From Rhizaria sp. SCN 62-66 (taxonomy: Eukaryota), in NCBI GenBank assembly GCA_001724265.1, contig MEDY01000220.1, forward strand, positions 1-64,000: a DNA stretch of 64,000 nt, given 5' to 3'. The number at the start of each line of letters is the position of its first letter. Position 1 is the stretch's first letter. The notes under the pieces are model-generated. The model was given only the letters and a program-made list of their open reading frames with translations, did not search any database and was not told where the DNA came from. This document shows positions 1 through 64,000 of the stretch, piece by piece. Both the position numbers and the translations under genes were made by a program.

Positions 1-611
1 GCTTTGACGATTATTTCACAGAGATTTCTATTGTGGAAGTTACCTGCCGAAAACTGCGTTTTTGGCGTTTTTTAGTTGACGCTACATAGGGGTTACAGAG
101 TTTTAGTGCGATAGTAGTGCGAGATTTAATGTTATGTAACACAGCTACGACGACCTCAGACAAACAGCTTCGTACAATGCAGCATATATCTAAGATACAC
201 GGACGCATACAGTGGGCTTATTGTGTTGTGTTGTATTGTTTCATTGAGTGTCAGTCGGCCATCGTCATAATCGGTGTCGCTGTGTCAGATCAGACGAGAA
301 ACAGTCGTATTAATCTGACTGACAGAGAGGATCACTCAATCACAGTTATCAGTCTAAGTACTGTACAGTTTAGACAGACACGCGGTAGACTCAACAGAGC
401 CAATCTAAGTGGTACTTCTAGACATCTACATCTACATTTCTCTTAAAACGAACTTAAGGTATTAGGCCTAGTACGGAGACAGCTGCATTTTACGGATACA
501 GCTGCATTTTCAGCATTGTGGGTGCTGTGGGTGGGGTTTCATTCAGTCCTCCCAACCGCTGGAAGGGCACTGAGATTCATTGGGATCAGATAAGAGCCCG
601 AGGATAGGCCC

Positions 612-1161
612 TTAGAAGAGGCCGGCGAAGGCGTCGTTGGCGGGCGCCTGGGGCTTGGAGCCCGCGGCGGCGGGCAGCTGCTGCGCGTGGCCATAGCCGC
701 CCATCATGCCCATGCCACCGCCCATGCCGCCACCGCTCATCATCATCTGCTGCTGGGGCTGGCCGTAGCCGCCGCCGTAGCCGCCCATGCCGCCGCCCAT
801 CATCATGCCGTTGCCGCCGCCGTAGCCGCCCATGCCCATGCCGCCCACCATGGGGGCACCGAGAGGACGCAGCTGCTGCTGCTGCATCTGCTGGTGGCCG
901 TACCCCATGCCCATGCCCATGCCCATGCCGCCGCTGTTCATCATCGGGTTCGGGGAGCCCATGCCCATCATGCCCATGCCGGCGCCGGTGCCGTTCATCG
1001 GGCCCGTCATGCCGTTCATGTTCAGGCCGCCGCTGCCGCCACCGCCGTTGCTGTTGTTGCCGCCGCCGCTGGTGTTGCTGTACATGTTCATGATCGCGTC
1101 GGCAGGGTTCACGGGCGTGTTGGAAAGGTTCGCGAAGGGGTCCGCAGACGCAGCCTGCTGC

Positions 1162-1197
<36 letters not shown>

Positions 1198-2497
1198 GCG
1201 CGCTGCTGCTGCATCATCATCTGCTGCTGCTGCTGTTGCTGCTGCTGCATCATCATCATCTGCTGCTGCTGCGGAGTGACGCCGTAAGGCGAGCCCATGG
1301 GGTTGCCCATGGCCATCGGCGTGCCCATCGGGGTGCCCATAGGGGTACCCATGCCGCCCATGCCGCCGCCGCCCATCATCATCTGCTGCTGCGGCGGCGC
1401 GTGGTGCTGCTGCTGCTTGGCAAAGAGCAGGTCTAGCGCGCTCATCCCACTCTGCTGTTGCTGCGGGGGCTGCAGCGACTGCACACCACCGTGGCCATGG
1501 CCGCTGAGCTGCTGCTGGCCGCCGGGGTGACCGCCGGCGGGCGACGCGGCGCCGGAGGCCACCGAGGGCGTCTCGGGCGCGAAAAAGGCCGAAAAGTCGT
1601 CCGCGGCCGTGGCCGAGACGTTGTTCGAGCCGCCGATGGTGTCAAGAATCGCGAAGGGGTCCTGCGGCACGGCCGACGCGGGCGGCACGGGCGCCGCGTG
1701 GTTGGCGCGCACAGCAACCAGGCCGGTGCGAGTAGACGCTGCGGCGGGCGCGGCGGGCGAGGCGGCAGCGGCGGCGACGGGAGGGGGCGGGACCGCGGCG
1801 GGCGTGTTGCCGAGCTGGGCTTGGCGTTCCTGGCGGCGGCGCTCCTTGCGCAGACGCTCGGCCTGGGTGAGAGAGCAAAAGGCAGGAGATTCGTGGTATG
1901 TGATGTGAGATGAGTGAATGATGACGGGACTACATGCGACAGGTCAACAATAAAATAATTGAGGTATGATAGTTATATGAACAACGAGTGCGATTACGGA
2001 TGTTAAGCGCAATGACGAACCTCTTCCTCGTTGACAGCACTGCCGTGGGCGGCGTTGGAGTTGCTGGAGCCGGCGTGGGCGTGGGCGGCGGCGAGTGCCT
2101 CCTCGGGGGTGCCCTTGGCCTTCCAGACGCCGCGGACGTACTTGTCGCGGATGAACTGCTCCGTCTCGTACGTGCCCGTGTTCTCCGTCGGCTTGCGCGC
2201 GCCGGGCTTGGTGTGCTCCCAATAGGCGTTCGCGCGCTCGTTGCCCCACTCCTCGAGCGTCGAGACCCACTTGTCGTTCCACGTGTCGAGCGTGGTCGAA
2301 CGCACCATCGAGATGTGCACGCCCAGGTTACGGTGGATGCCCGAACAGCGGATGCAGAAGAACATGCCGAGGTTGACTGATGCCCACTGCGGCTGGCGCT
2401 GGCCGCACTCTGCGCAGGTCTTGTTTTCAGGCAGACGCAGCAGCGCGTTGAGGCGGCGCTTGAGCTTCTCCTGGTCCTTCTCGTTAACGCGACTCAT
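612..2497 (-). CDS. ArfGAP (SMAP/AGD5-like), ~575 aa; exons 2497-2021 and 1862-612; ends TAA
   Basis: N-terminal ArfGAP zinc finger CAECGQRQPQWASVNLGMFFCIRCSGIHRNLGVHISMVRSTTLDTW...FIRDKY. A GTTCGT...CAG intron (2020-1863) joins in frame to a long Gln/Gly/Met-rich tail with DPF motifs. Confidence 0.92.
1155..1272 (-). repeat. Coding (CAG)n/(ATG)n microsatellites encoding poly-Gln/Met in the ArfGAP tail
   Basis: Runs of ctg and cat triplets on the + strand. Confidence 0.9.
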
Positions 2498-3307
2498 GGC
2501 GGAGAGAAAACGGGCGGTACGGGGGAGCCGGGTGTGTGCGGGGAGCTGGAACGGGTTCGGACAGGGGCGAGAGCAGGCAGGCCTAGGCGGGCGAGGCGGT
2601 GCTGCGTTTGAGTAACCACAAGGAGTAGGGAAAACAGAGATTAGACACGTACAGAGAAAGCTTGTTACACAACACGCGCTGGTTTTAGAAATATGTCATC
2701 ACGGATAATCTAAAATGCATTAAAAAATGTGCCCCAACACTTTGTTTAAGAACGATATTGAAGAGTGAAGGTGAATCCAGCGAGGTCACCAGAGGAGGGC
2801 CTCGGCCGATCGGTTTCGCGGCGTTGCGAGAGCCATATCAGCGACAAATAGTGCCATCAAGCGAAAGATATACACAAAAAACAACGTTGTTGCTATATGC
2901 ATTGGATTGAATGCCTTAGACAGTGTCTTTCATGAGATATGCTTCGTGCAAGATAGCCACGTCGACCTCGACCGCGAGGCCGCCACAGCTCTGACCGACT
3001 GATCTAACCCAACGGTTCGTAAAAATAAGCGCTGGGTGAAGAAGCTGGCTTCAATGAGGTCCGTTACTCGGGATTGCAAAGTCGCCCAGGACACCGGCAG
3101 TTCGTCAATGAAGGATTTAGTTGAAAGTGGTCAATAATCATATACTATATTTCACATATCATATTTTGACTTTTCAAAAGCACCCACACCTAGCTTAAAC
3201 AGCGCCTTAACGTACCCTCTGCATCGCCTCTTCCCAACGTTCTCTGACTTGTTCCGTGCACACCTGATTTGTCCCCATTCCTTGCTCCGGCTTAGTTTCT
3301 TGCGCCC

Positions 3308-4468
3308 ATGTTTGGCATGATGGGTGACTCCAAGAAGAAGCGCGGCGGCAAAAAGGACGACGTCGTCGTCGTGGCCGCCGACGAGATCCACTCGAAGCTC
3401 AGCGGCGAGGAGGCGCGCCGCTGCCGTAACCTCTTCAAGACCTTCGACCAGGACGGACGCGTACGTTCATCTTCTTCGCTATATGTGCTCCCCCCAGTTG
3501 CAGCACATATATTCTGACACACTCATATTACGTTTATTCTGCCATGCGCTTGTTACATGTACATACCACTTCGCCCCATTCACTCACTCTCTACCTGCTT
3601 GATGATGTATGATGCTAACACTTTCTTGCTTTCCCCGTCTCCTCCCGCTCGCGCCCAACTCCCGCTTTACGCCCACAGGACACCGTCGACGCCTGGGAGC
3701 TCCGCCTTGCCCTCGAGGCCTTCGGGCTGCGCCCCACGGACGCGGACATCGACCTCCTGGTCGAGGACCTCGCCGTGCCCGTGCCCGTCGCTGCGCCCTC
3801 GCAGCTGCCCGAGCAGCCCAACCCCAGCGACGACCAGGCCTTCACCGAGACCACGATGCGGTACGTTCAAACACGAACGCACTTGCCACATGTTAATTGT
3901 TTTCTTGCTCTTCTCTTTCTAGCTCAGCTGTCTGTATTTGCAATGCAGCGCTGGATGTTGACGACCACTCACCACTCCTTCTATGTTCTTGTTTTCAATT
4001 TCATTGCATTCTGCTGTTCACTTCGCTCTCTGCAGGCTCGACTTCTCTCAGTTCCTGCGCGCTGTGCAGCGCCAGAAGCGCACCGAGCACGTGCGCACAT
4101 ACAAGGAGGCCGACATCGTGGGCGCCTTCACCGCTGTTGGCGGCAACGCCGACAAGAGCGGTAGCGTCAGCCTCGTCAACCTGCAGAAGATCCTTAAGGT
4201 ACGGCACGACTCGCGATCTCCACTGCGCACTACATGGACAACCAACGACTCCCATTTGCTGTGAGATAAACTGTGATCGACCGGGGCGCAAGCTGTCATA
4301 ATCTTACTCTTATCATATATATTCAATCCATTTTTGTTTCATCTTTTGTTGCTATTTTAGGACGACTTTGGCCTGACCCTGCGCTTTGACGAGCTGATCG
4401 ACGAGCTTGATTCGGACGATAAGGACATTGATTTCATGCAGTTCGCGTCGCTTTTCGGCTCGAACTAA
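3308..4468 (+). CDS. EF-hand Ca-binding protein resembling flagellar outer-arm dynein light chain LC4, ~201 aa; exons 3308-3460, 3679-3860, 4036-4198, 4361-4468; ends TAA
   Basis: Spliced product has EF-hand FKTFDQDGR|DTVDAWELRLAL and EADIVGAFTAVGGNADKSGSVS...IDFMQFASLF, resembling (from memory) Chlamydomonas LC4 EADTLDAFVALGGNLDRTG. All three GT-AG introns keep frame. Confidence 0.75.
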
Positions 4469-5483
4469 GTCACACACCATGTTGGTTGAACGCCACAGCC
4501 GTCGGCGCTTCTACTTGATATTACAAGTCCAAGTCATGCGAGAGTCGGAAGAGAGCATCGCTTGCCTTGCTTTGGTGCGATTGCAAGATGGTATTTCATC
4601 AACTGTGACTGCGGCTTTGTTAGTTAGTGCGTGCAAGTGAGTGTGGAAGGGAATGTTTGTGTGAATGAGTAGTGAATATCATCTTATTTTAGGCTCGTGT
4701 CCCATCTGCTTTTCTCCTTTTTTTGTCTCTTTTGTTATCTAAAGCATGTGTTTATGTGGAATTAATCACATGCGTTAGTCCTTTACTTAGTCTCCTTTTA
4801 TACTGAGTCAGTAATAGACCTTTTCTATCACTGACTACTGTCTTTTTTGTCAGTTTAATATGATCACACCGAGCAGACACTTCGATCGTGCTGCAAAGTC
4901 GTGTTCTTCCAAAAAAATACAGAATACGCATTGGAAATTTGCATCGTTGTCTCGTGCTGACTCTTCACACAGTTAAAGCACAACAATCTTTGTATTTTGC
5001 ATATATTTCCATTGTCTAGTCAATCTGAGTTGCGGACAAATTGCAACAACAAAATTGTTCATGGGTAGTTTTGTTACTCGGAACACCGCACTTGATAACA
5101 TGATCGAAAGTGCTTCAAATCAGCCAGTCACTACCCCTATTACAAACAACGCCACATTGTGCACTAGCGCAGCGTTTCTCGTCGTACAAGACACACATAC
5201 ACATACATGTACAAACAGCACACAGCTTGAACAAAAGAAAACGTTGAAAAACGAAAAGTCAAACAAGGAATCAAAGAATATAAACACTGACTAAGAATAC
5301 ACTGCTTCGACCAATGACATTGCAAACAATCACACAACAAGGCATAACGTGCTTTCTGGTTGCACATATTCTTTGCAAGTCATTTGGCTCGAGGCAACAG
5401 ACATACGGACTTGAATATCAACTATAACCTTCACCAACATCAAACTCGACATCTTCCTTCCGTCCCAGCCCAGTCGTCCGCGC

Positions 5484-8400
5484 TTAGATGGCCATGTCGC
5501 TGGTGATGTACGTCACATCGTCGCAGCGGTACAGCGGCTGCTTGAGGCGGGTCTGGTCGATCCAGTGGCCGACGAAGCCGATGGAGCGGCCGACAACGAA
5601 GAGGCCGTTAAGCACGCCCATCTCAATGTACTCGTCCGCCTCCTCCTTGGTGAAGGAGCCGCAGTTGCGCAGCAAGTCCACGAACACGGCCGCGATCGCG
5701 CCGTCGACGTTGAGGATGAGGTTGGACTTCTTCTTTGTCGTAAGCAGCTCGACCTACCAAGAGAAAAGAAAAAAGCAGGGGGAAGTGAAAGAGTGGTTGT
5801 GAGTCAACATCGAGTCAAGAGTCAAATAAATAAAGTGAACAAAAGGGGATGATACACAAAATAATTTCAGTTTGATGTTTTATCTGCATACCTGGCAGGC
5901 GAGGTCAAAGACAGGGTGCACGGGGACCTTGTCCTTGATGAACTGCTTGAGCAGCGCGACGCGCGCGTCGGGGTCCTCGAGGGACTTGACCTTGTGGCCG
6001 ATGCCGGGGATGAGCTCCTTCTTCTTGCGCATGTCCTCAATGAAGTCGTTGGCGCTCAGCCCGGCGTCGACAGCAGCGGCAAAGCGGCGCGCGGCGTCGT
6101 CAAGCGCGCCGCCGAAGCGGGGGCCGATGGTGAGGAGGCCGGAACAGAGGGACGAGATGAGGTCCTTGCCGGCGCGCGCGGCGACGATGGTGTTGTGCGC
6201 GCCCGACACGGCGGGGCCGTGGTCCGCGGTGAGCTGCAGCACCATCGTCAGGAAGTCGTTGAAGTGCTGCGGCAGCTGGCGGCGGAACCAAAGCAGGCCG
6301 ATGACGCCGCCGATGCCCATGTCGGACTTGAGCACCTCGCTAATGCGCGTGCCGGCGTACGTCAGCTCGTCGCCACGCTCGTCCGAGATGGTCGAGATGA
6401 ACGCCGCGGGCTTACGCACGAGCCCCAGCTTGGCGGCCCACGCGTAGTCGACTGGGATCGCGGGCGGCGCAACCTCGCGGCGGGGCTTGATCACGCCCTT
6501 GGCCACGAGCCCGGTGTAGGTGTCGCGGATGAGCGAGCCAATGGCGTCGAACGTCTCAGGCACCAGCGCGCCCGCCGCGCGCAGGGCGGCGTTCTTGGCG
6601 TCAGCCGTCTCGGCGCTGGCGCCCGCGCACGCACCCGCGTGGCCGAACTGGACGTCGAAGGGGAAGTATTTGGCGCACGTGCCGAGGCACCAGCCGATGA
6701 GCGGCTTGGTGATCTCGCCGGCCTTGAGCATGCGGCACACCTCGTACTCCTCGACGCCGCCGACCTCGCCCAGCAGCACGAGCGCCTTGACGCCCGGGTC
6801 CGCCTCGAAGCGGCGCAGGTGGTCCACGAACGTGGTGCCCGGGAAGCGGTCACCGCCGATGGCGATGCCCTCGTAGACGCCATCGCTGTTCTGCGAGCAG
6901 ATGTTGTTCATCTCGTTGCTCAGCCCGCCCGAGCGCGTGACGTAAGCGATAGAGCCGCGGCGGTAGAGCTTGCTGGCGACAAGATTGTCGAGCATGCCGC
7001 CCGCGTTGCCGATGCGGAAGCACCCGGGCTTGAGCCCACCCACAGTGGCGGGGCCGATAAGCGTGACGCCGCGGCGGCGCGCCATGGCAAGCAGCTGGCG
7101 CGCGCGCAGCTCGGGCACGCCCTCGGCGATGATGGCCAGCGTGCGGATCTGCGGCGCGCGCAGCACCTCGACGCTCGTCTCGTAGGCCGAGCGGAAGGAC
7201 GCGAAGTTGACCACGGTGTCGACGCGGGGGAACTTGGCGAGCGCGAAGTCGAGCGACTGCAGGCACGGCAGCAGGATCTCCTTGGCGTTCCAGTAGAACT
7301 TCTGGTAGTGGTTCTGCTGGAAAGGGTACACGAGACACGCCACCGAGGGCTCCTTGCGGCCGCAGATAAAGTCGAAGTCGAGCATGTTCTGCACGGCGCC
7401 CAGCTGCAGCCCGTACACGATGGCCTGCGTGTCCGGCGTGAAGAGCGGGCGACTGGCGCCGGTGGCGCTCGCGGCAGCCACGCGCTGGAGGTCTTGCTCG
7501 CGTCGGACGTCGGCCTTGGCCTCGGCGGCGGCCTCGGCGCTGCGCGCGGCGACGGTGTCGGGGTCCGTCAGCGCCTCCTGCGAGCTGACGCGCTGCAGGG
7601 CGCTGAGCCCGGTGGTCTCAACCGAGGGCGTCTCGGTCAGCGGGCGCGCCAGGCACTCGGCGGCGGAGCGCAGGCCGAGCGCGAGGGGCACGATGCTGGT
7701 CATCGGCATCTCGGGGCCGTACACGGAGCAGTCCAGCTCCAGCTCGGCCGTGCGCTCGCGCATCAGGCGCAGGCCCTCCTGCCAGTTGGGGCCCGCGCGA
7801 CGCACGAAGAGCTTGACACCCATCTCGTTGAGCTTGGGCGCGAACTCGGCCAGTGCCTTGAGGATGCCCTTAAAGGTCGCAGCAACGTCGGTGAAGTTGG
7901 CGATGCCGCCGCCGATGATGAGCACCTTGTCCTCGCCGCGCGGGTGCGGGCGGCGCGTCAACAGCGACAGGATCGTCTTGGCGTAGTCGTACGTCTGGCC
8001 CGTGGTGGGAGCGCCGGAATACTCGCCATAGTTGGCCAGCTCGGCGCCGAAGCCCAGGTCGGCGACGGTGTCGGCGTAGGCCACCGAGGCGCCGCCGCCG
8101 GCGACCATGAGCCACACGCGTCCGTCGGGGTTGAGCACGGTGAGCTTGAGCGAGGCGCCCGTCTTGCCGTCGATGTCGCGCACGAACTGCTCCTCGGCCG
8201 ACGCGCTCTTGCCGAAGGGCGGCGGGAACGAGACCTGCAGCCACGACTTGGCGCACTCGAAGTGGGCCGCCTCGTCGAGCTTGGCGGCAAGGTCGAGCAC
8301 GGACACGCCCGCGTCGGTGACAACGAGCGGGTTCACCTCGAGGTACGCGAACTGGAGCTTGCGGAAAATGGACAGTAGCTCGCTGATGAACACAGAGGCG

Positions 8401-9418
8401 TGCTTGCGCTGCGCCTCGGACATTGCACCCTCGGGAACCTGCGACAGCAGCGACGCCGAGACGGCCTCAGGGGTCGCGCGCGGCACCAGCACGGCGTTGG
8501 CAGCCTTGGCGGCGGCCACGGTCTCGGCCGCGGGCGCGACAGCGGCGGCGGCAGACTCGGCGCCGGCGGGGTGGGCATCGTCGGCGGTCTCAACGGGCAC
8601 AAGCATGCGCACGGCCTTGGCGTCAACGTCGCCGATGTCGACGCCGCCCGCGTGGGTAAAGTAGACCATGTCGCCCTCGCGCACGGACTGGACGCAGATG
8701 TACATCTCGTCCTTCTGCGAGTGCGGCAGGAACGGCTCGATGATGAAGCAGCCCACGGTGCCCGTGACGCCGTCCACGGTCACGTCCTGGCCACGGTGAG
8801 ACGCCAGCCAGGTGCGCGCGGTGTCCCAGTCGACGTTGAGGAGCAGGAGACCGGACTTGCCACGACGCTTGATCAAAACGTCGGGCTTGACCACGAGCTA
8901 AGCAAGTGGGGGTAAAATGCAAAATCAGCACGTTGACAAGAGAGATAATAGGGTTAGGAAAGACAAATAAGTGTTGGACATGCAGAACAAAGCAAAATTG
9001 AACATACTTGAAAATTGTGTCGAGCAGTGAATGCCTTGTTGTTTGATGCACTGAGATATGCTAATGGAAGAGAAGGAGTGACGAACCTTGGTGGTAGCAA
9101 GCCAGGGGTGCTGGACATGAAGCTCGTCGAGGTTGGTGTCCATAGTAACCTGGGCAAAGTCGTGGCGAAGGTAGCTAGCAGCCGCCTTAGACTGGACAAG
9201 CCAGTGCGAAAGGATGCGCTTGCCATCGTACCTGTAGGGCCAGGGACGGGAGTTCAGCAAGAGAGAGGGTCAGAGATAAGATGCGGGAATTTCAATGCAT
9301 AAAAAGCATTCTGCGGCAAATGAAGCAGGCTGAACGAGAGATCAAACTTAAACAAAGTTCATAGTAACACGTATGCATCGAGTATATGGACGTACTCACG
9401 AAGGGCACGCTGCGACAT
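5484..9418 (-). CDS. ACLY: ATP-citrate lyase, single fused polypeptide, ~1147 aa; exons 9418-9396, 9231-9087, 8897-5892, 5753-5484; ends TAA
   Basis: [12 protein letters not shown] start, [50 protein letters not shown], catalytic [27 protein letters not shown]. Introns are GT-AG and in frame. Confidence 0.97.
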
Positions 9419-10707
9419 TTAGGCAAAGGCCGCTCTGTGACGGTCAAACGACACGCGAGATTGTGGGGCAAAAGCGGGTTCAGGGAATCAAGTTGTGTGA
9501 GCGCCATACGACGATCCAACGCAGACAATTATATCCCCAACAAGTTTTCAAGCAGGTTCATCTTAGACAATCAAAATCAATCTAAACAATCCGTGTAAAC
9601 ACCTCCAATAAGGCTAGACTTTCTGCTACCAAGCTCGGGTCGAGGAAGCGTGGCGCCACACGCCGACCCGAGATTTTCGCGCCGTTCCAAGCGCCAACGG
9701 CTCTCAGTCACGTTTTCCCATCACGAACGCATAGTCCCACTTAATCACATTTGATCGATTTAAATTTAATATTTGTGCAACATTTAAGTGTTATAACATA
9801 CAATCGCATCTATTTTTTAAGTTGTTCACGAGGTTCTGTGCGTGAGATCGCAGAATCGCAATCTTCCATGTGATGTGCATAAAGTGTCCCCTCGGCGCTC
9901 AGCGATTGCTCGATTGTAAATTGAAGTGTATTATATTCATGAGTTATGTCAGTGCCACCATGCCGACACTTGCGGAGCATCAGTGGTCGCACAGTCACAT
10001 TCCTATCGAGTATCGATAGTATCATTATCATCAGATGTCATCAGCATCATTGTCGAAGTTTTTTTTGTTGTTGATTGTTGACATTATTCTTAAAACACAC
10101 AAGACAAACATGCTTCCACAGTCTAAGTATCCAAGATCCTTAGCCTGAGACAAAAAGCAGTGTTTGTTGTCTCATGTAATTGTAGTTACATTAACAGCTC
10201 TTACTTCAGTAAAATGCAATGTACTACTCTCTTGTCACTCTAACAGTTTGGGTGAACAAGAAAATTCCCAAAGAAACAATCACCGACTTGCTTCGTACGA
10301 ACTCTTCATATACAAAGCACGCGCGCTGTCTCATAAATTGCAAAAATTATTACTCTGCTGCTACAACTTGAACTCGCAGTAGCACGTTCACGACTCAGAC
10401 TGTTCTTCAACCCGCACTTGCATTGCGAAGCTAAGGCGACACCACACCACTAGCGGCTCATCTTCGCAGCAAGTACACGCGAATCACAGGAACTGAACGT
10501 GTAAACGACATGCGAATGACTTATAACAGCATTGTAAATCCAAAATTCCCAAAGTTTTCTAAACATAAAAAAATGCTTTAAGGGTGTGACTATTTGTTGT
10601 TGCGACTAATTTTAGTCCGAACAAAAAAACACTCATTTCAGCATAAATGAAATTGATTCAGACTCGTCAAAAAGAAGCTGGGCTGCTCTTGTGAGCTCGC
10701 TGACACG

Positions 10708-13401
10708 TTACTGCTTCTTGTCCTTCTTGTCCTTCTTCTCCTTCTTCTCCTTCCCCACCTTGCCCTTGCCCTTGCCACTTGCCGCCGCCGCCGCCGCAGC
10801 GGCCGCGGCGGCCGCAGCATTCTCGAAGCGCTCCTCGGCGATGCGGCGGGCCATCTCGTCCTGCAAGTTGCCGCTGCGGCCTATGCGGCCCAGTTGCACC
10901 GCCGCTGCCACCCCGCCCGCAGAGTCCGTCACCGCGGCGGCGACGGCGGCGGGCTCCGCGGCAGCGAGCTCGGTGGCCGCGGCGGGCGCAGCGCCAGCAG
11001 CACTGTCGCCGGTACCGTCGCCGCTGTGGTCTCCGTCGCTGACTTCGCCGGGCGCGACTGCGCGCGTGTCGCCGTAGTTGTACCCGTCGCCACCCACCAT
11101 CAGCGCCTTGCCGCCCGTCTTCTTCACCGACGTGGCCGCACCCGCAGACGCAGCAGGCGCGGGCGCTGCGGTCGCAGGCGCAGCTGCAGCGCCAGTCTCA
11201 GCGGCTGTGAGTTCGAGCTGGAGCTGGCGGATGGCCGCGTCGGCCGCGGCGGCGTTCTCGATCTTGTCCCGCGCCGCCTCGGCCGCGCGCCCGCGCGCAA
11301 TGGCGCTGTGTGCGGCGGCGCGCGCTTGCTCGCGCTCGGCGCGCAGCGCGGCGTTCTTGCTCGCGGGCTTCGCGCGGGGCGGCTTCGCGGCGCCGGAGGC
11401 GGCGGCACCAGAGGCGTCGGCCGCAGCGACAGAGCCAGCGCCAGCACCAGCAGCCGCCGCAGTGTCATGAGAGGCGACTGCAGGGAGGCCTGCAGTGTTG
11501 CTGGCGATGGTGGCGTGCTCGGGGCGCACAGCGGCGATGATGCGGCCGAGCCCCTTGGTGGAACCGTCGCGGAAGAGGAACACCTCGCCGGGCCGCATCA
11601 GCTCGGGCTTGTTCATGAAGCGGATGCGCACGCGCGCCGTGTCGCCCGTGACGAGGCTGCTGCGGCCCTCCTCGAGCTGGTCGATGGCGGCCGCCTGCCG
11701 CACCGTGCCGCAGTGCACGACGGCCTGGTAGCAGGGCCGGATCGTCGTCGGGTGATGCAGGATCACGACGTCGGTGTCGTACGCCCACGCCGCCACCGGC
11801 GCCGCCGCCGGGTCCACCAGCACCATGCCGTGTGTCACAAAGCTCTTGCCCAGCTCCGCGGGCGCCGCCACGATCGCGACCCCGGTCTCGGCCGCCGCGG
11901 CCGCCGCAGCGCGCGCGCCGCCCGGCACAGGCTTGAGGGCGAGCGACACGGCGTCACCGGCGACGCCGACGGCAACGCGCACGCGCTTGCAGTGGATGCC
12001 GCGCACGGTCACCTCGATGAAGGCGCCACGCTTGTCGGGCCCCAGCAGCAGGCGCTGGTTCTGCGTGATCCGCCCCGCGGTGACGGTGCCCGAGACCACG
12101 AGTCCCACGCCAGAGACCTGGAAGCGCTCGTCGATGCGCAGCTCCGTCGGCGCCGCCAGCAGCGCAGCCGCCGCCGCGGTCGCCGACGCAGTCGTCGCAG
12201 CACCAGCAGCGTTGCCTTCAGTCGCAGCGCCAGCGGCAGTCGCGTCGCCCGCGCTGCCCGCGGCAGCGCCAGTGAGCGCGAGCGTGGACGCGGCCTCGAT
12301 GGCGGCGCAGCGCGGGGGCGCGAAGCGCGAGAGGTACTTCTGCAGCAGGTCGATGTGCTGGCCGGTGACGGACGACACGTAGAAGACGGGCGTGGCGCGG
12401 AACGTGGCGTCGGCGAGCACCTTGTCGACGTCGGCCTCAGAGCGCACCGTCACGGGCAGCTTGTTTGCCTGGCGCGACTTGAGCACGGCAGTGAGCTGCT
12501 CCTTAACCTCCTTAAGGTTGTTGTCGAACGCGCGGTCGATCTTGGTGACGACGACGCAGAGCGGGAGGTCGAGCGCGATGGCAATACCCAGGTGCTCACG
12601 CGTCATCTTGGTCACGCCCGCCTGTGCGTTGACGATCACCAGCGCGAGGTCGGGGAAGCAGCCAGTGAGGCCGGCCACCGTGGTCTTAAGGTAGCGCGCG
12701 TGCCCCGCCAGGTCGATGAACGTCACGATCTGGCGCGCCTTGGCCACGACCGCCTGCCAGGCCTTGGTCTTGGCCGCCGCCTTAGCCGCCGCGGCGACCG
12801 TGTTGAACACAGGCTTGCCCGCGGCGTCGAAACCGGTGATGTGGTGCGAGATCGCGCTCGTGCGCCCGTTGTCCAGCTCGTGCTTGTACTGCAGCACCTT
12901 GGCGCGCGCCGACCCGCGCGCGTTGTCGAGCGCGCCCGCAGTGAGCACGCCGATGAGCGTGGACTTGCCGGCGTCGACGTTGCCCACCACGGCCACGCGC
13001 ACGTCGCGCACGCCCGCACCCAGCGCGCTCGTCAGCGGCGCGCCCGTTGCAGCGTCAAAGAGACCCGCAGTCGAGCCCGCGGTCGGCGCAGCGGTAGCGG
13101 ACGCAGAGGCAGCGGCCGCGCTCTTGATGTTGGTGTGGGTGTTGTTCATCGCAGCAGTGATTACGGCGCTAACAGAGGCGTTGGTCACGTTAGAGATCGC
13201 GTTGGCAGCGCCGGCGTTGGTGTTAGCTGCCGAGAGCGTGGGAGCGACGTTCTCGTTGGCAGTCTCGCTGTCGCTGCCGTTGTCTGCGTGCGCGTGAGCG
13301 TCGACCGCAGGAGTCGAGGTGTTGGTGTTGGTGTGTGAGTTGTTGTTGGCAAGCGCCGAGCGCTAGGTGTGCGCGTCGTCGGTAGCTATGCGGTTCATCA
13401 T
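10708..13401 (-). CDS. GTPBP1/GTPBP2-family translational GTPase, ~897 aa if the TAG at 13365-13363 is sense (otherwise starts near 13149); ends TAA
   Basis: VAVVGNVDAGKSTL, LDNARGSAR, HELDNGRTSAIS, TFIDLAGHARYLKTT, VVVTKID, EF-Tu-like domains II/III (ILHHPTTI...QAVVHCGTVRQAA). An upstream ATGATG at 13401 is in frame across one TAG. Confidence 0.92.
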
Positions 13402-14060
13402 CGTGTTCAAGTTTCTGTGCTCTGTCGGGTTAGTTCAGTCTAAACGGTTAGTGAAGAGACTGGGGCTAATGGACTTCGGCAGACACTTTGAACTACAGCT
13501 GCGCGAGCGAGCGAGGACAAACAATCAAAGGTCGCAAAGGCGAGGAGCAAGACGTATGAGTATTGGAGTACGAATACGATGGAAGTGTAATTCACGACAG
13601 TAACAACCAGATTCCCAAGGAGATCTTGCTCTGTGAGTCGGGTTAGGCCCAATCTTCGTCAGTTTAAGGAGCAGGACGAGAGAAGAGACATCTGGAAGGG
13701 GGAAGCGAGTTGGATCTCGAGTGAATCCGAGCACAAGCTTTGGGATATCAGGTGTCGCTAAATAGCCATCATAATTAAATCAGCAGTCAGATCCCCCTTA
13801 TTAAAACCGTGTTGGAGGCAAGTGCGAATAAGTTGCCGATTAGTTATGGCGCAATTCTACGGCTTCAAAACCGCCAATCACCCATTTTGTTTTGTGGTGA
13901 AACATAGGTGCGCGAAAAAATCGTATGTGGTCAGAATTTTCACGATGCATATCTCCATGGTATTGAAATAAAAACATATTAAACTTTGTATTGTAGTCAT
14001 TCAAGCACAGAAATAAACAATTATCTTTGTTATAGTGATACGTGTAGTTGGTCAATGACG

Positions 14061-17000
14061 TTACATGTAGTAGTCTGGCACGGAGGGGGGCTCCTCACTG
14101 CGCTCTGTGTCGTTACCAACCCCATTGCTGCCAGCATTGCCGTAGCGCGAGGTGGACAGGACACTCGCGTTGTTCTCATATCGTACCCTGCCGGTGATCT
14201 CACCCTCAGACACGCCGCTGCCGGTGTACATCGAGTTCTCGGCCCACCGGCCGGCCGGACGTCGCCCCTGAGCGGCGTTGTTAGAGTTGCCGTAGTTGTA
14301 GTTGTTGTTGTAGTTGTTCGTGGAGCCGGAGCTCGAGGCCGAGGGGGACGGCACGGCCCACATGCCGCCTAGCCCCTGCCCCGACCCCTGCCTCTGGTGA
14401 TAGTGCTGCTGCTGCTGCGGCTGCTGCGGCTGTGGCGGCATCGCGCTCACGTTGTTGCCACCGCCGTAGTAGCTGTTGCTGGCGTCTGCGTAGCTCTCGT
14501 CCCCGTACGTCAGCCCGCGCGCGTGTCCGCCGCTGTGGTCGACGCGGCCCGACAGCTCACCCTCGGAGCGCGGCGTGGCCTGACGCGAGCGGCCCACGAA
14601 ACGGCCCACGTAGCGCCCCGTCGTGGGGGAGATGCGGCCCGAGACCTCGCCCTCGGAGCGCGGGGTGAAGCCGCCCGGGACGCCGCCGTTGTTCCAGTCT
14701 CTGTCTCTGTCACCGTAGCCGCCACCCGCGCCCGTGGCGCTGCCGCGGACGCGTTGGCCGCGGCCGCGGTGCGCCATCGGCGCTGACGTGAGATCGATGT
14801 AGCTGTCGTTGGCCCCGGCACCGTAGCCGTCCTCGTTGTCGCCGTCCTCGTACTCGTTGCCGTCGCCGTCGAGGCGCGCGCGCGAGTGCTGCCTGCGGCG
14901 CCGCGCGGGCCCCACGCCGCCGCGGTCGCCACTGCGAGGCGGCGTGCGCGGCGCAGGCATAGCGAAGCCGGCCGCGCGCATGGCGGCCACAGTGACGCTG
15001 TCGAGGCTGGGTGCTGAAGTCACGCTGCCCGTGCCCACGCTGTCGACGTCACTGTCGCCGCCACGACCGTGGCCGGGGCCGCGCTTGCGCTGGTGCTTGT
15101 ACCCAGGGCTGAGCGCGAGGCCGAACATGTCGGGCGCGGCGGCGCGCAGCGCGGCGGCCTCGTCCGCGGGCAGCTCGAGGAACGGGTGCGTGCTGTCGTC
15201 GGGCGCGAAGATGCGCGGGAACCCGTTGCGGTCCACGAACACCTCGCCCTCGGACAGGTCCAGGTCCAGCGGCACCGAGTTTGTCGTGCGGGACGCGGTC
15301 GACTCGTCGCCGGACGCAGAGCCCAGTCTCCCGAGTCCGCGCACGCCGGTCGCAGAGAGCCAGCGGGCGCTGCCCGCGCCGGCGGGGCCGACTGCGTCGC
15401 TCTGCCCCGCGGCGTCGGCGACGACCGTGGTGTCTGTATCGCTGTCGCCGGACCCCGTGGCCCGCGCCGCGCGTCGCTGCCGCGCCGTGATCTTGGCGCC
15501 CGGGGAGAGGAGCTTGCGGCGCTCGGCCAGCGACGCGCGCAGCACAGCGAGCTCCTCCTCGAGGCGCGCCACGGCCTCTTGCTGCGCGGCGCTGGCGGCG
15601 GCGGACTGCGCCTCGAGCTGCGCGCGCAGAGCCTCCATCTCGGCGCTTTTGTCGGCCAGCGCCTGCGCCTGCTTGCCGAACTCGGCGCTCAGGGCCTCGC
15701 GCACAACCTCGGCCGTGGCGCGCGCAGCCGCGCCCGGAGACTGCGGCTGCTGCGCAGCGGCGTCGGCGCGGGCAGCGGCCAGGTGCGCGAGCGCGGCGCG
15801 GAGGTCGTCCTGCACCGACTTAAGCTCTGCGGCCGCCGCGGCCGTCTCGCGCCCGTGCTGCGCCATCGCGGCCGTGACAGTGTCGGCCACCACGGCCTGC
15901 AGCTGCGCCGCGCGCGCGGCCTCGGCCTCCTCGGAAGCCGTCAGCGCGGACCGCGGCACCGTGACGTTGCTGCTGGTGCTGCTACCGGAGAGCACGCGCG
16001 CGGCGTCCTCGACGAGGCTGCGGTTACGCTGCTCGTCCTCCTCCTGGCTGCGGCGCGCGCGCTCGGCCTCTGCGAGCGCGAGCACAGCCTGCCACTCCTG
16101 GTCGACCGCGCTCTCGCCGTCGACGACCGCGGAGCGCGAGACGTACGCCGCCAGCTCCGCGTCCGACAGCCGCGCCAGCGCTTCCGGGGACAGCATGCCC
16201 AGGCGCGACACCGCGGAGCCGAAGCCCAGCCCGGCCGCGCCAACGGCCGCCATCGAAATGTTGCCCGCGCCGCCCGTGAGCGAGTTGTTGGCGTCGAGCC
16301 CCAGGCCGAGCCCCGCGAGCGCCATCGAGCGGTCCACAGCGCGGCGCAGCGCACTCGCACTGTCGTCGTCGCCGTTGCCGTTGCTGCCGTTGCGGCGGGC
16401 GTCGTCGAGCAGGCCCTGGAGCGAGGCGACGAGCGTGTTGGCCTCGCGCGTGGCGGCCGCGCCGGGCCCGTGCGCGCGTGCGGCGGCGGCGGCGTCGCGG
16501 CGCGCCACGTCGAGCACGGCCTGCAGCACCTCGGCCGTGCGCGGCGTGACGTTGGCGACCGAGCTGCCGTCGCTGAGTCCCGAGGCGTCGCTGCCGTCCG
16601 CGTCCGAGCTCGTGCTTGTGTCCAGCATAGACGCATCCAGCCCCTTGCCCTTGCCCTTGACGCCCAGTCCGGCGAGCGCGCGCGCGAGGGCGCCGTCCTT
16701 GCCGCCGCTCTTGCCATGGCCGCGACCGTGGTCCTTGCCGTGGCGGCCGTTGCGCGCAAGCGTGCGGTTGTGCGAGCAGTCGCCGCAGAGCGAGTCGTCC
16801 GAGTCGGACGCGAAGGACCGCGCGGTCGAGTCGCCGCTGTTGCTGCCGCTGCTATCGGCGCTGTCGCGTGAGAGCTCGCAGCTGCAGTCCGCGCACACGC
16901 GGCGCGCACGCGTGCAGTTCGCACAGGCGTCGTCGCCGCCGCACTCGCGGCAGCTGCAGTCCGCCGCGCTCGCGGCCTTGCTGCCCGGGGCGACCGTGAG

Positions 17001-20000
17001 CGCGGTGCCCGCGGCGGCGTTGACGGGGGCGGGCCCGTCGATGTCGACTTCGGCGTCGAAGGCCTGGGGCGCGAACTGGCGCGCGTACGGGTGGTAGAGC
17101 GCGGTGAGCTGCGCCAGCAGCGCGGGGTTCGTCTGTCCCAGCGCCGCCAGCGACGCGGCCGTAGGCACAGCGCCGCGGCCGCCGCTGGAGCTCGCGGCCG
17201 CAGCGCCGGGCGCCATTGCGGCAGCGAGTGCGGCCAGAGCACCGCCGTCAGTGCCGTTGCCGCTGCCGTTGCTGTCGCCACTGCTGTCGCCGTTGCCGTT
17301 GGCGCGGGCCGTGACCGCGGTCTGCAGCGTCTCGAGCAGCACGCGCAGGTTGTGGTCCGCGAGACTGGGTCCCGGTGCGGGCGCGGTCACGATCACGGGC
17401 CCGTGCGCCCCGGCGGGGCGACGCAGGGCCAGCACGGGCTCTGTCGTCGTCCAGCCGTCGGAGTCCGCGGCGGCGGCAGGCAGCGTCACCGCGCCCGTCT
17501 CGGCGTCGACCGTCGCCTTGGCCACGCGCGAGGGCAGTACTGTGCCGTTGCTGCCAGAGCTGCGGGCCGGGGGTACGGAGGCAGAGAGAGACTTATTGAT
17601 GCCCGTCACACCGGCGTTCTTGCCCGCGGTGCCGATGACGCCGCCGCGCACGGTGGGCCGCGTCACACTCTTGCCCAGCCGGTCGCTGTTGGCGTTGTTA
17701 CTGCGCGCGTTGGCCGCGATCGCGGCGCGGCGGTCGGCCGTGGCGCCCGCCTCGGCGACGGCGGCCGCAGCGGAAGCGGGCGGCGCGGGCGCCGGGAAGG
17801 CCAGCGCGGGCGGCATCGACGGCAGATTGTACATGGGCTGAATCGGGAGGATCTGGGAGAAAGACGCCGACGCGGCGTACTTGCCGTTGGCGCCCACACG
17901 CGCACCGGCCTTGGCGCCCGCTTTGCGCACAGCCGGGCCAGCGTTGCTAGCCGCAGCACTGGGCTTGGCGCCGGCGGTCCGGGCGCTGGCGAGGGCGGCC
18001 CCGCGCTCTGCGGCGCCCGCGGCCCGGCGCGCGAGCGAGATGCCGGCCCCCGCGGCGCCGGAGTCGTAGGCCACGGCGCGCGCGCGGGCCTCCTCCTTCT
18101 CGAGCAGCAGCGCGGGGTCACGGCACAGCTGCTGCGTGCGCCGCAGCACCTGCTCGCGCATGCGCGCCAGGCGCCGCGCGTCGTCGGCCGCCGTCGCAAG
18201 CGCGCTCGTCTCGGGATCCAGCAGCGGATCCAGACCGAGCGGACCCACGCGACCGCCAACCACGGCCGCGCTGGCGTTCGCAGCAGCAGGCGGGGCAAGC
18301 TCATTTGAGGCGTTCTGAGGCGGCAGAGAGGAGGCCAAACCAGCCTGTTGCTGTGGGTGCTGAGCTGTGCGGTCAATCTTGGGTCCGCTGAGCGAGGGCT
18401 TGGTCACGAGCGCCTCGGAGACGGCCTGCTCAACGGCGCGCGCGGTCGCAATGCCCACAGCAGCACCCATCGCATCCCCGCCAGCGCCCGTGCCAGCGCT
18501 GATAGCGGGCGCGCTGGCGTTAGCCGCCGCCGTTGACGCGGCCGCAGTCGCGCTCGTGGTGGCGCGGTTAATGCGCTTGAGCGCGCTGGCGGCGGCGTCG
18601 GCGACGACTGCGCCGATGGCCTCGTCCCTGCGCCGCGCCCGCACGTCGGCGCCGTGCTGCGCCACGATGGCGTCAGCCTGGGCCGCCGCATGCGCGCGTG
18701 CCTCGGTGATCTCGGCCTCGAGCTCGGCCTCCTCCTCGGCGTCCTCGGCGCCCTGCGCCGCGCCGCCCAGCGTGCGGAAGGCCGAGTCGACCGCGGCCTG
18801 CGATGCGAGCTCCCCGCGTGCCAGCTCGCGGCCCAGCGCGGCCAACACGCGCACGCGCTCCTGCGCCGCGTCGTAGTCGAACCCCGTCACCTTGGACCGG
18901 AACGCATTGGCCGATTGCACCGACTGCGGCGGCCGCGCGAAGCGCTGCGGCTCGCGCGTCGCCGCGAGGTAGCGCTCCAGGTCCTTGACGGCCTCAGCGC
19001 CCGACGAGTGGCTGCCGCGCTGCGCGGGGAGCGCAAAGGCCGCCTCCCACAGGTCCACGGTGCTGCGTTCTTCTGCCGCGGCCGCGTCGCCGTAGCCCGC
19101 GTTGCCCAGGGAACCCGTGGGACCGGTGAGCTCGGCGCCGCGGGCGGAGGACGACGAGGACGGGGCGCCGAGCCCGGCCACGGTGGGCGCCGCCGCGCTG
19201 CTGGCAGGGCCATTGCCAGCCTTGTAGGCCGTGGCAGAGCGCTTGGAGAGTGCCCGCTTCGGGTTCGAGGGGCCGATGACGCCGCCCACAGTCACCTTCT
19301 TCCCGTTCGCACCGGTGCTAGCACCAGTCGCAGGCGCGGTCGCGGTCACAGGCGAGCTTGCGCTGGCCTTGTCACTGCTGCTGCTGCTGCTGCTGCTGCT
19401 GCTCGCGTACGTGTTGGTGTTGGTGGGCAGGACGGAGCGACCGCCGCCGCCAAGGCCGCTGTGCGCGCGCAGAATAGACTTGACACCGCCACCGCCACCA
19501 TCGCCGTTCACAGTAGCGTGGGCGTGAGCGTACGCGTCGGGGTTGGGGTTCGGGGCGCCATTGCCCGCGCTACTGCCGCCGTAGTAGTACGCACCCTGCG
19601 CACCGGAGCTACCGCTGCCGATGCTGCTATTGGTGCTGGGGACGCCGGTGTAGTGCTGCGTCTTGAGCGCACGCTGCTCCGCCTCCGAGGCCGAGAGCAC
19701 GTGGAGGTCGCCTCGGTCGACGTCGCGCCGACCGGTGTCGCGGCGGCCAGAGTCGCCACCAGAGGACGGGGCGCTGCCGCTGCTGCTGCTGCTGTAGTCG
19801 GCAGGGTGACTGGGAGCAGCGTTGTATTGACCGTGGGCAGGGTGACCGTGAGCAGGGTGACTGTGGGCAGGCTGGGGCACGTGGGGAATCGTGCTGGCGG
19901 TAACGCCATGAAATGGCATGTTGCTCATATGATGAGCGTGCATGTGGCTACCAGCAGTCGCGTTGCCGCTGTGAGCGTTGCTGTTGCTGCTGTTGGCCGC

Positions 20001-21656
20001 GAGCGGGTGCGAGACAGGTGCGGGAACACCGCCAGCGCTGACGTGAGCATTAGCAGCAGCAGCAGCGGCAACATTAATGTTCTGGTTGGTGTTATTGTTG
20101 TTCGCGGCAACCCACGGCAGCGACGACTTGCGCCCTGTGTTGACACTGCTAGCCGCGCCCGCACTGCTCGCGTCCTGCGTGTTATCAACAATGCCGTTGC
20201 TGTTGCTGTTGCTGTTGCCCCTGTTGATGATGTTGTTGTTGTTGCCTGCCGCGCTCTTGATGCCCATGCGGCCCTCGATGCGCGCGACGCGGCGGCCGTC
20301 CTCGTCGCGCTCGCTGGCGCGCATGCGCTCGCGCAGCTGCCGCTCCAGGCGGTCCAGCCGCGAGCCCAGCCCCTGCTCCAAGGCATCGGACTCGGACTCG
20401 CCGTACGTTTGGCCGTGGGCGGCGGCGAGGTGACCGTGGGCCGCGGATTGACTGTGGGCAGAGGCGGAGCCGCTGTAGGCGGCAGTGGCTGCGGCCAGGC
20501 GGGCGTTGGCCGCGGCGAGCGCGTCGTCGGCCTCAGCGTGGCTGCGGCCAGCTTGAGTCGCCGCAGCAACAGCAGACATCGGATGCGAGTTGCTAGAGAC
20601 CAAGGGCTAGGCGGCGTCGAAGTTAAGCCGCGCCTCGAGCGCCGCGTAGACGGACGACGCGCGCACAGCAGCAGCGCCCGTCGCACTGCCAGCCTGCGCA
20701 CCTGCGTTGTAGCTAACAGTCGCATTGCCGATGTTGCTGTTGTTGCGGGTGTCGTTGTTGGCAAGGAAGCGCTCGACGGCGGCAGCGGCGCGCGCCGAGG
20801 CAGCAGCGGTCGCGGACTCAATACCACTGGCATGCGCCTGAGCGCCCGCCCTACTTACGCTGGAGTTAGAGCTAGAGCTCGAGCTAGAGAGGGTGGGGCC
20901 GTGGCCGTGACCGTGGCCGCTGTGTCCGTTACTGTGGCTGGAGGGCGTGAAGGCGTGGTCGTTGCCGCCCATAGCGGGGCCATACGCGCGCAGCGGCGTC
21001 CCCATAGACACGCGATTGTTGTTGCTGCTACTCGCGGTAAAGATGCTATTATTTGCACTGAAGCTGCTGTTATCGTGAGCATTATTGGCGTTAGCATCGG
21101 CATTGACGCTTTGAGCGAGCGCGGCGGCGCCCGCGTGCACGGAGCCGGCGAAAGGCGTGCGGAGCCACTCCATCTCCCTGCCAATGCGCTCGGCGTGGCG
21201 CTCGCGGCCCAGCGCGGCGAGCGCGCGCTCGACGCTATCCGCGGCCGGGACCGTGGCGGCGTCGATAGACCGCACGGCCGAGAGCGTGTCGGCACGGCCG
21301 GCGCGCGTCAGCAGCGACTCGATCTCGGAGGAGCTGGCGCGGTCGATGGAGCTGAGCGTCTGGCGCAGCTCAGGCACGTGGCGCCACGGCAGCGGCATGC
21401 GCTCGGCGGCGGGCAGCCCCGGGAAGTCGCGCAGCCCGGCCACGTTCTCGGGGTCCAGGATCGTCGCCGCGCAGACAGACTCCAGGGCCGTTGCCAGCTT
21501 GCCGCCGGAGAGCACAGCCGCGCGCGCCGCGGGCGCCGCGGAGGGCTCCAGCGATATCACCACGGGGCGGCGGTGCGCGGGGTGCTCGGACTCGGGGCGC
21601 CGTGCGGGCGCGCGGGAGGGCTTGGGATCGAAGGCTGCCACGGTTTGGCGTGACAT
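14061..21656 (-). CDS. Very large low-complexity/coiled-coil protein of unknown function, ~2530 aa, with in-frame TAG at 20609-20607; ends TAA
   Basis: Track ORFs 20607..21704 and 14061..20603 share a frame and are separated only by TAG-CCC. GC3 codon bias is uniform on both sides. Coiled-coil segments, a Cys cluster and C-terminal SEGE repeats are present. The 5' end is uncertain (possible upstream exon; AG acceptor near 21664). Confidence 0.75.
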
Positions 21657-22388
21657 TTCGTGCCTGTAGATTGGAAGGTATATGGGCAATATACAGAGGT
21701 GCAATTTAAGTTGTGAGTATTTGCGACATGTTTACTTAAGACTCTAGTACGTAAATTCAAATAACGATCATTTGAAGGAACACGAGACGGATGTAGATTA
21801 ACTTGACTTTGTGACCGTTGGGGACATCTCTGCTTCAGGAGCGGTTCCCAAAAATTCGCCGACCACGACCGCTCCAACTCGGTCGATGTGGACCTAGATT
21901 CCGTCACGAAAAGAGCTCTTTACAGCGGCAAATATCTCTATTAAATACGACGTTATACGTGCTATTTTTTCAAGCATGAGTATATTTGGAGGCGTATCCG
22001 GACCGCTGTTTACGGATACTGTCAGGGTTTAATCTGCTTTGAAGTCGAAAACTTGACGACGTCGTCCTCCCTTGCTCCTTTCACATCTCACCCCTCTACC
22101 TCCCCCACGCTTGCACCCGTAGTCTCCGTTCGACGCCCTTTTTGTGTAGTACACACAAATAGCAGCGTTTTATTCCTTGTATCCGCGCACAAACCCATCC
22201 CGGCGTTGCTGTGCTCCTCCCCCGAAGCCGGCTTCGACAGCAAGCTCCCCAGCTCTCTCTCGAACGCGCCCGCCTTCGCCCCCGCTCGCTCGCGCCTGTA
22301 ACGCCAGCGTTGCTTCCTTCTGACACCGCCCCCTCGCCCGGCCTTAGCTTTACGCTCAGACCCGGCGCCTGCTCCCTGGGCTGTCTCT

Positions 22389-23404
22389 ATGGCCGACTCT
22401 GACATCCTGACCCGCTTTGAAGACGAGGCTCAGTCATCGATCAACAACCTTAAGACACTCCTCACTGCCATCGCCTCCGCCCGGTACGTCCATATCAGCA
22501 TCACTACAGCAAACCGATGAACATTTTCTACACGTCCACCCTGCATTGTGCCAGCTTGCGCTCTTTTACGCCTCAACGTCTCAAGTGCTTTTCTCTCACT
22601 GTCTCGCATATTGCACTTCGTTTATTTGTTACTGAACGGCTCACAGCTCCCCCCGCGAGGCGCAGACCCACCTCGACAAGGCCGACGCGTCTGTGGTGCC
22701 CCTGGGCGACGGCGTCTTCCGCGACTTCAAGCGCGAGCAGCGACACATCGCGCACGAGTCCAAGCCCGCCGCCACACGCCGCCTCAAGGCCCTGCAGCAG
22801 GACTGGGACCAGCAGAAGGCGATGCTCGGCGACTACAAGCGCCAGTACCTTACCGGCGGCGCCCCGGCCGGGGCCGCTATGTCCCCCGTCGAGCGCGCTG
22901 AGTGGACCGACCAGCGCCAGCGCCTGCTCCAGGCGCGCGAGATCCAGGTGCGTGCACTCGCTAAATATGCTAAAAAGCGGAATATATGTTTGGCTATTCA
23001 TCATGAGCGGCATAGTGGGTATTGCGCTGTTCTTGATGCGTATACGAAACTTTGTCCTGATTGCTTCTTATCAACATCTCACCTTGCATCACATTGTTTC
23101 GTTTCTTCTTTGCTTCGACTCTTCACAGGGCGGCAATGCGCAGTCGCTGGCAATGACGCAGCGCACGATCGAGGACGCGGCGATGATTGGCTCCAACACG
23201 AGCGTGAAGCTGGAGCACCAGACGGAGCAGATGGAGAACGTGATCGGCACGCTGCATGAGACCAACTCGGTGCTGGACAAGTCTGCCAAGCTGCTGCGCC
23301 GCATGCGCACGCGCCTCGTCACCAACAAGCTCATGACCTTCATCATCATCCTCGTCGAGCTTGCCATCGTCGCGCTCATCATCTACATCAAGTTCTACAC
23401 CTAA
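22389..23404 (+). CDS. VTI1: Qb-SNARE, Vti1-like, ~223 aa; exons 22389-22483, 22647-22947, 23129-23404; ends TAA
   Basis: Helical N-terminus, QRQRLL, SNARE motif IGSNTSVKLEHQTEQM...SAKLLRRMRTRLVTNK and C-terminal TM anchor LMTFIIILVELAIVALIIYIKF. Introns are in frame. Confidence 0.8.
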
Positions 23405-23745
23405 GCGCTGTGCACGTGTTGCGAGTTGAGTTGTTGTCCGATGTTTGTCCCTAGTTTGTAGTAAAAGTGTGATGTTGAAGTAATGTACAATAGTATCGAA
23501 ACAGTATGATGTTGTAAAAGTAGCTAACAGAGAAAATAAACACTTGTAGTTTATATCCCAGCTCATGATTCACAGCGACAACGATTGAAGCAATATCTGT
23601 TGTTTATTCTACTCGTATCAGTTGATACAGTTTCTAAGCTCTATAAAATACACACATCTTTTCAAAACAAAAACATGAACACTTTGACTATGCTTAGTCA
23701 ATCCAAGGTGATTGTCCTGCCGCTTAGTCAGGTCCTCCGCCTCGA

Positions 23746-23786
23746 CGAGCCCTGCGCTTAGTCGAGCCCTGCGCTTAGTCGAGCCC
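23746..23786. repeat. 17-bp tandem duplication CGAGCCCTGCGCTTAGT x2.4 spanning the RRP4 stop codon
   Basis: Directly visible. Confidence 0.85.
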
Positions 23787-24989
23787 GACGCCCTGCGTGA
23801 TGGCGACAGCGACGTCGTACTGCGTCATCTCGACCACGCGCTTGTGCAGCTCGACCGACTTGTTGTACACGGCCAACACAGAATCGCGGTGCACCTTGCG
23901 GCGGCCCGCCGCCAGCGCCAGCACGCTCATGCGCAGCCGTGCGATCGACTCGCGCACGTCCCGCGCTACCACGTCGGCCTCCTCGCCCCCCTCCGCAGCC
24001 TCGCCGCCGGCGCCCATGCTGCCCTCTGCGGCAGCCTCGCCCTCTGCGGCGGCGGCGGCCTTCTGTGCGCTCTTGATGCCGGCGCCGACGCCCGAGTTGG
24101 CGCGGCGGTCGGCGTCGCGGTCGAGCGAGTCGTCCTCGGCCTCGCGGCGCCGGCGCTCAAGCGCTGCCTCGGAGGGGGTGGGCGCCAGCCACACGTAGCC
24201 GTTGACGCCGATGATCATGTCCACGCCGAGGTCCTCAAGCGTGTGGAAGTGCTGCTTGCAGCGGCGCACCAGCGAGGCGGGCACGGCGACGAGCACGCCC
24301 TGCTCAAGCTTGCCGTACTTTGCCGAGCGCGTGTGCAGAGAGACGGAGCGGTCCGTCATGACCTTCTGCACCTCGGCGGACACCAGCCCGCCCTCGGCCA
24401 GGAAGGCGCGCATCTGCAGCGCGTCCTCCTCGGTGCGCCGCCGCTGCGCGCCCGGCAGGTTGACCGAGGAGAGCATCAACGAGGCGAGCTGGCGACCGTT
24501 GATGTCGAGCCGCCAGCGCGAGTCGACCAGGTCCGTCACGCGGCCCACGACGACGTCGCCGACCTCGGGCGAGTACCGCCGGCAGTGCGACTGCACTGTG
24601 ATCAGCTTGTTAATGCGCGTCACCACGCCCGTCACGGACGCGATGTACTGCGGCACTGGCGGGTTCGAGATCGCCGTCAGCACGGTGCCATGGCCGCTGC
24701 GCGCGACGCGAGCGAGGGTCAGCGTGTCAGGATATCGGGCGGGATTGGGAAAAAAGTGAAGATAAAGGTATATGTGTGAGTAATATACGTTATGACGAAG
24801 TGCGATTTTGATTTAAGATGATCGTGTTGAGTTGCATTGCGCATTGAGACTGATCTTGACTGAGCCATGTCACAAAGTATTTTAGACTTTGGAGCGTATT
24901 GTTTCATTTTTGACGTACAGGATGTAGTCACTCTCGGCGTTGGCGAGCACGTCACCAGTCACCACGCGGGCGGATGTCATGTCAGCCAT
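23775..24989 (-). CDS. RRP4: Exosome cap subunit RRP4 (EXOSC2), ~330 aa; exons 24989-24919 and 24696-23775; ends TAA
   Basis: YIL|GHGT, ASVTGVVTRINKLITV, RYSPEVGDVVVGRV, LSSVNLPGAQRRR, SLHTRSAKYGKL, IIGVNGYVWL (S1 + KH domains). Confidence 0.95.
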
Positions 24990-25979
24990 TCTGTGCTTGT
25001 GTAGTCCTCTGTGGGCTAGACGAGCGAACGGATCTCTGTGTTGTTGAGTTAAGTAGTTAGAGCGGCCGCGTTAGTGCTGGCACGGAGTCTTAGAAGCGGA
25101 GGCTCAACTCAAGAGGTGCTGTAAAGGGAGTGTACGATTTGGTGCAGCTGCGGAGAACAGGGCTGTCGATGTTGTTGTTCTGAACTCGCAGCGTGCTGAG
25201 CTGTAGTGGTGGGTTGTGGGGGGGCTGAGATGGGCGAGGTCGGGCGGAAAGGGAGATCAAGTAAGAAAGATGCTGTGAGAGTGCTGCGACACAATTACGT
25301 AGAAGACAAACGAAACAACGCATTACAGGTGCGGGCACAGCTTAACAGTGCGTTCTGAGCGCTTGGCGATGGCAAGTCCGGCGGCGAGGTGGTGCTGTGT
25401 GCGTCGGACTGTCTGTGCGCGGGATAGAAAGCTTGTGGCCCCATGTCAAGGCGGGTAGACATGGAATTACAAATTCAATTAGAACACCTAGAGTAGGTAT
25501 TCGTATTCTGATCCGCTCCACACAGTGACGGATTCTATGACCTTGGAATCGCGCAAACATTGTTGCAACCACGATCACTTTTCGAGCGGCCGCTTCCGCA
25601 GATGACCGACTGGCTCGACGAGGCGCGCGACGTCAGCAATTTCTTTTCGGCGATTTTTCAGCATATTCCATTCGCTAGATCTCGGTTATTGCCAGTGCCG
25701 CGCATAATAACGTTTACGTTGTACATGTTCCCTTTTAGGTTTCTCTTCATGCATTCGTTCCAAGTTGTACCTGCTTCTTAAAGGATGTGGGTCGGAGGAA
25801 GCCCTCCTCTTTGGTCACATCAATTTCCATCGCATCACTGCGATGCAACAAATCATTAGAACAGCCCCACTTCCAGATATTAATTTTACTACACTTTACA
25901 TTCTCTGTGTCTATCTTATAGTCTCTGAAACCACGACTTATCCCGGTTTCCCGCCCCTTTCCCGCTGGCCTCGTTGCCC

Positions 25980-26029
25980 GTGCCATCATCTTGACCTCAG
26001 TCTTGTGCCATCATCTTGACCTCAGTCTT
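25980..26029. repeat. Perfect 25-bp tandem duplication GTGCCATCATCTTGACCTCAGTCTT x2
   Basis: Directly visible about 60 bp upstream of the RING gene ATG. Confidence 0.9.
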
Positions 26030-26089
26030 GTTCCCCCTGCTCTAAACCCACCCGCCCTTTGCGCCCGCCCCCGTCGCCCCCGCCCCGCC

Positions 26090-28148
26090 ATGGGACTCTC
26101 CTTCTCCGCGTCGCGCGACCCGCTGGGGCTGGACCTGCCCGAGTTCGGCACGGACGCAGGCGTGGAGCGGTTCCTCGACCTGCCGCAGCAGCAGATCGCC
26201 GCGCTCATCCGTGCCGGACTCAACATCGACCTTGTCATGAACCCGTTCCAGATGCACCGCCTCGGCGACGCGCCCACGACCATCTTCGACCTTGACGACG
26301 CCGCGCGCGACGCTGACGCCGACGCGCGCGAGCACGGCAGCGACAGCGATGATGACGACGACACTGTTAAGGTGCGGTACGCCGCGCATGCTAACACGCC
26401 CGCGCACGTCGTGCCCAGCTCTCTCATCATCCGCGCGCACCCGCCCGCGCTTGTCGCCACCACCACTGGCGCCGCCGCCGCAGCCCCGGGCGGCCTCACT
26501 TCCCCCGGGGCCGGCGGCGTGGCCTCCGCGCCGCCGCAGCCGCTGCCGGTGCCGGACATGGACGGGTGGCAGTTCTCGCTCTCGTTCCGCTACTCGGCCG
26601 CCGTGCCCTGCGCCGCCACGCTTGTCGTGTGCGCGCTCGAGGCGCCCCACCCGCGCACCGGTGCGCCCACCTTTGCCACCGCGCCCGTCCCGCAGCTCCA
26701 CGCCGCCAGCGTGCCCGGCAGCAACAACAGCTACAACAACAGTTACAGTAGCAGCAGCGCCGGCTACGGCGCCACCAGCCCCGCCAGCGAGAGCGCCAAC
26801 AGGAGACGCCCTGCCGGTGCCGGCGCAGCGGGCGCAGGTACAGGCGCGCAGGGTACGCACGGCCACGTGTACGGGCCGTTCGACGCGCAGCTGGCGGCGC
26901 TGCCGCGACCGCTGATGGTCGCGCTGCCCGCGGGCGTCGGGCTCACGGCGACGGTCCCGCTGCCGCCGCTCGCCGTCGTCGCGCTGCTGGCCGCCGCGGG
27001 CGCAGGCGCCGACGCCGCCGCCGCGCTCTGCCCCAGTCCCGGCCCCGGCTACGCCAACCACGCCCAGTCCGCCGCCGCTGCGGCCGCGCTGCCGTGGTCG
27101 CCGGCCGTCGCAGCGTTCCTCGCCCGCGTCGCCCCTACGCCCGCCCCCGCGGCCCACGGCGGCGGCGGCGGCGGCGGCCGGCGCCGCGAGCGGGTCCGGC
27201 GGCGGCATCGCGCACGTGGCGCTGCGCCTATGCCCGCTGGCCCCGCTGCCCGGCGCTCACGTCGACGCGCAGCCCCCGCTCTACCGCCCCGGCGCCAGCG
27301 CTGCCGACCCCTCAGAGCGCGGGTGGGCCGAGTGCGAGATTACCACACTGAACCTCGCGCTCGCCAGTGCCGGCCCTGGCTCCAACGCTGCCACGCGGGG
27401 CGGCGCGGGCGCTGGCGCCAGCAACTCCAGCGGCGGCGCGACAAGCGTGGAGTCAATGCGGTCCGCGCGGGCGGCGATGTTTGCGACGCAGATGCGCGCT
27501 AACAACGAGCGCCTGCTCTCCAGCGCCGGACTCGGCTCCCCGGCCCCCGGCGCCGCGGGCAACTCCGGTGCCGGTACTGGCGACCGCAACTTCGGCAGCG
27601 CGGGCGCCAATCCCGCCGCCGCCGGCGCTGCGGCCGCTGCCGGCGCAGGCGCTGCGGCCGTGAGCGCGAGCGGCTACGGCGCCACGGGCGCGCCGACCGC
27701 GGGCGCGTCGCTGGCGCTGCTGGCGGCGCGCCTGGCGCCCGGCACGGCGCGGCAGACGGTGATCGCGCAGACGGGCGTGTTCGAGCTGCTCGACATCTTC
27801 GGCCTCACGCCGCCCTCGTCCTCTTCCTCCGCGGCCTCGACCCACGACAGTAGCGCCCCCGCCGTCGGTGCCGCCGCCAGCGGGGGCCGCGAGGTGGCGC
27901 AGCCCGCGGACCCCGCCGCCGCTGCGGCCGCAGCGGCGCAGGAGGCGGCGCGCGCGTCAGCTGAGGCCGCGGCGTCCGTGGCTGACTGCGTCATCTGCCT
28001 GAGCGGACCCGCCGAGGCTGTGCTCGTGCCATGCCGCCACTTCGCGCTCTGCGCGCAGTGCGCCGCCGCGCTCGTGCAGCAGCGTGCCGAGGGACAGGTC
28101 AAGTGCCCCATGTGCCGCAACCGCGTCACCGAGGTTGTCGTCGCGTAA
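26090..28148 (+). CDS. MGRN1/RNF157/LOG2-like RING E3 ubiquitin ligase, ~685 aa, apparent +1 frameshift at ~27153-27155; ends TAA
   Basis: Frame 1 has a myristoylation-like MGLSFS start and FSLSFRYSAAVPCAATL. Frame 2 has RQTVIAQTGVFELLDIFGL and the C-terminal RING CVICLSGPAEAVLVPCRHFALCAQCA...CPMCR. Confidence 0.75.
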
Positions 28149-28797
28149 GCGCGCCGTACGACGCTGCGTCGTCGTGCCGCGGCGGAGTCGTTTAGTGTGT
28201 TGTACGCGTGGCTTGGTGTTGTGCGGTGTGGGCGTGACTGGCATGATGACACCGTTTCGTGATCAATCCACTCTGCACTCTGCCACGAGCCCTTTCGCAA
28301 ACTCATTGTTTATTTAGCTTTATTTTATGCTTTCAAGCCTTTCATTTGCTGCCAGTATTACCTTGCAGCGAGCCGTTTCTTTATGTTTCTTAGCAATCTT
28401 CTCAGAAATCATCATTCTTGTATTTAGGTATTATTCGTGTTGTTTATCGTTCTTGTTATTGGTATCTCGGCATGTTTTTCCTTGCATTCAATATTAAAGT
28501 AACGCTTGTGTTTATAGCAGTTGGTTCTCAGCGAATTTGCTGCAGTAGCAAGTCAAGACGTATCATGCTTTCTTTTGTAAATTTCTTTTGGTTATTCATA
28601 AACAGTCATGTTTTCACAAGCTATCACGAGCAGATGTTTCCGTTATGCAAATGTAGATGTCATTGGGGACATTATAGTAGTTCTATTTGGCCTAACAAGC
28701 ATAATATAAAGTACTTTTCTGAACAAAAAATCAAACCATTTTAACTGTTTTTCTTAAGTCATATAAACTATCACACTGGACAGCATCAGAACCCCCA

Positions 28798-31700
28798 TCA
28801 CACAGCGTCACTGTTGCTGTTGCTGTTTACACCGTGATTACTCCAGATGCAGTTGTCATCGCTGCAAGAAGCGCAGCGGCCGCCGCTGCGGCTACTGCTC
28901 CGACTGCTGCCTCTGCTGTTAGTGTCGCTGCTGCAACAGCTACTGCGTACGCTGCCGACAGACTCAACCTCCGCCATGTCGCTGTGCACGCCGCTGTGGC
29001 CGTCGCTGTCGCTCTTGCTCCCCGGGCCACTGCGCCCGCTGCCGCCGCCGCCACTGCTCGCCGGCGGCGGCCGCCACGCCTGCCCCAGGCGCCAGCCGGG
29101 GCTCTGGACGCCGCGGACCACTGCCGCGGTCTGTACAAACTGCCAGAAGGAGCACACTGCGAAGCGGTACTCGGACCCGGACCACTTCTTGCAGCCGCAC
29201 TCCGCGCACCGCGCCGGCGGGTCCGCCTCGACGGCGTCGGCCACCGCCGCCGCGTACGTGTTGGTCGCGGGAGACAGGCAGCTGAGCGGGCGGCCGGGCG
29301 ACGAGCCAATGCCCCAGCCAGTGCGGGAGCAGCTGCTCGCGCCAGGCACAGGCACTGTAACAGCCACAGTTGCAGTTGCGGGGGGAGTTCTTGTGACATT
29401 CACAGGGGCCGTCGCGGTGGCGCCATGATGCAGCTGCTCCTGTTGTTGCTGGCTTCTAGTCGTTGAGTTATTTGCTAAAGCGAGAGGAGTCTCGTAGCCC
29501 TCCGTTTCGCTCATGTTAATGCTACAGTTGCTGTTGCTATTCTTGCTGAAGCATTTGCTGTCACAATCACGAGCGGGACAGCTCGGCTTGACATCACCAC
29601 TGCCACTCTTGTTAGCGTCAATGCAAACACTTGTACTGCGCGGGCGCTCACCCTCGCCGTGACTCCCCGCACGCGCACGCGCAACAGCCACACACGCAAC
29701 AGTCGCACATGTTCCGCCTAAGCCACTGTTCGCCTCAGTGCTCTTGATGTGTGATGGCTTCACTGGAACAACAAATGCACTCGGCGTGTACAAGTACCTT
29801 GCCAGCAACGGCGGGCCCTCAAGTGACTGCGAGCTGTAGGGTGACTGCAACGCCTGTGACTCTGAGCTGTGAGGGTGCAGTGAGCGGCCGTGGCGGTGGA
29901 TCTCGCGCCAAAACGTATCTGCCTTGGCGTTTGCTTCTTTGCTTAAGATAATGCGTCGACAGCAGCGGCAGTACAGCGGCGGGCGCAAATCTGAGGGTGA
30001 TCGCTGTGTACACAGGGTTAACGACGAGGACGAATGGGGATGATCTTGGGTGGCTTTGGAGTCACAGTTAGTGGCATTGCTTGAACTGTGCTTGGAGAGC
30101 TCGATGGCACAGTGGAGCCCCCACCTCACATCGTTCTCGTCGACAACGTCAGTGTCGCAGCACGACATAACGCCAGCTGTCACCGCCGCAACATCAGCGT
30201 GATGGAACAAGCTCGCGCGCGCGTGGCAGAATCCGGGCTTGCGTCGCGTATTGCGCGTCAGCATCCACGTGTACTGCGACCACATGCTGTGCACCCACTC
30301 CAGAAGCTCTTGAAGAGCTTTCTGCGCTCTGAGCTTGGCAGTGCTGGCGGCAGAAAGAGAGCTTGAGCTCACACAATTATTACTGTGCGCGCTCAGAGTG
30401 ATGCCATCAAGAGTGTTCAAAAAGCGCAGCGCGGCGTGTAAGTCAAACGGGGAGAATCTCTTCGCCAGCGCCGCCAGCGTTGGGTCAGCCGTCCCTTTGG
30501 CAGGGCCCCTAAGCTCAATCGGACCAGCAATACAAGTTGCGCTTATAGCAGAATTTGCGCTGCTGGTGTTGACGTTGCCGTGCGACCACTGCGGGGAGAG
30601 AGCCAGCGCCAGTGGTCGAGGCGGCAACAACGGTACCGGGGGCTGGTGACCGCGGGCACTGTGGTCGTACTCGTAAGCCCAGCGTGTGTTGAGATGCAGA
30701 GAGCTTTGCTCATCGTTGCGCAGCAGGCTTGCCTCAGAGGTACCCGCTTCTCTTTCAGAGGTTTCGTCGCTGCTGCTTTCACTGTGTGAAACACGGAGCT
30801 CCTGCTGGTGCTGATGCTTTTGCGACTTCCTACTTACAACTGCCTGCTGTAAGAGTGTCTTCATTTGTGCCAAAGTAGGCGTCTTTTGTGCTGGTGCGCG
30901 GTCCGACACACCAAGCGACGGGACATAGGCAGGTTTCCAAAGCCGAGACTGAGCCTGCGCTCTCGGTGACAATGCGAAAGCTCCGCCTACAACATCAGTA
31001 TCGCCGCTATAGCTACTATTGAAAACCGAAATCGCGGTCTCGGTAAACGCATCTTGCTGTTTGAGTAGCTGCTGTTGCTGCTGTACAAGCTGCTGCTGCT
31101 GAAGTTGGTATAGTTGCGCAGATGTAAGTCCACTCGACACACGCGCGCGGTCACTGCTTGCACTGCGGTTTTGACCCCAAATTTGCAAGAGCTGTTCGTG
31201 CGGATCTGTAGCGCCTAGTGCACTATTGCGGCCGTCACTGCTACTCACACGCAGAGTCTTAGTACTTGCGTGACTGTTGCTGTACTCAGCGTTGCTGTTT
31301 CGAGATTGCGCTACCATATGATGGCTATAGCCAATGCGGATGTTGGGCGTGCCGTTAGAACCGCAGGGCACGCTATCGCTGGCGACAACCCTATTGCCTT
31401 CACCGCTGCTGTTACTGCTATCACTGCTGCAATATCCGCTCCGCGGCGCGTTTGAAGACGAGGCTGCTCCGATGCTAAGTCCTCCAAACGGTGCAACCGG
31501 CGACGGAAGAAGCGGCGGTCCATCGGCTGTGGTGCCAGAGGCTGCTGATACCTCAGCGGTCGATGCGCTGTGGAGCTCAATTGCATTGCTTTCCAATACC
31601 TCGGCCTGCTGTTGGTGAGGCGCCAACCGCGCCTTTTGCAAGCGTAACCGGAGTGCCGCAACAGCGGGCCCTAAAATCGATGTGGCTGGCTGAACCGGTG

Positions 31701-34700
31701 AGTTTATAGCGTTGCCATTATCCTTGCTGTTATCCGTAACATTTAGGCACGAGCTCGCGTCACGAGCAGACACGTCAGAACTGACTTCAGTCGGAAGATT
31801 GCTTTCATCAGTTGCACGCTTGTTCCTACGACCACTGTCGCGGTCGTGCTCAAGGTTGTCATGCACAAGCTCTCTCTCTTGTTCTGTGCGTTGCTCACGA
31901 TTGCGATTGTACCCTTGTCGACGCTCATTGCGCCTGCGGTCACTGTGCACGCGACCACTTTGCCTTTGGTCACCGTGCCCGCGATCAGCGGCTGTAGTTG
32001 CGAGAATATCCTCGGACAAACACTCACCCGAAAGTGCTGACGAGTTAGGGATTGTTTCCCACGGCAGAGGCACCAGAAGCAGAGAGCTAGTTGTGCTGCC
32101 CCCAGAGGTCGGCGATGACTGCGGTGCGCAGCCATTGGCAACTGCGGAGTCGGATGCCGCCTTATTACTTGCTGCACTGACAATGACATCGTGCACTGCA
32201 GTCGGCAGATTCAACGAAAGAGATGCAACAAGACCCGGCGCTCCACCATCACCAGAGTGGGAAATGTCTACACAATGGGTAACAGACGACGTGGCTACGT
32301 GGCCCAGACTGGTTCCTCCACTTACATGATTGTGCTGCGGACACGTTGATGCGTTCAAGGCAGAAGTTGTACTTTCATGAGCGGGCCGAATATTGTTGTT
32401 TGTAGGACTTTGCTGCTGCTCTTGCTGTTGCGTCTGCTGAGCCCGCAGCTCCGGCGATGTTACACGAACGGCGTAATTATGCGGTGGGTGCGCCCGTCCT
32501 GCACGCGCTTTGCTTTTGCGAACAGGTACACCAGTGGCTCGATCACTGTTCAGACTTGACACACTAAACCGTGACGTTTGAATAGCAGCTCGTACAATAA
32601 CGAACCCCGAGTTAGTGGAGCTAGCGTGATCTAGACTGTGACACGGGTTTGCCTTATCGCTAACATTTGCAACGGCATTGGAGTTTAACGGCAGTACCAT
32701 AGTTGCCGTTGCGATACCAGCAGCTTTGTCGGCGATAGGCACTGAGCTATTACTGTTTGTAATGTTGTTATGCACGCTAGCGCTGCGCGAGCGCGAACGC
32801 GCATGCACAGCTACAGGAGTGGCCGCACGGCGCGGCACTGCAAAGGACCCATGTCCACTACCAATAGTGGATGCGCCCTCATCGCCGTCACCAATTGGAA
32901 CCGAGAGTGCCGGCGCACTGCGGTCTCTCATTTCGAATGATGAGAGCTTAGACTCTGACGAAATCGTGAACACATACGGTGCAAAACGCACACGCTTGCC
33001 ACTTGCCGTTGTTGCAACGTTTGCGACAGAAAGGCTATGTGCCGATGACAAGTCGCTGTGACCGCTACCTGTATTGTTGTTTGCGACTGTGTTGAGAACG
33101 GGGAGCCCGGGAAAGTGTTGCGATGGTGCAGCTAAACTGGCGGGAGTAAAAAAGCGTCCTTGCTGATAGTGATGCTGCGGATAAGGGGAATGCGCCTGCT
33201 GTTGATACTGAGAGCTAGCAAAACTGCTGTTGTAGCGAGGCGTGCGCAGTAGAGACTGAAGTGGGCGCGAGGTGCTGTTGTGATAGCCAAGTGCAAACAT
33301 TGATGCTGTCGGTGCCAATGCCGTCGGTGATACAGAAAGCGCCAGAGCGCTATTTACGTGGGCGGTCTCTGTACCAGCTTCCTCTGTAGTGGTCGCAGTC
33401 AAAACATCTTCCGAGACGCCTAACGCCAGTGACGAGCTCGCAACAATCGGGGCCGTGTTGCACAGCCGCAGCGCTGTAAGGGGCTTTACGGCCATCGCAG
33501 CAGCAGTGATGGTCTCTGCCATCAGTTGCTGTGTTACGACTGAAGCTATCCGAGCCGGGATGGAGTTGGCCGAAACCGCGCACTCTACTTGGCAGTCACC
33601 AGTTGCTGTGTCAACAAGAGGAGCAGACCCGTCAACATATCTGAAACTGCTCTTGTGATGAGGGTTGCAAGATGTTGAGCTCAGCGCTAGTTCTGCTGTC
33701 GGTGTTACGTCTGCAAGCGTAATCACGTTTTCTGTTGCGGTGCTTGCGGAATCTGCAATTGCGTTATCATTCTTCGCTTGGGTTGATAGCAGGGCAGTAA
33801 CTGTGTCAGAAGCTTCATCTAAGAAGGAGAGGAGCGACGTCTTAGTGACATTAGTATTGACAGCATCGGCATCTGGCAGCATGGTGGCGTCATTTGTAGT
33901 CTCGCTAGGCTTTCTACCGGACGTGTGTAATGAGAGTAGTCCGCAAACGTTGCTTGGACTCATGACGCTGTCGGACAAGGCAGCAACATCCTGAGCTCGC
34001 AGTGCGCACTTAACATCACATAATCTGCTCACGCCAATGCCCGAGTCCTCGGTTAGCTGGAGCCCCGCGGAACGACGCAACGTTGAATCACTTGGAGGAG
34101 CTGGGGTGTCAGAATTGTTCTGTGCCGAGTTAACGTCACCAACAAGACTGTCACAGCAAGCTTCAGTAGCGGCAAATTTGTTGCTGCACACTGATGTAGT
34201 CTTGGGACTTCTGGCGCTAATCCCAGGAGCAACTGCGTCAGAAGTTATATTGGAGCAATCACGGTCAGTGTTAAAGCTGTTCAAACCCAGGCTCGACTCT
34301 TGTTCAGGCACACACTTATCGTGAGCGACGCACTTGGGTGCTTGATCTTTAGTGCCACATGGTTCATCGATAATGTCTGTGCTCTTGATGTTGCCATCCC
34401 CGCGCCTGTTCGAGCTGTTGACGACAGCGCAACCGTCACGGATGTTGTTGCTGATACTATTTCCGAACATTCGTTGCTCCCACGCTTGCTGCTTTAGCCC
34501 GCGTTCCACAAGGGAGATATAACTGCCAACCTGTACTGGTGCCGCCAGTGGTCTTGTCGAAAACGCACCCACGGGGTTTGTTGTTGTAGCAGCTACATGA
34601 GGCGTAGTAGCAAGCGGTTGCAACAAGCTGTAACTCGCTTTACCTTGCTGCGCAGCATGAGCATCTGAAACACTATAACATGCTACAACACTGTCAACGC

Positions 34701-36726
34701 CTGTCGCTAACGTTACCGTGTTGTTTGAGGGCAGGCTCGCAGCAGACCGGTTACGATTATGCCGTGTAGCCACTAACGCTGCTTTTGTTACCACACCATC
34801 GACAGTGAGCGAGCTACTGTTAAGCACCCCTTTGCCGTTTGGAAGGGCAAGTCCAAATGTGTTGTTGTTACTGCTACTTGAGCTGTTAGAAGCAAATGAG
34901 CTCACACCCCCAGAGCTCGCATTAAAATGAAACTCGTTGCGGAGATTCGTGCAATCATCACAATTGCATCTGTTACCATCAACAGGAACGCCTTGAAGGC
35001 GTAACGCATGCTGCCGACGTTGCTGCTCACAGCCACTTATCGCAACCGATGACTGCTCACTGTCGCCTGAACTTGTCTGGCGACTATTGTCCCATGCATT
35101 GCTAGATTGTTGACATAGGGTGGCAGCGGTATCACTAACATTAGAGCTGTTTGTTGCCACAATCTGTGTTGAGCAATCGCTCGTACTATTGATAACCCCA
35201 ATGAGCACATGCACTGTTGCAATCAACGCGGCGCGACAGCACTGATTCGCAAGGCCACACGCAACGCTAACAATATACAACGGAATTTGTGCTGTGCGGT
35301 AAAGAACGGCAGCTGAAGAAGGGATTAACGCGGCAACACTGCGTGGCACAGCAAAGTGTGCGATGCGAGAAACACTTGGCGTGCTGAGATAGGCGGCAAA
35401 TGTGGGAATCGAAAACTGTGCCGTCACATCAACACTAGTTGCGCTTACGCTCGCGCTAAGATAGCTGTGATGACTGCGAGGCTGGGTTTGAGGTGCAACG
35501 TTGCTCACTACACTAAATGGAGCAGAGTTGCTCACTGTGCTTGTTGCAGCAGTCGATGAAGCGCAGCTAGAGTCCGTCTATGAAGCTTCGCTGCGTGTGC
35601 GCGAGTGCGTGCGCGAGCGAAAGTGCGAGTGAGCGTGGTTTAGATGCGACAATACGCGTGAGCTATGACCATCTGTCACAGATGTGGCTCTTCGTGGTGC
35701 ATCTTCACAGGCGCTATGCGTGCCTGTGTCGCGACGAGAAGACGTGCGATTGCAAGCATTGTCTTTACTACCGCCCACACGTAAATCACTACTTTTCCCT
35801 CGTTGCGCGTTGAGGTTCCGCTACTGAAACTGTGTTTTTGCGCTTAATCCATGCGTAACTGTTGCAGCAAGGAAGGGTTGCCATAGTGTATGTGCTGCGG
35901 TGCTGAGCGCAAACGAGGCGGTCGCAGCCAGCGGCTCTAATGCCAAGTACGAAAACGACGAGAGCGCACGCGGTAGCGGCAGCGGAGGAAATGACGCAAC
36001 CGACGACTCGGAGTTTGACGACCCAGCTGAGTGAGACTGTGCCGCCAAGTCGCTGTGGCTATGCGCAGCGTTGGCGTGGCTGTCACTGCCCCCACCGCAG
36101 CTACCTCTGCGCACGCCCAGTGTACGCGTTGCTGCTGCATACGGCAACGCCGCAGAGTGAGACTGCGAGCTGCGGCGCGACTGTGGGCGCGATAGCGACG
36201 CTGGCAGCGAGCTCTGCAGCAGTGACTGTGAGCACGTATTGTTGACATCAGTCGCTAACATCTCGCAAGACGCTTGCGCACGGCCGCTACTAATCAACGC
36301 GTGGTTAGTTGCGCCGATGTTGCTGCGATTAGGAGTAGTGTCGGCGTTGGCGTTTGTGCAAAGACGTGCGATATAAAATACGATCCATTTGACTGTGAGC
36401 ACAGTGACGAGCCAACAGAGCTGACACAAACCGGACAGAAACACAATCACGGTCCGAAGCCAGCCAGAAGCACGTCTACTCGGTAGGCTGTGCGGTAAAT
36501 GCGTTATGCTTGTGTTTGTGCCACCGGGATGCGAAATCGGGTCGTGCGTCAAACTTGGGGACGATGCAGAAGGCAACACTTGGTCAGCGTTCGCTTGAGC
36601 GTTATGCCTGTCGGAGAGCAGTTGAGATGACACATCCGAGCGCGAGTAGTACGGCTAGGATGCAGATGTTGGAACGGAGTATAACGGTGCGCCGCTGAGA
36701 AAGGCTGCCGAGGTGAAACCTGGCAT
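28798..36726 (-). CDS. Giant Ser/Ala-rich protein of unknown function, ~2640 aa, with three in-frame TAGs (36657-36655, 35823-35821, 35580-35578); ends TGA
   Basis: From ATG 36726 a single frame runs through track ORFs 35821..36633, 35578..35778 and 28798..35535 with only TAG interruptions (linkers checked by hand). Contains a hydrophobic segment near the N-terminus, a KRVRF motif and C-terminal Cys pairs. Confidence 0.7.
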
Positions 36727-37396
36727 TTGGAGAAGAAGGCTGTTGCGGCGACTGTGGGGGTGATGAGTGGCCAAGGTCAAGGCCGCAGAAAACGAGCCCG
36801 GAGGCACTAGAAGTGAATTTCAAAGAGAAAATAGACAGTATAAAACAATTTTAGCGTTTGTTTTCAGTTGAAGCCCATGAGCGATTGTTGATCAAATCTC
36901 GATTCCTATCCAGGTTTCAAGAGATGATGTAAGTATGGGTCGAGCGGAGAGACTCCTTGTGAGTCAGAGACTTCGAATGAGATAATGGGATGGTAACAAG
37001 TGAAAGAGCAATTATAATTTCTGGATTATGCATTTGCAACATAATCTTACAATTACGTAGTTTGTAGGCTCTTGGTACGAAAATATGACAGTAGAATAAC
37101 CTCTGCAAAATCAGATCTCCTTCCAAGACATTACAACCACAAGTCGGTTTCTTGACTTGAAGCTTTGTCTCCAGCGAGCTTCAAGTTAATATATCAAAAC
37201 ATGTCGCGGTATATTGTAGTTTCCAAATCTTAACAATGTATTTTCAAACTAGTTTAAATTATTTCACCTTCATATCTCTTTAAGACAAACATACACACAC
37301 AAATTATAATCTCTTGACCATCAGCTTTAGCTCACATACACCTAATCTGGATCAAAACACGGAGTACAACACAAGCATCAAGTATCACGCGAGTCT

Positions 37397-40300
37397 TCAA
37401 TCATTATCGTCAGCATCTACGCCGATTTGTTTGCTCTCAGAAGAAGTAGACTCAAAAACTAAGCTCTCTCTGTCGCAGGCTTCGGCAGGCTGAGATACCG
37501 CAGCGGTGTCCGACGACTGTCCGCAGTCTGAAAGCGCGTTGTCTGCCGACTGTGATCTCCCAATCTGCGGACTTGCGGACTGCAAGCAATCAACCAACTC
37601 CAAAATCGGCATTCGCTCCCCAGTGCACAGCGCTCCCGCGACCGCATCGGAGTCCGTCACGGTGGAGGGCTCGGTGGCATGCGAGGCGGTTGTTGCGACT
37701 GCGCTCTTGTCGCTGCGGGCGTCACTGTCGCTCATAACGCCTACACCGGACTCCCGCTGTGATACAGTCGTAGCGTCTACCATGACAGTAACCGCGAGCT
37801 GCGCGGTGTCATCGCTCTCTGCACTGTCGTCCGCGTTGGTGCCCGCAGTCCCCGAGTTGGCGGGAGCGGCGGCGGCAGCGGCGATGCGGGGCCGTTTGGC
37901 TTGTGGTGGCGGGGGAGTCAGTGGCGGCAACAGCTGTCCTGTCTCATTCTGATGCTGGCAATGCGAAGACTGCGGTTGCTGCTCTTTTTGCGACTGGCCT
38001 TGCTGTTGCTCAGAGAGCACAACCGTGATAGCAATCTCGCCTAGCGCTATCGTATCGGGAATTACAACGCTTAGCTCAACTCCACTGCTGATCTGAGCTG
38101 CGCCCCGAGAGACAGCAATATCAACATCAGATACGATCACGCCCGTCTTGGTATCGTCACGCACACAGTCGACATCACTAAAAACTGGGCTCGCTGCCGT
38201 CTTGTCACTGTCTTTCCTCGCCGCGTAGCGACCACAGTCTCTGTCAGAGTCGTCGTCATCAGTCTCGCAGTCGCTGTCGACGATTGCAATCTTGAGCCTG
38301 GTCACCCTTGCTGGCGTGGCGCCCTGCACCACCAGCCCTTCTCCGCCCGCGAACACCACTTGTGACTGCGGTTGCTGCTGCGATAAGTGCAGGTACGAGC
38401 GTACATGATGCGCGTGAGGTTCTGCGTGCGCAACGTGGGACTGCGACAACTGCAAGTGTGACGCACAGTCCACGTCTGCGTTGTCGCCCAGGAATGAAGC
38501 TGAAGCGGACATATGTGACGGCGATGGTGACGGGTGTAGATGTGGCTCAGTCTGTTGCCGCATCGCAGCGATTCGCTCACGAATGCAAGAAACGGACGCT
38601 TTGCGAGTAAGTGTGCCCGGCTGCAGCATTGGTTGATACTGCTGATGCTGCTGCCAATGTGCGTACGCATGACCGTCATCGTGCCCATGGCTATGCGCGT
38701 GCACGTGCGTGTGATTCGGTGCAGGCGTTAACGGCATACCCAACGCAATCGAGCCTGCAGCCTGACGACGAGGGCCAAGTGCAAAAGGATTCGGCCGCGG
38801 TCCGGCGCTCGGCACGCTCGCGCCAGCAGCAAATGGGGTGCTGTTGCCAGTGTGAATATGGTTGGCACTAGCATCCGCTGCGATGACATCCGCGCTAGCG
38901 TCACCTCCATTACGTGCAGCCAAGTCGCGCTGTCCACGTTCAGCGTGTTCGGTACTGCTGCCATCAGCGCGCACAAAGTTTGAAACATGTCCATCGACAC
39001 TGTTCTGGACTGGCGTGTGAATTGCGCTCTTGTGACTCGCGTATGGGTTCGCGTTCATGCTGACATTTACTGCAGACTGTCGCTGCAACGCGCTCGAGCG
39101 CATGCGCTGGTGGTGTTGCTGCTGTGCCTTGTCATACGCGTTGCTGTTACAATCAAAGCCGTCGTTGTTGTTCGCATTACTATTGCTGTCAGCAGGTGTT
39201 GCATCATGCTGCTCTCGGAGACGGTGTTGCTGCAGGTGCTCGCGGGCGTGATCAACGCGATGGCTAGGCGTCGCGCTGCGACTTGGCGCAAGCGCGCCCA
39301 GTTCAGTGCCTTGACCGCGATTGCTTCCGCGGAACATCGGAGTTTGAGCAGCATTGCCGGCGTAAGCGTGGTGATATGCTGGATCAGCACCATGAAAGCC
39401 GTCGACGCCGTCGTAACCGGCACGTAGCTTAGTAGCAGACGACAACGGCGGCAGCGGCGCCGAAGTAGTTCCTGGTGTGACTCCGCCAACAGCAGCGTGG
39501 GTACGCGCAGTGGGGGCAGGCGTCGCAGGAACGCTGGCGCGCCCAGCGGGGCCGAACACAGAGCCGGCGGCGCTGGGGGCCAGCGTTGCAGCGGCGCGGT
39601 GCGGGAACAGCGGCGGCCGCTGCTGCATATGGGGCTGCTGGTGATACGGCTGGTGGTGCTGCTGCTGCTGTTGCTGTTGAAGAACATCTTCTTGTTGGTT
39701 TTGCTGTCGCAGTTGATGATGCACTGAAGCTGGGCCCATAAACGGCGTCCGCGGCGGCAGCCCCATCGGCGCACCGTAGCCGTCTCCGCGTTCATGCCAG
39801 TGTCCGTGTCCGTGTCTGTGGTCGTGATTGTGGCTGTGGCTGCGGCTGTGGCCAGGACCGGGGCCGTAGTCCTGGGTGTCGCTGTGGCTGTAGCTGCCAA
39901 ATGCCGGCGGCTGCCACGGCCTCAGCGGCTCGCCGTGCGGGTTCGGCGCGCCGGGCTGCGGCGGCGGCGGCTGGTCCCAGTGCTGCCGCTGCAAGTGCTC
40001 ATGCGGCTGCGGTTCATGTTGCGGGTACTGCTGCAGTGGAGGCATACCATGCTGCGGTTGCTGCTGATGTTGCGGCGGGATGCCAGGCAAGGCTGAGCCG
40101 TGATGCGACATCGAATGTGTCCGGTGCATATGCGGCATAGATATCGGTATATGCGGCACAGGCGCGGGCGCAAACGGGCGACTCTTCCATGGAGCAAGCG
40201 GCGGACCGGGTCCGTGACCAGGGTCGGGCAAATGCTCGTTGACATGACTGAAGTCAGGGGCGAAGGGCAAGGGGTAGCCGGGAGTGTGGGGAAAGTGCTG

Positions 40301-41904
40301 ATGCTGCTGCTGCTGCTCTTGCCCAAACTGCTGCTGATCTGGGTTGCGGTGCGCTGCAAACGGTGCCGGCGGCGGCGCAAAAGGCTCGGGCGCAAAGTGC
40401 GGGATGTATGGCGTCAGCGGCGTGCGTCCCATCCCAGAGCCTGCACGAGCACTGGGAAAGACGTACGGATTGCCATGATCAGGACCGTGCATAGGCTGCT
40501 GCTGCTCGTGTAACTGAGGCTGAAACGGGAACGGCTGCAGATACGGGAACTGCTGCTGCTGGTCGGTGTGCTCTTGCTGCTGCTGCTGCTGCTGCTGCTG
40601 ATGCTGCCGTGGGGGAAACAACCCGACGCCACTGACACCGGTACTCGCGTACATGCTCGCACTCGTGTGTGCGTTTGCGTTTGCGTTAGTAAGCGCAGGC
40701 AGCGCCCGACGCACCATGTTCGTGGCCACAGCGCTGGAGCCCAAGGGCGCAGTTAGCGCGGGGAAGTGCTGGAACACGACTGCGCGCGCCAGCTGCACCG
40801 CCGCGGCACTCGCACTCGCATCGTAGCCTCCAATGTTGCCGTCAAAGCCGTTGAAGCCGTGATTGTTGTTATTGTTGTAGTCATGGTGCAGTAGTGCGGA
40901 GTGGCCGCCGCGCGCCCCACTGTGTCCTAGCAGCCCGCGGTTGTGGCCATTAACACCGAGTCCGAGCAGACACGAGTCAGCCGCAGCCGCAGCGTCACCC
41001 CCGGCCGCCGCTGCTGCAGAGGCCGCGAGAGCAGAGCCGCGGTGCCGCGTGAACATGTCGCTACTGAGCGGCGGCGCGGTGCCACCTGCAGCGCCCGCGC
41101 CGTTGCCTGCTGGGTCGTCCACTTCGCCGTTGCCGTTGTGCGTTTGCGTGTGAGTGCGCGCGTGAGAGCGCGGGGGCGAGGTCAGCGCATGCGTCGTGAG
41201 CAGCAGAGAGCGGCGCAGGCGCTGCACATCGAGACTTGCGCCCGCACTTGCGCCGCCGCCACGGTCGCCGCTGCCGCCGCTGCTGCTGCTGCGTCCCGCA
41301 GAGCCAGAGTCAAGGCCGTGGTCAGAGTGAGAGCGAACAGTGGAGCCGCTTGAGGCTGCGCGAAAGCGGTCGCTGAGGCGCGCGCGCAGGGAAAGCGGTG
41401 CCGAGCGGGTCGACGCAGCAAGCGCTTCGTCTAGAGTGACATTGTTGCGGTGACGATGCCGCTGCCTGTTGGGGTCTGCGATCGGGTTGTCTCGGTCGGA
41501 GTCTGAGCTGGCCGCTTCGTCGCCGTCGAGGTCGTCGCCGCAGAGAAGCTCGAAGGCGGCGCGGCCACGGACGACAGGAACGTTCTCAGACTCGCCGACT
41601 TGGGGCTGCGTCGGGGGCGCGTTTTCGCTACTCTCGTCTGTCACGGGAACTGCAGCGGGCGATTTGGGAAGGGCTGCGGCGCGCGCTTCCGCTGCGATTC
41701 GTTGCTCAGCGAAGAACTTCCTGTGACGAGGAGCAAGATAGACAGACAAGGGGTCGATGAGAGGATGCCACGTCTTCAGCGAGACTGAGTGACAGTCATA
41801 TATAGTCAGCAGATAGCCGAAATAAAGGAAACGTACCGTTGCTTGGAAAGCTCGGAAGTTGAACGCTGCTGAGCGCGCATGCGACTACCACCCATCCAAT
41901 TCAT
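37397..41904 (-). CDS. HEIP1/REDIC1 (C12orf40)-like protein, ~1463 aa; exons 41904-41837 and 41720-37397; ends TGA
   Basis: The spliced N-terminus MNWMGGSRMRAQQRSTSELSKQR|KFFAEQR matches the family motif as I recall it (MNWVGGSR...RKQKEYFEK). The rest is long and disordered (Gln/His/Pro-rich), as in that family. Confidence 0.72.
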
Positions 41905-42168
41905 ATTGGAAAACTGCCTACAGAGCCCAACAACGACCGCTAAAGGGCAGTTTAAAAAATAAATGAATGTTAAAATAAGCACACATGCCCTATCAATTAG
42001 ACTTTAAAATCCTATACCCTCCGTAAGGTAAATGTGAAGCTATTTTCGCAGGTATTGTGTCACGTAATTATTTTTCAAGTTGCACCTGAAACCTCGAAGC
42101 TGAACTTGGGAGCTGAGACGATTTCACGAGCAGGCGGCTAACTTTGAGCAACCATTTTGCATACGTAG

Positions 42169-43718
42169 ATGTCTCATATGCTAACTTCCCCACGAGGGAA
42201 GATTTCTGACACTGCGAACTCTTTTGGAGTTAAAGAGACGAACACATTCGACGATTACTTCAGCGAGGACTTTGAGAACTTAAGTACGTTTCCAGACCGT
42301 TTCTTCCGTTCGATCTGCACATTAATTCAAGCAACCCAACCTTAACTTCACAAACCTTTTTTCAACATTAACTTTGTGACATTCGTAACCTGAACAGGTA
42401 GCGCTATCCGCCAGCAGTTCTCGGCACAGTCTAAAGCCACGCTGAGCCTCGTTGCGGCTCACAGGACTGCCGACTCACTCCGCGCCGACTGCCAAGCTTT
42501 ACAAGCTGAGTCGTTGCAGTACCGCGCCGCCATCGACGACCACCTGGACGTGATCGATCGCTGCTTGGCGGCTGAGCGCGCGGCCAAGTCGGCCCTGGAG
42601 GTGCAGACGGCGCGGTGCGAGGACCTGGTGAAGCAGCTGCGCGCGAGCAAGGACAGCGAGGACAAGCTGCGCGCCAACACGCGCCAGCTGCTCACAACCA
42701 ACGACTCTCTCACGCGCGAGAACGCGCACCTGCGCGCTTCAATGGCGGGGCTCGAGCAACAAGGTATGCTAAAGATTACGGCGTTGTATTGCAGATCACA
42801 CCACTACTCATTTTGTTTAAGTCCTGTTGTTCACGAAGTCAGAGTTTCTCACTATCGCAAGTTCATGTTGTTTTGCATTCTTATTCACTTGCCCGCACCT
42901 TTGGCGCAGTGGGGGAGGTGCGCGCCGAGGTCACCCGGCGTGTCGCCGTCGAGAAAGAGCAGCAGCGCGCGCAGCAAGACGCGCAGCGGGCCACCGCAGA
43001 GCTCGAGCGCAAGGTACGTCGGCTTCACGCACAACATCACTAAATGGCATATAATAGCGACTAGCATCGCATCGATCGCGAATCTTATCACAATGCAATC
43101 GGACCAACCTTCGAGGTTATTCGACTTTGTTTGGTTCTGTTGACGTTAAGCTCATTTGTTCCCTTGTTTCCTTCTTCAAACGCATTATCCTTGCGTGCGC
43201 GCGGCGGCACACAGCTGCAAGACGCACTGATGCAGAGTGTGTCGCTGCCGGCGCTGACGCAGCAGCGCGACCAGCTGCGGCGCCAGCTCGACGCCTCAGA
43301 GGCGGAGCGCCGCCAGCTCGTCGCCCAGATCACGCGTCTCAAGGGCAGCAGCGGCGCCGGCGCGAGTGGCCACAACACCGGCGCGGGAATGGGTCAAACA
43401 CAGGGCATGTCTCGGCAGCAGCAACCGATGCAGCAGCAGACGCTGCGAGAGGCAGCAGCACAGCAGTTGCAGCAGCAACATCAGCAGCACGCACCCCAGC
43501 CTCATCCACAGCCGCAGGCTCAAGCGCCGCCTCAGCAGCGCGGGCGCCGCAAGTCGGCCACGACCAAGCAGCAGCAGTCTGCCACGGCCGCAGCTGCCGC
43601 TGCGAATGCTGCCGCGGCGGCGAGTGCAAAGGGAAATGGCGCTGGTGCAACCACTGCGATGACTGACGAGGCGTCGATGACGCTGGAGCAAGCGCGCGAC
43701 CAGCTGTACACGTTCTAA
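42169..43718 (+). CDS. Coiled-coil protein of unknown function, ~362 aa; exons 42169-42283, 42398-42763, 42910-43013, 43215-43718; ends TAA
   Basis: Four exons join in frame via GTACGT/GTATGC...CAG introns. Heptad-rich helices are followed by a Gln/Ala-rich tail. Confidence 0.75.
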
Positions 43719-43869
43719 TCGGGGGCGGAATCTGGCTAAGTCAAGTGCAGGACCAACCTGCAGAGCATAACATAACTAATCACAGATCATGATACGAGGC
43801 CTGCGTGCAGCTTCGACGAACAAAAATACAAACTATAAAGAACTTTCATTCGCACACACAACATCGCCT

Positions 43870-44970
43870 TCAAGGCTTCTGCGCCTCAGCGCTGGCGGCA
43901 GTGCCGGTGCCACGGCTCACCCCTTCGCCAGCGGCCCCGGGGGCGCCATCGGCCTCGGGGGGACTTGCCGGCGTCGGCGACAGCAGCCCCGCGAGCGAGT
44001 CGGCGCGCGCGACGCTGGCGCTGGGGCTGAGCGGCGTGGCAAGCCCGCCCTCTGAGTCGCCACCCTCGGCCTCGGCCAGCACGACAGGGTCCTGCGCGAG
44101 CGCGGCCAGCGCGGCGGCCACGGTTGCGGCGCTGGCTGTGGTGATCAGCGTGGCGGGGTACACTGCCGCGCCCCAGGCTGGGTGCTTCAGCACCACGCAC
44201 TGCGCGCACTGGTCGCCCACGTACCCCAGCAGCTGCTGCCCGCCCTCAACCTCGCTGTACACGCCCGCGCTGCGCTGCCCGCGCGCCGGCTGCCCCGAGC
44301 AGGGGTCGACGAAGTCGGTCGCGGCTGCGGGCTCCAGCCGCGCGATGGCGGCGCACAGCGCAGTGCAGAGGGCGAAGAAGTTCTCCAGCAGCCGGTCCTT
44401 CTCCGCCGCCGCCTCGGGCGTCCAAGCGAGCAGGTCGTGCTCCGAGGGCTGGAACGTCACCAGTACGTGCACGGTGCCGGGGCCGGCGCTGGCAGCTGCG
44501 GGAGCTGCGAGCGGGCTGGAGACGATGATGGGGGCGATGCTCACGGTACCGGGCACGGCGGGGACGACAGAAGCAGCGTTACTGTCACCGACAGACGCGG
44601 AATTGCGCGATGCTGCATCATTGGCGTTCACGGACGTGTTAGCGCTTGCATTGGCCAGGTGCGCTTTGATGGAGGGGAAAATGGCGAGGATTTCCCTCCG
44701 CACCGAGCGCACGGCCTCGTGCAGCGAGTACTGCAGCACGAACGGCGCGCGCTGCTGCGCCGGGCACTGCACTGACGCGCAGTCTGGCTGGGCGTCGCTA
44801 CTGCCAGTCTGAGGATGCTCCTGAGCCTGCGCCTGTGTCTGTGGTTGAGTCAGCGCCTGCTGGTCCTGACTCTGGCTGTGGCTGTGGTCGGGGTAGTACA
44901 GCGGGGCTGCGGCGGAGGAGAAGGTGGCGCGAGTGGGCGCAAGAACGAGGTTTTTGGGACGACGGCGCAT
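43870..44970 (-). CDS. MMADHC: Cobalamin trafficking protein CblD (MMADHC-like), ~366 aa; ends TGA
   Basis: VTFQPSEHDLLAW...EKDRLLENF, DFVDPCSG, YSEVEG..LLGY, CVVLKHPAWGAAVYPATLITTA, characteristic of the MMADHC/DUF2246 C-terminal domain. Start codon uncertain. Confidence 0.88.
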   Translation of the reverse strand: MRRRPKNLVLAPTRATFSSAAAPLYYPDHSHSQSQDQQALTQPQTQAQAQEHPQTGSSDAQPDCASVQCPAQQRAPFVLQYSLHEAVRSVRREILAIFPSIKAHLANASANTSVNANDAASRNSASVGDSNAASVVPAVPGTVSIAPIIVSSPLAAPAAASAGPGTVHVLVTFQPSEHDLLAWTPEAAAEKDRLLENFFALCTALCAAIARLEPAAATDFVDPCSGQPARGQRSAGVYSEVEGGQQLLGYVGDQCAQCVVLKHPAWGAAVYPATLITTASAATVAAALAALAQDPVVLAEAEGGDSEGGLATPLSPSASVARADSLAGLLSPTPASPPEADGAPGAAGEGVSRGTGTAASAEAQKP

Positions 44971-45445
44971 CGTGATATAGCTAGAATCGTTGATAGAGCA
45001 GCGTACCACTCAGCCTGTGGAATGAAGTGACGCGCAAGCGGAGATGTGGTTCAAGGCGAGAAAGTAGCTGTAGAGGTAGACAAGTAATTTTAAAACTGCC
45101 GTGAGCAGGAATCACAAATTGACATATATTACGTACATATGTTGCACATAATTTTATCGCACATCACCAATACTGTGGTGTGTTGTGAGGGAAAATGCGT
45201 CGTGCACGTCGTCGATGCTGCATGCCACTCGCTCGATTCGCTGTGGACAAGAGAAAAGTGATAGATATCGCGACAATGATATCTGACAGCGAAAATATTA
45301 ATTAAACAACTATCAAAGCCCAACGGTTGTATCTGTAAAATATGTTAATTTTAGCCTGACGGACAAATACGCTCACAATTTAGTCCAATTGCAACCCATT
45401 TCATAAACTTCCGTCTCATCCAGAGCCTTCCGTGGTCAGCACCGA

Positions 45446-47752
45446 ATGAGTGCCCCTCACCGAGGCCCTCCTGGCGGTCATGCCCGGCCTTTCACTGCCG
45501 CCGGGCGATCCCGCGAGGACGCTATCTCTCTTGACAGCGACAGCGAGGACGGCGAGGACGGTCTCCAGGCGCAGGCCCGGCCGCTCGGCGACAGCCAACG
45601 GGCCGCTCTGACCCCTGCGGTGCCCAGCCGCGACCAGTCGCACCAGGGCGGCTACAGCAACAGCAGCAGCCAGACGCAAGGCCAGCGCACCACGGCAGCC
45701 CGTACTGTGCCGCAGTTGAGTGACATCGATAATGACGACAATGACGATATATGCGAGTTGCCGCTTGACGACTTCGTCAGGAAGCCAATCCCAGTCCGCG
45801 TACGTGCTTGTTACATCAATAACTCATCCATATATGCATGTTTTCAAATTAAATCTTAGGACACGGTATTAAGACACGTCAAATGTATGATACTTAGATG
45901 AAATTGCCACACCACTTTGTCATGCCATTATAATTCCTGTTCGCACTCATGCATCCTTCTTGTCCCGGTCCTCTTGCGCGCTCTCTCTCAGCGTGAAGCC
46001 CTCGTCGGCCCCCTCAGCTACGAGGTCGCCCCGCGCACATACGCACAGTCGCGCCCGAAGCGCCCCTCAGACCCCGCCGCGCTCGCCCACGACGGCCGGG
46101 ACTACCTGCAGCAGCAGCGGCCCGCGCAGCCGCGGACGTCATCCAACTCTAACGCCGGCGCCGGCGGCGGCAACATCGGCGCTGCGGCGGGGTACGGCAG
46201 CGGCGCGGGGCTGAACGCGGCGCTGGCGGCCGCACTGGGCGTCGGCGACAGCTGGGAAAGCCACCCGACGCTGCACTCGCGAGGCGCACACGGAGAGTAC
46301 ACAGACTACAGTGATCAGACCTACAAAGGCGGCGGCGGCGGCGGTGGCAGGGTACCCAGTCAGAAGGAGCTGTGGGAGCAGCACGAGCGCGAGAAGAGCG
46401 AGCGCGAACAGTACTACGCGCGTTTGTATCAGCAGCGGCAGCAACAGCAGCAGCCGCAGCAACCACAACAGCATCAACGACAGTCGCCAGCAAAGCAGCA
46501 TTTGCAGCCACTGCCACAGCAACAACAACCAAGGCAGACGCAACAACCTAAACCTGAGCAACTGCCGCAGCCTCACGAAGCCAAGACTCCGCTTAGCCAG
46601 AGCCAGACGCCGCTGCCAACCAGCTCGAGTCAGGACTTCGCGCCGAGCGCGCTGTCGAAAGAGCCGTCGCTGTCGTTCACGGCCACGTCTTTATCGTCGC
46701 TGAAGCTCCAGCCCATCCCTCTGGACACCGTCGACTCTTGCAACGACTCTTGGGGTGCTCACAGTACTGCAACGTCTATCCGCACAGCCGTCTCAGGCGA
46801 CGGCGCTAACTTGAACAGCACTGCCAGCAGCTCCACCGCCACCGCCGCGGGCCCGGGCCTCGGCCTCGGCCTCTCGCTCAGCCGCGTCGACACCGGCGCC
46901 GACAGCTCCACCCAGAGTCACCCCCTCGGTCACCCTTCCGGTCACGGCGCCGCGCCAGCGCGCCAGTACTGGCCGCCGCAGTGGCTGCTGGCGCCGGAAC
47001 CAGCCGCCCCCGCCCAGGCCCCGACCGCCAACTCAAGCTCTCTGACGACCAAGGCCGCGAAGAAGCCCCCGTTGGGCTCTATAGGCACACGCCTTGCCAC
47101 AGCCGGTGACACACATGCATCTACGACTGTGTTTGCAAGCGCGCCTACGATAGCGCCTGCGACGGCGAGCGTGCTGGTCATGCTACCCAACGGCTCGCGT
47201 GTGGTCCGACGCTTCCCCCTCGCACTGCCGTGCTGCGCGCTGTACCGCTGGGCGCAGCTCGAGGCGCGCCGCGCGGCCGCCGCGGCGCGCGCCAAGCGGG
47301 AGGCGCTGCGCACGGCGCGGAACCCTTTCTTGCCAGAGACACACGCGCTGCAGCCTGCCGTGATGGCGCGCTCGAGGGCCGCGACGCCGCCCAGCCACAT
47401 TCTCCAGTACCAGAGTCAGAGTCATCGTCACGCGACGTCGCCGACTGGAGCGTCTGCTGCGGCACAGTCGTCGCAGACGCAGTACTTGGACCGGAGCTAC
47501 TTAGACCTGTCCGAGGAGCCGGCGCCGTTCTTACTGTGGACACGTGTGGCGCCACGGAAGCAAATTCCCGCGCCTGTGGCCGTGGCTGCGGCGGCCGACG
47601 GCGTCGGCGGCGAGGGCGAGTGCTTTTGCTGCGATGTCGCGATGAGCGGCGACGCTTCGGGGGCGACTGCCGGCGCGTGTCCCGCCGGCCACAGCACCAT
47701 TGGGTAGATGAGGCTCAATGGGAGCACGCTGGTTGCCGAGGAAGCGGACTGA
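45446..47752 (+). CDS. UBX-domain p97/Cdc48 adaptor, ~704 aa; exons 45446-45799 and 45992-47752, reading through TAG 47705-47707 to TGA
   Basis: VRKPIPVR|REALV motif. UBX strands SVLVMLPNGSRVVRRF...LYRWA...FLLWTRVAPRKQI...STIG*MRLNGSTLVAEE; the last UBX helix/strand lies after the TAG. Confidence 0.78.
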
Positions 47753-48453
47753 TACGAGCGTGCTCGTTTTTGTTATTATCGTAGTTATATAGTCGGTGTT
47801 ATTCAAAATACACATGATTTTCATTTTCTCTCGAATGGTACGATGCTCAAAGCGAATATAAGTTATTGACTATGTATCGGTCCTTGTTGTCTCGGTGCGA
47901 GGATGCTCGTCTTCGCATGAGACAAAGCTGTTCTACGCAACGTTGCTTTGACTAACAAGGTTGTAAAATATAAGTTATCACCAATGCTATGATTTGTTTA
48001 AAGTAGATCCCCCATCCCCATTCGTCCCACGGCGTAGCGTTTTCGCCCCGAGCTACTTAAAGCTCGCACACTTCATCCTGAGTTGCAGTAACAACGCAAC
48101 GCAGTAAATACGCTGTAGCCATCGGTGGAACGACAACTGCAAGCGTAAACTCCGTCGAGTACGACACGCACGCATAGTGCGACCGAGGTTGAGGGACAAA
48201 TTCAACCCGATTCAGGCTACCTTTGCGACGAAGAAGGACCATTTACAGGCAGTGAACGATAGGACAGCGTTCACAGATTTACCACAGTCGTAAACATGCA
48301 TAACAAGCGATCAAACGTTGTCAAGCGCTACCCATCATTCGAAAGTCAATCTGAAGTACTCTCGACACAAGCGCGGCACACAGACGCCGCAATGCGGCAC
48401 ACCACACGTTGGGACAAGTTGAGTCTGTAGCAAGCGGAGACAGTGTGGTGCGC

Positions 48454-48913
48454 TTACTTCTTAGGGGTCTGGTAGGAGCTGGCGGCCTTGGCGAGCTTGT
48501 TGAGCTTGCGCACGACGCGCATCTCCTCGCGCCAGCTGCTGCTCTCGTTGAGCTCATAGGGCATCTTGTACTCGGGCGCGGTGTGGAACTGCTGCAGCTG
48601 GCGGTCATCCATGCCGCGGCGCATCAGCTTGTAGAGACTAAAGACATGTTGATATAATACAGCGGAGTGAGGAACGCAAAGAGAGATGTGTGAGGAATAC
48701 AGTCGCGGAGATGAATGAGAGTCGTTGAGCTTCTGTGGTTGCGATTACTTAGGACTTCTGTGTGAAATAAGAAAGTTGTGGTAAGACGTACCGAGCATCG
48801 GAGGAGTTAGGGACATGACGAGCAACGGTGTTAAAGATCTCCGCACGGTTGATGGCGACCGTCTTGAGCTGCAGAGGGGACAGCTTGACGAGCTGCTGAA
48901 CACGGGGAGGCAT
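48454..48913 (-). CDS. Small basic protein, probable mitochondrial ribosomal protein mS33, 101 aa; exons 48913-48792 and 48637-48454; ends TAA
   Basis: Hand-spliced product MPPRVQQLVKLSPLQLKTVAINRAEIFNTVARHVPNSSDAR|LYKLMRRGMDD...WREEMRVVRKLNKLAKAASSYQTPKK with strong codon bias. The RAEIF..VAR and terminal PKK pattern recall mS33/Rsm27. Confidence 0.55.
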
Positions 48914-49576
48914 TCACAAACTGGGCGAAGAGAGCAGGGTCGACACAAGGGAAGAAAAGAAGGTGAGAGAATTTCGTTAAATTATATCATACGACATGCT
49001 CCACGAATATGTGTCGTGATACACAAAGCATATACACACGGATAGAGCTTGCACTGCAGACGTTCGAAGATCAGCCCAGTGTGTTCGTGGGCTGTGCGGT
49101 CAGTCGTCCATGCCGATCTGTCTCGACTGAGCTCAGCCTCGGCTCACAGTCCGCTCGAAGTTAGGCCGTCGGGAGGTTTCGACCACAATCCTCCTATGGC
49201 GAGGGCATTTCGGAAGATTTTACAAGGCAAACGGTCATGTATGAGTCCTTAATTTCCCACACTATTTTTTCGAGTCTGTTTCCATTCTTAAATTTAACTG
49301 AGCAATCCCGCGGATGAGTATACCATCTGTACTGGAGGGTGTTTCGTTCCCTGGCAGTCGCATGCTCACCTCACGTCCAACATATCTTTGTCTCGCAGAC
49401 ACCATTCCCATCGTCAAGATGATGTTTCAGTGACATGCCGACTTCCAAGGCCACGTTAAATACGGCCATCACAACTTGCAGTTCAGTATCACTCACTCTT
49501 TCTCTTTCAATCTGTGCTTCTATCTATGACTGCTCTTTCTACTTGCACTTCCCCTCTCACCTCACTTCATGCAGTC

Positions 49577-52500
49577 ATGGACGGTCACAAAGGTGAGAAG
49601 GAAGCCCTTGCGTTCGTCAACAAGGCGCTGGGTCTTTCCCTGACGTCTGTCGCCAATGACCTCAAGTCTGGCGTGCACCTCTGCGAGCTCATCAACTTCG
49701 TCTCGACCAAGAACGGCGGGCCTGAGCTCATTGTGCCTAAGAAGATCAACCGCATGCGCATCGCCTTCAGTCAGATGGAGAATATCTCCTACTTCCTCCA
49801 GGCCGCCCGTGTCTACGGCATGCCCGACCGCGATCTCTTTGTCACTGTCGACCTCTTCGAGGCCCAAAACATCAAGCAGGTCTGCCACTGCATCCGCGAG
49901 CTTGAGGTCCGCTTCAACTCCGGCGCCGCTGCACCGGCCTCGGCCGCCGCCGCTGGCTCCTCCGTGACCGCGGTGCCGAAGCCCACCGCGCACGCCGCCG
50001 CCTCGGTCACCACCCCGTCGCGCGCCAACATGGCCTCTGGCGCCTACGCGCCCTTCTCGGCTTCGTCCCCCAGCCACAGCAGCCACAGCTCGGCCCCCGT
50101 GGCCCCCGCGCGTCCCGTGCTCGTGTCGCCCGGCCCCGCTCCGCGCGCCTCCGTCACGGCCTCCGCCACGCCTACGATCAAGGCCCCCTCGATCACCGCG
50201 GGCCTGTACGCGCAGTTCTCCGCTGCCCCCGCGCCCGTGGCCGCCAAGGCCCCCGTGGTGGCCGCCGAGGTCAAACCCTCCGAGCCCGGCACCAAGACCA
50301 TCCTGCCGCCCTCCGTCGCCGCCAAGCAGGCTGCCGCTCCCGCCCCCGCGACTGTGCCCGAGCCCGCGCCTGTGGCCGCCGCGGCCGCCCCCGCGCCCGC
50401 TGCCGTCCCCGAGCCCGAGCCCGCTGCGCCTACCCCCGCAGACGCTGCCGCCGCCGAGTCGGCCGCCGTGTCTGCGGCGCTGGCTGAGGAGGAGGCCGCG
50501 AAACGTGCTGCCGCCGAGGCCGCGGCCAAGGCTGCCGCGATCGACGACGAGGTGGCCGCGCTGCGGCGCCAGCTCGATGAGACGAAGCGCCGCGCGGCCG
50601 CCGAGGAAGAGGACCGCCGCACGCGCGCCGAGGTCGAGGCGCTGCGCGAGCACAAGCAGGCCGTGGCCACCGCCAAGGACCACCTCGAGCTCGAAAAGCG
50701 CAAGCACCAGGTCGACTCGGAGGCTGCCGCAGCTGCCGCCGCGACCAGCGCCGCCACTGAGGCGACCGCGGCCGCCGAGGCGACCGCCGCTGCAGCGTCA
50801 GCCGCCGCCGCTGCCAGCGCCGCGACGGCCGCCGAGGAGGTGCGCGCACGCGAGGAGTCCGCGGCGGCGCTCGCGGAGGCGCAGCGCGCCTTCGATGAGC
50901 AGCGCAGCAAGTTTGAGGAGGAGCGCTCGCAGCTGAAGCAGCGTCTTGAGGCCCAGGAGGCACGCCTGAGCGAGGTCAAGAAGATCGAGGAGGAGCGCCA
51001 GAAGCTTGTCGACGAGAAGAAGGCCTACGAGCACTCGCTGCGGACGAGAATGGATGCCGAGCTGGACCGCGTCCGTGCCGACGCCGCGAGCAAGCTGCTG
51101 GAGCGCCAGCTCGAGCTCGAGACGGAGCGCGCGCGCCGCGATGCCGACGTCAAGGAGGCGCGTTTGCAGCTCACACGCAAGATTGAGGAGCTGGAGGCGC
51201 AGCGCAATGCGGCCGAGCAGCGCGCCACCGCGGCCGCCGCCGACGCGACTGCGGGCGACGCCGAGAAGCAGAGCAAGTTTGCGGCTGAGCTGGAAGCGAT
51301 CCGCGCTCAGCTGGCGCGCGAGAAGGAGGAGGCGCTGCTGCAGGCCGCTATCGAGCAGGACCGCGTGCGCATGGAGGCCGACTCGCGCGCGATCGATGAG
51401 GTCCGCCGCCAGGCCGAGCGGACCACGGAGCAGTTCAAGGCGCAGGCCAAGGCCGACTACGAGCGCGAGCTGTCGACGCTGCGCGCGCGCTACGATGCCG
51501 ACATCACACGCCGCGAGCAGGAGCGTCTGCGCGAGCAGGCCGCGCTCGAAGCCGAGCTGACGGCCAAGCACCAGGCTGACATCGCCGCCGCGAAGCAGCA
51601 GGCCGAGGACGCCAAGAAGGCCGCTGACGACGCGCGCGCCGCCGCCGCCGCGGGTGGCTCGCAGACGGCCGTGCTCGAGGCTGAGCGCGAGCAGGCGACG
51701 CGCCAGCTCGAGGCCGAGCGCATCGAGCGTGAGGGCCTGCAGCAGAAGCTCCAGGCGCTTAAGGAGGAGCTGTCGTCGCGCGCCGAGTCGGACGAGTCCG
51801 CGGCCGTGGCCAAGCAGCAGTCGCTGCAGCAGGAGCTGCGCGAGCAGTTCGACGAGGAGCTCGCTCGCGTGCGCAAGACGGTTGATGTGCGCCTGGCCTC
51901 CGAGGAGCGCCAGCTCAAGGAGCGCGAGGCGGCGCTCAACGCGCAGCTCGAAGCCGCCAAGGCCGCGCTCAAGGAGGAGCTGCGTCGCACCGAGGAGGAG
52001 GCCGCCAAGGCGATCCAGGCGCAGAAGGAGTCCGGTGAGGCCGAACGCGCCGAGTTGGCCGCGCTGGTGTCGCAGCTGCGCGCCGAGGCAGAGAAGAAGA
52101 GCGCCGAGATCCGCCTCCAGGAGGCGCTGGAGAAGGAGCGCGCGGGCTTCGCGGCGCAGCAGGTCGAGATGGCGACGGCCAAGGCTGAGAGTGAGAGCGC
52201 CTACCAGGCCAAGCTCTCGGCCATGACCACGGCGCTCGAGACGGAGAAGAAAAAGCTCAACGACCTGCAGGCGCAGCTCGAGGCCTCAGCCGCGGCCGAA
52301 CGCGCGCGCGTCGAGGACCAGCAGCGCGGCCAGACGGCTAGCTCAGAGCGCGACGCCGAGCGCGACGCCGCCGTGGCCGCCGCGCGTGCCGAGCGCGAGG
52401 AGGTGAAGCGCAAGTTCGAGGAGGAGCTTGCGCGCCTCAAGGCCAAGGAGGAGGAGGACAACGTGCGCCGCGCGGCCGAAAGCAAGGAGCATGCTGCCGC

Positions 52501-53554
52501 GCAGCGCACGGCGTCGCTGCAGCTGGCCGAGCTCGAGAAAGAGGTTTCGTCGCAGCGCGCGCGCGCCAAGGCGCTCGAGACTGACCGCGTCAAGGTCGAG
52601 GCCGAGAAGCAAGCGCTGCTCGCCCAGGTCGACAAGGCCAAGGAGGACGCCGCCGCCGCGCTCGCTGCCGTTAAGGCCGAGCTCGAGGCCGAGAAGGCCA
52701 AGACCTCTGCCGCGACCGCCGACGCCGAGGCTGCCCGTGCCGCTGCCGCCGCCGCCACCGAGGCCGCTGCTGCCGCCGCTGCTGCCGCTGCCGCTGCGCC
52801 CGCGGCGGCCGCGCCGGCCCCCGCGGCCGCGCCAGCCGCCGCGTCCGCTGCGGACATTGAGGAGCAGCTGGCCGCGGAGCGCAAGAAGGCCGCAGCGGAG
52901 GCGACGGCGGCGATGGACGCCGCGCGCAAGGAGCGCGAGGACATGAAGAAGATGTTCGAGGCCGAGATGGCGCGCATGAAGGCTAAGCTCGAGGAGGAGC
53001 AGCGCCAGCGCGAGCGCACCGAGAGCGATCTGCGCGAGTCCCGCGCTGCGCTCGCCGCCGCCGCGACGGCCCCCGCCGCGTCGTCCGCACCCGCCGCCGT
53101 GGCCGCGGATATCCCGCCCCCGCCCATGGACCTCTTTGCGCCCCCGCCACCCCCGCCGGACCTCTTCGGCGACATGGGCGGCAGTTCAGGCGGCGCCGGC
53201 GCGCCCCCGCCGCCGCCGTTCCTGGACGACCTCTTCGGCGACCTCAACGCGGGTCCGCCCAAGATCGTCATCAACAAGTCCAACAAGCCCGCCCCGGCCG
53301 CGGCGCCCGCCGGCGGCGGCATGGGCGGCATGCTCGATGCCATCCGCGGCGGCGTGAAGCTCAAGAAGGCCGCGCCGCGCCAGGAGACCCCCGCCGCGGC
53401 TGCTGCCGCCGCCAAGGCCGCCGCGAGCGACGGCGGCATGGGTGGCATGATGAGCATTGCGGCCATGGCAGCCAAGAGCGCGGCGGACCGCCGAGCGCGC
53501 ATGGCCGCCAACGGCGGCATGCCCACCATCTCTTCCGCGCCCGCTAAGAAGTAA
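49577..53554 (+). CDS. Actin-binding protein: N-terminal calponin-homology domain, long coiled coil, poly-Pro, C-terminal WH2; ~1325 aa; ends TAA
   Basis: LKSGVHLCELIN...QMENISYFLQAARVYGMPDRDLFVTVDLFEAQNIKQV (calponin/IQGAP-type CH), a long E/K/R/A-rich heptad region, PPPP tracts and GMLDAIRGGVKLKKA (WH2). Confidence 0.88.
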   Translation: MDGHKGEKEALAFVNKALGLSLTSVANDLKSGVHLCELINFVSTKNGGPELIVPKKINRMRIAFSQMENISYFLQAARVYGMPDRDLFVTVDLFEAQNIKQVCHCIRELEVRFNSGAAAPASAAAAGSSVTAVPKPTAHAAASVTTPSRANMASGAYAPFSASSPSHSSHSSAPVAPARPVLVSPGPAPRASVTASATPTIKAPSITAGLYAQFSAAPAPVAAKAPVVAAEVKPSEPGTKTILPPSVAAKQAAAPAPATVPEPAPVAAAAAPAPAAVPEPEPAAPTPADAAAAESAAVSAALAEEEAAKRAAAEAAAKAAAIDDEVAALRRQLDETKRRAAAEEEDRRTRAEVEALREHKQAVATAKDHLELEKRKHQVDSEAAAAAAATSAATEATAAAEATAAAASAAAAASAATAAEEVRAREESAAALAEAQRAFDEQRSKFEEERSQLKQRLEAQEARLSEVKKIEEERQKLVDEKKAYEHSLRTRMDAELDRVRADAASKLLERQLELETERARRDADVKEARLQLTRKIEELEAQRNAAEQRATAAAADATAGDAEKQSKFAAELEAIRAQLAREKEEALLQAAIEQDRVRMEADSRAIDEVRRQAERTTEQFKAQAKADYERELSTLRARYDADITRREQERLREQAALEAELTAKHQADIAAAKQQAEDAKKAADDARAAAAAGGSQTAVLEAEREQATRQLEAERIEREGLQQKLQALKEELSSRAESDESAAVAKQQSLQQELREQFDEELARVRKTVDVRLASEERQLKEREAALNAQLEAAKAALKEELRRTEEEAAKAIQAQKESGEAERAELAALVSQLRAEAEKKSAEIRLQEALEKERAGFAAQQVEMATAKAESESAYQAKLSAMTTALETEKKKLNDLQAQLEASAAAERARVEDQQRGQTASSERDAERDAAVAAARAEREEVKRKFEEELARLKAKEEEDNVRRAAESKEHAAAQRTASLQLAELEKEVSSQRARAKALETDRVKVEAEKQALLAQVDKAKEDAAAALAAVKAELEAEKAKTSAATADAEAARAAAAAATEAAAAAAAAAAAAPAAAAPAPAAAPAAASAADIEEQLAAERKKAAAEATAAMDAARKEREDMKKMFEAEMARMKAKLEEEQRQRERTESDLRESRAALAAAATAPAASSAPAAVAADIPPPPMDLFAPPPPPPDLFGDMGGSSGGAGAPPPPPFLDDLFGDLNAGPPKIVINKSNKPAPAAAPAGGGMGGMLDAIRGGVKLKKAAPRQETPAAAAAAAKAAASDGGMGGMMSIAAMAAKSAADRRARMAANGGMPTISSAPAKK

Positions 53555-54368
53555 GCGAGCTAACGACCGGTTGAACCGAATCGGCTCTGGTAGCTTTGTG
53601 ACTCGTAAGTCGGTCACACTTCTCTTTTCACTCTCACTCTCTGTACATGTAAAATTCTTTTCTTCTTTCTTTGTTGTCTCGTTATAGTCAGTTTCTTCCA
53701 GCTCTTCTTTTACGATTTGTTAGTTTGATGACCAAACCAACCATATTTTGTAGTTTTATGTAAAGATATCCGTACGTAATGATGATTGACGTATAATCGC
53801 ATCTCTTGATTGCTCTCCTGCTGTATGTTCGAGTGATGCTGTTTATTCGCTGTTTGATTGTCTTGTTCGCTTTTGATGTTCATTTGCCGATGTTGAGGAA
53901 AAACACTACGTTCGTTGCTTGGCCGGTTGGATGTGTGTTTGTGTGCGTGTGTATGGACGATGAAAGGTGTTTTTGACGTATGGGCCTCTCCGTTATGCGT
54001 GACTCGCACAACCACTGTACAAGTATGTATGTGGGTTATGCATGCTGTTACGTTCTTTCAATACAACTCTCTTTTCTAAAAGAACAACAACAGCACACCA
54101 CCGAATGCATTCCCGACCGACTAACTTAATGAGATTAAGATGTTTACACTTCTTCTTCTTCTTCTTCTTCAGACCCACCACAAAAAAAATTGTGCGGCAG
54201 CCAGTGAACATTTAGCACTCTGTAGTGACACAACATGAAGATGCTTGAAATTTCAATAATTATTGCAGATACCATTTGCTTATTCCCATGTACTTTTATT
54301 TGCGTTCTGTCAATGACGGTTTTTGCGCAGTGCTAGGCGAAGGATACGATTGGAACTGTGAGTCAATC

Positions 54369-57300
54369 ATGAGCGCACCTGATCCTCGCAATCCCTTTGC
54401 GAGCGCCTCAGCAAGCACCTCTAACCCGTTTGCGACAGCGGCAAGTGCGCCGAACCCGTTTGCCACGTCGCAAAATGCTGCCATAGCGCCTAACCCTTTC
54501 GCAGCAGCAGGCTCGGCGAATCCGTTTCCTGCTGCTGCAGCCACTGGCGCTGGTGCAAACCCTGCAAACCCGTTCGCGACTGCCACAACATATGCCAATC
54601 CTTTTGTGACCGCACCTACTACTGCCGGCTTTGCAGCTGTTCCAAACCCCTTTGCTGGAGCTTCGACAGCGCCTCCCGTAGTCTTAGTAAACAACCCTTT
54701 CGCAACTGCATCCACAGGAGCTTCAGTGCAAACGAACCCGTTCGCATCTGGAACGACGTCCTCCAACCCGTTTGCATCTGCTCTGACTGGCAGCAACCCT
54801 TTTGCTTCAGCGACCGCAGCAGCTAACCCTTTCGCGTCTCTGGCGACTCCTGCTCCTGCGCCTTACCTTGCTGCCACACCGCCCGCCGCGAAGCCGTCCA
54901 GCCTGGATCCGCTTGTCACGACGAGCGCCCTGGGGCAGATCCCGCTTCAGGCGCTCACTGCATCGGTCGAGGCCGCGCTGCTGGACGCCGCCTCGGTTGC
55001 CGCCGCGGCTTCACTCTCCCCCTCGCACGGCGGCGGCGGCGAGGGCGACGCGCAGGACGCGGCTGCGACGGGGGCGGGGGTCGCGCAGTTCTACCAGCTC
55101 CCGCTTGTCGGGCTCATTCCGGCCCCGCAACCCTTGGCAGCCAACAACAACAACAGCAGCAGCAGCAGCGGCAGTGGCGCTGGCGCTGCGGCGCAGAGCT
55201 CGCTCGCGTCCCGCTTCGCGGACGGCGGCATCATCCCGCCCCCGGCGGTATTGGGACTAGCGCTGACGACGCTCGCGGCTTCGGGCGCGGGCGCGGCGGC
55301 GGCGCGGCCTCTGGGGCCCAGCTGGCAGCTGCTGCACTCGCAGGCGCAGTCGCAGCTGCACGCGGTGCGCAAGCGCGCACAAACGCCGCCCATGCTCGAG
55401 TCCGTGGCGACCGAGGGCCAGGTCAGCGCCATTGCCGCCGCCTCTGAGGCCCAGCAGGGCCCCGGTGCCGATTGCAGCAGGACCCGGTTTGCGCTTGATC
55501 CCGTCGCGCTTAAGTGGGCGCGGCCGAGCGCGAACGAGCTACCATCTGGACTTGCGGTGGCGATGGCGGTGCCGCCCACGGCCACCGCGGTGGCGGACCC
55601 AGCTGTGGTGGTCAGGGCCGACAATGTTGTGCGTCCTGCACACGCCCACGCGCAGGCCAGCAAGGCGGCCGCAGTTGGCCGCGTTGGTGCGAGGAAGCGC
55701 GCGCTGGACAGCAGTGCCGCTGGCTCTGCCGGGGCCCTGGAGACTATCCAGGACGACTTGAACGAGGAGGAAAGCGATGATAGCGAGGGTGATGACGATG
55801 ACGATAGGTTTATTGAGACCAATGCTGACGACATCATGCGTTGTTTTAGGGGCCAGTCAGTTGTTAGCCGTGCTCAGTTCAAACAAAAAAATACCTTTTG
55901 GAACAACAAAAAAAGGATCACGTATGTTTCAGCTGCTCCGACGACCACACCGCTGCTATCGCCGCCGCCACTCCCGTCAGCCACAGCTGCATCTGCACTC
56001 GACTTGAGCACGGCGGCCGCGCTGTTCTCCGCGCTCCCGCAGCCGCTTGCCCCTTTCCCGCTCAGCCTCGGACACAGCAACCTCCGCCGCGCCGCGGCCG
56101 CGCCCGTGCTCGGCGTCGCAGCCGGTGCCGCCACGGCTGCCGCGTTCGCCGTGCTGACGCAGACGCCGCTGTCGTCGTGGCGCCCGACGGTGGTGAGCGC
56201 CAAGCCTGCTGTGTTGAAGCATTCGGACGCGATTAGTGCGATGAGCCACGAAGACGCGCTCTCCCTGGTTGCGAACATGGGCTCTGACGAAGCCAATAAC
56301 GCTTCAGATCATAATGATCAGATCACCGATGGTACCAACAGCAATGACGATGACGTTGCGGACAATGATGCTGATGACGGCGAGTACTTCATAAACAGTG
56401 CGAAGAAGGACGGTCCCGGCCTGAACGTTATGGCGTCCGCCATCGCGGCCCGCCGTGCGCAGCGTGACCTAGAGGTCGCCGCGACGCTCCCACCGCCCCC
56501 GCCTCCCCCGCGCGCGCCGTATCTAGTGCCGAGCACGCTGCACGCGTGGCGCAGCGTGCTCGTCAGTGCTCGCGCAAGTAAAGCGTCACTGGCCAAGGTT
56601 TACACTGATGCTGACGATCGCTTAAGCAGTCGCATTTCTGCCTTGTTGTCAATCTTTACTCCCCTCAGCAAGGGCATGAGCAGCATGAACCCCAAACTAG
56701 CCTCTAAGTCTCCGTCGCACAACCTCATCACATTGCCTCTTAGCCCCACCAATCTCCGCCTGACTTCTTTGGCGATTGCTCTCTCTGTGACGCGTCTGCT
56801 ACTCCGCACCATGGCTCGTGCTCATGTGTTTGCCCACACCGTTGCGCTTGCACGCACGCGCATTCCTGTCCTGCCCGCGTACCTCTCGTCGGAGGCCGCT
56901 CGAACAGCACGCAGCAGTATGGAGAAAGAGCTGGCCCTGGAGGCGCAGACCGCCGCCGCGACTCTCAGCATCGCGCGCGCGCCACTGGCGTACCGCTGCT
57001 TGTTTTCGCTTGCCGCAGCTGTTGTCGACAGCAAAGCGCGCGAGTGTGGCTATGCTCTGCTGCCCGCGGTCGTGACTGCGCTGATGAGCGACAGCCCGCC
57101 AGCGACGCTTGTTGAAGCTGCTGCTGATGCCGCTGCTCTGGCCGCTGTGATTTCTGACGCGACCAACGCGAACGCGACCGCTACAGGGATGAACGACAAT
57201 GATAACGAAGAGAGTAGCATTGACGGGAGCCTCGAAAAGGCAGATTTGAATGTGCGGGTCATCACCAAGGTTAATGCTGAGTTATGTGGTGTGAATGATT

Positions 57301-60300
57301 CGGAGGAGGGTCATAAGGACCCGTTTGCACCTTTGAACTCGTCAATTCTTGCAAATCACGTCAATCCCAAGACCGCGTCCGCTTTAGCCGCTGTGGCTGT
57401 GGGCAGCGCACAGTCACCTATGCCTTCTGCAACCGCGACGACCGCGACCGAGGACACAGAGTTCTCTCTGCAAATCTCTGAGTTAGCAGGAATGCCTGCG
57501 ACGCTGCGGACGACTAATCTTGCCGCTTTGCCCCCGCATGATTCGCCGCCGGAGCACGCTGTGTTGTCCGCGACGTTTGCGCCGGACAGTGTTGACGCTT
57601 CGCCTTCAACGCTTGCTGCGTTGCTGCACGTCCCGCCCCCGGCCGCCGTCGCAGACATGCGGCGGCGCGCGATTGCCTGGGCCAAAGACGTGCTGACGCT
57701 GCAGTTCCGCGCCTGCACCGGAAACCCTGCTGCGATGGCCACTGCGGTCGCTGCGGTGCAATCGGCGCTCCGTTCGCCCGGCGTGATGGCGCGTTTCCTT
57801 CCGTTCGACTGTGCCGAGCGGTGCATCGATGTCGTTACGTCGTTGGTCGACTCCACGCGGCTCGGACTCATTGCGCTTAACGCTGCGGCAGTCGAAACAT
57901 CGAAGCCACTGCTGAAGCTTGCGGGACGTGGTCGGCTCGCTGCAGAGGGTGTTGCCGCAGCAGCAGCGTCCAGGGCTCGTATCGAGGCTCAAGCCAAGGC
58001 GCGTGCTAAAGCAGCGTACAATGAAACTAAGGTTTTCGGTGTCACTCTGACTGGATTGATTGTCAATTCCAAATCTAAGCAAGCGGTGCGTACGGTTTCT
58101 GCAGCACAAATGACGCCAGAGCAACGTGTTTCAGTGGGGCTCCCTCTACTTCCTGCTGCAGTCGATGTCTCTGGCCGACCGGGCCACGTCACACCTGGAA
58201 TCAAACAGAAGATGGCAGTTGCGCGCATGTCCTTCGTCAGCTCTCATCAAAACTCAGCAGCAGCGACTGCACAGGCAAATTCAATCTCGCGTGTTTTCCG
58301 TTCTGGCCCATGGCGCGTTCCCCACGCAGACCGGTACTCACTTCTTTTTGCGCGGGACTTGACTGTGAATGAGGCAACAGCAGCTGGATGGCGTGGTCGC
58401 TGTGACGCGGAGCGCGTCCGCGCAACTGCATCTGGTTTACTGAGAGCTGCGCGTGACGATGTCGGCGATAATGTTGGCATGAGGAGCATTGCCCGACTGT
58501 CGCACCGTGGACGCGTGCCATATCTTCTGGCTCTTGCCCTCGATGCCGCAGACCGTGCCCGCGCGCGCTCACTTGCGATCGCAGCTCTACCTGCTGCTGC
58601 TGCTGCAGAACAAAGTCCTGCTTCGGCTGCAGCTGCCCTGTTAACGGCTGCGATTATCCCGTCACAGGCACTGCGGACGCTCCGTCGCGCGCTTGTCGCA
58701 CTCACTCGCTCCAGTCGGCTTCTGTGGCGCCGCAGTCAACTTGACGCATGGGCGGCGCACCTGCGTGCGGGTGAGTGGGACAACGTCGTTTCTGCCCTCA
58801 CAAGGCGTGGCATGCTTCCTGACAGTGTAAATAAAGCCTTGGCTGACTCGTCGCCTGCAATCATGGCTGGTCCGGAGCTTTTGCGCGCGCTTGTAGCTGC
58901 AAAGGCAACATCGGGCGGTTCCTCAGCTGCTGTTGTCACTAGCGTCGCTGCCGCAGTTGCCGCAGTGCAGCGCTTCTCGACGCAAGTGCGCGACCAGCGT
59001 TCTGCTATCAGCGAAGCATATGCTGCCGCCGTGAGTGATTTCATTGCTGCAGCGGCCGACGCGACGGAGGAGCTTGTTGCCTTAGCAAACACGGACACTA
59101 GCTGTGTCAGCAGCTGTGCGCGCCACGGGCGCCACGCAAGCTCGCACCAAGACAGCGTGAACGCGTGTCACTGCCCACCGCAGCTTGTTGTGGCGTTGCA
59201 ACTCGCGCGCGCGGTTGCAGCAATGACTGCAACACTGAAGGGAAGTATTGAAGCGCAGCGTCATTCGTCGCTTGCTGTTGACGCTTTGCTAGCCCGCGCA
59301 GGTTCAGCTCTGCATGACGCCCCTGCTGGCCTCATATCCGTTGGATCCCTGCCTGACCTGCCCACTGCCAATTCCGGTAAAGCCTTGACGCCCGCACTTG
59401 CAGCAGCCGCTGCTGCCCTGGACCAGCCTGCGCTGACGGATGCAGGTCTGATTCAAGGCGCTCCGCTGCTGCGTCGGCCTCGCGTTCGCGCAGCTGTGTT
59501 CGTTCTAGGTGCTGATAGCGCCAACGCGAACGTTTCACGTTCAAGCAACGGATGTGCAAAGAACGAAGGACTGGCGTTGGCAGGTGCGCTTATGGAGTCT
59601 GAGGCTGCAGCACGCCATACCGCGACTGCAGTTGTAAGTAATTCACTTGGAACTGAGTATAACCTCGATGGCTCTGCTCTGAGGAGTCTTCTCGTTGCGT
59701 TTCCGTCAGCATTTACGACAGGTTCAGTGGCGAACTGCGCTCTTTCGGTCCCCGGCCTTTCGCTTCCGCTCACAATCGCACTGGCACGACTATTACGGCT
59801 CTGCCCCGGTGCACTGCACCTTGTTTTTAACCCCACACTTTCTCTGCAGTCGCACTTGGCTTCGCTCTTCACTGCGGTTACCGCTGCCGACGACGGTGAG
59901 GTTGCTTTTGCATGGGCTGAACTTACGCGTTCTCTTCCAGCCAGCGAGTGTTTCAATGAAGTGTCTGAGAGCTCTTCAGATGGCAAGCATAGTCAGCAAA
60001 ATATGGGTGATGTGGCGCTACAGTCACTGCGACGTGCGTTGAACGCCGTGTATGCCAGCAATACTAACAGTAGCACAAGCAAGCATGGTGTCACATTGGC
60101 TCAGCTTTTTCCCGCAGGCATCCTCTACGCACTTGCCCGTCATACGCAGCTCTCACTTGCTGTTGCAGGACGCACACTCTGGCTCCCACAAGCTGCTTGG
60201 TTACTTTGTGGCCCCTCACACCCTCTGTCGCCTGTAAGCACAAGCAAACGTGTTGACAGCTCTGCTTCAAATCTTGGCATGCAAATTGCAAGCGAACGCG

Positions 60301-63300
60301 CTGCGTTTCTTTGCTCTATTATGCAGTCATCGTCTCTTGCAATTGTCGTACATGCTGGCGCCGACCTGCGTCCCCGCTCAACTGCGATGAAGGAGTTGCA
60401 AGAGCGGCTGCTGCTCGCTGCCACTGTCGGAATCGACACGCTGATTGTCGCAATCACCGGTTTGTGGACCTCGCGCGACGGCTTCTCTGCCTCCCGCTTT
60501 GCCACTGCTCGCGCTGCCCTCACTGCTGGCGTCCTCAAGGACGCAGGTTTCGGCTCTGCCGCTCTGCCTGCTCAAACTCCAGCGTCTCTTGGCGCTTCCT
60601 CAGTTCGGTCATCGGCATCACGTGGTGTCGGATCTGGCAACAGTCGGTCAACGTCCGAAGCTAACGCCGAAGGCGCGGCGGAAGCTGCAGCCAGGGCGCT
60701 GGATGCCCCACCAAGTTCGTTCGATACTATTTCATCGACGCCTACAGTGATCTTCATCCCTCTTGCGGCGGACGCTGATGTGGCTGGTGCGACGGCACGC
60801 ATTGGTGCAATGACGGTCCCGCCGCACCCAGCTTTGCTTGCAGCATCGACATCTGCTGCGGCAGCTCTGGCGAACGCGAGTAAGCGCGGGAAGCATGGTG
60901 GTGATAATAATAGTAATCACTCGAAGGCTCTTACTTTGGGCCAGTGGCTGACAACTGATGGCCTGCCCTCAAGTATCTTGCTCGAGAAGATCACAAGTGC
61001 GAGCACCCTCACTGGCAGTGGGGACGCAACGGTGTCTGCAACATCAGCCAGTGATATTGCGACTGCGTATGGTAGTGTTGTAAGCGCTGCGGGTGTGCGT
61101 GTGGGTCCTTTATCTATTACGCCGGTCAACAACAACGAGAAAGCTATGTCTGACGCGAGTTCGGCGTCGAGTGGTGCATGTGACTCTGCACTGTGGGCGC
61201 GTGCATACCCGTCGCTTCCTGCTGCTCTTGCGCTTACCACACCTCATGCGCGTTCTCGTCTCACTGACACAGCGCTGATGTCGCGCCCCGTGTCTTTGCT
61301 TGTCTCGTGGGTTTCTGAACCTATTGTGTCCTTATCGACCTCACGCACGGCAAATGACACAGGATCGAACCTTGAACCAAGTTGCCGTTCGGGTGATGGT
61401 CTGTGGTTTGCGCCCGGCACTGCGAGTACGCATGTGCTTAACTCCGGCACTCGCGAAGTCATCAATAGCTCGAACGTCGCAAACACCGAACCACTGATGG
61501 CCCGAAAGGCATCCCACTCATGGGGCTCTATCGGAGCTCAAGAGGAGGGTGACGGTGATTGGGGAGACTGGTGTCCTGCTGTTCCTCGTAACGGTGGCAT
61601 CACTGACGTGTCGTCGCTTCTGCCACAGCTCCCCGGCTCAAGCTCGACTAGTAAGGGCAAGTCTGACACTCTTTCGAAACAGGACGACCGTGCTACGGCT
61701 GATTCTCCGAATAAGGGTCACACTGCCGTGTTTTCTCGACACGCAGTTATTACCTACACTGTACGCGCGCGAGTGATCACTGGTTTGCTTCCCACGAACG
61801 CTCTTTCTCCTGCTGCGCTAGTGCACGCAGCTGAGGGAGGTAAAGTCAGCGCCGCCCAGCTAGCTCTTGCTGCGACGACTGCTGCTGCTTTGGCCCAAGG
61901 GCCATTGCTTGCGGCTGCTGTGCCTGCGCAGTCTCCTGACGGTTTAGCGTCTGTCATCAGGCACTTCACCCGCCGCGCCACCGCCCTCAGCTCTGACACA
62001 GTCAAAAACTCTCACGCTTCCAATGACGGCAAGACGAACAGCAATTCAGTGGAGTTCTTACCGTCATTGCCAGCGATGCCCTTTCCAGTCCAAGTATCTT
62101 TTCCTCGCTTCCGTGACAACGTAGCTGACTCTTCACGTTTCCCCGAGCTTGCACCTCTCATCACAGAGACACGCAATGCAGCGTTACGTGCGGGGATGAC
62201 CCCTGCTTCAAGTGCCACTCTTGCGACCCGAACTGCGACGTCCCGCAATGTTTCCGATTTCGAGTTAATGGACCTCGACCACCCAGCGTTCTCTGCTGGT
62301 GGCGCTGCAGCCGCAGCACGACACTTACAGGGCCCTGTTCCCGTCGCTGACTACCACCACGGCAAGTCAAGTGCTAGTGGCGGTCGTGGTGACACGACTT
62401 CGGTCAACGATGCTCTTGACGAGACGGGCGATGCTGCGTGCGACTCCGCGCTTTTCGCAGCGCCTGGAGACGATGTTTACGTGACGGTCACTGTTGATGC
62501 CGGAGCAGTCGGAGCATTGCTAGAGACTGTCGCTGTTGAATCAGCTGCACATGATGCAACTGCCAGCGCTGCTGCTGCGACACTGCTGCAAGACTTGGAT
62601 CCGTCCGACCCGGTTGCAGCGGCTCTGATTCGTTTATCAACTGCCTCTGCGGTTGCTGCTGACGCTCTTGCATCAGACGGCGCCTCAGTTGCCTCTGGCG
62701 ACGCAACAGTGGCGAGAGCGCGCGTTGCAGCGAGCGGGGAAGCGGGTGACTATGCGGCTGCTGTCCTTGCTATTCTGTCTGCGATGCACTCTCCCGAGGG
62801 TTGTGCACATGTCCTCTCGAGGAACAGCAATACCGGTGGTTGCAGTAGCCTCTTTGACGTCAGCATTCGTCCGGGCCACGTTCTGGTGGCACCATCTACT
62901 GTCACTGTCGCTGAGGAGACCCGCGACGCGACGGCTAAGTTAATCGACACTCTTGCAGGTGGAAAGGCAGGAACCGCGCCGGTTTCTGCTTTTGCTGCCG
63001 CAGGCTCCATCGCTGCTGCGCGTGGCAAGCGTCAACAGCCGTCAGCTGCAGTCGAGCGCGCTGCTGCTCTCTTATCTTCGATGTCTCTGTCGCGCGCGCT
63101 AGCTGTACAGAACCCCGCTGTTCGTGGTCTGGCCCCTTTGCCGCTGCGGTTGGCACGCGTCGTGCAGGTCCTCGTTTCGCCGTGGTCACTTCATCCTGAT
63201 GTGAATCACAGCAGTCCAGTCACACTTAGCCGGATGTATGGAGTTGGGAAGAGAGCTTTTTTTGTTCCTATGCGCAGTCTCTCTGCTTGTGACAACGATG

Positions 63301-64000
63301 CGGAGGATCCACTGTGCACGCTGCTTGGCTTAACGCGTCCTCGGATCATCATCAACGACAGTGCTCTTGACGAAAACGCCAAGAGTGCTTCCAACATGTG
63401 CGCAGCAGGAACGCTTGGAGCTGACCCGCTCCTGACAACCAACGATAACATGTGCCTAACTTTGCTCTCTGACTGTGAGCAATGCCAGACTCGCGCTACT
63501 GCAACTAGCAAATCCTCACTCACAGTCAAGCAATGGTTGCAACAATCCGGTGCAATTCCCTTCACTGTTGAAAAATCTGGGGCCTATGTAAAGCCTGGCG
63601 ACTTCAGTCCTGCTAAGGTCCTCAATGCAGCATCGGAGTCAGAGTCGCTTCGTCTGTGTCGTATTGCGTTCGATCCAGTGTATGGTCCCGTTACATCCTG
63701 TCGTTTTTGCTCGCCATCAACAGCTCACGAATCGAGCGAGGACTCGGTCGAGGACACTGGTGTGATTACCTCGAGTGATCTGAATGGTTCTGATCGTGGT
63801 GATATGAGTTCAGCTCTGACTCTTGCTGCGAGTGGGAAAGAACGGCATTCCTGGGGACGGACATTGCCGTGGCTGGTTGAGGATGGTATTAGGAGTGCAG
63901 ATGTTGCAGCCGACGCTGCTGCAGCTACTGCAGCGGCATCTACTATTCCAGGCCGTGATGGTGAGATCGAGTACCATGTCAATAGCGATCTACTGTCGTC
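54369..64000 (+). CDS. Giant protein (>3200 aa, truncated by window end) with 13 N-terminal NPF repeats; function unknown
   Basis: ATG at 54369 gives MSAPDPRNPFASASASTSNPF... I read the 5' part directly. The ORF track lists no terminated ORF in this frame, consistent with it staying open to 64000 (spot-checked only). Confidence 0.78.
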   Translation, partial: MSAPDPRNPFASASASTSNPFATAASAPNPFATSQNAAIAPNPFAAAGSANPFPAAAATGAGANPANPFATATTYANPFVTAPTTAGFAAVPNPFAGASTAPPVVLVNNPFATASTGASVQTNPFASGTTSSNPFASALTGSNPFASATAAANPFASLATPAPAPYLAATPPAAKPSSLDPLVTTSALGQIPLQALTASVEAALLDAASVAAAASLSPSHGGGGEGDAQDAAATGAGVAQFYQLPLVGLIPAPQPLAANNNNSSSSSGSGAGAAAQSSLASRFADGGIIPPPAVLGLALTTLAASGAGAAAARPLGPSWQLLHSQAQSQLHAVRKRAQTPPMLESVATEGQVSAIAAASEAQQGPGADCSRTRFALDPVALKWARPSANELPSGLAVAMAVPPTATAVADPAVVVRADNVVRPAHAHAQASKAAAVGRVGARKRALDSSAAGSAGALETIQDDLNEEESDDSEGDDDDDRFIETNADDIMRCFRGQSVVSRAQFKQKNTFWNNKKRITYVSAAPTTTPLLSPPPLPSATAASALDLSTAAALFSALPQPLAPFPLSLGHSNLRRAAAAPVLGVAAGAATAAAFAVLTQTPLSSWRPTVVSAKPAVLKHSDAISAMSHEDALSLVANMGSDEANNASDHNDQITDGTNSNDDDVADNDADDGEYFINSAKKDGPGLNVMASAIAARRAQRDLEVAATLPPPPPPPRAPYLVPSTLHAWRSVLVSARASKASLAKVYTDADDRLSSRISALLSIFTPLSKGMSSMNPKLASKSPSHNLITLPLSPTNLRLTSLAIALSVTRLLLRTMARAHVFAHTVALARTRIPVLPAYLSSEAARTARSSMEKELALEAQTAAATLSIARAPLAYRCLFSLAAAVVDSKARECGYALLPAVVTALMSDSPPATLVEAAADAAALAAVISDATNANATATGMNDNDNEESSIDGSLEKADLNVRVITKVNAELCGVNDSEEGHKDPFAPLNSSILANHVNPKTASALAAVAVGSAQSPMPSATATTATEDTEFSLQISELAGMPATLRTTNLAALPPHDSPPEHAVLSATFAPDSVDASPSTLAALLHVPPPAAVADMRRRAIAWAKDVLTLQFRACTGNPAAMATAVAAVQSALRSPGVMARFLPFDCAERCIDVVTSLVDSTRLGLIALNAAAVETSKPLLKLAGRGRLAAEGVAAAAASRARIEAQAKARAKAAYNETKVFGVTLTGLIVNSKSKQAVRTVSAAQMTPEQRVSVGLPLLPAAVDVSGRPGHVTPGIKQKMAVARMSFVSSHQNSAAATAQANSISRVFRSGPWRVPHADRYSLLFARDLTVNEATAAGWRGRCDAERVRATASGLLRAARDDVGDNVGMRSIARLSHRGRVPYLLALALDAADRARARSLAIAALPAAAAAEQSPASAAAALLTAAIIPSQALRTLRRALVALTRSSRLLWRRSQLDAWAAHLRAGEWDNVVSALTRRGMLPDSVNKALADSSPAIMAGPELLRALVAAKATSGGSSAAVVTSVAAAVAAVQRFSTQVRDQRSAISEAYAAAVSDFIAAAADATEELVALANTDTSCVSSCARHGRHASSHQDSVNACHCPPQLVVALQLARAVAAMTATLKGSIEAQRHSSLAVDALLARAGSALHDAPAGLISVGSLPDLPTANSGKALTPALAAAAAALDQPALTDAGLIQGAPLLRRPRVRAAVFVLGADSANANVSRSSNGCAKNEGLALAGALMESEAAARHTATAVVSNSLGTEYNLDGSALRSLLVAFPSAFTTGSVANCALSVPGLSLPLTIALARLLRLCPGALHLVFNPTLSLQSHLASLFTAVTAADDGEVAFAWAELTRSLPASECFNEVSESSSDGKHSQQNMGDVALQSLRRALNAVYASNTNSSTSKHGVTLAQLFPAGILYALARHTQLSLAVAGRTLWLPQAAWLLCGPSHPLSPVSTSKRVDSSASNLGMQIASERAAFLCSIMQSSSLAIVVHAGADLRPRSTAMKELQERLLLAATVGIDTLIVAITGLWTSRDGFSASRFATARAALTAGVLKDAGFGSAALPAQTPASLGASSVRSSASRGVGSGNSRSTSEANAEGAAEAAARALDAPPSSFDTISSTPTVIFIPLAADADVAGATARIGAMTVPPHPALLAASTSAAAALANASKRGKHGGDNNSNHSKALTLGQWLTTDGLPSSILLEKITSASTLTGSGDATVSATSASDIATAYGSVVSAAGVRVGPLSITPVNNNEKAMSDASSASSGACDSALWARAYPSLPAALALTTPHARSRLTDTALMSRPVSLLVSWVSEPIVSLSTSRTANDTGSNLEPSCRSGDGLWFAPGTASTHVLNSGTREVINSSNVANTEPLMARKASHSWGSIGAQEEGDGDWGDWCPAVPRNGGITDVSSLLPQLPGSSSTSKGKSDTLSKQDDRATADSPNKGHTAVFSRHAVITYTVRARVITGLLPTNALSPAALVHAAEGGKVSAAQLALAATTAAALAQGPLLAAAVPAQSPDGLASVIRHFTRRATALSSDTVKNSHASNDGKTNSNSVEFLPSLPAMPFPVQVSFPRFRDNVADSSRFPELAPLITETRNAALRAGMTPASSATLATRTATSRNVSDFELMDLDHPAFSAGGAAAAARHLQGPVPVADYHHGKSSASGGRGDTTSVNDALDETGDAACDSALFAAPGDDVYVTVTVDAGAVGALLETVAVESAAHDATASAAAATLLQDLDPSDPVAAALIRLSTASAVAADALASDGASVASGDATVARARVAASGEAGDYAAAVLAILSAMHSPEGCAHVLSRNSNTGGCSSLFDVSIRPGHVLVAPSTVTVAEETRDATAKLIDTLAGGKAGTAPVSAFAAAGSIAAARGKRQQPSAAVERAAALLSSMSLSRALAVQNPAVRGLAPLPLRLARVVQVLVSPWSLHPDVNHSSPVTLSRMYGVGKRAFFVPMRSLSACDNDAEDPLCTLLGLTRPRIIINDSALDENAKSASNMCAAGTLGADPLLTTNDNMCLTLLSDCEQCQTRATATSKSSLTVKQWLQQSGAIPFTVEKSGAYVKPGDFSPAKVLNAASESESLRLCRIAFDPVYGPVTSCRFCSPSTAHESSEDSVEDTGVITSSDLNGSDRGDMSSALTLAASGKERHSWGRTLPWLVEDGIRSADVAADAAAATAAASTIPGRDGEIEYHVNSDLLS
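54390..54835 (+). repeat. Array of 13 NPF(A) peptide repeats (degenerate AAYCCNTTY)
   Basis: Counted by hand translation; spacers are Ala/Ser/Thr-rich. Confidence 0.9.

Follow-up and report, generated by a model that had tools for sequence, protein, structure and literature searches.

In-frame TAG codons in a contig of a probable rhizarian point to a probable UAG-only stop-to-sense change

Six TAG codons lie within reading frames in the window, the whole 64-kb stretch of DNA analysed here, while gene ends there are formed by TAA and TGA. Since these TAGs stand inside coding sequence and no clear gene end uses TAG, this codon is probably read as an amino acid. We consider a UAG-only change from stop to sense the favoured, though not a secure, interpretation of the approximately 16 genes of this one window. 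The earlier note on this DNA had proposed such a variant of the nuclear code: reading TAG and stopping at TAA and TGA indeed fits the window best, but a genome-wide change is more than about 16 genes can establish.

Results

Source of the contig

The contig is eukaryotic, GC-rich and carries spliceosomal introns; it originates from bioreactor and wastewater metagenomes. In a tree of ATP-citrate lyase (ACL), the window's protein nests among Rhizaria/Cercozoa, where unnamed sequences are its immediate neighbours, followed by Mataza, with a resolution that reaches Rhizaria only. The host is probably an uncultured wastewater or bioreactor protist belonging to the rhizarians (cercozoans), as judged from this tree. 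It had previously been called a flagellate, a label that nothing in the window backs. Neither rRNA nor tRNA genes were found within the 64-kb window, and eRF1 is not among its genes. In at least one place, the GGC repeat at 27147-27190, the assembly probably has a wrong repeat length.

Six in-frame TAGs in four genes

All six TAGs described earlier are present at their positions and in frame, with the flanking residues that had been given. The genes and codons concerned are as follows.

10708..13401, minus strand: GTPBP1-like GTPase gene, 897 codons counting TAG as sense, ending with TAA at 10708-10710
13363..13365, minus strand: TAG, codon 13 in the GTPBP1-like gene, between T and R
14061..21656, minus strand: 'Big', an orphan gene of low complexity, 2531 codons counting TAG as sense, ending with TAA at 14061-14063
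20607..20609, minus strand: TAG, codon 350 in 'Big', between A and P
28798..36726, minus strand: giant ORF 1, 2642 codons counting TAG as sense, ending with TGA at 28798-28800
35578..35580, minus strand: TAG, codon 383 of giant ORF 1, between S and T
35821..35823, minus strand: TAG, codon 302 of giant ORF 1, between Q and R
36655..36657, minus strand: TAG, codon 24 of giant ORF 1, between S and P
45998..47752, plus strand: last exon of a weakly UBX-like gene, ending with TGA at 47750-47752 if TAG is read
47705..47707, plus strand: TAG in the UBX-like gene, 15 codons ahead of its TGA, between G and M

The codon is rare. In 18 chosen CDS segments, which total 15,767 codons and omit a few small exons, we counted 6 TAG, that is about 0.4 per 1000, and 0 TAA and 0 TGA; as TAA and TGA had served to delimit the ORFs, these zeros are in part circular. 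Five of the six TAGs fall within the first 15% of the CDS, which under uniform placement has a probability of about 4e-4, and the sixth (47705) is 15 codons from the gene end. The clustering at 5' ends could also mean that the true starts lie further downstream. None of the six coincides with a conserved position that can be aligned; the regions around them consist of orphan or low-complexity sequence, and sequence searches found no relatives of these regions. The conserved genes for ACL (1071 codons), the CH-domain protein (1342 codons), MMADHC, RRP4 and SNARE contain no TAG at all. In the three genes with the typical codon bias of the host (GTPBP1-like, 'Big' and UBX-like), the coding signal extends up to and beyond the TAG, suggestively so in the UBX-like gene.

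Contigs from an independent study (run X6) were compared at four of the six TAGs (20609, 35580, 35823 and 36657). They showed no differences at 35580, 35823 and 36657; 20609 was also covered, only 25 letters from a contig end. Two base differences were present in the compared runs, both of them plus-strand A>G changes inside minus-strand genes, corresponding to U>C on the mRNA; both are synonymous third-position strain variants and neither is at a TAG. In contigs from the 'RNA' runs, putative introns were covered in unspliced form, and the TAG sites lie outside their coverage.

Gene ends and introns

We independently reproduced the earlier tally of gene ends, which comprises 11 TAA, 3 TGA, the TGA of the UBX-like gene and no TAG, in total 15 ends. 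The genes ending with TAA are those for ArfGAP, EF-hand, ACL, GTPBP1, 'Big', SNARE, RRP4, RING, coiled-coil and CH-domain proteins and one small gene, whereas TGA terminates giant ORF 1, the Q-rich gene, MMADHC and the UBX-like gene. TAG thus forms 0 of 15 ends, or 1 of 15 if the TAG of the UBX-like gene is a stop. The preferred terminator is UAA, mostly in a TAA-G context. By itself the absence of TAG terminators carries little weight, as TAA dominates the gene ends and the sample is small; Guttulinopsis, a rhizarian taken as having the standard code, is likewise TAA-dominated according to the available text of PMC5304391.

An unbiased scan for stop codons with coding-like sequence on both sides returned two sites, both of them TAG (20609 and 50046), and no TAA or TGA. 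The site at 50046 falls in one of the frames antisense to the CH gene and was taken as a false positive.

The genome has spliceosomal introns, so that some apparent stops are intronic, for example the TAAs at 5880 and 2003. This caveat had been missed in the earlier note; it leaves the final stop tally unaltered. Introns in the window have the donors GTACGT, GTTCGT or GTATGC, a length of about 90-230 bases and a GC content of 40-51%; no credible intron surrounds any of the six TAGs. An apparent intron with 61% GC was a wrongly bounded span of 561 bases with coding sequence inside. The Q-rich and UBX-like genes have exons that lack an ATG.

Coding signal around the individual TAGs

The 'Big' gene belongs to no Pfam family and our searches found no relatives. 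The strong codon bias of the host is seen in the same frame on both sides of TAG 20609. The 349 codons upstream scored +175.7 versus -246.9 ± 120.3 for the null, a value matched by 0 of 14,714 null windows, and the 2181 codons downstream scored +0.53 per codon. Past the TAG, the next ATG follows at a distance of just 10 codons. Upstream of the TAG, a strain SNP at 21477 is a synonymous third-position change.

The GTPBP1-like gene has a Pfam GTP_EFTU match (E 2.1e-28), and its nearest relatives have 43-46% identity. The sole in-frame ATG before its TAG (ATGATG, 13401-13396, with A at -3) is 12 codons upstream. Directly after TAG 13365 there are 71 coding-like codons without any ATG, up to the ATG at 13149; they scored +58.0 versus -50.7 ± 30.1 for the null, which was reached by 0 of 15,523 null windows. 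No GT occurs between the ATGATG and the TAG, and the 650 bases upstream contain no ATG-bearing exon able to splice in.

The codon use of giant ORF 1 is atypical (GC3 0.55). Its 5' 783 codons include 3 TAG, 0 TAA and 0 TGA, whereas the other frames have 27 and 47 stops, and none of 20,000 shuffles was free of TAA and TGA. Between or after the TAGs there are stretches of 80 and 369 codons without ATG, which therefore cannot be separate ORFs. Hydrophobic stretches resembling membrane helices occur between and after these TAGs. Giant ORF 2 (3237 codons) has no TAG; in the two giant ORFs, whose codon use is relaxed, 3 and 0 TAG compare with 50 and 32 CAA.

The TGA of the UBX-like gene is indeed the fifteenth codon after its TAG, as reported before. 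The Pfam UBX match is below the cutoff (E 0.07-0.27) and stops short of TAG 47705, no relatives of the protein were found among 1.84 billion representatives, and a single-sequence AlphaFold model was poor in the TAG region. The 14 codons between TAG and TGA scored +3.3, and 5.7% of null windows do equally well; the 42 bases after each of the 15 accepted stops had negative scores in 15 of 15 cases. The drop in GC begins after the TGA and not at the TAG. The coding signal past this TAG is suggestive, and the codon is either a sense codon or a true stop.

To summarize, UAG lies in frame in several genes, as judged for 20609, 13365 and the TAGs of giant ORF 1 from the coding signal or from the exclusion of TAA and TGA, and UAA and UGA are kept as terminators and are absent from the chosen CDS segments.

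Discussion

Alternative explanations

With the standard code, the TAGs would be stops or untranslated, the proteins would start at the ATGs at 13149, 20579 or 34470 or end at 47705, and the coding-like parts upstream would represent upstream ORFs, recently lost N-terminal extensions or mis-modelled exons. All three 5' cases do keep a long ORF from a downstream ATG, the GTPase domain is whole from ATG 13149, the TAGs are clustered at 5' ends and 47705 is plausible as a stop; in addition, introns and ATG-less exons of the kind seen in the Q-rich and UBX-like genes mean that reading ORFs alone can mislead. However, this explanation leaves the 71 codons after TAG 13365 without a donor or a feeding exon, requires a 349-codon gene ending 27 bases before the next gene's ATG in the same frame, although gene spacings in this genome are hundreds of bases, and does not account for three successive TAG-separated stretches, two of them ATG-less, in a frame of giant ORF 1 free of TAA and TGA. 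Three such accidents in about 16 genes, with TAG every time and never TAA or TGA, are improbable, and we regard the standard code as unlikely. Pseudogenes or errors in sequence or assembly, i.e. nonsense mutations such as CAG to TAG or wrong bases, are far less probable still. Among the codons one step away from a stop, CAG is the most frequent in the codon usage found here (33.9 per 1000 codons), so nonsense mutations would lean to TAG, and the assembly is uncertain at the GGC repeat mentioned above. This is outweighed by the identical letters in independent contigs at 35580, 35823 and 36657 and, close to the end of a contig, at 20609, and by the lack of any frameshift, TAA or TGA in the three large genes affected, which amount to approximately 6,000 codons; a conserved GTPase broken at codon 13, together with two to three more broken genes among about 16, would be unlike a living genome.

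A leaky or dual-use TAG would imply that eRF1 still recognises UAG and that some genes end there, while a suppressor or near-cognate tRNA reads through, with TAGs persisting where early termination is cheap (within a gene's first ~15% or at its last codons). This is where all six TAGs are, and they are very rare even in the relaxed giant ORFs; moreover, ambiguous stop/sense codes are recorded in Condylostoma, Parduczia, karyorelict ciliates and Blastocrithidia, as far as the available literature text goes. On the other hand, TAG forms at most one of the 15 gene ends, and for a conserved GTPase most initiations would be wasted by a leaky stop at codon 13. The data of the window fit a leaky TAG and full reassignment alike, and we give the leaky codon a low probability. 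Correction of the TAGs in the transcript, for example by A-to-I editing of UAG to UGG, has the TAG-only pattern as its sole support: A-to-I editing in sexual-stage transcripts of some filamentous fungi mostly rescues UAG, which would give such a pattern. We know of no case of TAG-correcting mRNA editing in Rhizaria, and the two observed base differences are U>C strain variants away from the TAGs. Editing appears extremely improbable.

Proposed mode of UAG reading

In the favoured stop-to-sense reading, UAG would be translated as an amino acid and UAA (preferred) and UGA would still terminate. A tRNA whose anticodon is CUA, one anticodon change away from a standard tRNA, would read UAG and not UAA, and eRF1 would recognise UAG poorly or not at all. 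The rare TAGs near the starts of long, fast-evolving genes would then reflect a young or inefficient reassignment; their rarity and mostly 5' position fit this, because an early TAG costs little. The inserted residue could be Gln, as the earlier note preferred, which is a guess from CAG-to-TAG being an abundant route and from the contexts being polar, or Leu, which is equally a guess, by parallel with one known rhizarian case.

We tentatively suggest, as a possibility that may well prove wrong, that this wastewater cercozoan with its GC3-rich genome and strong TAA preference is in an early or inefficient phase of UAG codon capture and forms a second rhizarian case, independent of the first (Rhizaria sp. 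exLh). TAG would have gone from gene ends and would be returning as a rare codon with sense meaning, chiefly at gene starts and extreme ends, where stopping prematurely costs little. If true, the window would offer a natural snapshot of UAG uncoupling from UAA.

Comparison with known codes

The closest parallel is Rhizaria sp. exLh (Sainouroidea), in which UAG encodes Leu and the stops are UAA (56) and UGA (15) according to the available text of Panek et al. 2017 (PMC5304391). Both systems have UAG in frame in genes and retain UAA and UGA as stops, at a similar ratio (here 11 TAA to 4 TGA), and by the ACL tree both hosts probably belong to one supergroup. Sainouroids, the group of exLh, are faecal-associated, and the contig of the window comes from wastewater and bioreactor samples. 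In contrast, the same text gives 384 in-frame UAGs in 71 genes for exLh, many at conserved Leu, compared with six in about 16 genes here; such abundant UAG at conserved Leu was not found in the conserved genes of the window, which are free of TAG.

In the fornicate Iotanema spirale, UAG encodes Gln and UAA and UGA are stops (PMC5304391, available text). It resembles the window in the UAG-only reassignment and in UAG being a minority codon, accounting for about 8% of Gln codons there, and the same source points out that a low abundance of UAG can mask reassignment in small samples. It differs in belonging to another supergroup and in being known from a transcriptome only, with Gln set by conserved columns, whereas no TAG of the window is in such a column. 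The ambiguous codes of Condylostoma, karyorelicts and Blastocrithidia share with the window that the cost or meaning of a codon would be set by its position in the gene, and in the window TAG is avoided in the middle and late portions of genes; those codes, as described in the text available, also involve UAA and/or UGA and use them frequently, whereas here only TAG is concerned, is rare and is no clear terminator.

UAG alone is also read as Gln, Leu or Ser, depending on the lineage, in phyllopharyngean ciliates, Protocruzia and the green alga Scotinosphaera (PMC11687900, available text). In these organisms, too, UAA and UAG are uncoupled, which shows the repeated origin of such a change. They are non-rhizarian, and their codes rest on genome- or transcriptome-wide inference and on tRNAs, compared with the genes of one window here. 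As far as this organism is concerned, the earlier suggestion of a perhaps undescribed case may be right, but the kind of change is already known, including one rhizarian. UAG-only reassignment is less rare than had been assumed: with the uncultured rhizarian, Iotanema, Scotinosphaera and Protocruzia, it extends to several phyllopharyngean ciliates in the available text of PMC11687900.

In-frame TAG codons and gene ends

The six in-frame TAGs that the earlier note had reported (13365, 20609, 35580, 35823 and 36657 on the minus strand, 47705 on the plus strand) were found at these positions and between the neighbours it had listed. Its tally of gene ends was reproduced as well: 11 TAA, 4 TGA (with the TGA of the UBX-like gene counted) and no TAG, the TAA being followed by G in 8 of the 11 cases. 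The preference for TAA (11 of 15 ends) is strong despite a GC3 near 0.9. That no gene ends in TAG is only a weak argument for reassignment, because TAA dominates here and because almost every known gene end is UAA in Guttulinopsis too, a rhizarian for which the standard code is assumed (PMC5304391).

Annotation of the window used codon log-odds learned from five confident genes. The 18 chosen coding segments (15,767 codons) contain six TAG, no TAA and no TGA. Since this count is partly circular, both strands were also scanned for any stop codon flanked on each side by coding-like, stop-free sequence. Two sites passed, both TAG (20609 and 50046), and no TAA or TGA did so on either strand of the window. 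The TAG at 50046, marginal and antisense to a CH-domain gene, was taken as false. Stop-free flanks alone were discarded as a test, because GC-rich DNA leaves long open flanks at many off-frame stops. Two further in-frame TAGs at about 41.9 kb (41700-41992, minus strand), upstream of a Q-rich gene whose start exon was not found, were set aside: the sequence around them is rich in pyrimidines and precedes a probable CACAG acceptor, so that they are most likely intronic or part of the 5' UTR.

Features of the window referred to below
28798-36726, minus strand: giant ORF 1, 2642 codons, GC3 ~0.55, no Pfam family
54288-63998, plus strand, running off the window: giant ORF 2, more than 3237 codons, GC3 ~0.55, no Pfam family
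5484-9257, minus strand: ATP-citrate lyase (ACL) gene, at least two introns, true end at TAA 5484-5486
26078-28145, plus strand: RING-finger gene, frame change in a 91% GC (GGC)n repeat at 27147-27190

Coding signal around the individual TAGs

In the GTPBP1-like gene, the 71 codons from TAG 13365 to the next ATG (13149) score +58.0 (null -50.7 ± 30.1), a value reached in none of 15,523 null windows; translation must therefore enter the frame further upstream. Twelve codons ahead of the TAG stands the sole in-frame ATG (ATGATG, A in position -3). The interval between the two is free of GT, and the 650 bases upstream contained no exon with both an ATG and a consensus donor.

The gene that we call 'Big' is coding-like on both sides of TAG 20609: the 349 upstream codons score +175.7 (null -246.9 ± 120.3; reached in 0 of 14,714 null windows), and 2181 codons in the same frame follow at +0.53 per codon. 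The first ATG after the TAG comes ten codons on, and reading the locus as two same-frame genes 27 bases apart would be odd, since gene spacings elsewhere in the window are hundreds of bases. A library search for relatives of the 'Big' N-terminus returned the window's own 2172-residue fragment alone.

The first 783 codons of giant ORF 1 contain three TAG, no TAA and no TGA in frame, with 27 and 47 stops in the other two frames, and none of 20,000 shuffles was free of TAA and TGA. The stretches after its second and third TAGs (80 and 369 codons) lack an ATG; helix-like, hydrophobic segments occur both between the TAGs and beyond them. Codon use in both giant ORFs differs from that of their neighbours (GC3 ~0.55 versus 0.86-0.92), with a negative codon-bias score and a composition rich in S, T, N and A. 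They may encode weakly expressed surface-type proteins or be recently acquired DNA.

For the UBX-like gene, the 14 codons between TAG 47705 and the TGA have a score of +3.3, matched by 5.7% of null windows; the scores of the 42 bases that follow an accepted stop are negative in all 15 cases, and GC drops after the TGA, not after the TAG. These observations are suggestive of a sense codon, and the TAG could alternatively be a true stop. The Pfam UBX match covers only profile positions 5-39 of 82 (E 0.07-0.27), and the last 30 or 77 residues gave no UBX match with TAG read as Q, E or L. Searching PDB sequences with the protein returned nothing relevant, a search of its C-terminus against 1.84 billion representatives returned the window's own protein alone, cut at the TAG, and a single-sequence AlphaFold model gave a C-terminal pLDDT of 27-38. 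The pattern 'T-I-G-x-M-R-L...T-L-V' may resemble the UBX C-terminal motif.

Introns and assembly quality

This is eukaryotic DNA with spliceosomal introns, and the donors of eleven of them read GTACGT, GTTCGT or GTATGC; lengths are about 90-230 bases and GC is 0.40-0.51 over the printed spans, except for a 561-base span (0.61) that was set too wide and includes coding sequence. No credible intron spans any of the six TAGs. Upstream donors were only weak GTTTG or GTATG, the candidate introns combined a GC of 0.49-0.67 with poor acceptors, and for two TAGs no donor was present at all (allowed intron length 40-450 bases). Lacking consensus donors and intron-like composition, the TAGs were rejected as intronic.

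In the ACL gene, an upstream exon is separated from 'LVVKPD...' by a first intron, which ends in ...CTTAG; the second starts at CAG|GTATGC, so that TAA 5880 is intronic. The public protein call for this gene, P0001 (1004 aa), begins at a GTG within exon 2 and stops within an intron, missing both true ends. The second site is intron-free in P0002, a 77% identical ACL that comes from a different metagenome. The frame change in the RING-finger gene is probably an assembly error in repeat length rather than an intron, because it is exactly at 27147-27190 that contigs from the likely source run are interrupted.

The organism

Nearly identical copies of the 64-kb window (~60% GC) are present in metagenome runs from bioreactors and wastewater, three of which, with shares of 0.98-0.99, may be its source; the sequence is found too in runs from other studies dated up to 2025. 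DNA runs that contain it include X1-X3 and X6. Over 20000-39999, only two single bases (21477 and 38159) differ from the contigs of four runs (X1, X4, X6 and X7), both synonymous third-position changes; across these studies and the years 2015-2025 the organism is almost clonal. Variant 21477 lies within 'Big' upstream of its TAG and is one isolated hint that this part is under coding constraint.

The earlier note had called the organism a flagellate. Nothing in the window shows one; a FastTree phylogeny of the 120 ACL matches listed, a single gene with biased sampling, points to Rhizaria/Cercozoa. The window's ACL first joins five unnamed sequences (support 1.0), then one more (0.84), a clade holding Mataza (0.987), the chlorarachniophytes Amorphochlora and Norrisiella (0.972) and Plasmodiophora (0.976). 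A metagenome scan with the ACL gave 13 loci, all 49-55% identical, with neither the window's contig nor P0002 among them.

Reading of UAG and alternative explanations

The meanings of UAA and UAG almost always shift jointly, and reassignments of UAG alone are still few. We consider it probable, with considerable room for doubt, that UAG has changed here from stop to sense while UAA and UGA remain stops. UAG would then be decoded by a tRNA whose CUA anticodon pairs with it and not with UAA (argument in PMC5304391); tRNA and Rfam scans of the 64-kb window found no tRNA gene and no Rfam match. The amino acid may be Gln, given that the CAG-to-TAG route is abundant and the contexts are polar, or Leu by analogy with the rhizarian exLh (Sainouroidea). 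Typical genes have extreme codon bias (GC3 0.86-0.92), using per 1000 codons 33.9 CAG versus 2.7 CAA and 57.6 GAG versus 3.2 GAA. None of the six TAGs coincides with a conserved position that can be aligned: library relatives are lacking for 'Big' and the UBX-like C-terminus, and the best relatives of the GTPBP1-like protein (43-46% identical) align in the core only. The conserved genes of the window contain no TAG, nor does giant ORF 2, whose codon use is relaxed.

Five of the six TAGs lie in the first 15% of their gene (codons 13/897, 350/2531, 24/2642, 302/2642 and 383/2642), for which uniform placement gives ~4e-4 by arithmetic. Such placement fits a codon decoded with low efficiency that is tolerated where stopping early costs little, and is also expected under the standard code if the gene models are misread and the true starts lie downstream. 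That explanation, which we regard as unlikely though deserving attention, fails mainly on the GTPBP1-like and giant-ORF cases. Dual-use or leaky UAG, which about 16 genes do not separate from full reassignment, seems to us a shade more doubtful still.

Pseudogenes or errors of sequence or assembly are highly improbable: contigs of X6, a run from an independent study, have no differences from the window across 35580, 35823 and 36657, and one also matches across 20609, there 25 letters from the contig end. In the four runs compared over 20000-39999, which takes in 20609, 35580, 35823 and 36657, no contig joint falls at any of these TAGs; the joints listed are low-complexity repeats. Editing of the TAGs in the mRNA seems barely plausible. 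Contigs of runs labelled RNA, including a polyA run, cover the putative SNARE and RRP4 introns gap-free and unspliced and leave the TAGs uncovered.

Comparison with known UAG-only codes

PMC5304391 gives UAG as Leu in exLh (384 occurrences in 71 genes, with 56 UAA and 15 UGA as stops), whose eRF1 N-domain motifs are little altered, and as Gln in Iotanema spirale (~8% of Gln codons); PMC11687900 adds Scotinosphaera (Ser), Protocruzia and several phyllopharyngean ciliates. The window's organism has the UAG-only pattern, and probably the supergroup, in common with exLh, whereas the abundant UAG at conserved Leu residues, a hallmark of exLh, is not seen in the window. A literature search on alternative codes in Cercozoa, Sainouroidea and wastewater eukaryote MAGs found Panek et al. 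2017 (PMC5304391) alone.

If confirmed, reassignment in this organism would be the second rhizarian UAG-only case, from a common engineered habitat, and its sparse, end-biased TAG use would bear on stop-codon capture, with TAG lost from gene ends first and rare, poorly tolerated sense use following. Standard-code gene callers already split or truncate genes of this organism: in public protein collections, 'Big' is present as a fragment of 2172 residues, and the UBX-like protein ends at its TAG.

Follow-up and report, generated by a model that had tools for sequence, protein, structure and literature searches.

A probable variant nuclear code in a GC-rich eukaryote, with UAG most likely read as glutamate and UAA and UGA kept as stops

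Here we report what is probably a real and unreported variant of the nuclear code, in a eukaryotic genome (G000) of 35 Mb and 714 contigs that is GC-rich and bears GT-AG introns. A tRNA with a CUA anticodon, changes in the release factor eRF1, TAG codons within exons and the usage of stop codons together make it very probable that UAG is a sense codon, and we consider it likely that its meaning, whether decoding is full or partial, is glutamate. Near-complete decoding of UAG as Glu, with UAA and UGA as stops, is our preferred reading and is held with somewhat less assurance. The first-pass annotation of a single stretch of this genome (64,000 nucleotides, hereafter the window) had argued that true reassignment fits three successive in-frame TAGs in one gene better than three leaky readthrough events. 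Support for that argument comes from the rest of the genome and not from the window gene itself: besides the tRNA, there is an altered eRF1 with a TAG of its own, TAGs lie within conserved domains, and TAG is missing as a terminator. The window gene alone is weak evidence, because it lacks a non-self homologue, its upstream coding score is about zero and its TAGs are clustered.

In the mechanism that we favour, a copy of tRNA-Glu would have changed its anticodon to CUA, reading UAG and not UAA, and would have kept an acceptor stem of the Glu type, by which glutamyl-tRNA synthetase could still charge it. Through changes in its stop pocket (T32S, G57S and T58K), eRF1 would have lost most of its grip on UAG, which would then have been purged from gene ends and become a rare sense codon served by a single tRNA gene; the efficiency with which this tRNA decodes UAG is one that we infer. 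That most UAGs would have been born by point mutation, at sites under weak constraint, suggests a young reassignment. Under such a code the four fragments of the window gene would form one protein of 2642 residues.

The window gene and its three in-frame TAGs

The gene and its parts lie at the following positions of the window:

28798..36726, minus strand: low-complexity orphan gene ending at TGA, of 2642 codons should UAG be sense
36655..36657, minus strand: in-frame TAG 1, residue 24
36355..36453, minus strand: most hydrophobic stretch, residues 92-124, between TAG 1 and TAG 2
35821..35823, minus strand: in-frame TAG 2, residue 302
35578..35580, minus strand: in-frame TAG 3, residue 383
28798..35577, minus strand: TAG-free part of 2259 codons, with its first ATG at 34470

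Counted from ATG 36726 to the TGA at 28800-28798, the minus-strand frame runs for 2642 codons with three TAGs and 0 TAA or TGA, in keeping with the original proposal that three TAGs (at 36657, 35823 and 35580) join four fragments into one gene of about 2640 amino acids. The frame is already open from 36819, and the statement that some 400 codons contain three TAGs and no TAA or TGA also stands, with 414 codons over 36819-35578 and 0 TAA+TGA. Two details needed correction: the open stretch after the third TAG, put at about 2245 codons, counts 2259, and the claimed lack of an early ATG in the downstream fragments is true after TAG 3 (first ATG at 34470, 370 codons in) and not of fragment 2, which has an ATG at 36261. 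Assembly error as the origin of the three TAGs could be ruled out, as contigs from run X2, which belongs to a different study from the possible source, cover 32203-35902 and 35899-37367, all three TAGs included, with 0 letters different; overall, the window was compared with contigs from 4 of 13 listed sequencing runs. No RNA run was listed among those that share at least half of the window's sequence words, and the RNA-labelled runs X5 and X12 gave short contigs, none of them listed over the three TAGs and none with intron-type joints, a result that bears neither way.

A Pfam scan of the 2642-residue protein matched no family, and an Atlas search with its last 1000 residues gave no usable match. 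The orthologue alignment that had been proposed as a check produced, for residues 1-700, two self matches and one weak low-complexity match; residues 701-1642 were scanned for homology against Pfam alone. Standard-code gene callers, which split genes with sense UAG, filed fragment 2 and the TAG-free part as two proteins (P0249 and P0248). The Kyte-Doolittle maximum of the protein (2.16, 19-residue window) falls in residues 92-124, a possible membrane anchor.

It is likely that the gene encodes a single protein of 2642 amino acids, with translation presumably from ATG 36726, though this is less certain than the sense meaning of UAG because the gene is an orphan whose three TAGs are clustered in a weakly coding N-terminal part. 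A somewhat unlikely alternative, which concerns this gene alone and is compatible with other readings of UAG, is that the gene, whatever the code, is not one 2642-residue protein: translation would start below 35578, at a non-AUG codon or after an upstream exon is spliced in, and 36726-35578 would be a leader, an intron or a separate short gene. Consistent with such a start, all three TAGs fall in the first 383 codons and none in the next 2259 (3 TAG to 5 GAR upstream vs 0 to 74 downstream; Fisher p=6e-4), the number of TAGs over 36819-35578 is at neutral expectation (3 observed vs 3.7 in a first-order Markov simulation), the absolute coding-model score of the upstream 383 codons is about zero, there is no homologue to align, and the 30 nt before TAG 1 are pyrimidine-rich, like a splice acceptor. 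Against it, the same simulation expects 6.2 TAA+TGA where none occurs (P=0.002), and each of the five other frames contains 8-15. In this region the gene frame also outscores both remaining frames of its strand by 52-71 log units; of all six it is the best in fragment 2 under both coding models, and in fragment 3 it is the best under one model and nearly tied under the second. Furthermore, the amino-acid make-up of the upstream 383 codons, which include the hydrophobic segment, resembles that of the rest of the protein, and a start below 35578 would have to contend with the ATG-free 370 codons that follow TAG 3.

The removal of the TAG segments by introns, named by the first-pass annotation as an outcome that would overturn the gene model, was not borne out. 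All 18 windows across 36800-35001 were negative on an intron model that gave positive values (+0.03 to +0.25) for 15 of 15 known introns, the exon model of this comparison having been trained on the downstream part of the gene itself. The 100 nt upstream of TAG 1 score as exon-like and the DNA upstream of TAG 2 and of TAG 3 is not intron-like, so that introns do not seem to remove the three TAGs. The simplest reading is of an N-terminal part that is young or loosely constrained and would be kept open through selection against TAA and TGA only.

A tRNA with a CUA anticodon and an altered eRF1

Two features outside the window bear on the decoding of UAG:

G000:C84, locus L037 1489-1561, minus strand: tRNA with anticodon CUA, 58 bits on Rfam tRNA
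G000:C63, locus L031 1594-1596, minus strand: in-frame TAG of the eRF1 gene, residue 111 of 441

The tRNA was one of 22 matches of an anticodon-to-T-loop pattern. It is present as a single copy, is followed by a T run, and shares its contig with kinase, kinesin and WD40 genes of the same genome. Among the genome's own tRNAs its best match is tRNA-Glu(CUC), at 47 of 73 positions ungapped (64%) and a score of 21.0, the next being 9.5 and the Gln tRNAs scoring -5.5 or lower. The TCCCA/TGGGA acceptor stem is common to the CUA tRNA and both Glu tRNAs, and a four-base variable loop is common to it and tRNA-Glu(CUC); we take the shared start of the acceptor stem and the four-base loop to be Glu identity features. 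On these grounds the tRNA would be derived from a tRNA-Glu and charged with glutamate; the genome encodes a GluRS on G000:C207. It stands as one gene vs 8 records of tRNA-Glu(CUC). The 40 pattern matches contained no UUA tRNA, in a type of scan that misses tRNAs with an anticodon-loop intron: ARAGORN, applied to 36 of them, returned two Pro tRNAs and a Thr tRNA, and of the remainder one gave nothing and three were Thr and Lys genes. A pyrrolysine tRNA was also considered and rejected, as the Pyl label given by ARAGORN derives from the anticodon alone and the molecule has an ordinary, Glu-like cloverleaf fold.

The release factor domain PF03463 has three matches in the genome, which correspond to a single eRF1 and, in two pieces, a pelota-like gene. 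The eRF1 gene, whose GT-AG introns measure 134-292 nt, carries its TAG in an exon, where it aligns without gaps with human E107, a column occupied by E in 106, D in 10 and V in 1 of 117 homologues. A JGI contig, which may share the source sample, is identical at 1626 of 1626 positions, TAG included. Relative to the same 117 homologues, three substitutions fall in the stop-reading motifs, T32S, G57S and T58K; T32 and G57 are otherwise invariant (117/117) and T58 nearly so (116/117). The exception is P0004, a relative with 84% eRF1 identity that shares M34V and T58K and retains T32 and G57; its residue 107 is V. With T58K present and T32 and G57 intact, this protein may order the steps of change. 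A metagenome scan turned up no eRF1 DNA from a diverged relative. T32 is described as contacting the third stop base and T58-K63 as lining the codon (PMC4605324), and from such positions we suggest that eRF1 may have lost recognition of UAG. Site 107 is not strictly bound to E, because the closest relative has V there and E107A is described as viable in yeast (PMC4381064).

The gene is strongly biased in codon usage (GC3 0.90), with 26 GAG, 4 GAA and 1 TAG. Its only AAA, among 32 Lys codons, directly follows the TAG, a coincidence that was noticed after the fact. Since the gene of eRF1 itself needs UAG as sense, a simple reversion of the code would be blocked.

TAG within genes, at gene ends and in its meaning

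Further in-frame TAGs of the window were found in three genes:

20607..20609, minus strand: TAG at codon 375 of the 2556-codon frame 14061-21731, coding-like on both sides
13363..13365, minus strand: TAG in a GTP_EFTU-family GTPase gene (10708-13434), 12 codons past the first ATG
47705..47707, plus strand: TAG in a UBX-like gene (45902-47752), 15 codons before TGA, a candidate sense site

The first of these is covered by a contig of run X6 (20315-20776) that has one difference, elsewhere in the contig. In the UBX-like gene, Pfam matched only the first part of the UBX domain (E=0.016), and the tail presumably resembles the end of such domains.

Across 657 kb, coding-like flanks on both sides were seen for 24 of 1099 TAGs, 4 of 1879 TGAs and 1 of 509 TAAs, the sole TAA sitting inside an intron of L060. 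Among 142 Pkinase matches 9 contained TAG as their only stop, 4 being splice acceptors and 5 exon TAGs. Eleven further TAG loci gave 3 exon sites (a kinase at its hinge, SUV3 and an SNF2 helicase) and 8 acceptor or intron sites, and 3 of 5 more held exon sites (a Ras-family GTPase and two UCH proteases). In TOR a TAG lies opposite Ser inside a gap-free HEAT alignment. A search for TOR homologues returned one protein. TAGs in myosin and kinesin genes, tried as sense codons, turned out to be splice acceptors. No stops were found inside the listed matches of AAA (22), ABC (20) and WD40 (149), and the DEAD family has 1 TAG in 43 matches, at a match edge. Isolated TAA or TGA stops turned up in a handful of matches to kinase, kinesin, Ras and HSP90 families, and all those inspected lay in introns. 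Several genes have 2-3 TAGs, namely the window gene, L063, L064 and L146.

Three other sets of frames with TAGs are recorded here as observations. L063, L064 and L065 are kinase-plus-repeat paralogues with one to three in-frame TAGs each, at differing positions. A 1659-codon frame (L140; G000:C4, plus strand, clustered TAGs at 2018-2045) has three TAGs 14-23 codons past the first ATG and another one a long way downstream, a pattern that resembles the window gene. The frame at L176 1-2085 (G000:C681) is chimeric, with a ubiquitin domain alongside a Peptidase_S74 chaperone domain and part of its length duplicated internally, and is possibly viral or mobile in origin; its two TAGs are both opposite Q in its own paralogues.

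The first stop after the coding core was TAA in 51, TGA in 38 and TAG in 2 of 91 cases, and at the 27 core ends without a splice-donor-like motif it was TAA in 15, TGA in 12 and TAG in 0; these counts cover about 0.66 Mb of the 35 Mb. The genes of the window end on TAA (7), TGA (4) and TAG (0 of 11). By these counts UAA and UGA remain terminators, with TAA the commonest, and UAG is not so used; no context-dependent UAA was seen. As a sense codon UAG is rare: 49 TAGs occur in 152,291 core codons, about a third of these TAGs looking like acceptors or leaders by eye, and its frequency is roughly 2-3 per 10,000 codons (about 0.02-0.03%). An apparent genome-wide excess toward the 5' end (25 of 49 in the first fifth) was discarded, as it consists mostly of acceptors and leaders by eye.

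With regard to meaning, Pfam bits summed over 11 domain sites, with 8 of the 20 residues tried, ranked E first (657.7), followed by Q (654.0), K (653.6), D (649.7), S (648.9), Y (640.5), L (639.0) and W (635.7), so that Ser stands 8.8 and Leu 18.7 bits below Glu. E alone is best at 4 of the 11 sites and tied with Q at one, and a single kinase site supplies 2.4 of the 3.7 bits by which it leads Q; protein alignments thus give a thin residue call. The two strongly conserved TAG columns, eRF1 107 and the kinase hinge, are Glu columns. The flanks of 48 hand-picked TAGs gave an E-Q score of 23.5, where reference sets score 79.5+-17.8 (E sites), -102.9+-35.8 (Q sites) and 47.1+-17.6 (random sites), and hence fit neither typical E nor typical Q sites and match random ones. 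Most TAGs would then go back to single mutations, for the most part of CAG, at loosely constrained positions that tolerate any sense meaning; it would therefore fall to the tRNA and the conserved sites to decide, and both point to Glu.

We regard as unlikely an ambiguous intermediate in which the Glu-type tRNA competes with an eRF1 that still partly reads UAG, each UAG giving either Glu or termination. In-frame UAGs would then be tolerated only when rare, and the UAG of eRF1 may set the level of eRF1 by feedback. The single tRNA-CUA gene beside 8 tRNA-Glu(CUC) records is compatible with this picture, as are the share of TAG in the Glu box (below 1%; 49 or fewer vs 5201 GAG), the mildness of the change T32S, and the strong codon bias of eRF1 with its lone AAA right after TAG. 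The base after the 48 TAGs (A9 C19 G11 T9) is a pyrimidine in 28, vs 19.3 expected from local codons (p=0.008), which would weaken termination, given the purine preference described at +4 (PMC4605324). This bias is, however, explained equally well by descent from CAG, and no shared readthrough motif follows the 48 TAGs, which have no fixed motif and a mild pyrimidine bias. Also against partial termination are the several genes with 2-3 TAGs and the near-absence of TAG from gene ends, which is expected only if TAG stops poorly. As to feedback, the probability of one TAG in eRF1 by chance is estimated at roughly 0.05-0.15. A specific form of this idea, marginally less probable again, is an early UAG=Glu code, in a GC-rich protist from a sparsely sampled lineage, in which tRNA-Glu(CUA) still competes with the modified eRF1 and the UAG within the stop-reading domain of eRF1 serves as an internal-stop feedback loop; if true, such a loop would both lock in and tune the reassignment.

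Glutamine as the meaning of UAG, through wobble by tRNA-Gln(CUG) or a Gln-charged tRNA-CUA, appears improbable to us. Q comes second in the Pfam sum, 3.7 bits behind, and comparison with paralogues from this genome puts TAG opposite Q at 4 of 8 sites (the others being T, W, D and K), two in the ubiquitin-S74 chimeric frame and two in the kinase/repeat family, one of which is D in another paralogue. The following base also resembles that of CAG (pyrimidine 0.62) and not that of GAG (0.42, p=0.015), and TAGs are seen inside CAG runs, in putative frames. However, Q opposite TAG would be expected in drifting paralogues under any sense meaning, since a transition turns CAG, an abundant codon, into TAG. 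The only CUA tRNA, moreover, resembles tRNA-Glu and not the Gln tRNAs of this genome, Glu is the residue of the two best-conserved sites, and the flanks lie 3.5 SD away from typical Gln sites.

The standard code, with the TAGs as assembly errors, pseudogenes or RNA-editing sites, is already largely refuted and very improbable: some TAG frames do resemble drifting paralogues (the kinase/repeat frames L063-L065 and the chimeric L176), but the letters are identical in contigs of another study and in the JGI eRF1 contig, the only eRF1 found carries a TAG, the internal-stop bias is confined to TAG, Trp (the product of A-to-I editing) scores worst in the Pfam sum, a cognate tRNA exists on a contig with kinase, kinesin and WD40 genes, and the lack of TAG at gene ends argues against such a code.

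Relation to known codes and context of the genome

Uncoupled meanings of UAG and UAA are described in a handful of eukaryotes, with UAG as Leu, Gln or Ser (PMC5304391, PMC11687900). These include the rhizarian exLh (Leu) and Iotanema spirale (Gln), the latter, where UAG alone is sense, being marked by T32G in eRF1 (PMC5304391), and also phyllopharyngean ciliates (Leu, Gln; Gln in two) and Scotinosphaera (Ser) (PMC11687900). In common with these systems as there described, UAG would be sense and UAA and UGA stops in the present genome, a CUA-anticodon tRNA is present (as in those systems where genomes exist), and T32 of eRF1 is changed, to G in Iotanema and to S here. Unlike them, Glu is the most likely meaning, the tRNA appears Glu-derived, eRF1 has the extra changes G57S and T58K, UAG is very rare and the genome is GC-rich; their Leu, Gln or Ser meaning is not supported here, Gln, at 3.7 bits below Glu, being the least firmly set aside.

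Glutamate is met in a second group of codes. In Oligohymenophorea sp. PL0344, UAA is Lys and UAG is Glu (PMC10553269), the latter through a tRNA-Sup(CUA) most similar to tRNA-Glu, which is the likeness to the present case. That account gives UAA as sense, UGA as the only stop, and 10 CUA and 12 UUA genes, whereas here TAA is the commonest stop, with one CUA gene and no UUA gene found; the 64% identity of the CUA tRNA to tRNA-Glu(CUC) is below the 69-93% reported there. UAR is Glu in peritrich ciliates and in Blastocrithidia, where UGA is Trp and UAA also a stop (PMC12153298, PMC11687900). As would be the case in the present genome, tRNA-Glu(CUA) is described there as arising from a duplicated tRNA-Glu, and the scarcity of reassigned codons in highly expressed genes may be counted as a further likeness. 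The differences are that in those lineages UAA and UAG are described as changing together, with UAG at 1.4-1.7% of codons and a tie to AT pressure, whereas here UAG is at about 0.02-0.03% in a GC-rich genome with no context-dependent UAA seen. The sense UAA of PL0344, Blastocrithidia and the peritrichs is likewise not seen here (1 of 509 TAAs, intronic; no UUA tRNA among the pattern matches). In the cited accounts, Glu is reported for UAG only where UAA is also sense (PMC5304391, PMC11687900, PMC10553269, PMC12153298), and a literature search of mostly open-access papers, taken without supplements, found no case of UAG=Glu with UAA as a stop.

The combination of tRNA, eRF1 and an apparently young codon distribution offers a test case for codon capture versus an ambiguous intermediate, and AT pressure cannot explain the change because the genome is GC-rich. 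Amber suppression in eukaryotic cells would benefit from an eRF1 that passes over UAG and still acts at UAA and UGA. Release factors whose own synthesis involves a stop codon have precedents: bacterial RF2 is made through a frameshift at an internal UGA. Plant eRF1-1 is described as an autoregulatory circuit of readthrough and NMD (PMC5397192). The present eRF1 would resemble both, as described, in that translation of a release-factor mRNA depends on passing a stop codon, and would differ in that the UAG is internal and in frame, at residue 111 of 441, and has a cognate tRNA; feedback here is hypothetical.

The genome has many kinases, kinesins and myosins, and the runs that hold most of the window are, where labelled, bioreactor and wastewater metagenomes. 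A very divergent 18S rRNA gene (G000:C706, L056 1501-5945) contains four matches to group I introns, and a His-Me finger homing endonuclease is encoded in the region of the first. Searches with eRF1 and HSP90 each found one close relative, at 84% and 88% identity (P0004 and P0125); neither Sainouroidea nor Heterolobosea, considered as possible lineages, gained support. Actin is fragmented in the genome. No polyubiquitin junction was found in the 6 of 23 ubiquitin matches inspected, and the divergent ubiquitin genes L174, L177 and L178 have Met-Ser ahead of the usual first Met and, in those followed to the end, a three-residue tail.

In the window, ATP-citrate lyase (5880-8897, minus strand) has both of its parts fused in one gene, and among the other genes are those for Rrp4, a V-SNARE, a RING ligase, MMADHC and a CH/WH2 coiled-coil protein. 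A contig of run X2 over the SNARE gene (23162-23368) has about 30 letter differences that mostly fall in steps of three, which suggests a second related organism or a paralogue in the sample. Elsewhere, G000:C34 has WD40 repeats near 14184-16400 within an open frame of 10,115 codons.

Follow-up and report, generated by a model that had tools for sequence, protein, structure and literature searches.

Whether the in-frame TAG at positions 47705-47707 of the window (the whole stretch of 64,000 nucleotides that was analysed, from a metagenome contig of eukaryotic origin whose exons are GC-rich and whose introns are short and AT-rich) ends the gene at 45446-47752 or is translated is the question raised by this locus. 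UAG is probably read as an amino acid, with the TAG read through to the TGA at 47750 and 15 residues completing a divergent UBX domain. The original prediction of a TAG, 14 sense codons and a TGA was borne out at every position of 47690-47752, which run from CAC AGC ACC ATT GGG through the TAG and ATG AGG CTC to GCG GAC and the TGA at 47750-47752; the frame is that of the long open reading frame (ORF) 45902-47707. A DNA run of a separate study (X3) yielded a contig that matches 47465-47893 letter for letter, TAG included, so the TAG is no assembly slip. The gene has the following parts.

45446 to 45799, forward strand: first exon of the gene with the UBX domain (start codon ATG at 45446; 118 codons, in frame with the ORF 45407-45859)
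45800 to 45991, forward strand: putative AT-rich intron of phase 0, from GTACGT to CTCTCTCAG, predicted from the sequence only
45992 to 47704, forward strand: second exon as far as the TAG, with the UBX-like domain behind a long stretch of low complexity
47162 to 47275, forward strand: UBX N-terminal block with strand 1, strand 2, the start of helix 1 and the MLPNGSRVVRRF motif (Pfam, custom HMM, hhalign, model)
47528 to 47566, forward strand: third strand with the A-P-R loop, which corresponds to F-P-R in UBX domains (MAFFT, model)
47705 to 47707, forward strand: in-frame TAG, at residue 186 in the domain stretch of 200 residues counted from 47150
47708 to 47749, forward strand: 14 codons past the TAG, MRLNGSTLVAEEAD, with the last strand at 47726-47743 (model)
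47750 to 47752, forward strand: TGA, the likely true terminator, with AT-rich sequence beyond

Exon 1 ends at the donor GTACGT (45800). A contig from a poly(A) RNA library (X7) was unspliced across 45886-46262, overlapping the putative intron, and may represent DNA carry-over or pre-mRNA. Read by the standard code, the gene yields a product of 577 residues that ends at the TAG and is entered as such in the public protein set. The 14 codons behind the TAG would stay open by chance with P = 0.58, so that their openness alone is uninformative. Their GC3 (0.79) resembled that upstream and fell to 0.21 past the TGA; stretches behind true stops, used as controls, ranged from 0.14 to 0.79 (2 of 13 reached the GC3 of the post-TAG codons), and the codon score of +3.3 was matched by 1 of 13 controls, so the composition is not distinctive.

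The evidence supports placement of the TAG within a divergent UBX-like beta-grasp domain. Pfam UBX (PF00789) scored 13.8 bits with the whole ORF and 15.7 bits with a C-terminal stretch of 214 residues (E 0.017-0.07), below the gathering cut-off of 21 bits and with only profile positions 5-38 of 82 aligned; the 200-residue domain stretch gave no Pfam match at E <= 0.01. With hhalign, the N-terminal half matched a set of 26 harvested UBX domains, all of which match Pfam UBX, with a probability of 92.8% (E 3.8e-7; 36 columns, extending past the motif). A custom UBX HMM scored 22.8 bits on the N-terminal block (47162-47275), and the ten best named clusters in ESM-Atlas were all UBX (top score 0.88). 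The motif (R)LP(D/N)GSR..RRF is present, and its positions L12, P13, G15, R17, R20, R21 and F22 are invariant in the query and the 26 domains, an invariance that is a selection effect because the relatives were picked by that motif. The domain had originally been described as a conserved UBX domain; the UBX-like identity stood, and "conserved" was overstated with Pfam below its cut-off.

Towards the C-terminus, MAFFT paired PFLLWTRVAPRK with the family pattern YxLVxxFPRR, whose P is shared by all 27 rows. The loop of the query reads V-A-P-R-K, with the invariant P, the R usual in the family, and A in place of an aromatic residue. The F-P-R loop between UBX strands 3 and 4 contacts the N domain of p97, as known for FAF1-p97, and PDB entry 3qca refers in its title to the "FcisP touch-turn motif". 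Taken by itself, the block of strand 3 and A-P-R scored weakly with both the HMM and hhalign, and the C-terminal half alone aligned in hhalign over strand 3 only (E 0.15).

Compared with the UBX domains of FAF1-, UBXD7- and PUX-type p97 (Cdc48) adaptors, the query shares the N-terminal L-P-x-G-S-R-x-x-R-R-F block and keeps the invariant P and also the R of the S3/S4 loop. It differs in that two of its loops are lengthened by inserts (about 85 residues and about 45 residues), in A-P-R as against F-P-R, and in its Pfam score below the cut-off. Long inserts in these two loops also occur in two natural UBX domains (L014 and L089). The UBX domain ends directly before the stop codon in the query and in 26 of 26 harvested relatives. 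Pfam found no UBA, UAS or SEP domain upstream of the UBX-like domain.

The extension past the TAG resembled a UBX C-terminus modestly by sequence statistics. It had been expected to improve the Pfam UBX alignment and gave no gain (13.7 bits with the extension vs 13.8 bits without), because the local alignment of HMMER halts at the insert of about 85 residues; no UBX match appeared in Pfam when C-terminal pieces carried Q, E or L in place of the TAG. Positions 60-77 of the custom HMM aligned to GHSTIG-(TAG)-MRLNG-STLVA. The C-terminal block scored -0.4 with X at the TAG, and the 40 residues upstream of the TAG scored -2.9. An equal or better match was reached by 66 of 1745 control windows (3.8%), these being 35-residue windows from other genes in the window, and by 407 of the 1745 when the match position in the HMM was not limited. 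The strict C-terminal UBX motif given in the original prediction had no match in the six-frame translation, the query site included, and a relaxed expression, loosened after the sequence was known, matched 3 of 127,996 six-frame positions, the query site among them.

The fold model supported the extension as the UBX C-terminus much better than the sequence statistics did. AlphaFold2 was run on a 27-row alignment (query plus 26 UBX domains) for the 200-residue stretch from 47150. The model contained a short helix (I184-M187) that holds the TAG residue 186 and a last strand at T193-E198, with a pLDDT of 82-90 for residues 181-200, 86-94 for the N-terminal block, 80-90 for the strand at 127-131 and 80-94 for the core segments. 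Compared by VIA-align with the UBX structures of FAF1, UBXD7, PUX5 and p47, the model gave Z of 10.0-11.2 over 76-79 residues and aligned up to its residues 198-200; with the UBX domains of PUX5, UBXD7 and FAF1 alone, Z was 10.4-11.2 and rmsd 2.2-2.4. The model shows the complete beta-grasp order (strand, strand, helix, strand, strand, short helix, strand), which presupposes that the TAG is read through. This agrees with the claim that a stop at the TAG would delete the last strand of the fold, where the post-TAG residues are predicted to lie. The model is not independent evidence, because MAFFT had already set the last strand of the family on those residues. In Foldseek, UBX and ubiquitin-like domains topped the list for the 27-row model (E 0.04-0.5, about 39 columns). 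AlphaFold2 on the single sequence gave a mean pLDDT of 48.7, falling below 50 from residue 131 and to means of 27-39 from residue 141, with the C-terminus unmodelled; Foldseek found nothing at E <= 0.001 for that model, and its best match in a wide structure comparison (VIA) was to designed proteins (Z 5.3).

The window holds six candidate in-frame TAGs in four genes, three of them strongly supported by open-frame statistics. The five other than TAG 47705 are as follows.

20607 to 20609, reverse strand: in-frame TAG with 350 upstream codons (ATG near 21659) and 2181 downstream codons in one frame (upstream chance P = 0.0023)
35578 to 35580, reverse strand: in-frame TAG in a giant gene (28798 to about 36725), with 382 upstream codons without TAA or TGA (P = 0.0003)
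35821 to 35823, reverse strand: in-frame TAG in the same giant gene (open-frame statistics, P = 0.0003)
36655 to 36657, reverse strand: in-frame TAG 23 codons past the first ATG of the giant gene, less sure
13363 to 13365, reverse strand: possible in-frame TAG 12 codons past the ATG-ATG start of a gene for an EF-Tu-type GTPase (10708-13401)

The TAG at 36655-36657 is less sure because the start codon of the giant gene is unproven, and the TAG at 13363-13365 is ambiguous, as the gene may really start at a later in-frame ATG. Frame 0 of the giant gene scored best by codon use in most 30-codon windows. No intron-like sequence was found around the TAG at 20607 or those of the giant gene. Eight gene frames with 13,802 codons contained 6 TAG, 0 TAA and 0 TGA, an exclusive presence of TAG that is weaker evidence than it appears, since random nonsense in GC3-rich genes would be biased to TAG. 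TAG occurred at 0.43 per 1000 codons and was missing from ACL and CH, which had the strongest codon bias among the genes counted. Of the other gene ends in the window, 10 used TAA and 3 used TGA, with TAG at none of the 13, an absence that in this small sample would still be about 5% likely if TAG made up 20% of stops. The base after true stops was G in 7 of 14 cases (six of these TAAGCG); after the six in-frame TAGs it was C (4) or A (2) and never G (hypergeometric P = 0.044 for no G in six).

That the TAG is an ordinary stop, the protein being truncated by a recent nonsense mutation or in a decaying gene and the 14 codons a relic or chance, is unlikely. The entry of the 577-residue product among public proteins, the shortness of the extension with its high probability of being open by chance, its small HMM score and the lack of a Pfam gain all fit this explanation, as do the strong divergence of the domain and the failure to detect orthologues. 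Searches for these with region 400-616 returned the protein itself or nothing in a word-indexed search of 5.8 billion proteins, and the outcome was the same with HMMER against 1.84 billion representatives; a scan of metagenome loci for six 8-residue peptides gave 310 pattern matches and none confirmed, the N-terminal 42 residues gave 9 candidates at E <= 10 and none scored, and phmmer against solved structures gave one chance match (E 1.1). An ordinary stop would, however, require that 3 or 4 of the roughly 17 genes within the 64 kb carry premature TAGs. The other TAGs lead into hundreds to thousands of open, codon-biased codons, and TAG stands at no gene end. Against it are also the same TAG in the DNA of a second study and the modelling of the extension as the missing strand.

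Similarly improbable is a standard code in which UAG is edited (by A-to-I to UGG, Trp, or by U-to-C to CAG, Gln) or is leaky, near-cognate tRNAs reading through it in a programmed way that depends on context. Editing of UAG to UGG by A-to-I conversion occurs in some fungi, and C at +4 makes the leakiest stop context; the C that follows four of the six in-frame TAGs and the absence of G, the +4 base of half the true stops, are as expected from leakiness or editing, as are the rarity of TAG and its absence from ACL and CH. Three readthroughs in one gene would, however, multiply to a very low yield, editing to Trp conflicts with the UBX column, in which Trp has the lowest emission of all residues (0.003), and neither process explains the absence of TAG from 13 gene ends.

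A 5' splice site at 47704/47705 (GG/GTAGAT) with the true C-terminus in another exon, the alternative raised originally, has GT directly after the last G of GGG and the existence of introns in the organism in its favour, but is very unlikely, as the +5 position is G in all four recognised donors (GTATGC, GTTCGT twice, GTACGT) but A in GTAGAT, the sequence past the TAG has a GC of 0.62, unlike the AT-rich introns, the forward strand from 47753 to the convergent gene offers no exon-like ORF with coding signal (the sole ORF scoring positive there runs antisense to the convergent gene), and four runs gave no credible joint (the listed RNA contigs of X4, X5 and X7 do not reach 47705). The joints among the contigs listed all lay in low-complexity repeats, with sides of 20-23 letters.

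With UAG as an amino acid, the organism would terminate at UAA (mostly in the context TAA-GCG) or UGA, and the ribosome would pass the TAG at 47705 and stop at the TGA at 47750. The 15 added residues would contribute the short helix and the final beta-strand to a divergent UBX (beta-grasp) domain at the C-terminus, whose loops carry two long low-complexity inserts. Decoding would involve a suppressor tRNA(CUA), with weakened recognition by eRF1; no tRNA genes were found in the 64-kb window.

As to the residue, the column aligned with the TAG contained E 13, A 4, D 3, S 2, Q 2, T 1 and G 1 among the 26 UBX domains, with no hydrophobic residue, and the custom HMM set the TAG on the second e of the consensus t-l-e-e-a-g-l. 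The likelihood ratios from this column were 8.3 for E:L, 2.8 for Q:L and 2.9 for E:Q (Gln emission 0.075; Trp the least likely residue). An alternative placement by MAFFT put the TAG in an insert, where it is uninformative on the residue. The original inference of a polar or acidic column favouring Gln or Glu and disfavouring Leu thus agreed with the relatives as to the column, and its preference over Leu was weak (3- to 8-fold). One column is too weak to settle the residue or to reject Leu. If TAG is sense, Glu is the foremost candidate at somewhat below an even chance, Gln is slightly less probable, Leu is unlikely, and other residues are a little less likely still. The TAG at 47705 is the best site in the window for this question, being worth a likelihood ratio of about 3- to 8-fold: it is the sole TAG site that can be aligned, the other five lying in low-complexity sequence without relatives, and no paralogues of the large genes of the window that could align other TAGs were found.

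The organism is an uncultured eukaryote of wastewater and bioreactor metagenomes and is tentatively placed in the Cercozoa. A tree of ACL (33 rows) hints at this placement, with the window in a clade with a cercozoan transcriptome sequence (98% SH-aLRT); the tree is of a single gene, and support for a tie with named Cercozoa is weak in part, at 72% for the chlorarachniophytes. The ACL of a relative (P0003) is 77% identical. The window was not grouped with alveolates among the 33 rows. A trypanosomatid with a Blastocrithidia-type code was dropped as a candidate because of the introns and the presence of an ATP-citrate lyase gene.

NCBI table 15 (Blepharisma) reads UAG as Gln with UAA and UGA as stops. 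The same code is reported for Iotanema spirale (PMC5304391) and for Hartmannula sinica and Trochilia petrani (PMC11687900). These systems resemble the window in the reassignment of UAG alone, probable in the window, and in UAA as the preferred stop, and Gln is acceptable in the UBX column; they are a metamonad and ciliates, whereas the window belongs to a long, GC-rich contig with introns. UAG is Leu in three genomes of uncultivated phyllopharyngean ciliates from metagenome data (PMC11687900), a likeness in that the code change was found in metagenome-assembled eukaryotic sequence, with UAG sense and UAA stop. Suppressor tRNA genes were found there (PMC11687900), and the organism of the window falls outside the alveolates in the ACL tree.

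The one known rhizarian case, exLh (Sainouroidea, Cercozoa), reads UAG as Leu and terminates at UAA and UGA (Panek et al. 2017, PMC5304391); the eRF1 of exLh and of Iotanema was inspected there for changes in the GTS, NIKS and YxCxxxF regions. In exLh, and probably in the window, UAG alone is sense. UAA outnumbers UGA in both (56 vs 15 in exLh, PMC5304391; 10 vs 3-4 in the window), and UAG is scarce in the highly expressed genes of exLh (PMC5304391) and absent from ACL and CH in the window. The ACL of the window clades with a cercozoan sequence, and a kinship to Sainouroidea would rest on that one gene. UAG is frequent in exLh (384 in 71 genes, PMC5304391) and rare in the window (6 in 13,802 codons), and it is Leu in exLh, whereas the UBX column gives Glu or Gln an advantage over Leu of 3- to 8-fold. 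A literature search on Sainouroidea and UAG gave PMC5304391 alone, and there was no mention of Cercozoa among the matches listed for literature since 2018 on reassignment of UAG or stop codons.

A more specific and rather doubtful reading is that this is a probably cercozoan, widespread protist of wastewater reactors in which UAG alone encodes Glu, UAA and UGA are stops, and stop-codon capture is at an early stage. An early stage of a change to Glu would account for UAG being very rare, avoiding G as the next base and being absent from highly expressed genes. The known codes with UAG as Glu also reassign UAA (peritrichs, Blastocrithidia, Oligohymenophorea sp. PL0344), and we know of no code that combines UAG alone as Glu with UAA and UGA as stops. 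UAG-only reassignment in nuclear genomes is described for a handful of lineages (PMC5304391; PMC11687900), and a sense UAG here would add one more, from a free-living protist that is GC-rich and has introns. The rare TAGs in a context unlike that of true stops would then show early or incomplete capture. Gene calling by the standard code would truncate proteins of this organism, and the public UBX protein would lack the last strand of its sole recognisable domain.

The stretch 47690-47752 read CAC AGC ACC ATT GGG TAG ATG AGG CTC AAT GGG AGC ACG CTG GTT GCC GAG GAA GCG GAC TGA; on re-reading the sequence, the letters of the original prediction were exact. The TAG (47705-47707) and the TGA (47750-47752) share the reading frame of the long ORF 45902-47707. 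A contig from a DNA run of another study spanned 47465-47893 with 0 differences to the window, so the TAG was present in the organism's DNA. The UBX-like gene was read from the sequence as:

45446 (ATG) to 45799, plus strand: exon 1
45800-45991, plus strand: inferred intron, phase 0, GTACGT...CTCTCTCAG
45992 (start), plus strand: exon 2, mostly low-complexity

Its sole recognisable domain was C-terminal, and its public protein was a bacterial-style call only, of 577 residues and ending at the TAG. A contig from a poly(A) RNA library at 45886-46262 was unspliced across the last 106 bases of the inferred intron 45800-45991, which may mean that DNA was carried over, that the RNA was pre-mRNA or that the intron model is wrong; the same run also lay over AT-rich intergenic sequence (48008-48199 and 49122-49356).

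Sequence methods detected only the N-terminal half of the UBX-like domain (residues numbered from 47150, with TAG as residue 186). Pfam UBX aligned profile positions 5-38 of 82 with 13.8-15.7 bits, under the cut-off of 21, and no orthologue of the gene was found in any sequence collection searched. With the table-11 part as query, the ten best named ESM-Atlas clusters were all UBX (top score 0.88, a lead only). For a family profile, metagenome contigs were scanned with a degenerate pattern of the UBX N-terminal motif; the 120 loci returned gave 26 non-redundant C-terminal UBX domains (<80% mutual identity), all 26 matching Pfam UBX. Against this alignment, hhalign matched residues 5-40 of the window's domain (probability 92.8%, E 3.8e-7), a partly circular result because the motif used to collect the relatives is one that the window's sequence nearly shares; the match reached past that motif.

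The Pfam UBX test proposed with the original prediction gave no gain from the extension, that is, from the residues added by reading through TAG to the TGA (13.8 bits without it, 13.7 with it), and C-terminal pieces alone had no Pfam UBX match. The score stayed flat because a local HMM alignment cannot bridge the inserts in the window's domain, of about 85 residues after helix 1 and about 45 after the A-P-R loop. Natural C-terminal UBX domains with long low-complexity inserts occurred on other metagenome contigs, in L089 (231-569, minus strand), where about 35 residues follow helix 1, and in L014 (1259-1690, minus strand), where about 60 follow the F/Y-P-R-R loop; these were the same two loops. 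When the 26 harvested domains were made into a custom HMM, its positions 60-77 (d-e-k-t-l-e-e-a-g-l-a-g-q-e-a-L-f-v) aligned to GHSTIG-[TAG]-MRLNG-STLVA. This C-terminal placement scored a small -0.4 bits with X at TAG, and the 40 residues upstream of TAG scored -2.9. Among control windows from the window's other genes, 66/1745 scored as well or better in the same part of the HMM, and 407/1745 with any part allowed. MAFFT agreed with the custom HMM in setting STLVAEEAD beneath the family's last strand, but it set the family's T-L-x-E-A-G-L beneath the pre-TAG SGATAGA, which leaves TAG within an insert.

AlphaFold2 left the C-terminus of the domain unmodelled without an alignment. With a 27-row alignment, on which the model depends and from which it is not independent support, mean pLDDT was 69.1 (86-94 for residues 1-60, 80-90 for 121-140 and 82-90 for 181-200). 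Strands were predicted at 5-11, 17-23, 127-131 and 193-198, a long helix at 28-57 and a short helix at 184-187 (I-G-[TAG]-M), whose placement in the model follows the original prediction and not MAFFT. VIA-align matched the model to PUX5 (Z 11.2), UBXD7 (Z 10.8, 76/79 residues aligned), FAF1 (Z 10.4-10.7, 77-79 of 80-81 residues) and p47 (Z 10.0), the model ranges ending at residues 198-200. Ubiquitin-like proteins followed UBX domains by at most 1 Z unit, so what the model shows is a beta-grasp fold; assignment to the UBX subtype depends on sequence motifs. Sequence gave moderate support, and the alignment-guided model good support, to the original proposal that the TAG lies inside a UBX-like domain, where stopping would delete the last strand.

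The other in-frame TAGs in the window, none with intron-like surroundings, were:

20607-20609, minus strand: TAG joining 350 codons (ATG behind AT-rich sequence) to 2181 same-frame codons
35578, 35821 and 36655, minus strand: three TAGs in the 5' part of a giant gene ending at 28798
GTPase gene 10708-13401, minus strand: ambiguous TAG, 12 codons past an ATG-ATG start

Chance absence of TAA and TGA had P = 0.0023 for the 350 codons upstream of 20607-20609 and P = 0.0003 for 382 codons without TAA or TGA in the giant gene's 5' part, where the TAG-containing frame had the highest codon score in the majority of 30-codon windows. In small samples, all from one 64-kb window, eight gene frames (13,802 codons) held 6 TAG, 0 TAA and 0 TGA, and 13 other gene ends were TAA (10), TGA (3) and TAG (0); genes rich in GC3 would tend to acquire TAG when nonsense mutations arise by chance. 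The base after true stops was G in 7/14, six of them TAAGCG; after the six in-frame TAGs it was C (4), A (2) and never G (hypergeometric P = 0.044, hand-computed). TAG is thus probably translated, mainly on evidence from genes outside the originally predicted site. None of the RNA contigs listed spanned the TAG of the UBX site. Editing of the RNA, readthrough specific to the site and an ordinary truncating stop are each possible there, and each explains six TAGs together with TAG-free gene ends worse than a code change does. Use of GG|GTAGAT as a splice donor is unlikely: GTAGAT has A at +5, where 4/4 recognised donors (GTATGC, GTTCGT, GTTCGT, GTACGT) have G, the 45 bases after TAG were GC-rich, and no plus-strand exon was found downstream of the site.

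Six of the ten TAA gene ends were followed by GCG and a seventh by GGG, and TAAGCG seems to be a strong, extended signal for termination. The six were:

5484-5486: gene end, TAA then GCG
23402-23404: gene end, TAA then GCG
23775-23777: gene end, TAA then GCG
28146-28148: gene end, TAA then GCG
48454-48456: gene end, TAA then GCG
53552-53554: gene end, TAA then GCG

With TAG taken as sense, its aligned column in the 26 UBX domains held E 13, A 4, D 3, S 2, Q 2, T 1 and G 1, with hydrophobic residues in 0/26. HMM emissions were E 0.222, K 0.079, Q 0.075, L 0.027, Y 0.013 and W 0.003, giving likelihood ratios of 8.3 (E:L), 2.8 (Q:L) and 2.9 (E:Q). The direction originally claimed, polar or acidic over Leu, held. 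A single column, drawn from one subfamily of UBX domains and read under one of the two alignments that are possible, would identify the residue only weakly. The other five TAGs lay in low-complexity sequence without relatives and were uninformative. From the column ratios, the known UAG-only codes as priors and the cercozoan hint below, Glu was the tentative first choice, Gln a close second and Leu improbable.

In PMC5304391 and PMC11687900, UAG alone encodes Gln in Iotanema, Hartmannula and Trochilia, and Leu in the rhizarian exLh and three phyllopharyngean genomes. There, exLh, Iotanema and some ciliates keep UAA and UGA as stops, the code type proposed for the window's organism, which, if confirmed, would be a further case of an already described code; the supplementary tables might add lineages. 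The code would be a variant in its own right only if the residue were Glu with UAA kept as stop.

The contig is eukaryotic, with GC-rich exons (GC3 up to 0.93) and short, AT-rich introns, as in the ATP-citrate lyase (ACL) gene, where Pfam and frame reading identified the exons. Runs containing the stretch were bioreactor, wastewater and activated-sludge metagenomes. The ACL gene (5484-9300, minus strand) was of the fused type with at least 3 introns, and its nearest relative among the matches listed was metagenome protein P0003 (77% identity). In a maximum-likelihood tree of 33 sequences, picked for name or high identity from 120 listed matches, the window's protein grouped with five unnamed metagenome sequences and no named member (100% SH-aLRT), nested in a 98% clade with a sequence from a transcriptome annotated as Cercozoa (taxid 136419); chlorarachniophytes were linked weakly (72%). 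A cercozoan origin is only hinted at, as a one-gene lead and no finding.

Two codon-usage classes occurred on the contig: giant low-complexity genes (28798-41884, 54249-63998) had GC3 of 0.55-0.64, and ACL, the CH-domain gene, the GTPase and RRP4 had 0.87-0.93. Three of the six in-frame TAGs fell in the low-GC3 class and 0 in the two genes counted whose codon bias was strongest. The GTPase (10708-13401, minus strand) was EF-Tu-type (GTP_EFTU 99.5 bits; domain 2 and eEF1A C-terminal matches weak), with a long Asn/Thr/Ala-rich N-terminal extension. A RING-finger gene (25922-28148, plus strand; C-terminal C3HC4 RING, MGLSF... start near 26090) required a frame change between ORFs 25922-27502 and 26916-28148, within a very GC-rich GGC-repeat stretch at about 27150-27200, for which an intron, a slip in the assembly or a frameshift could account.
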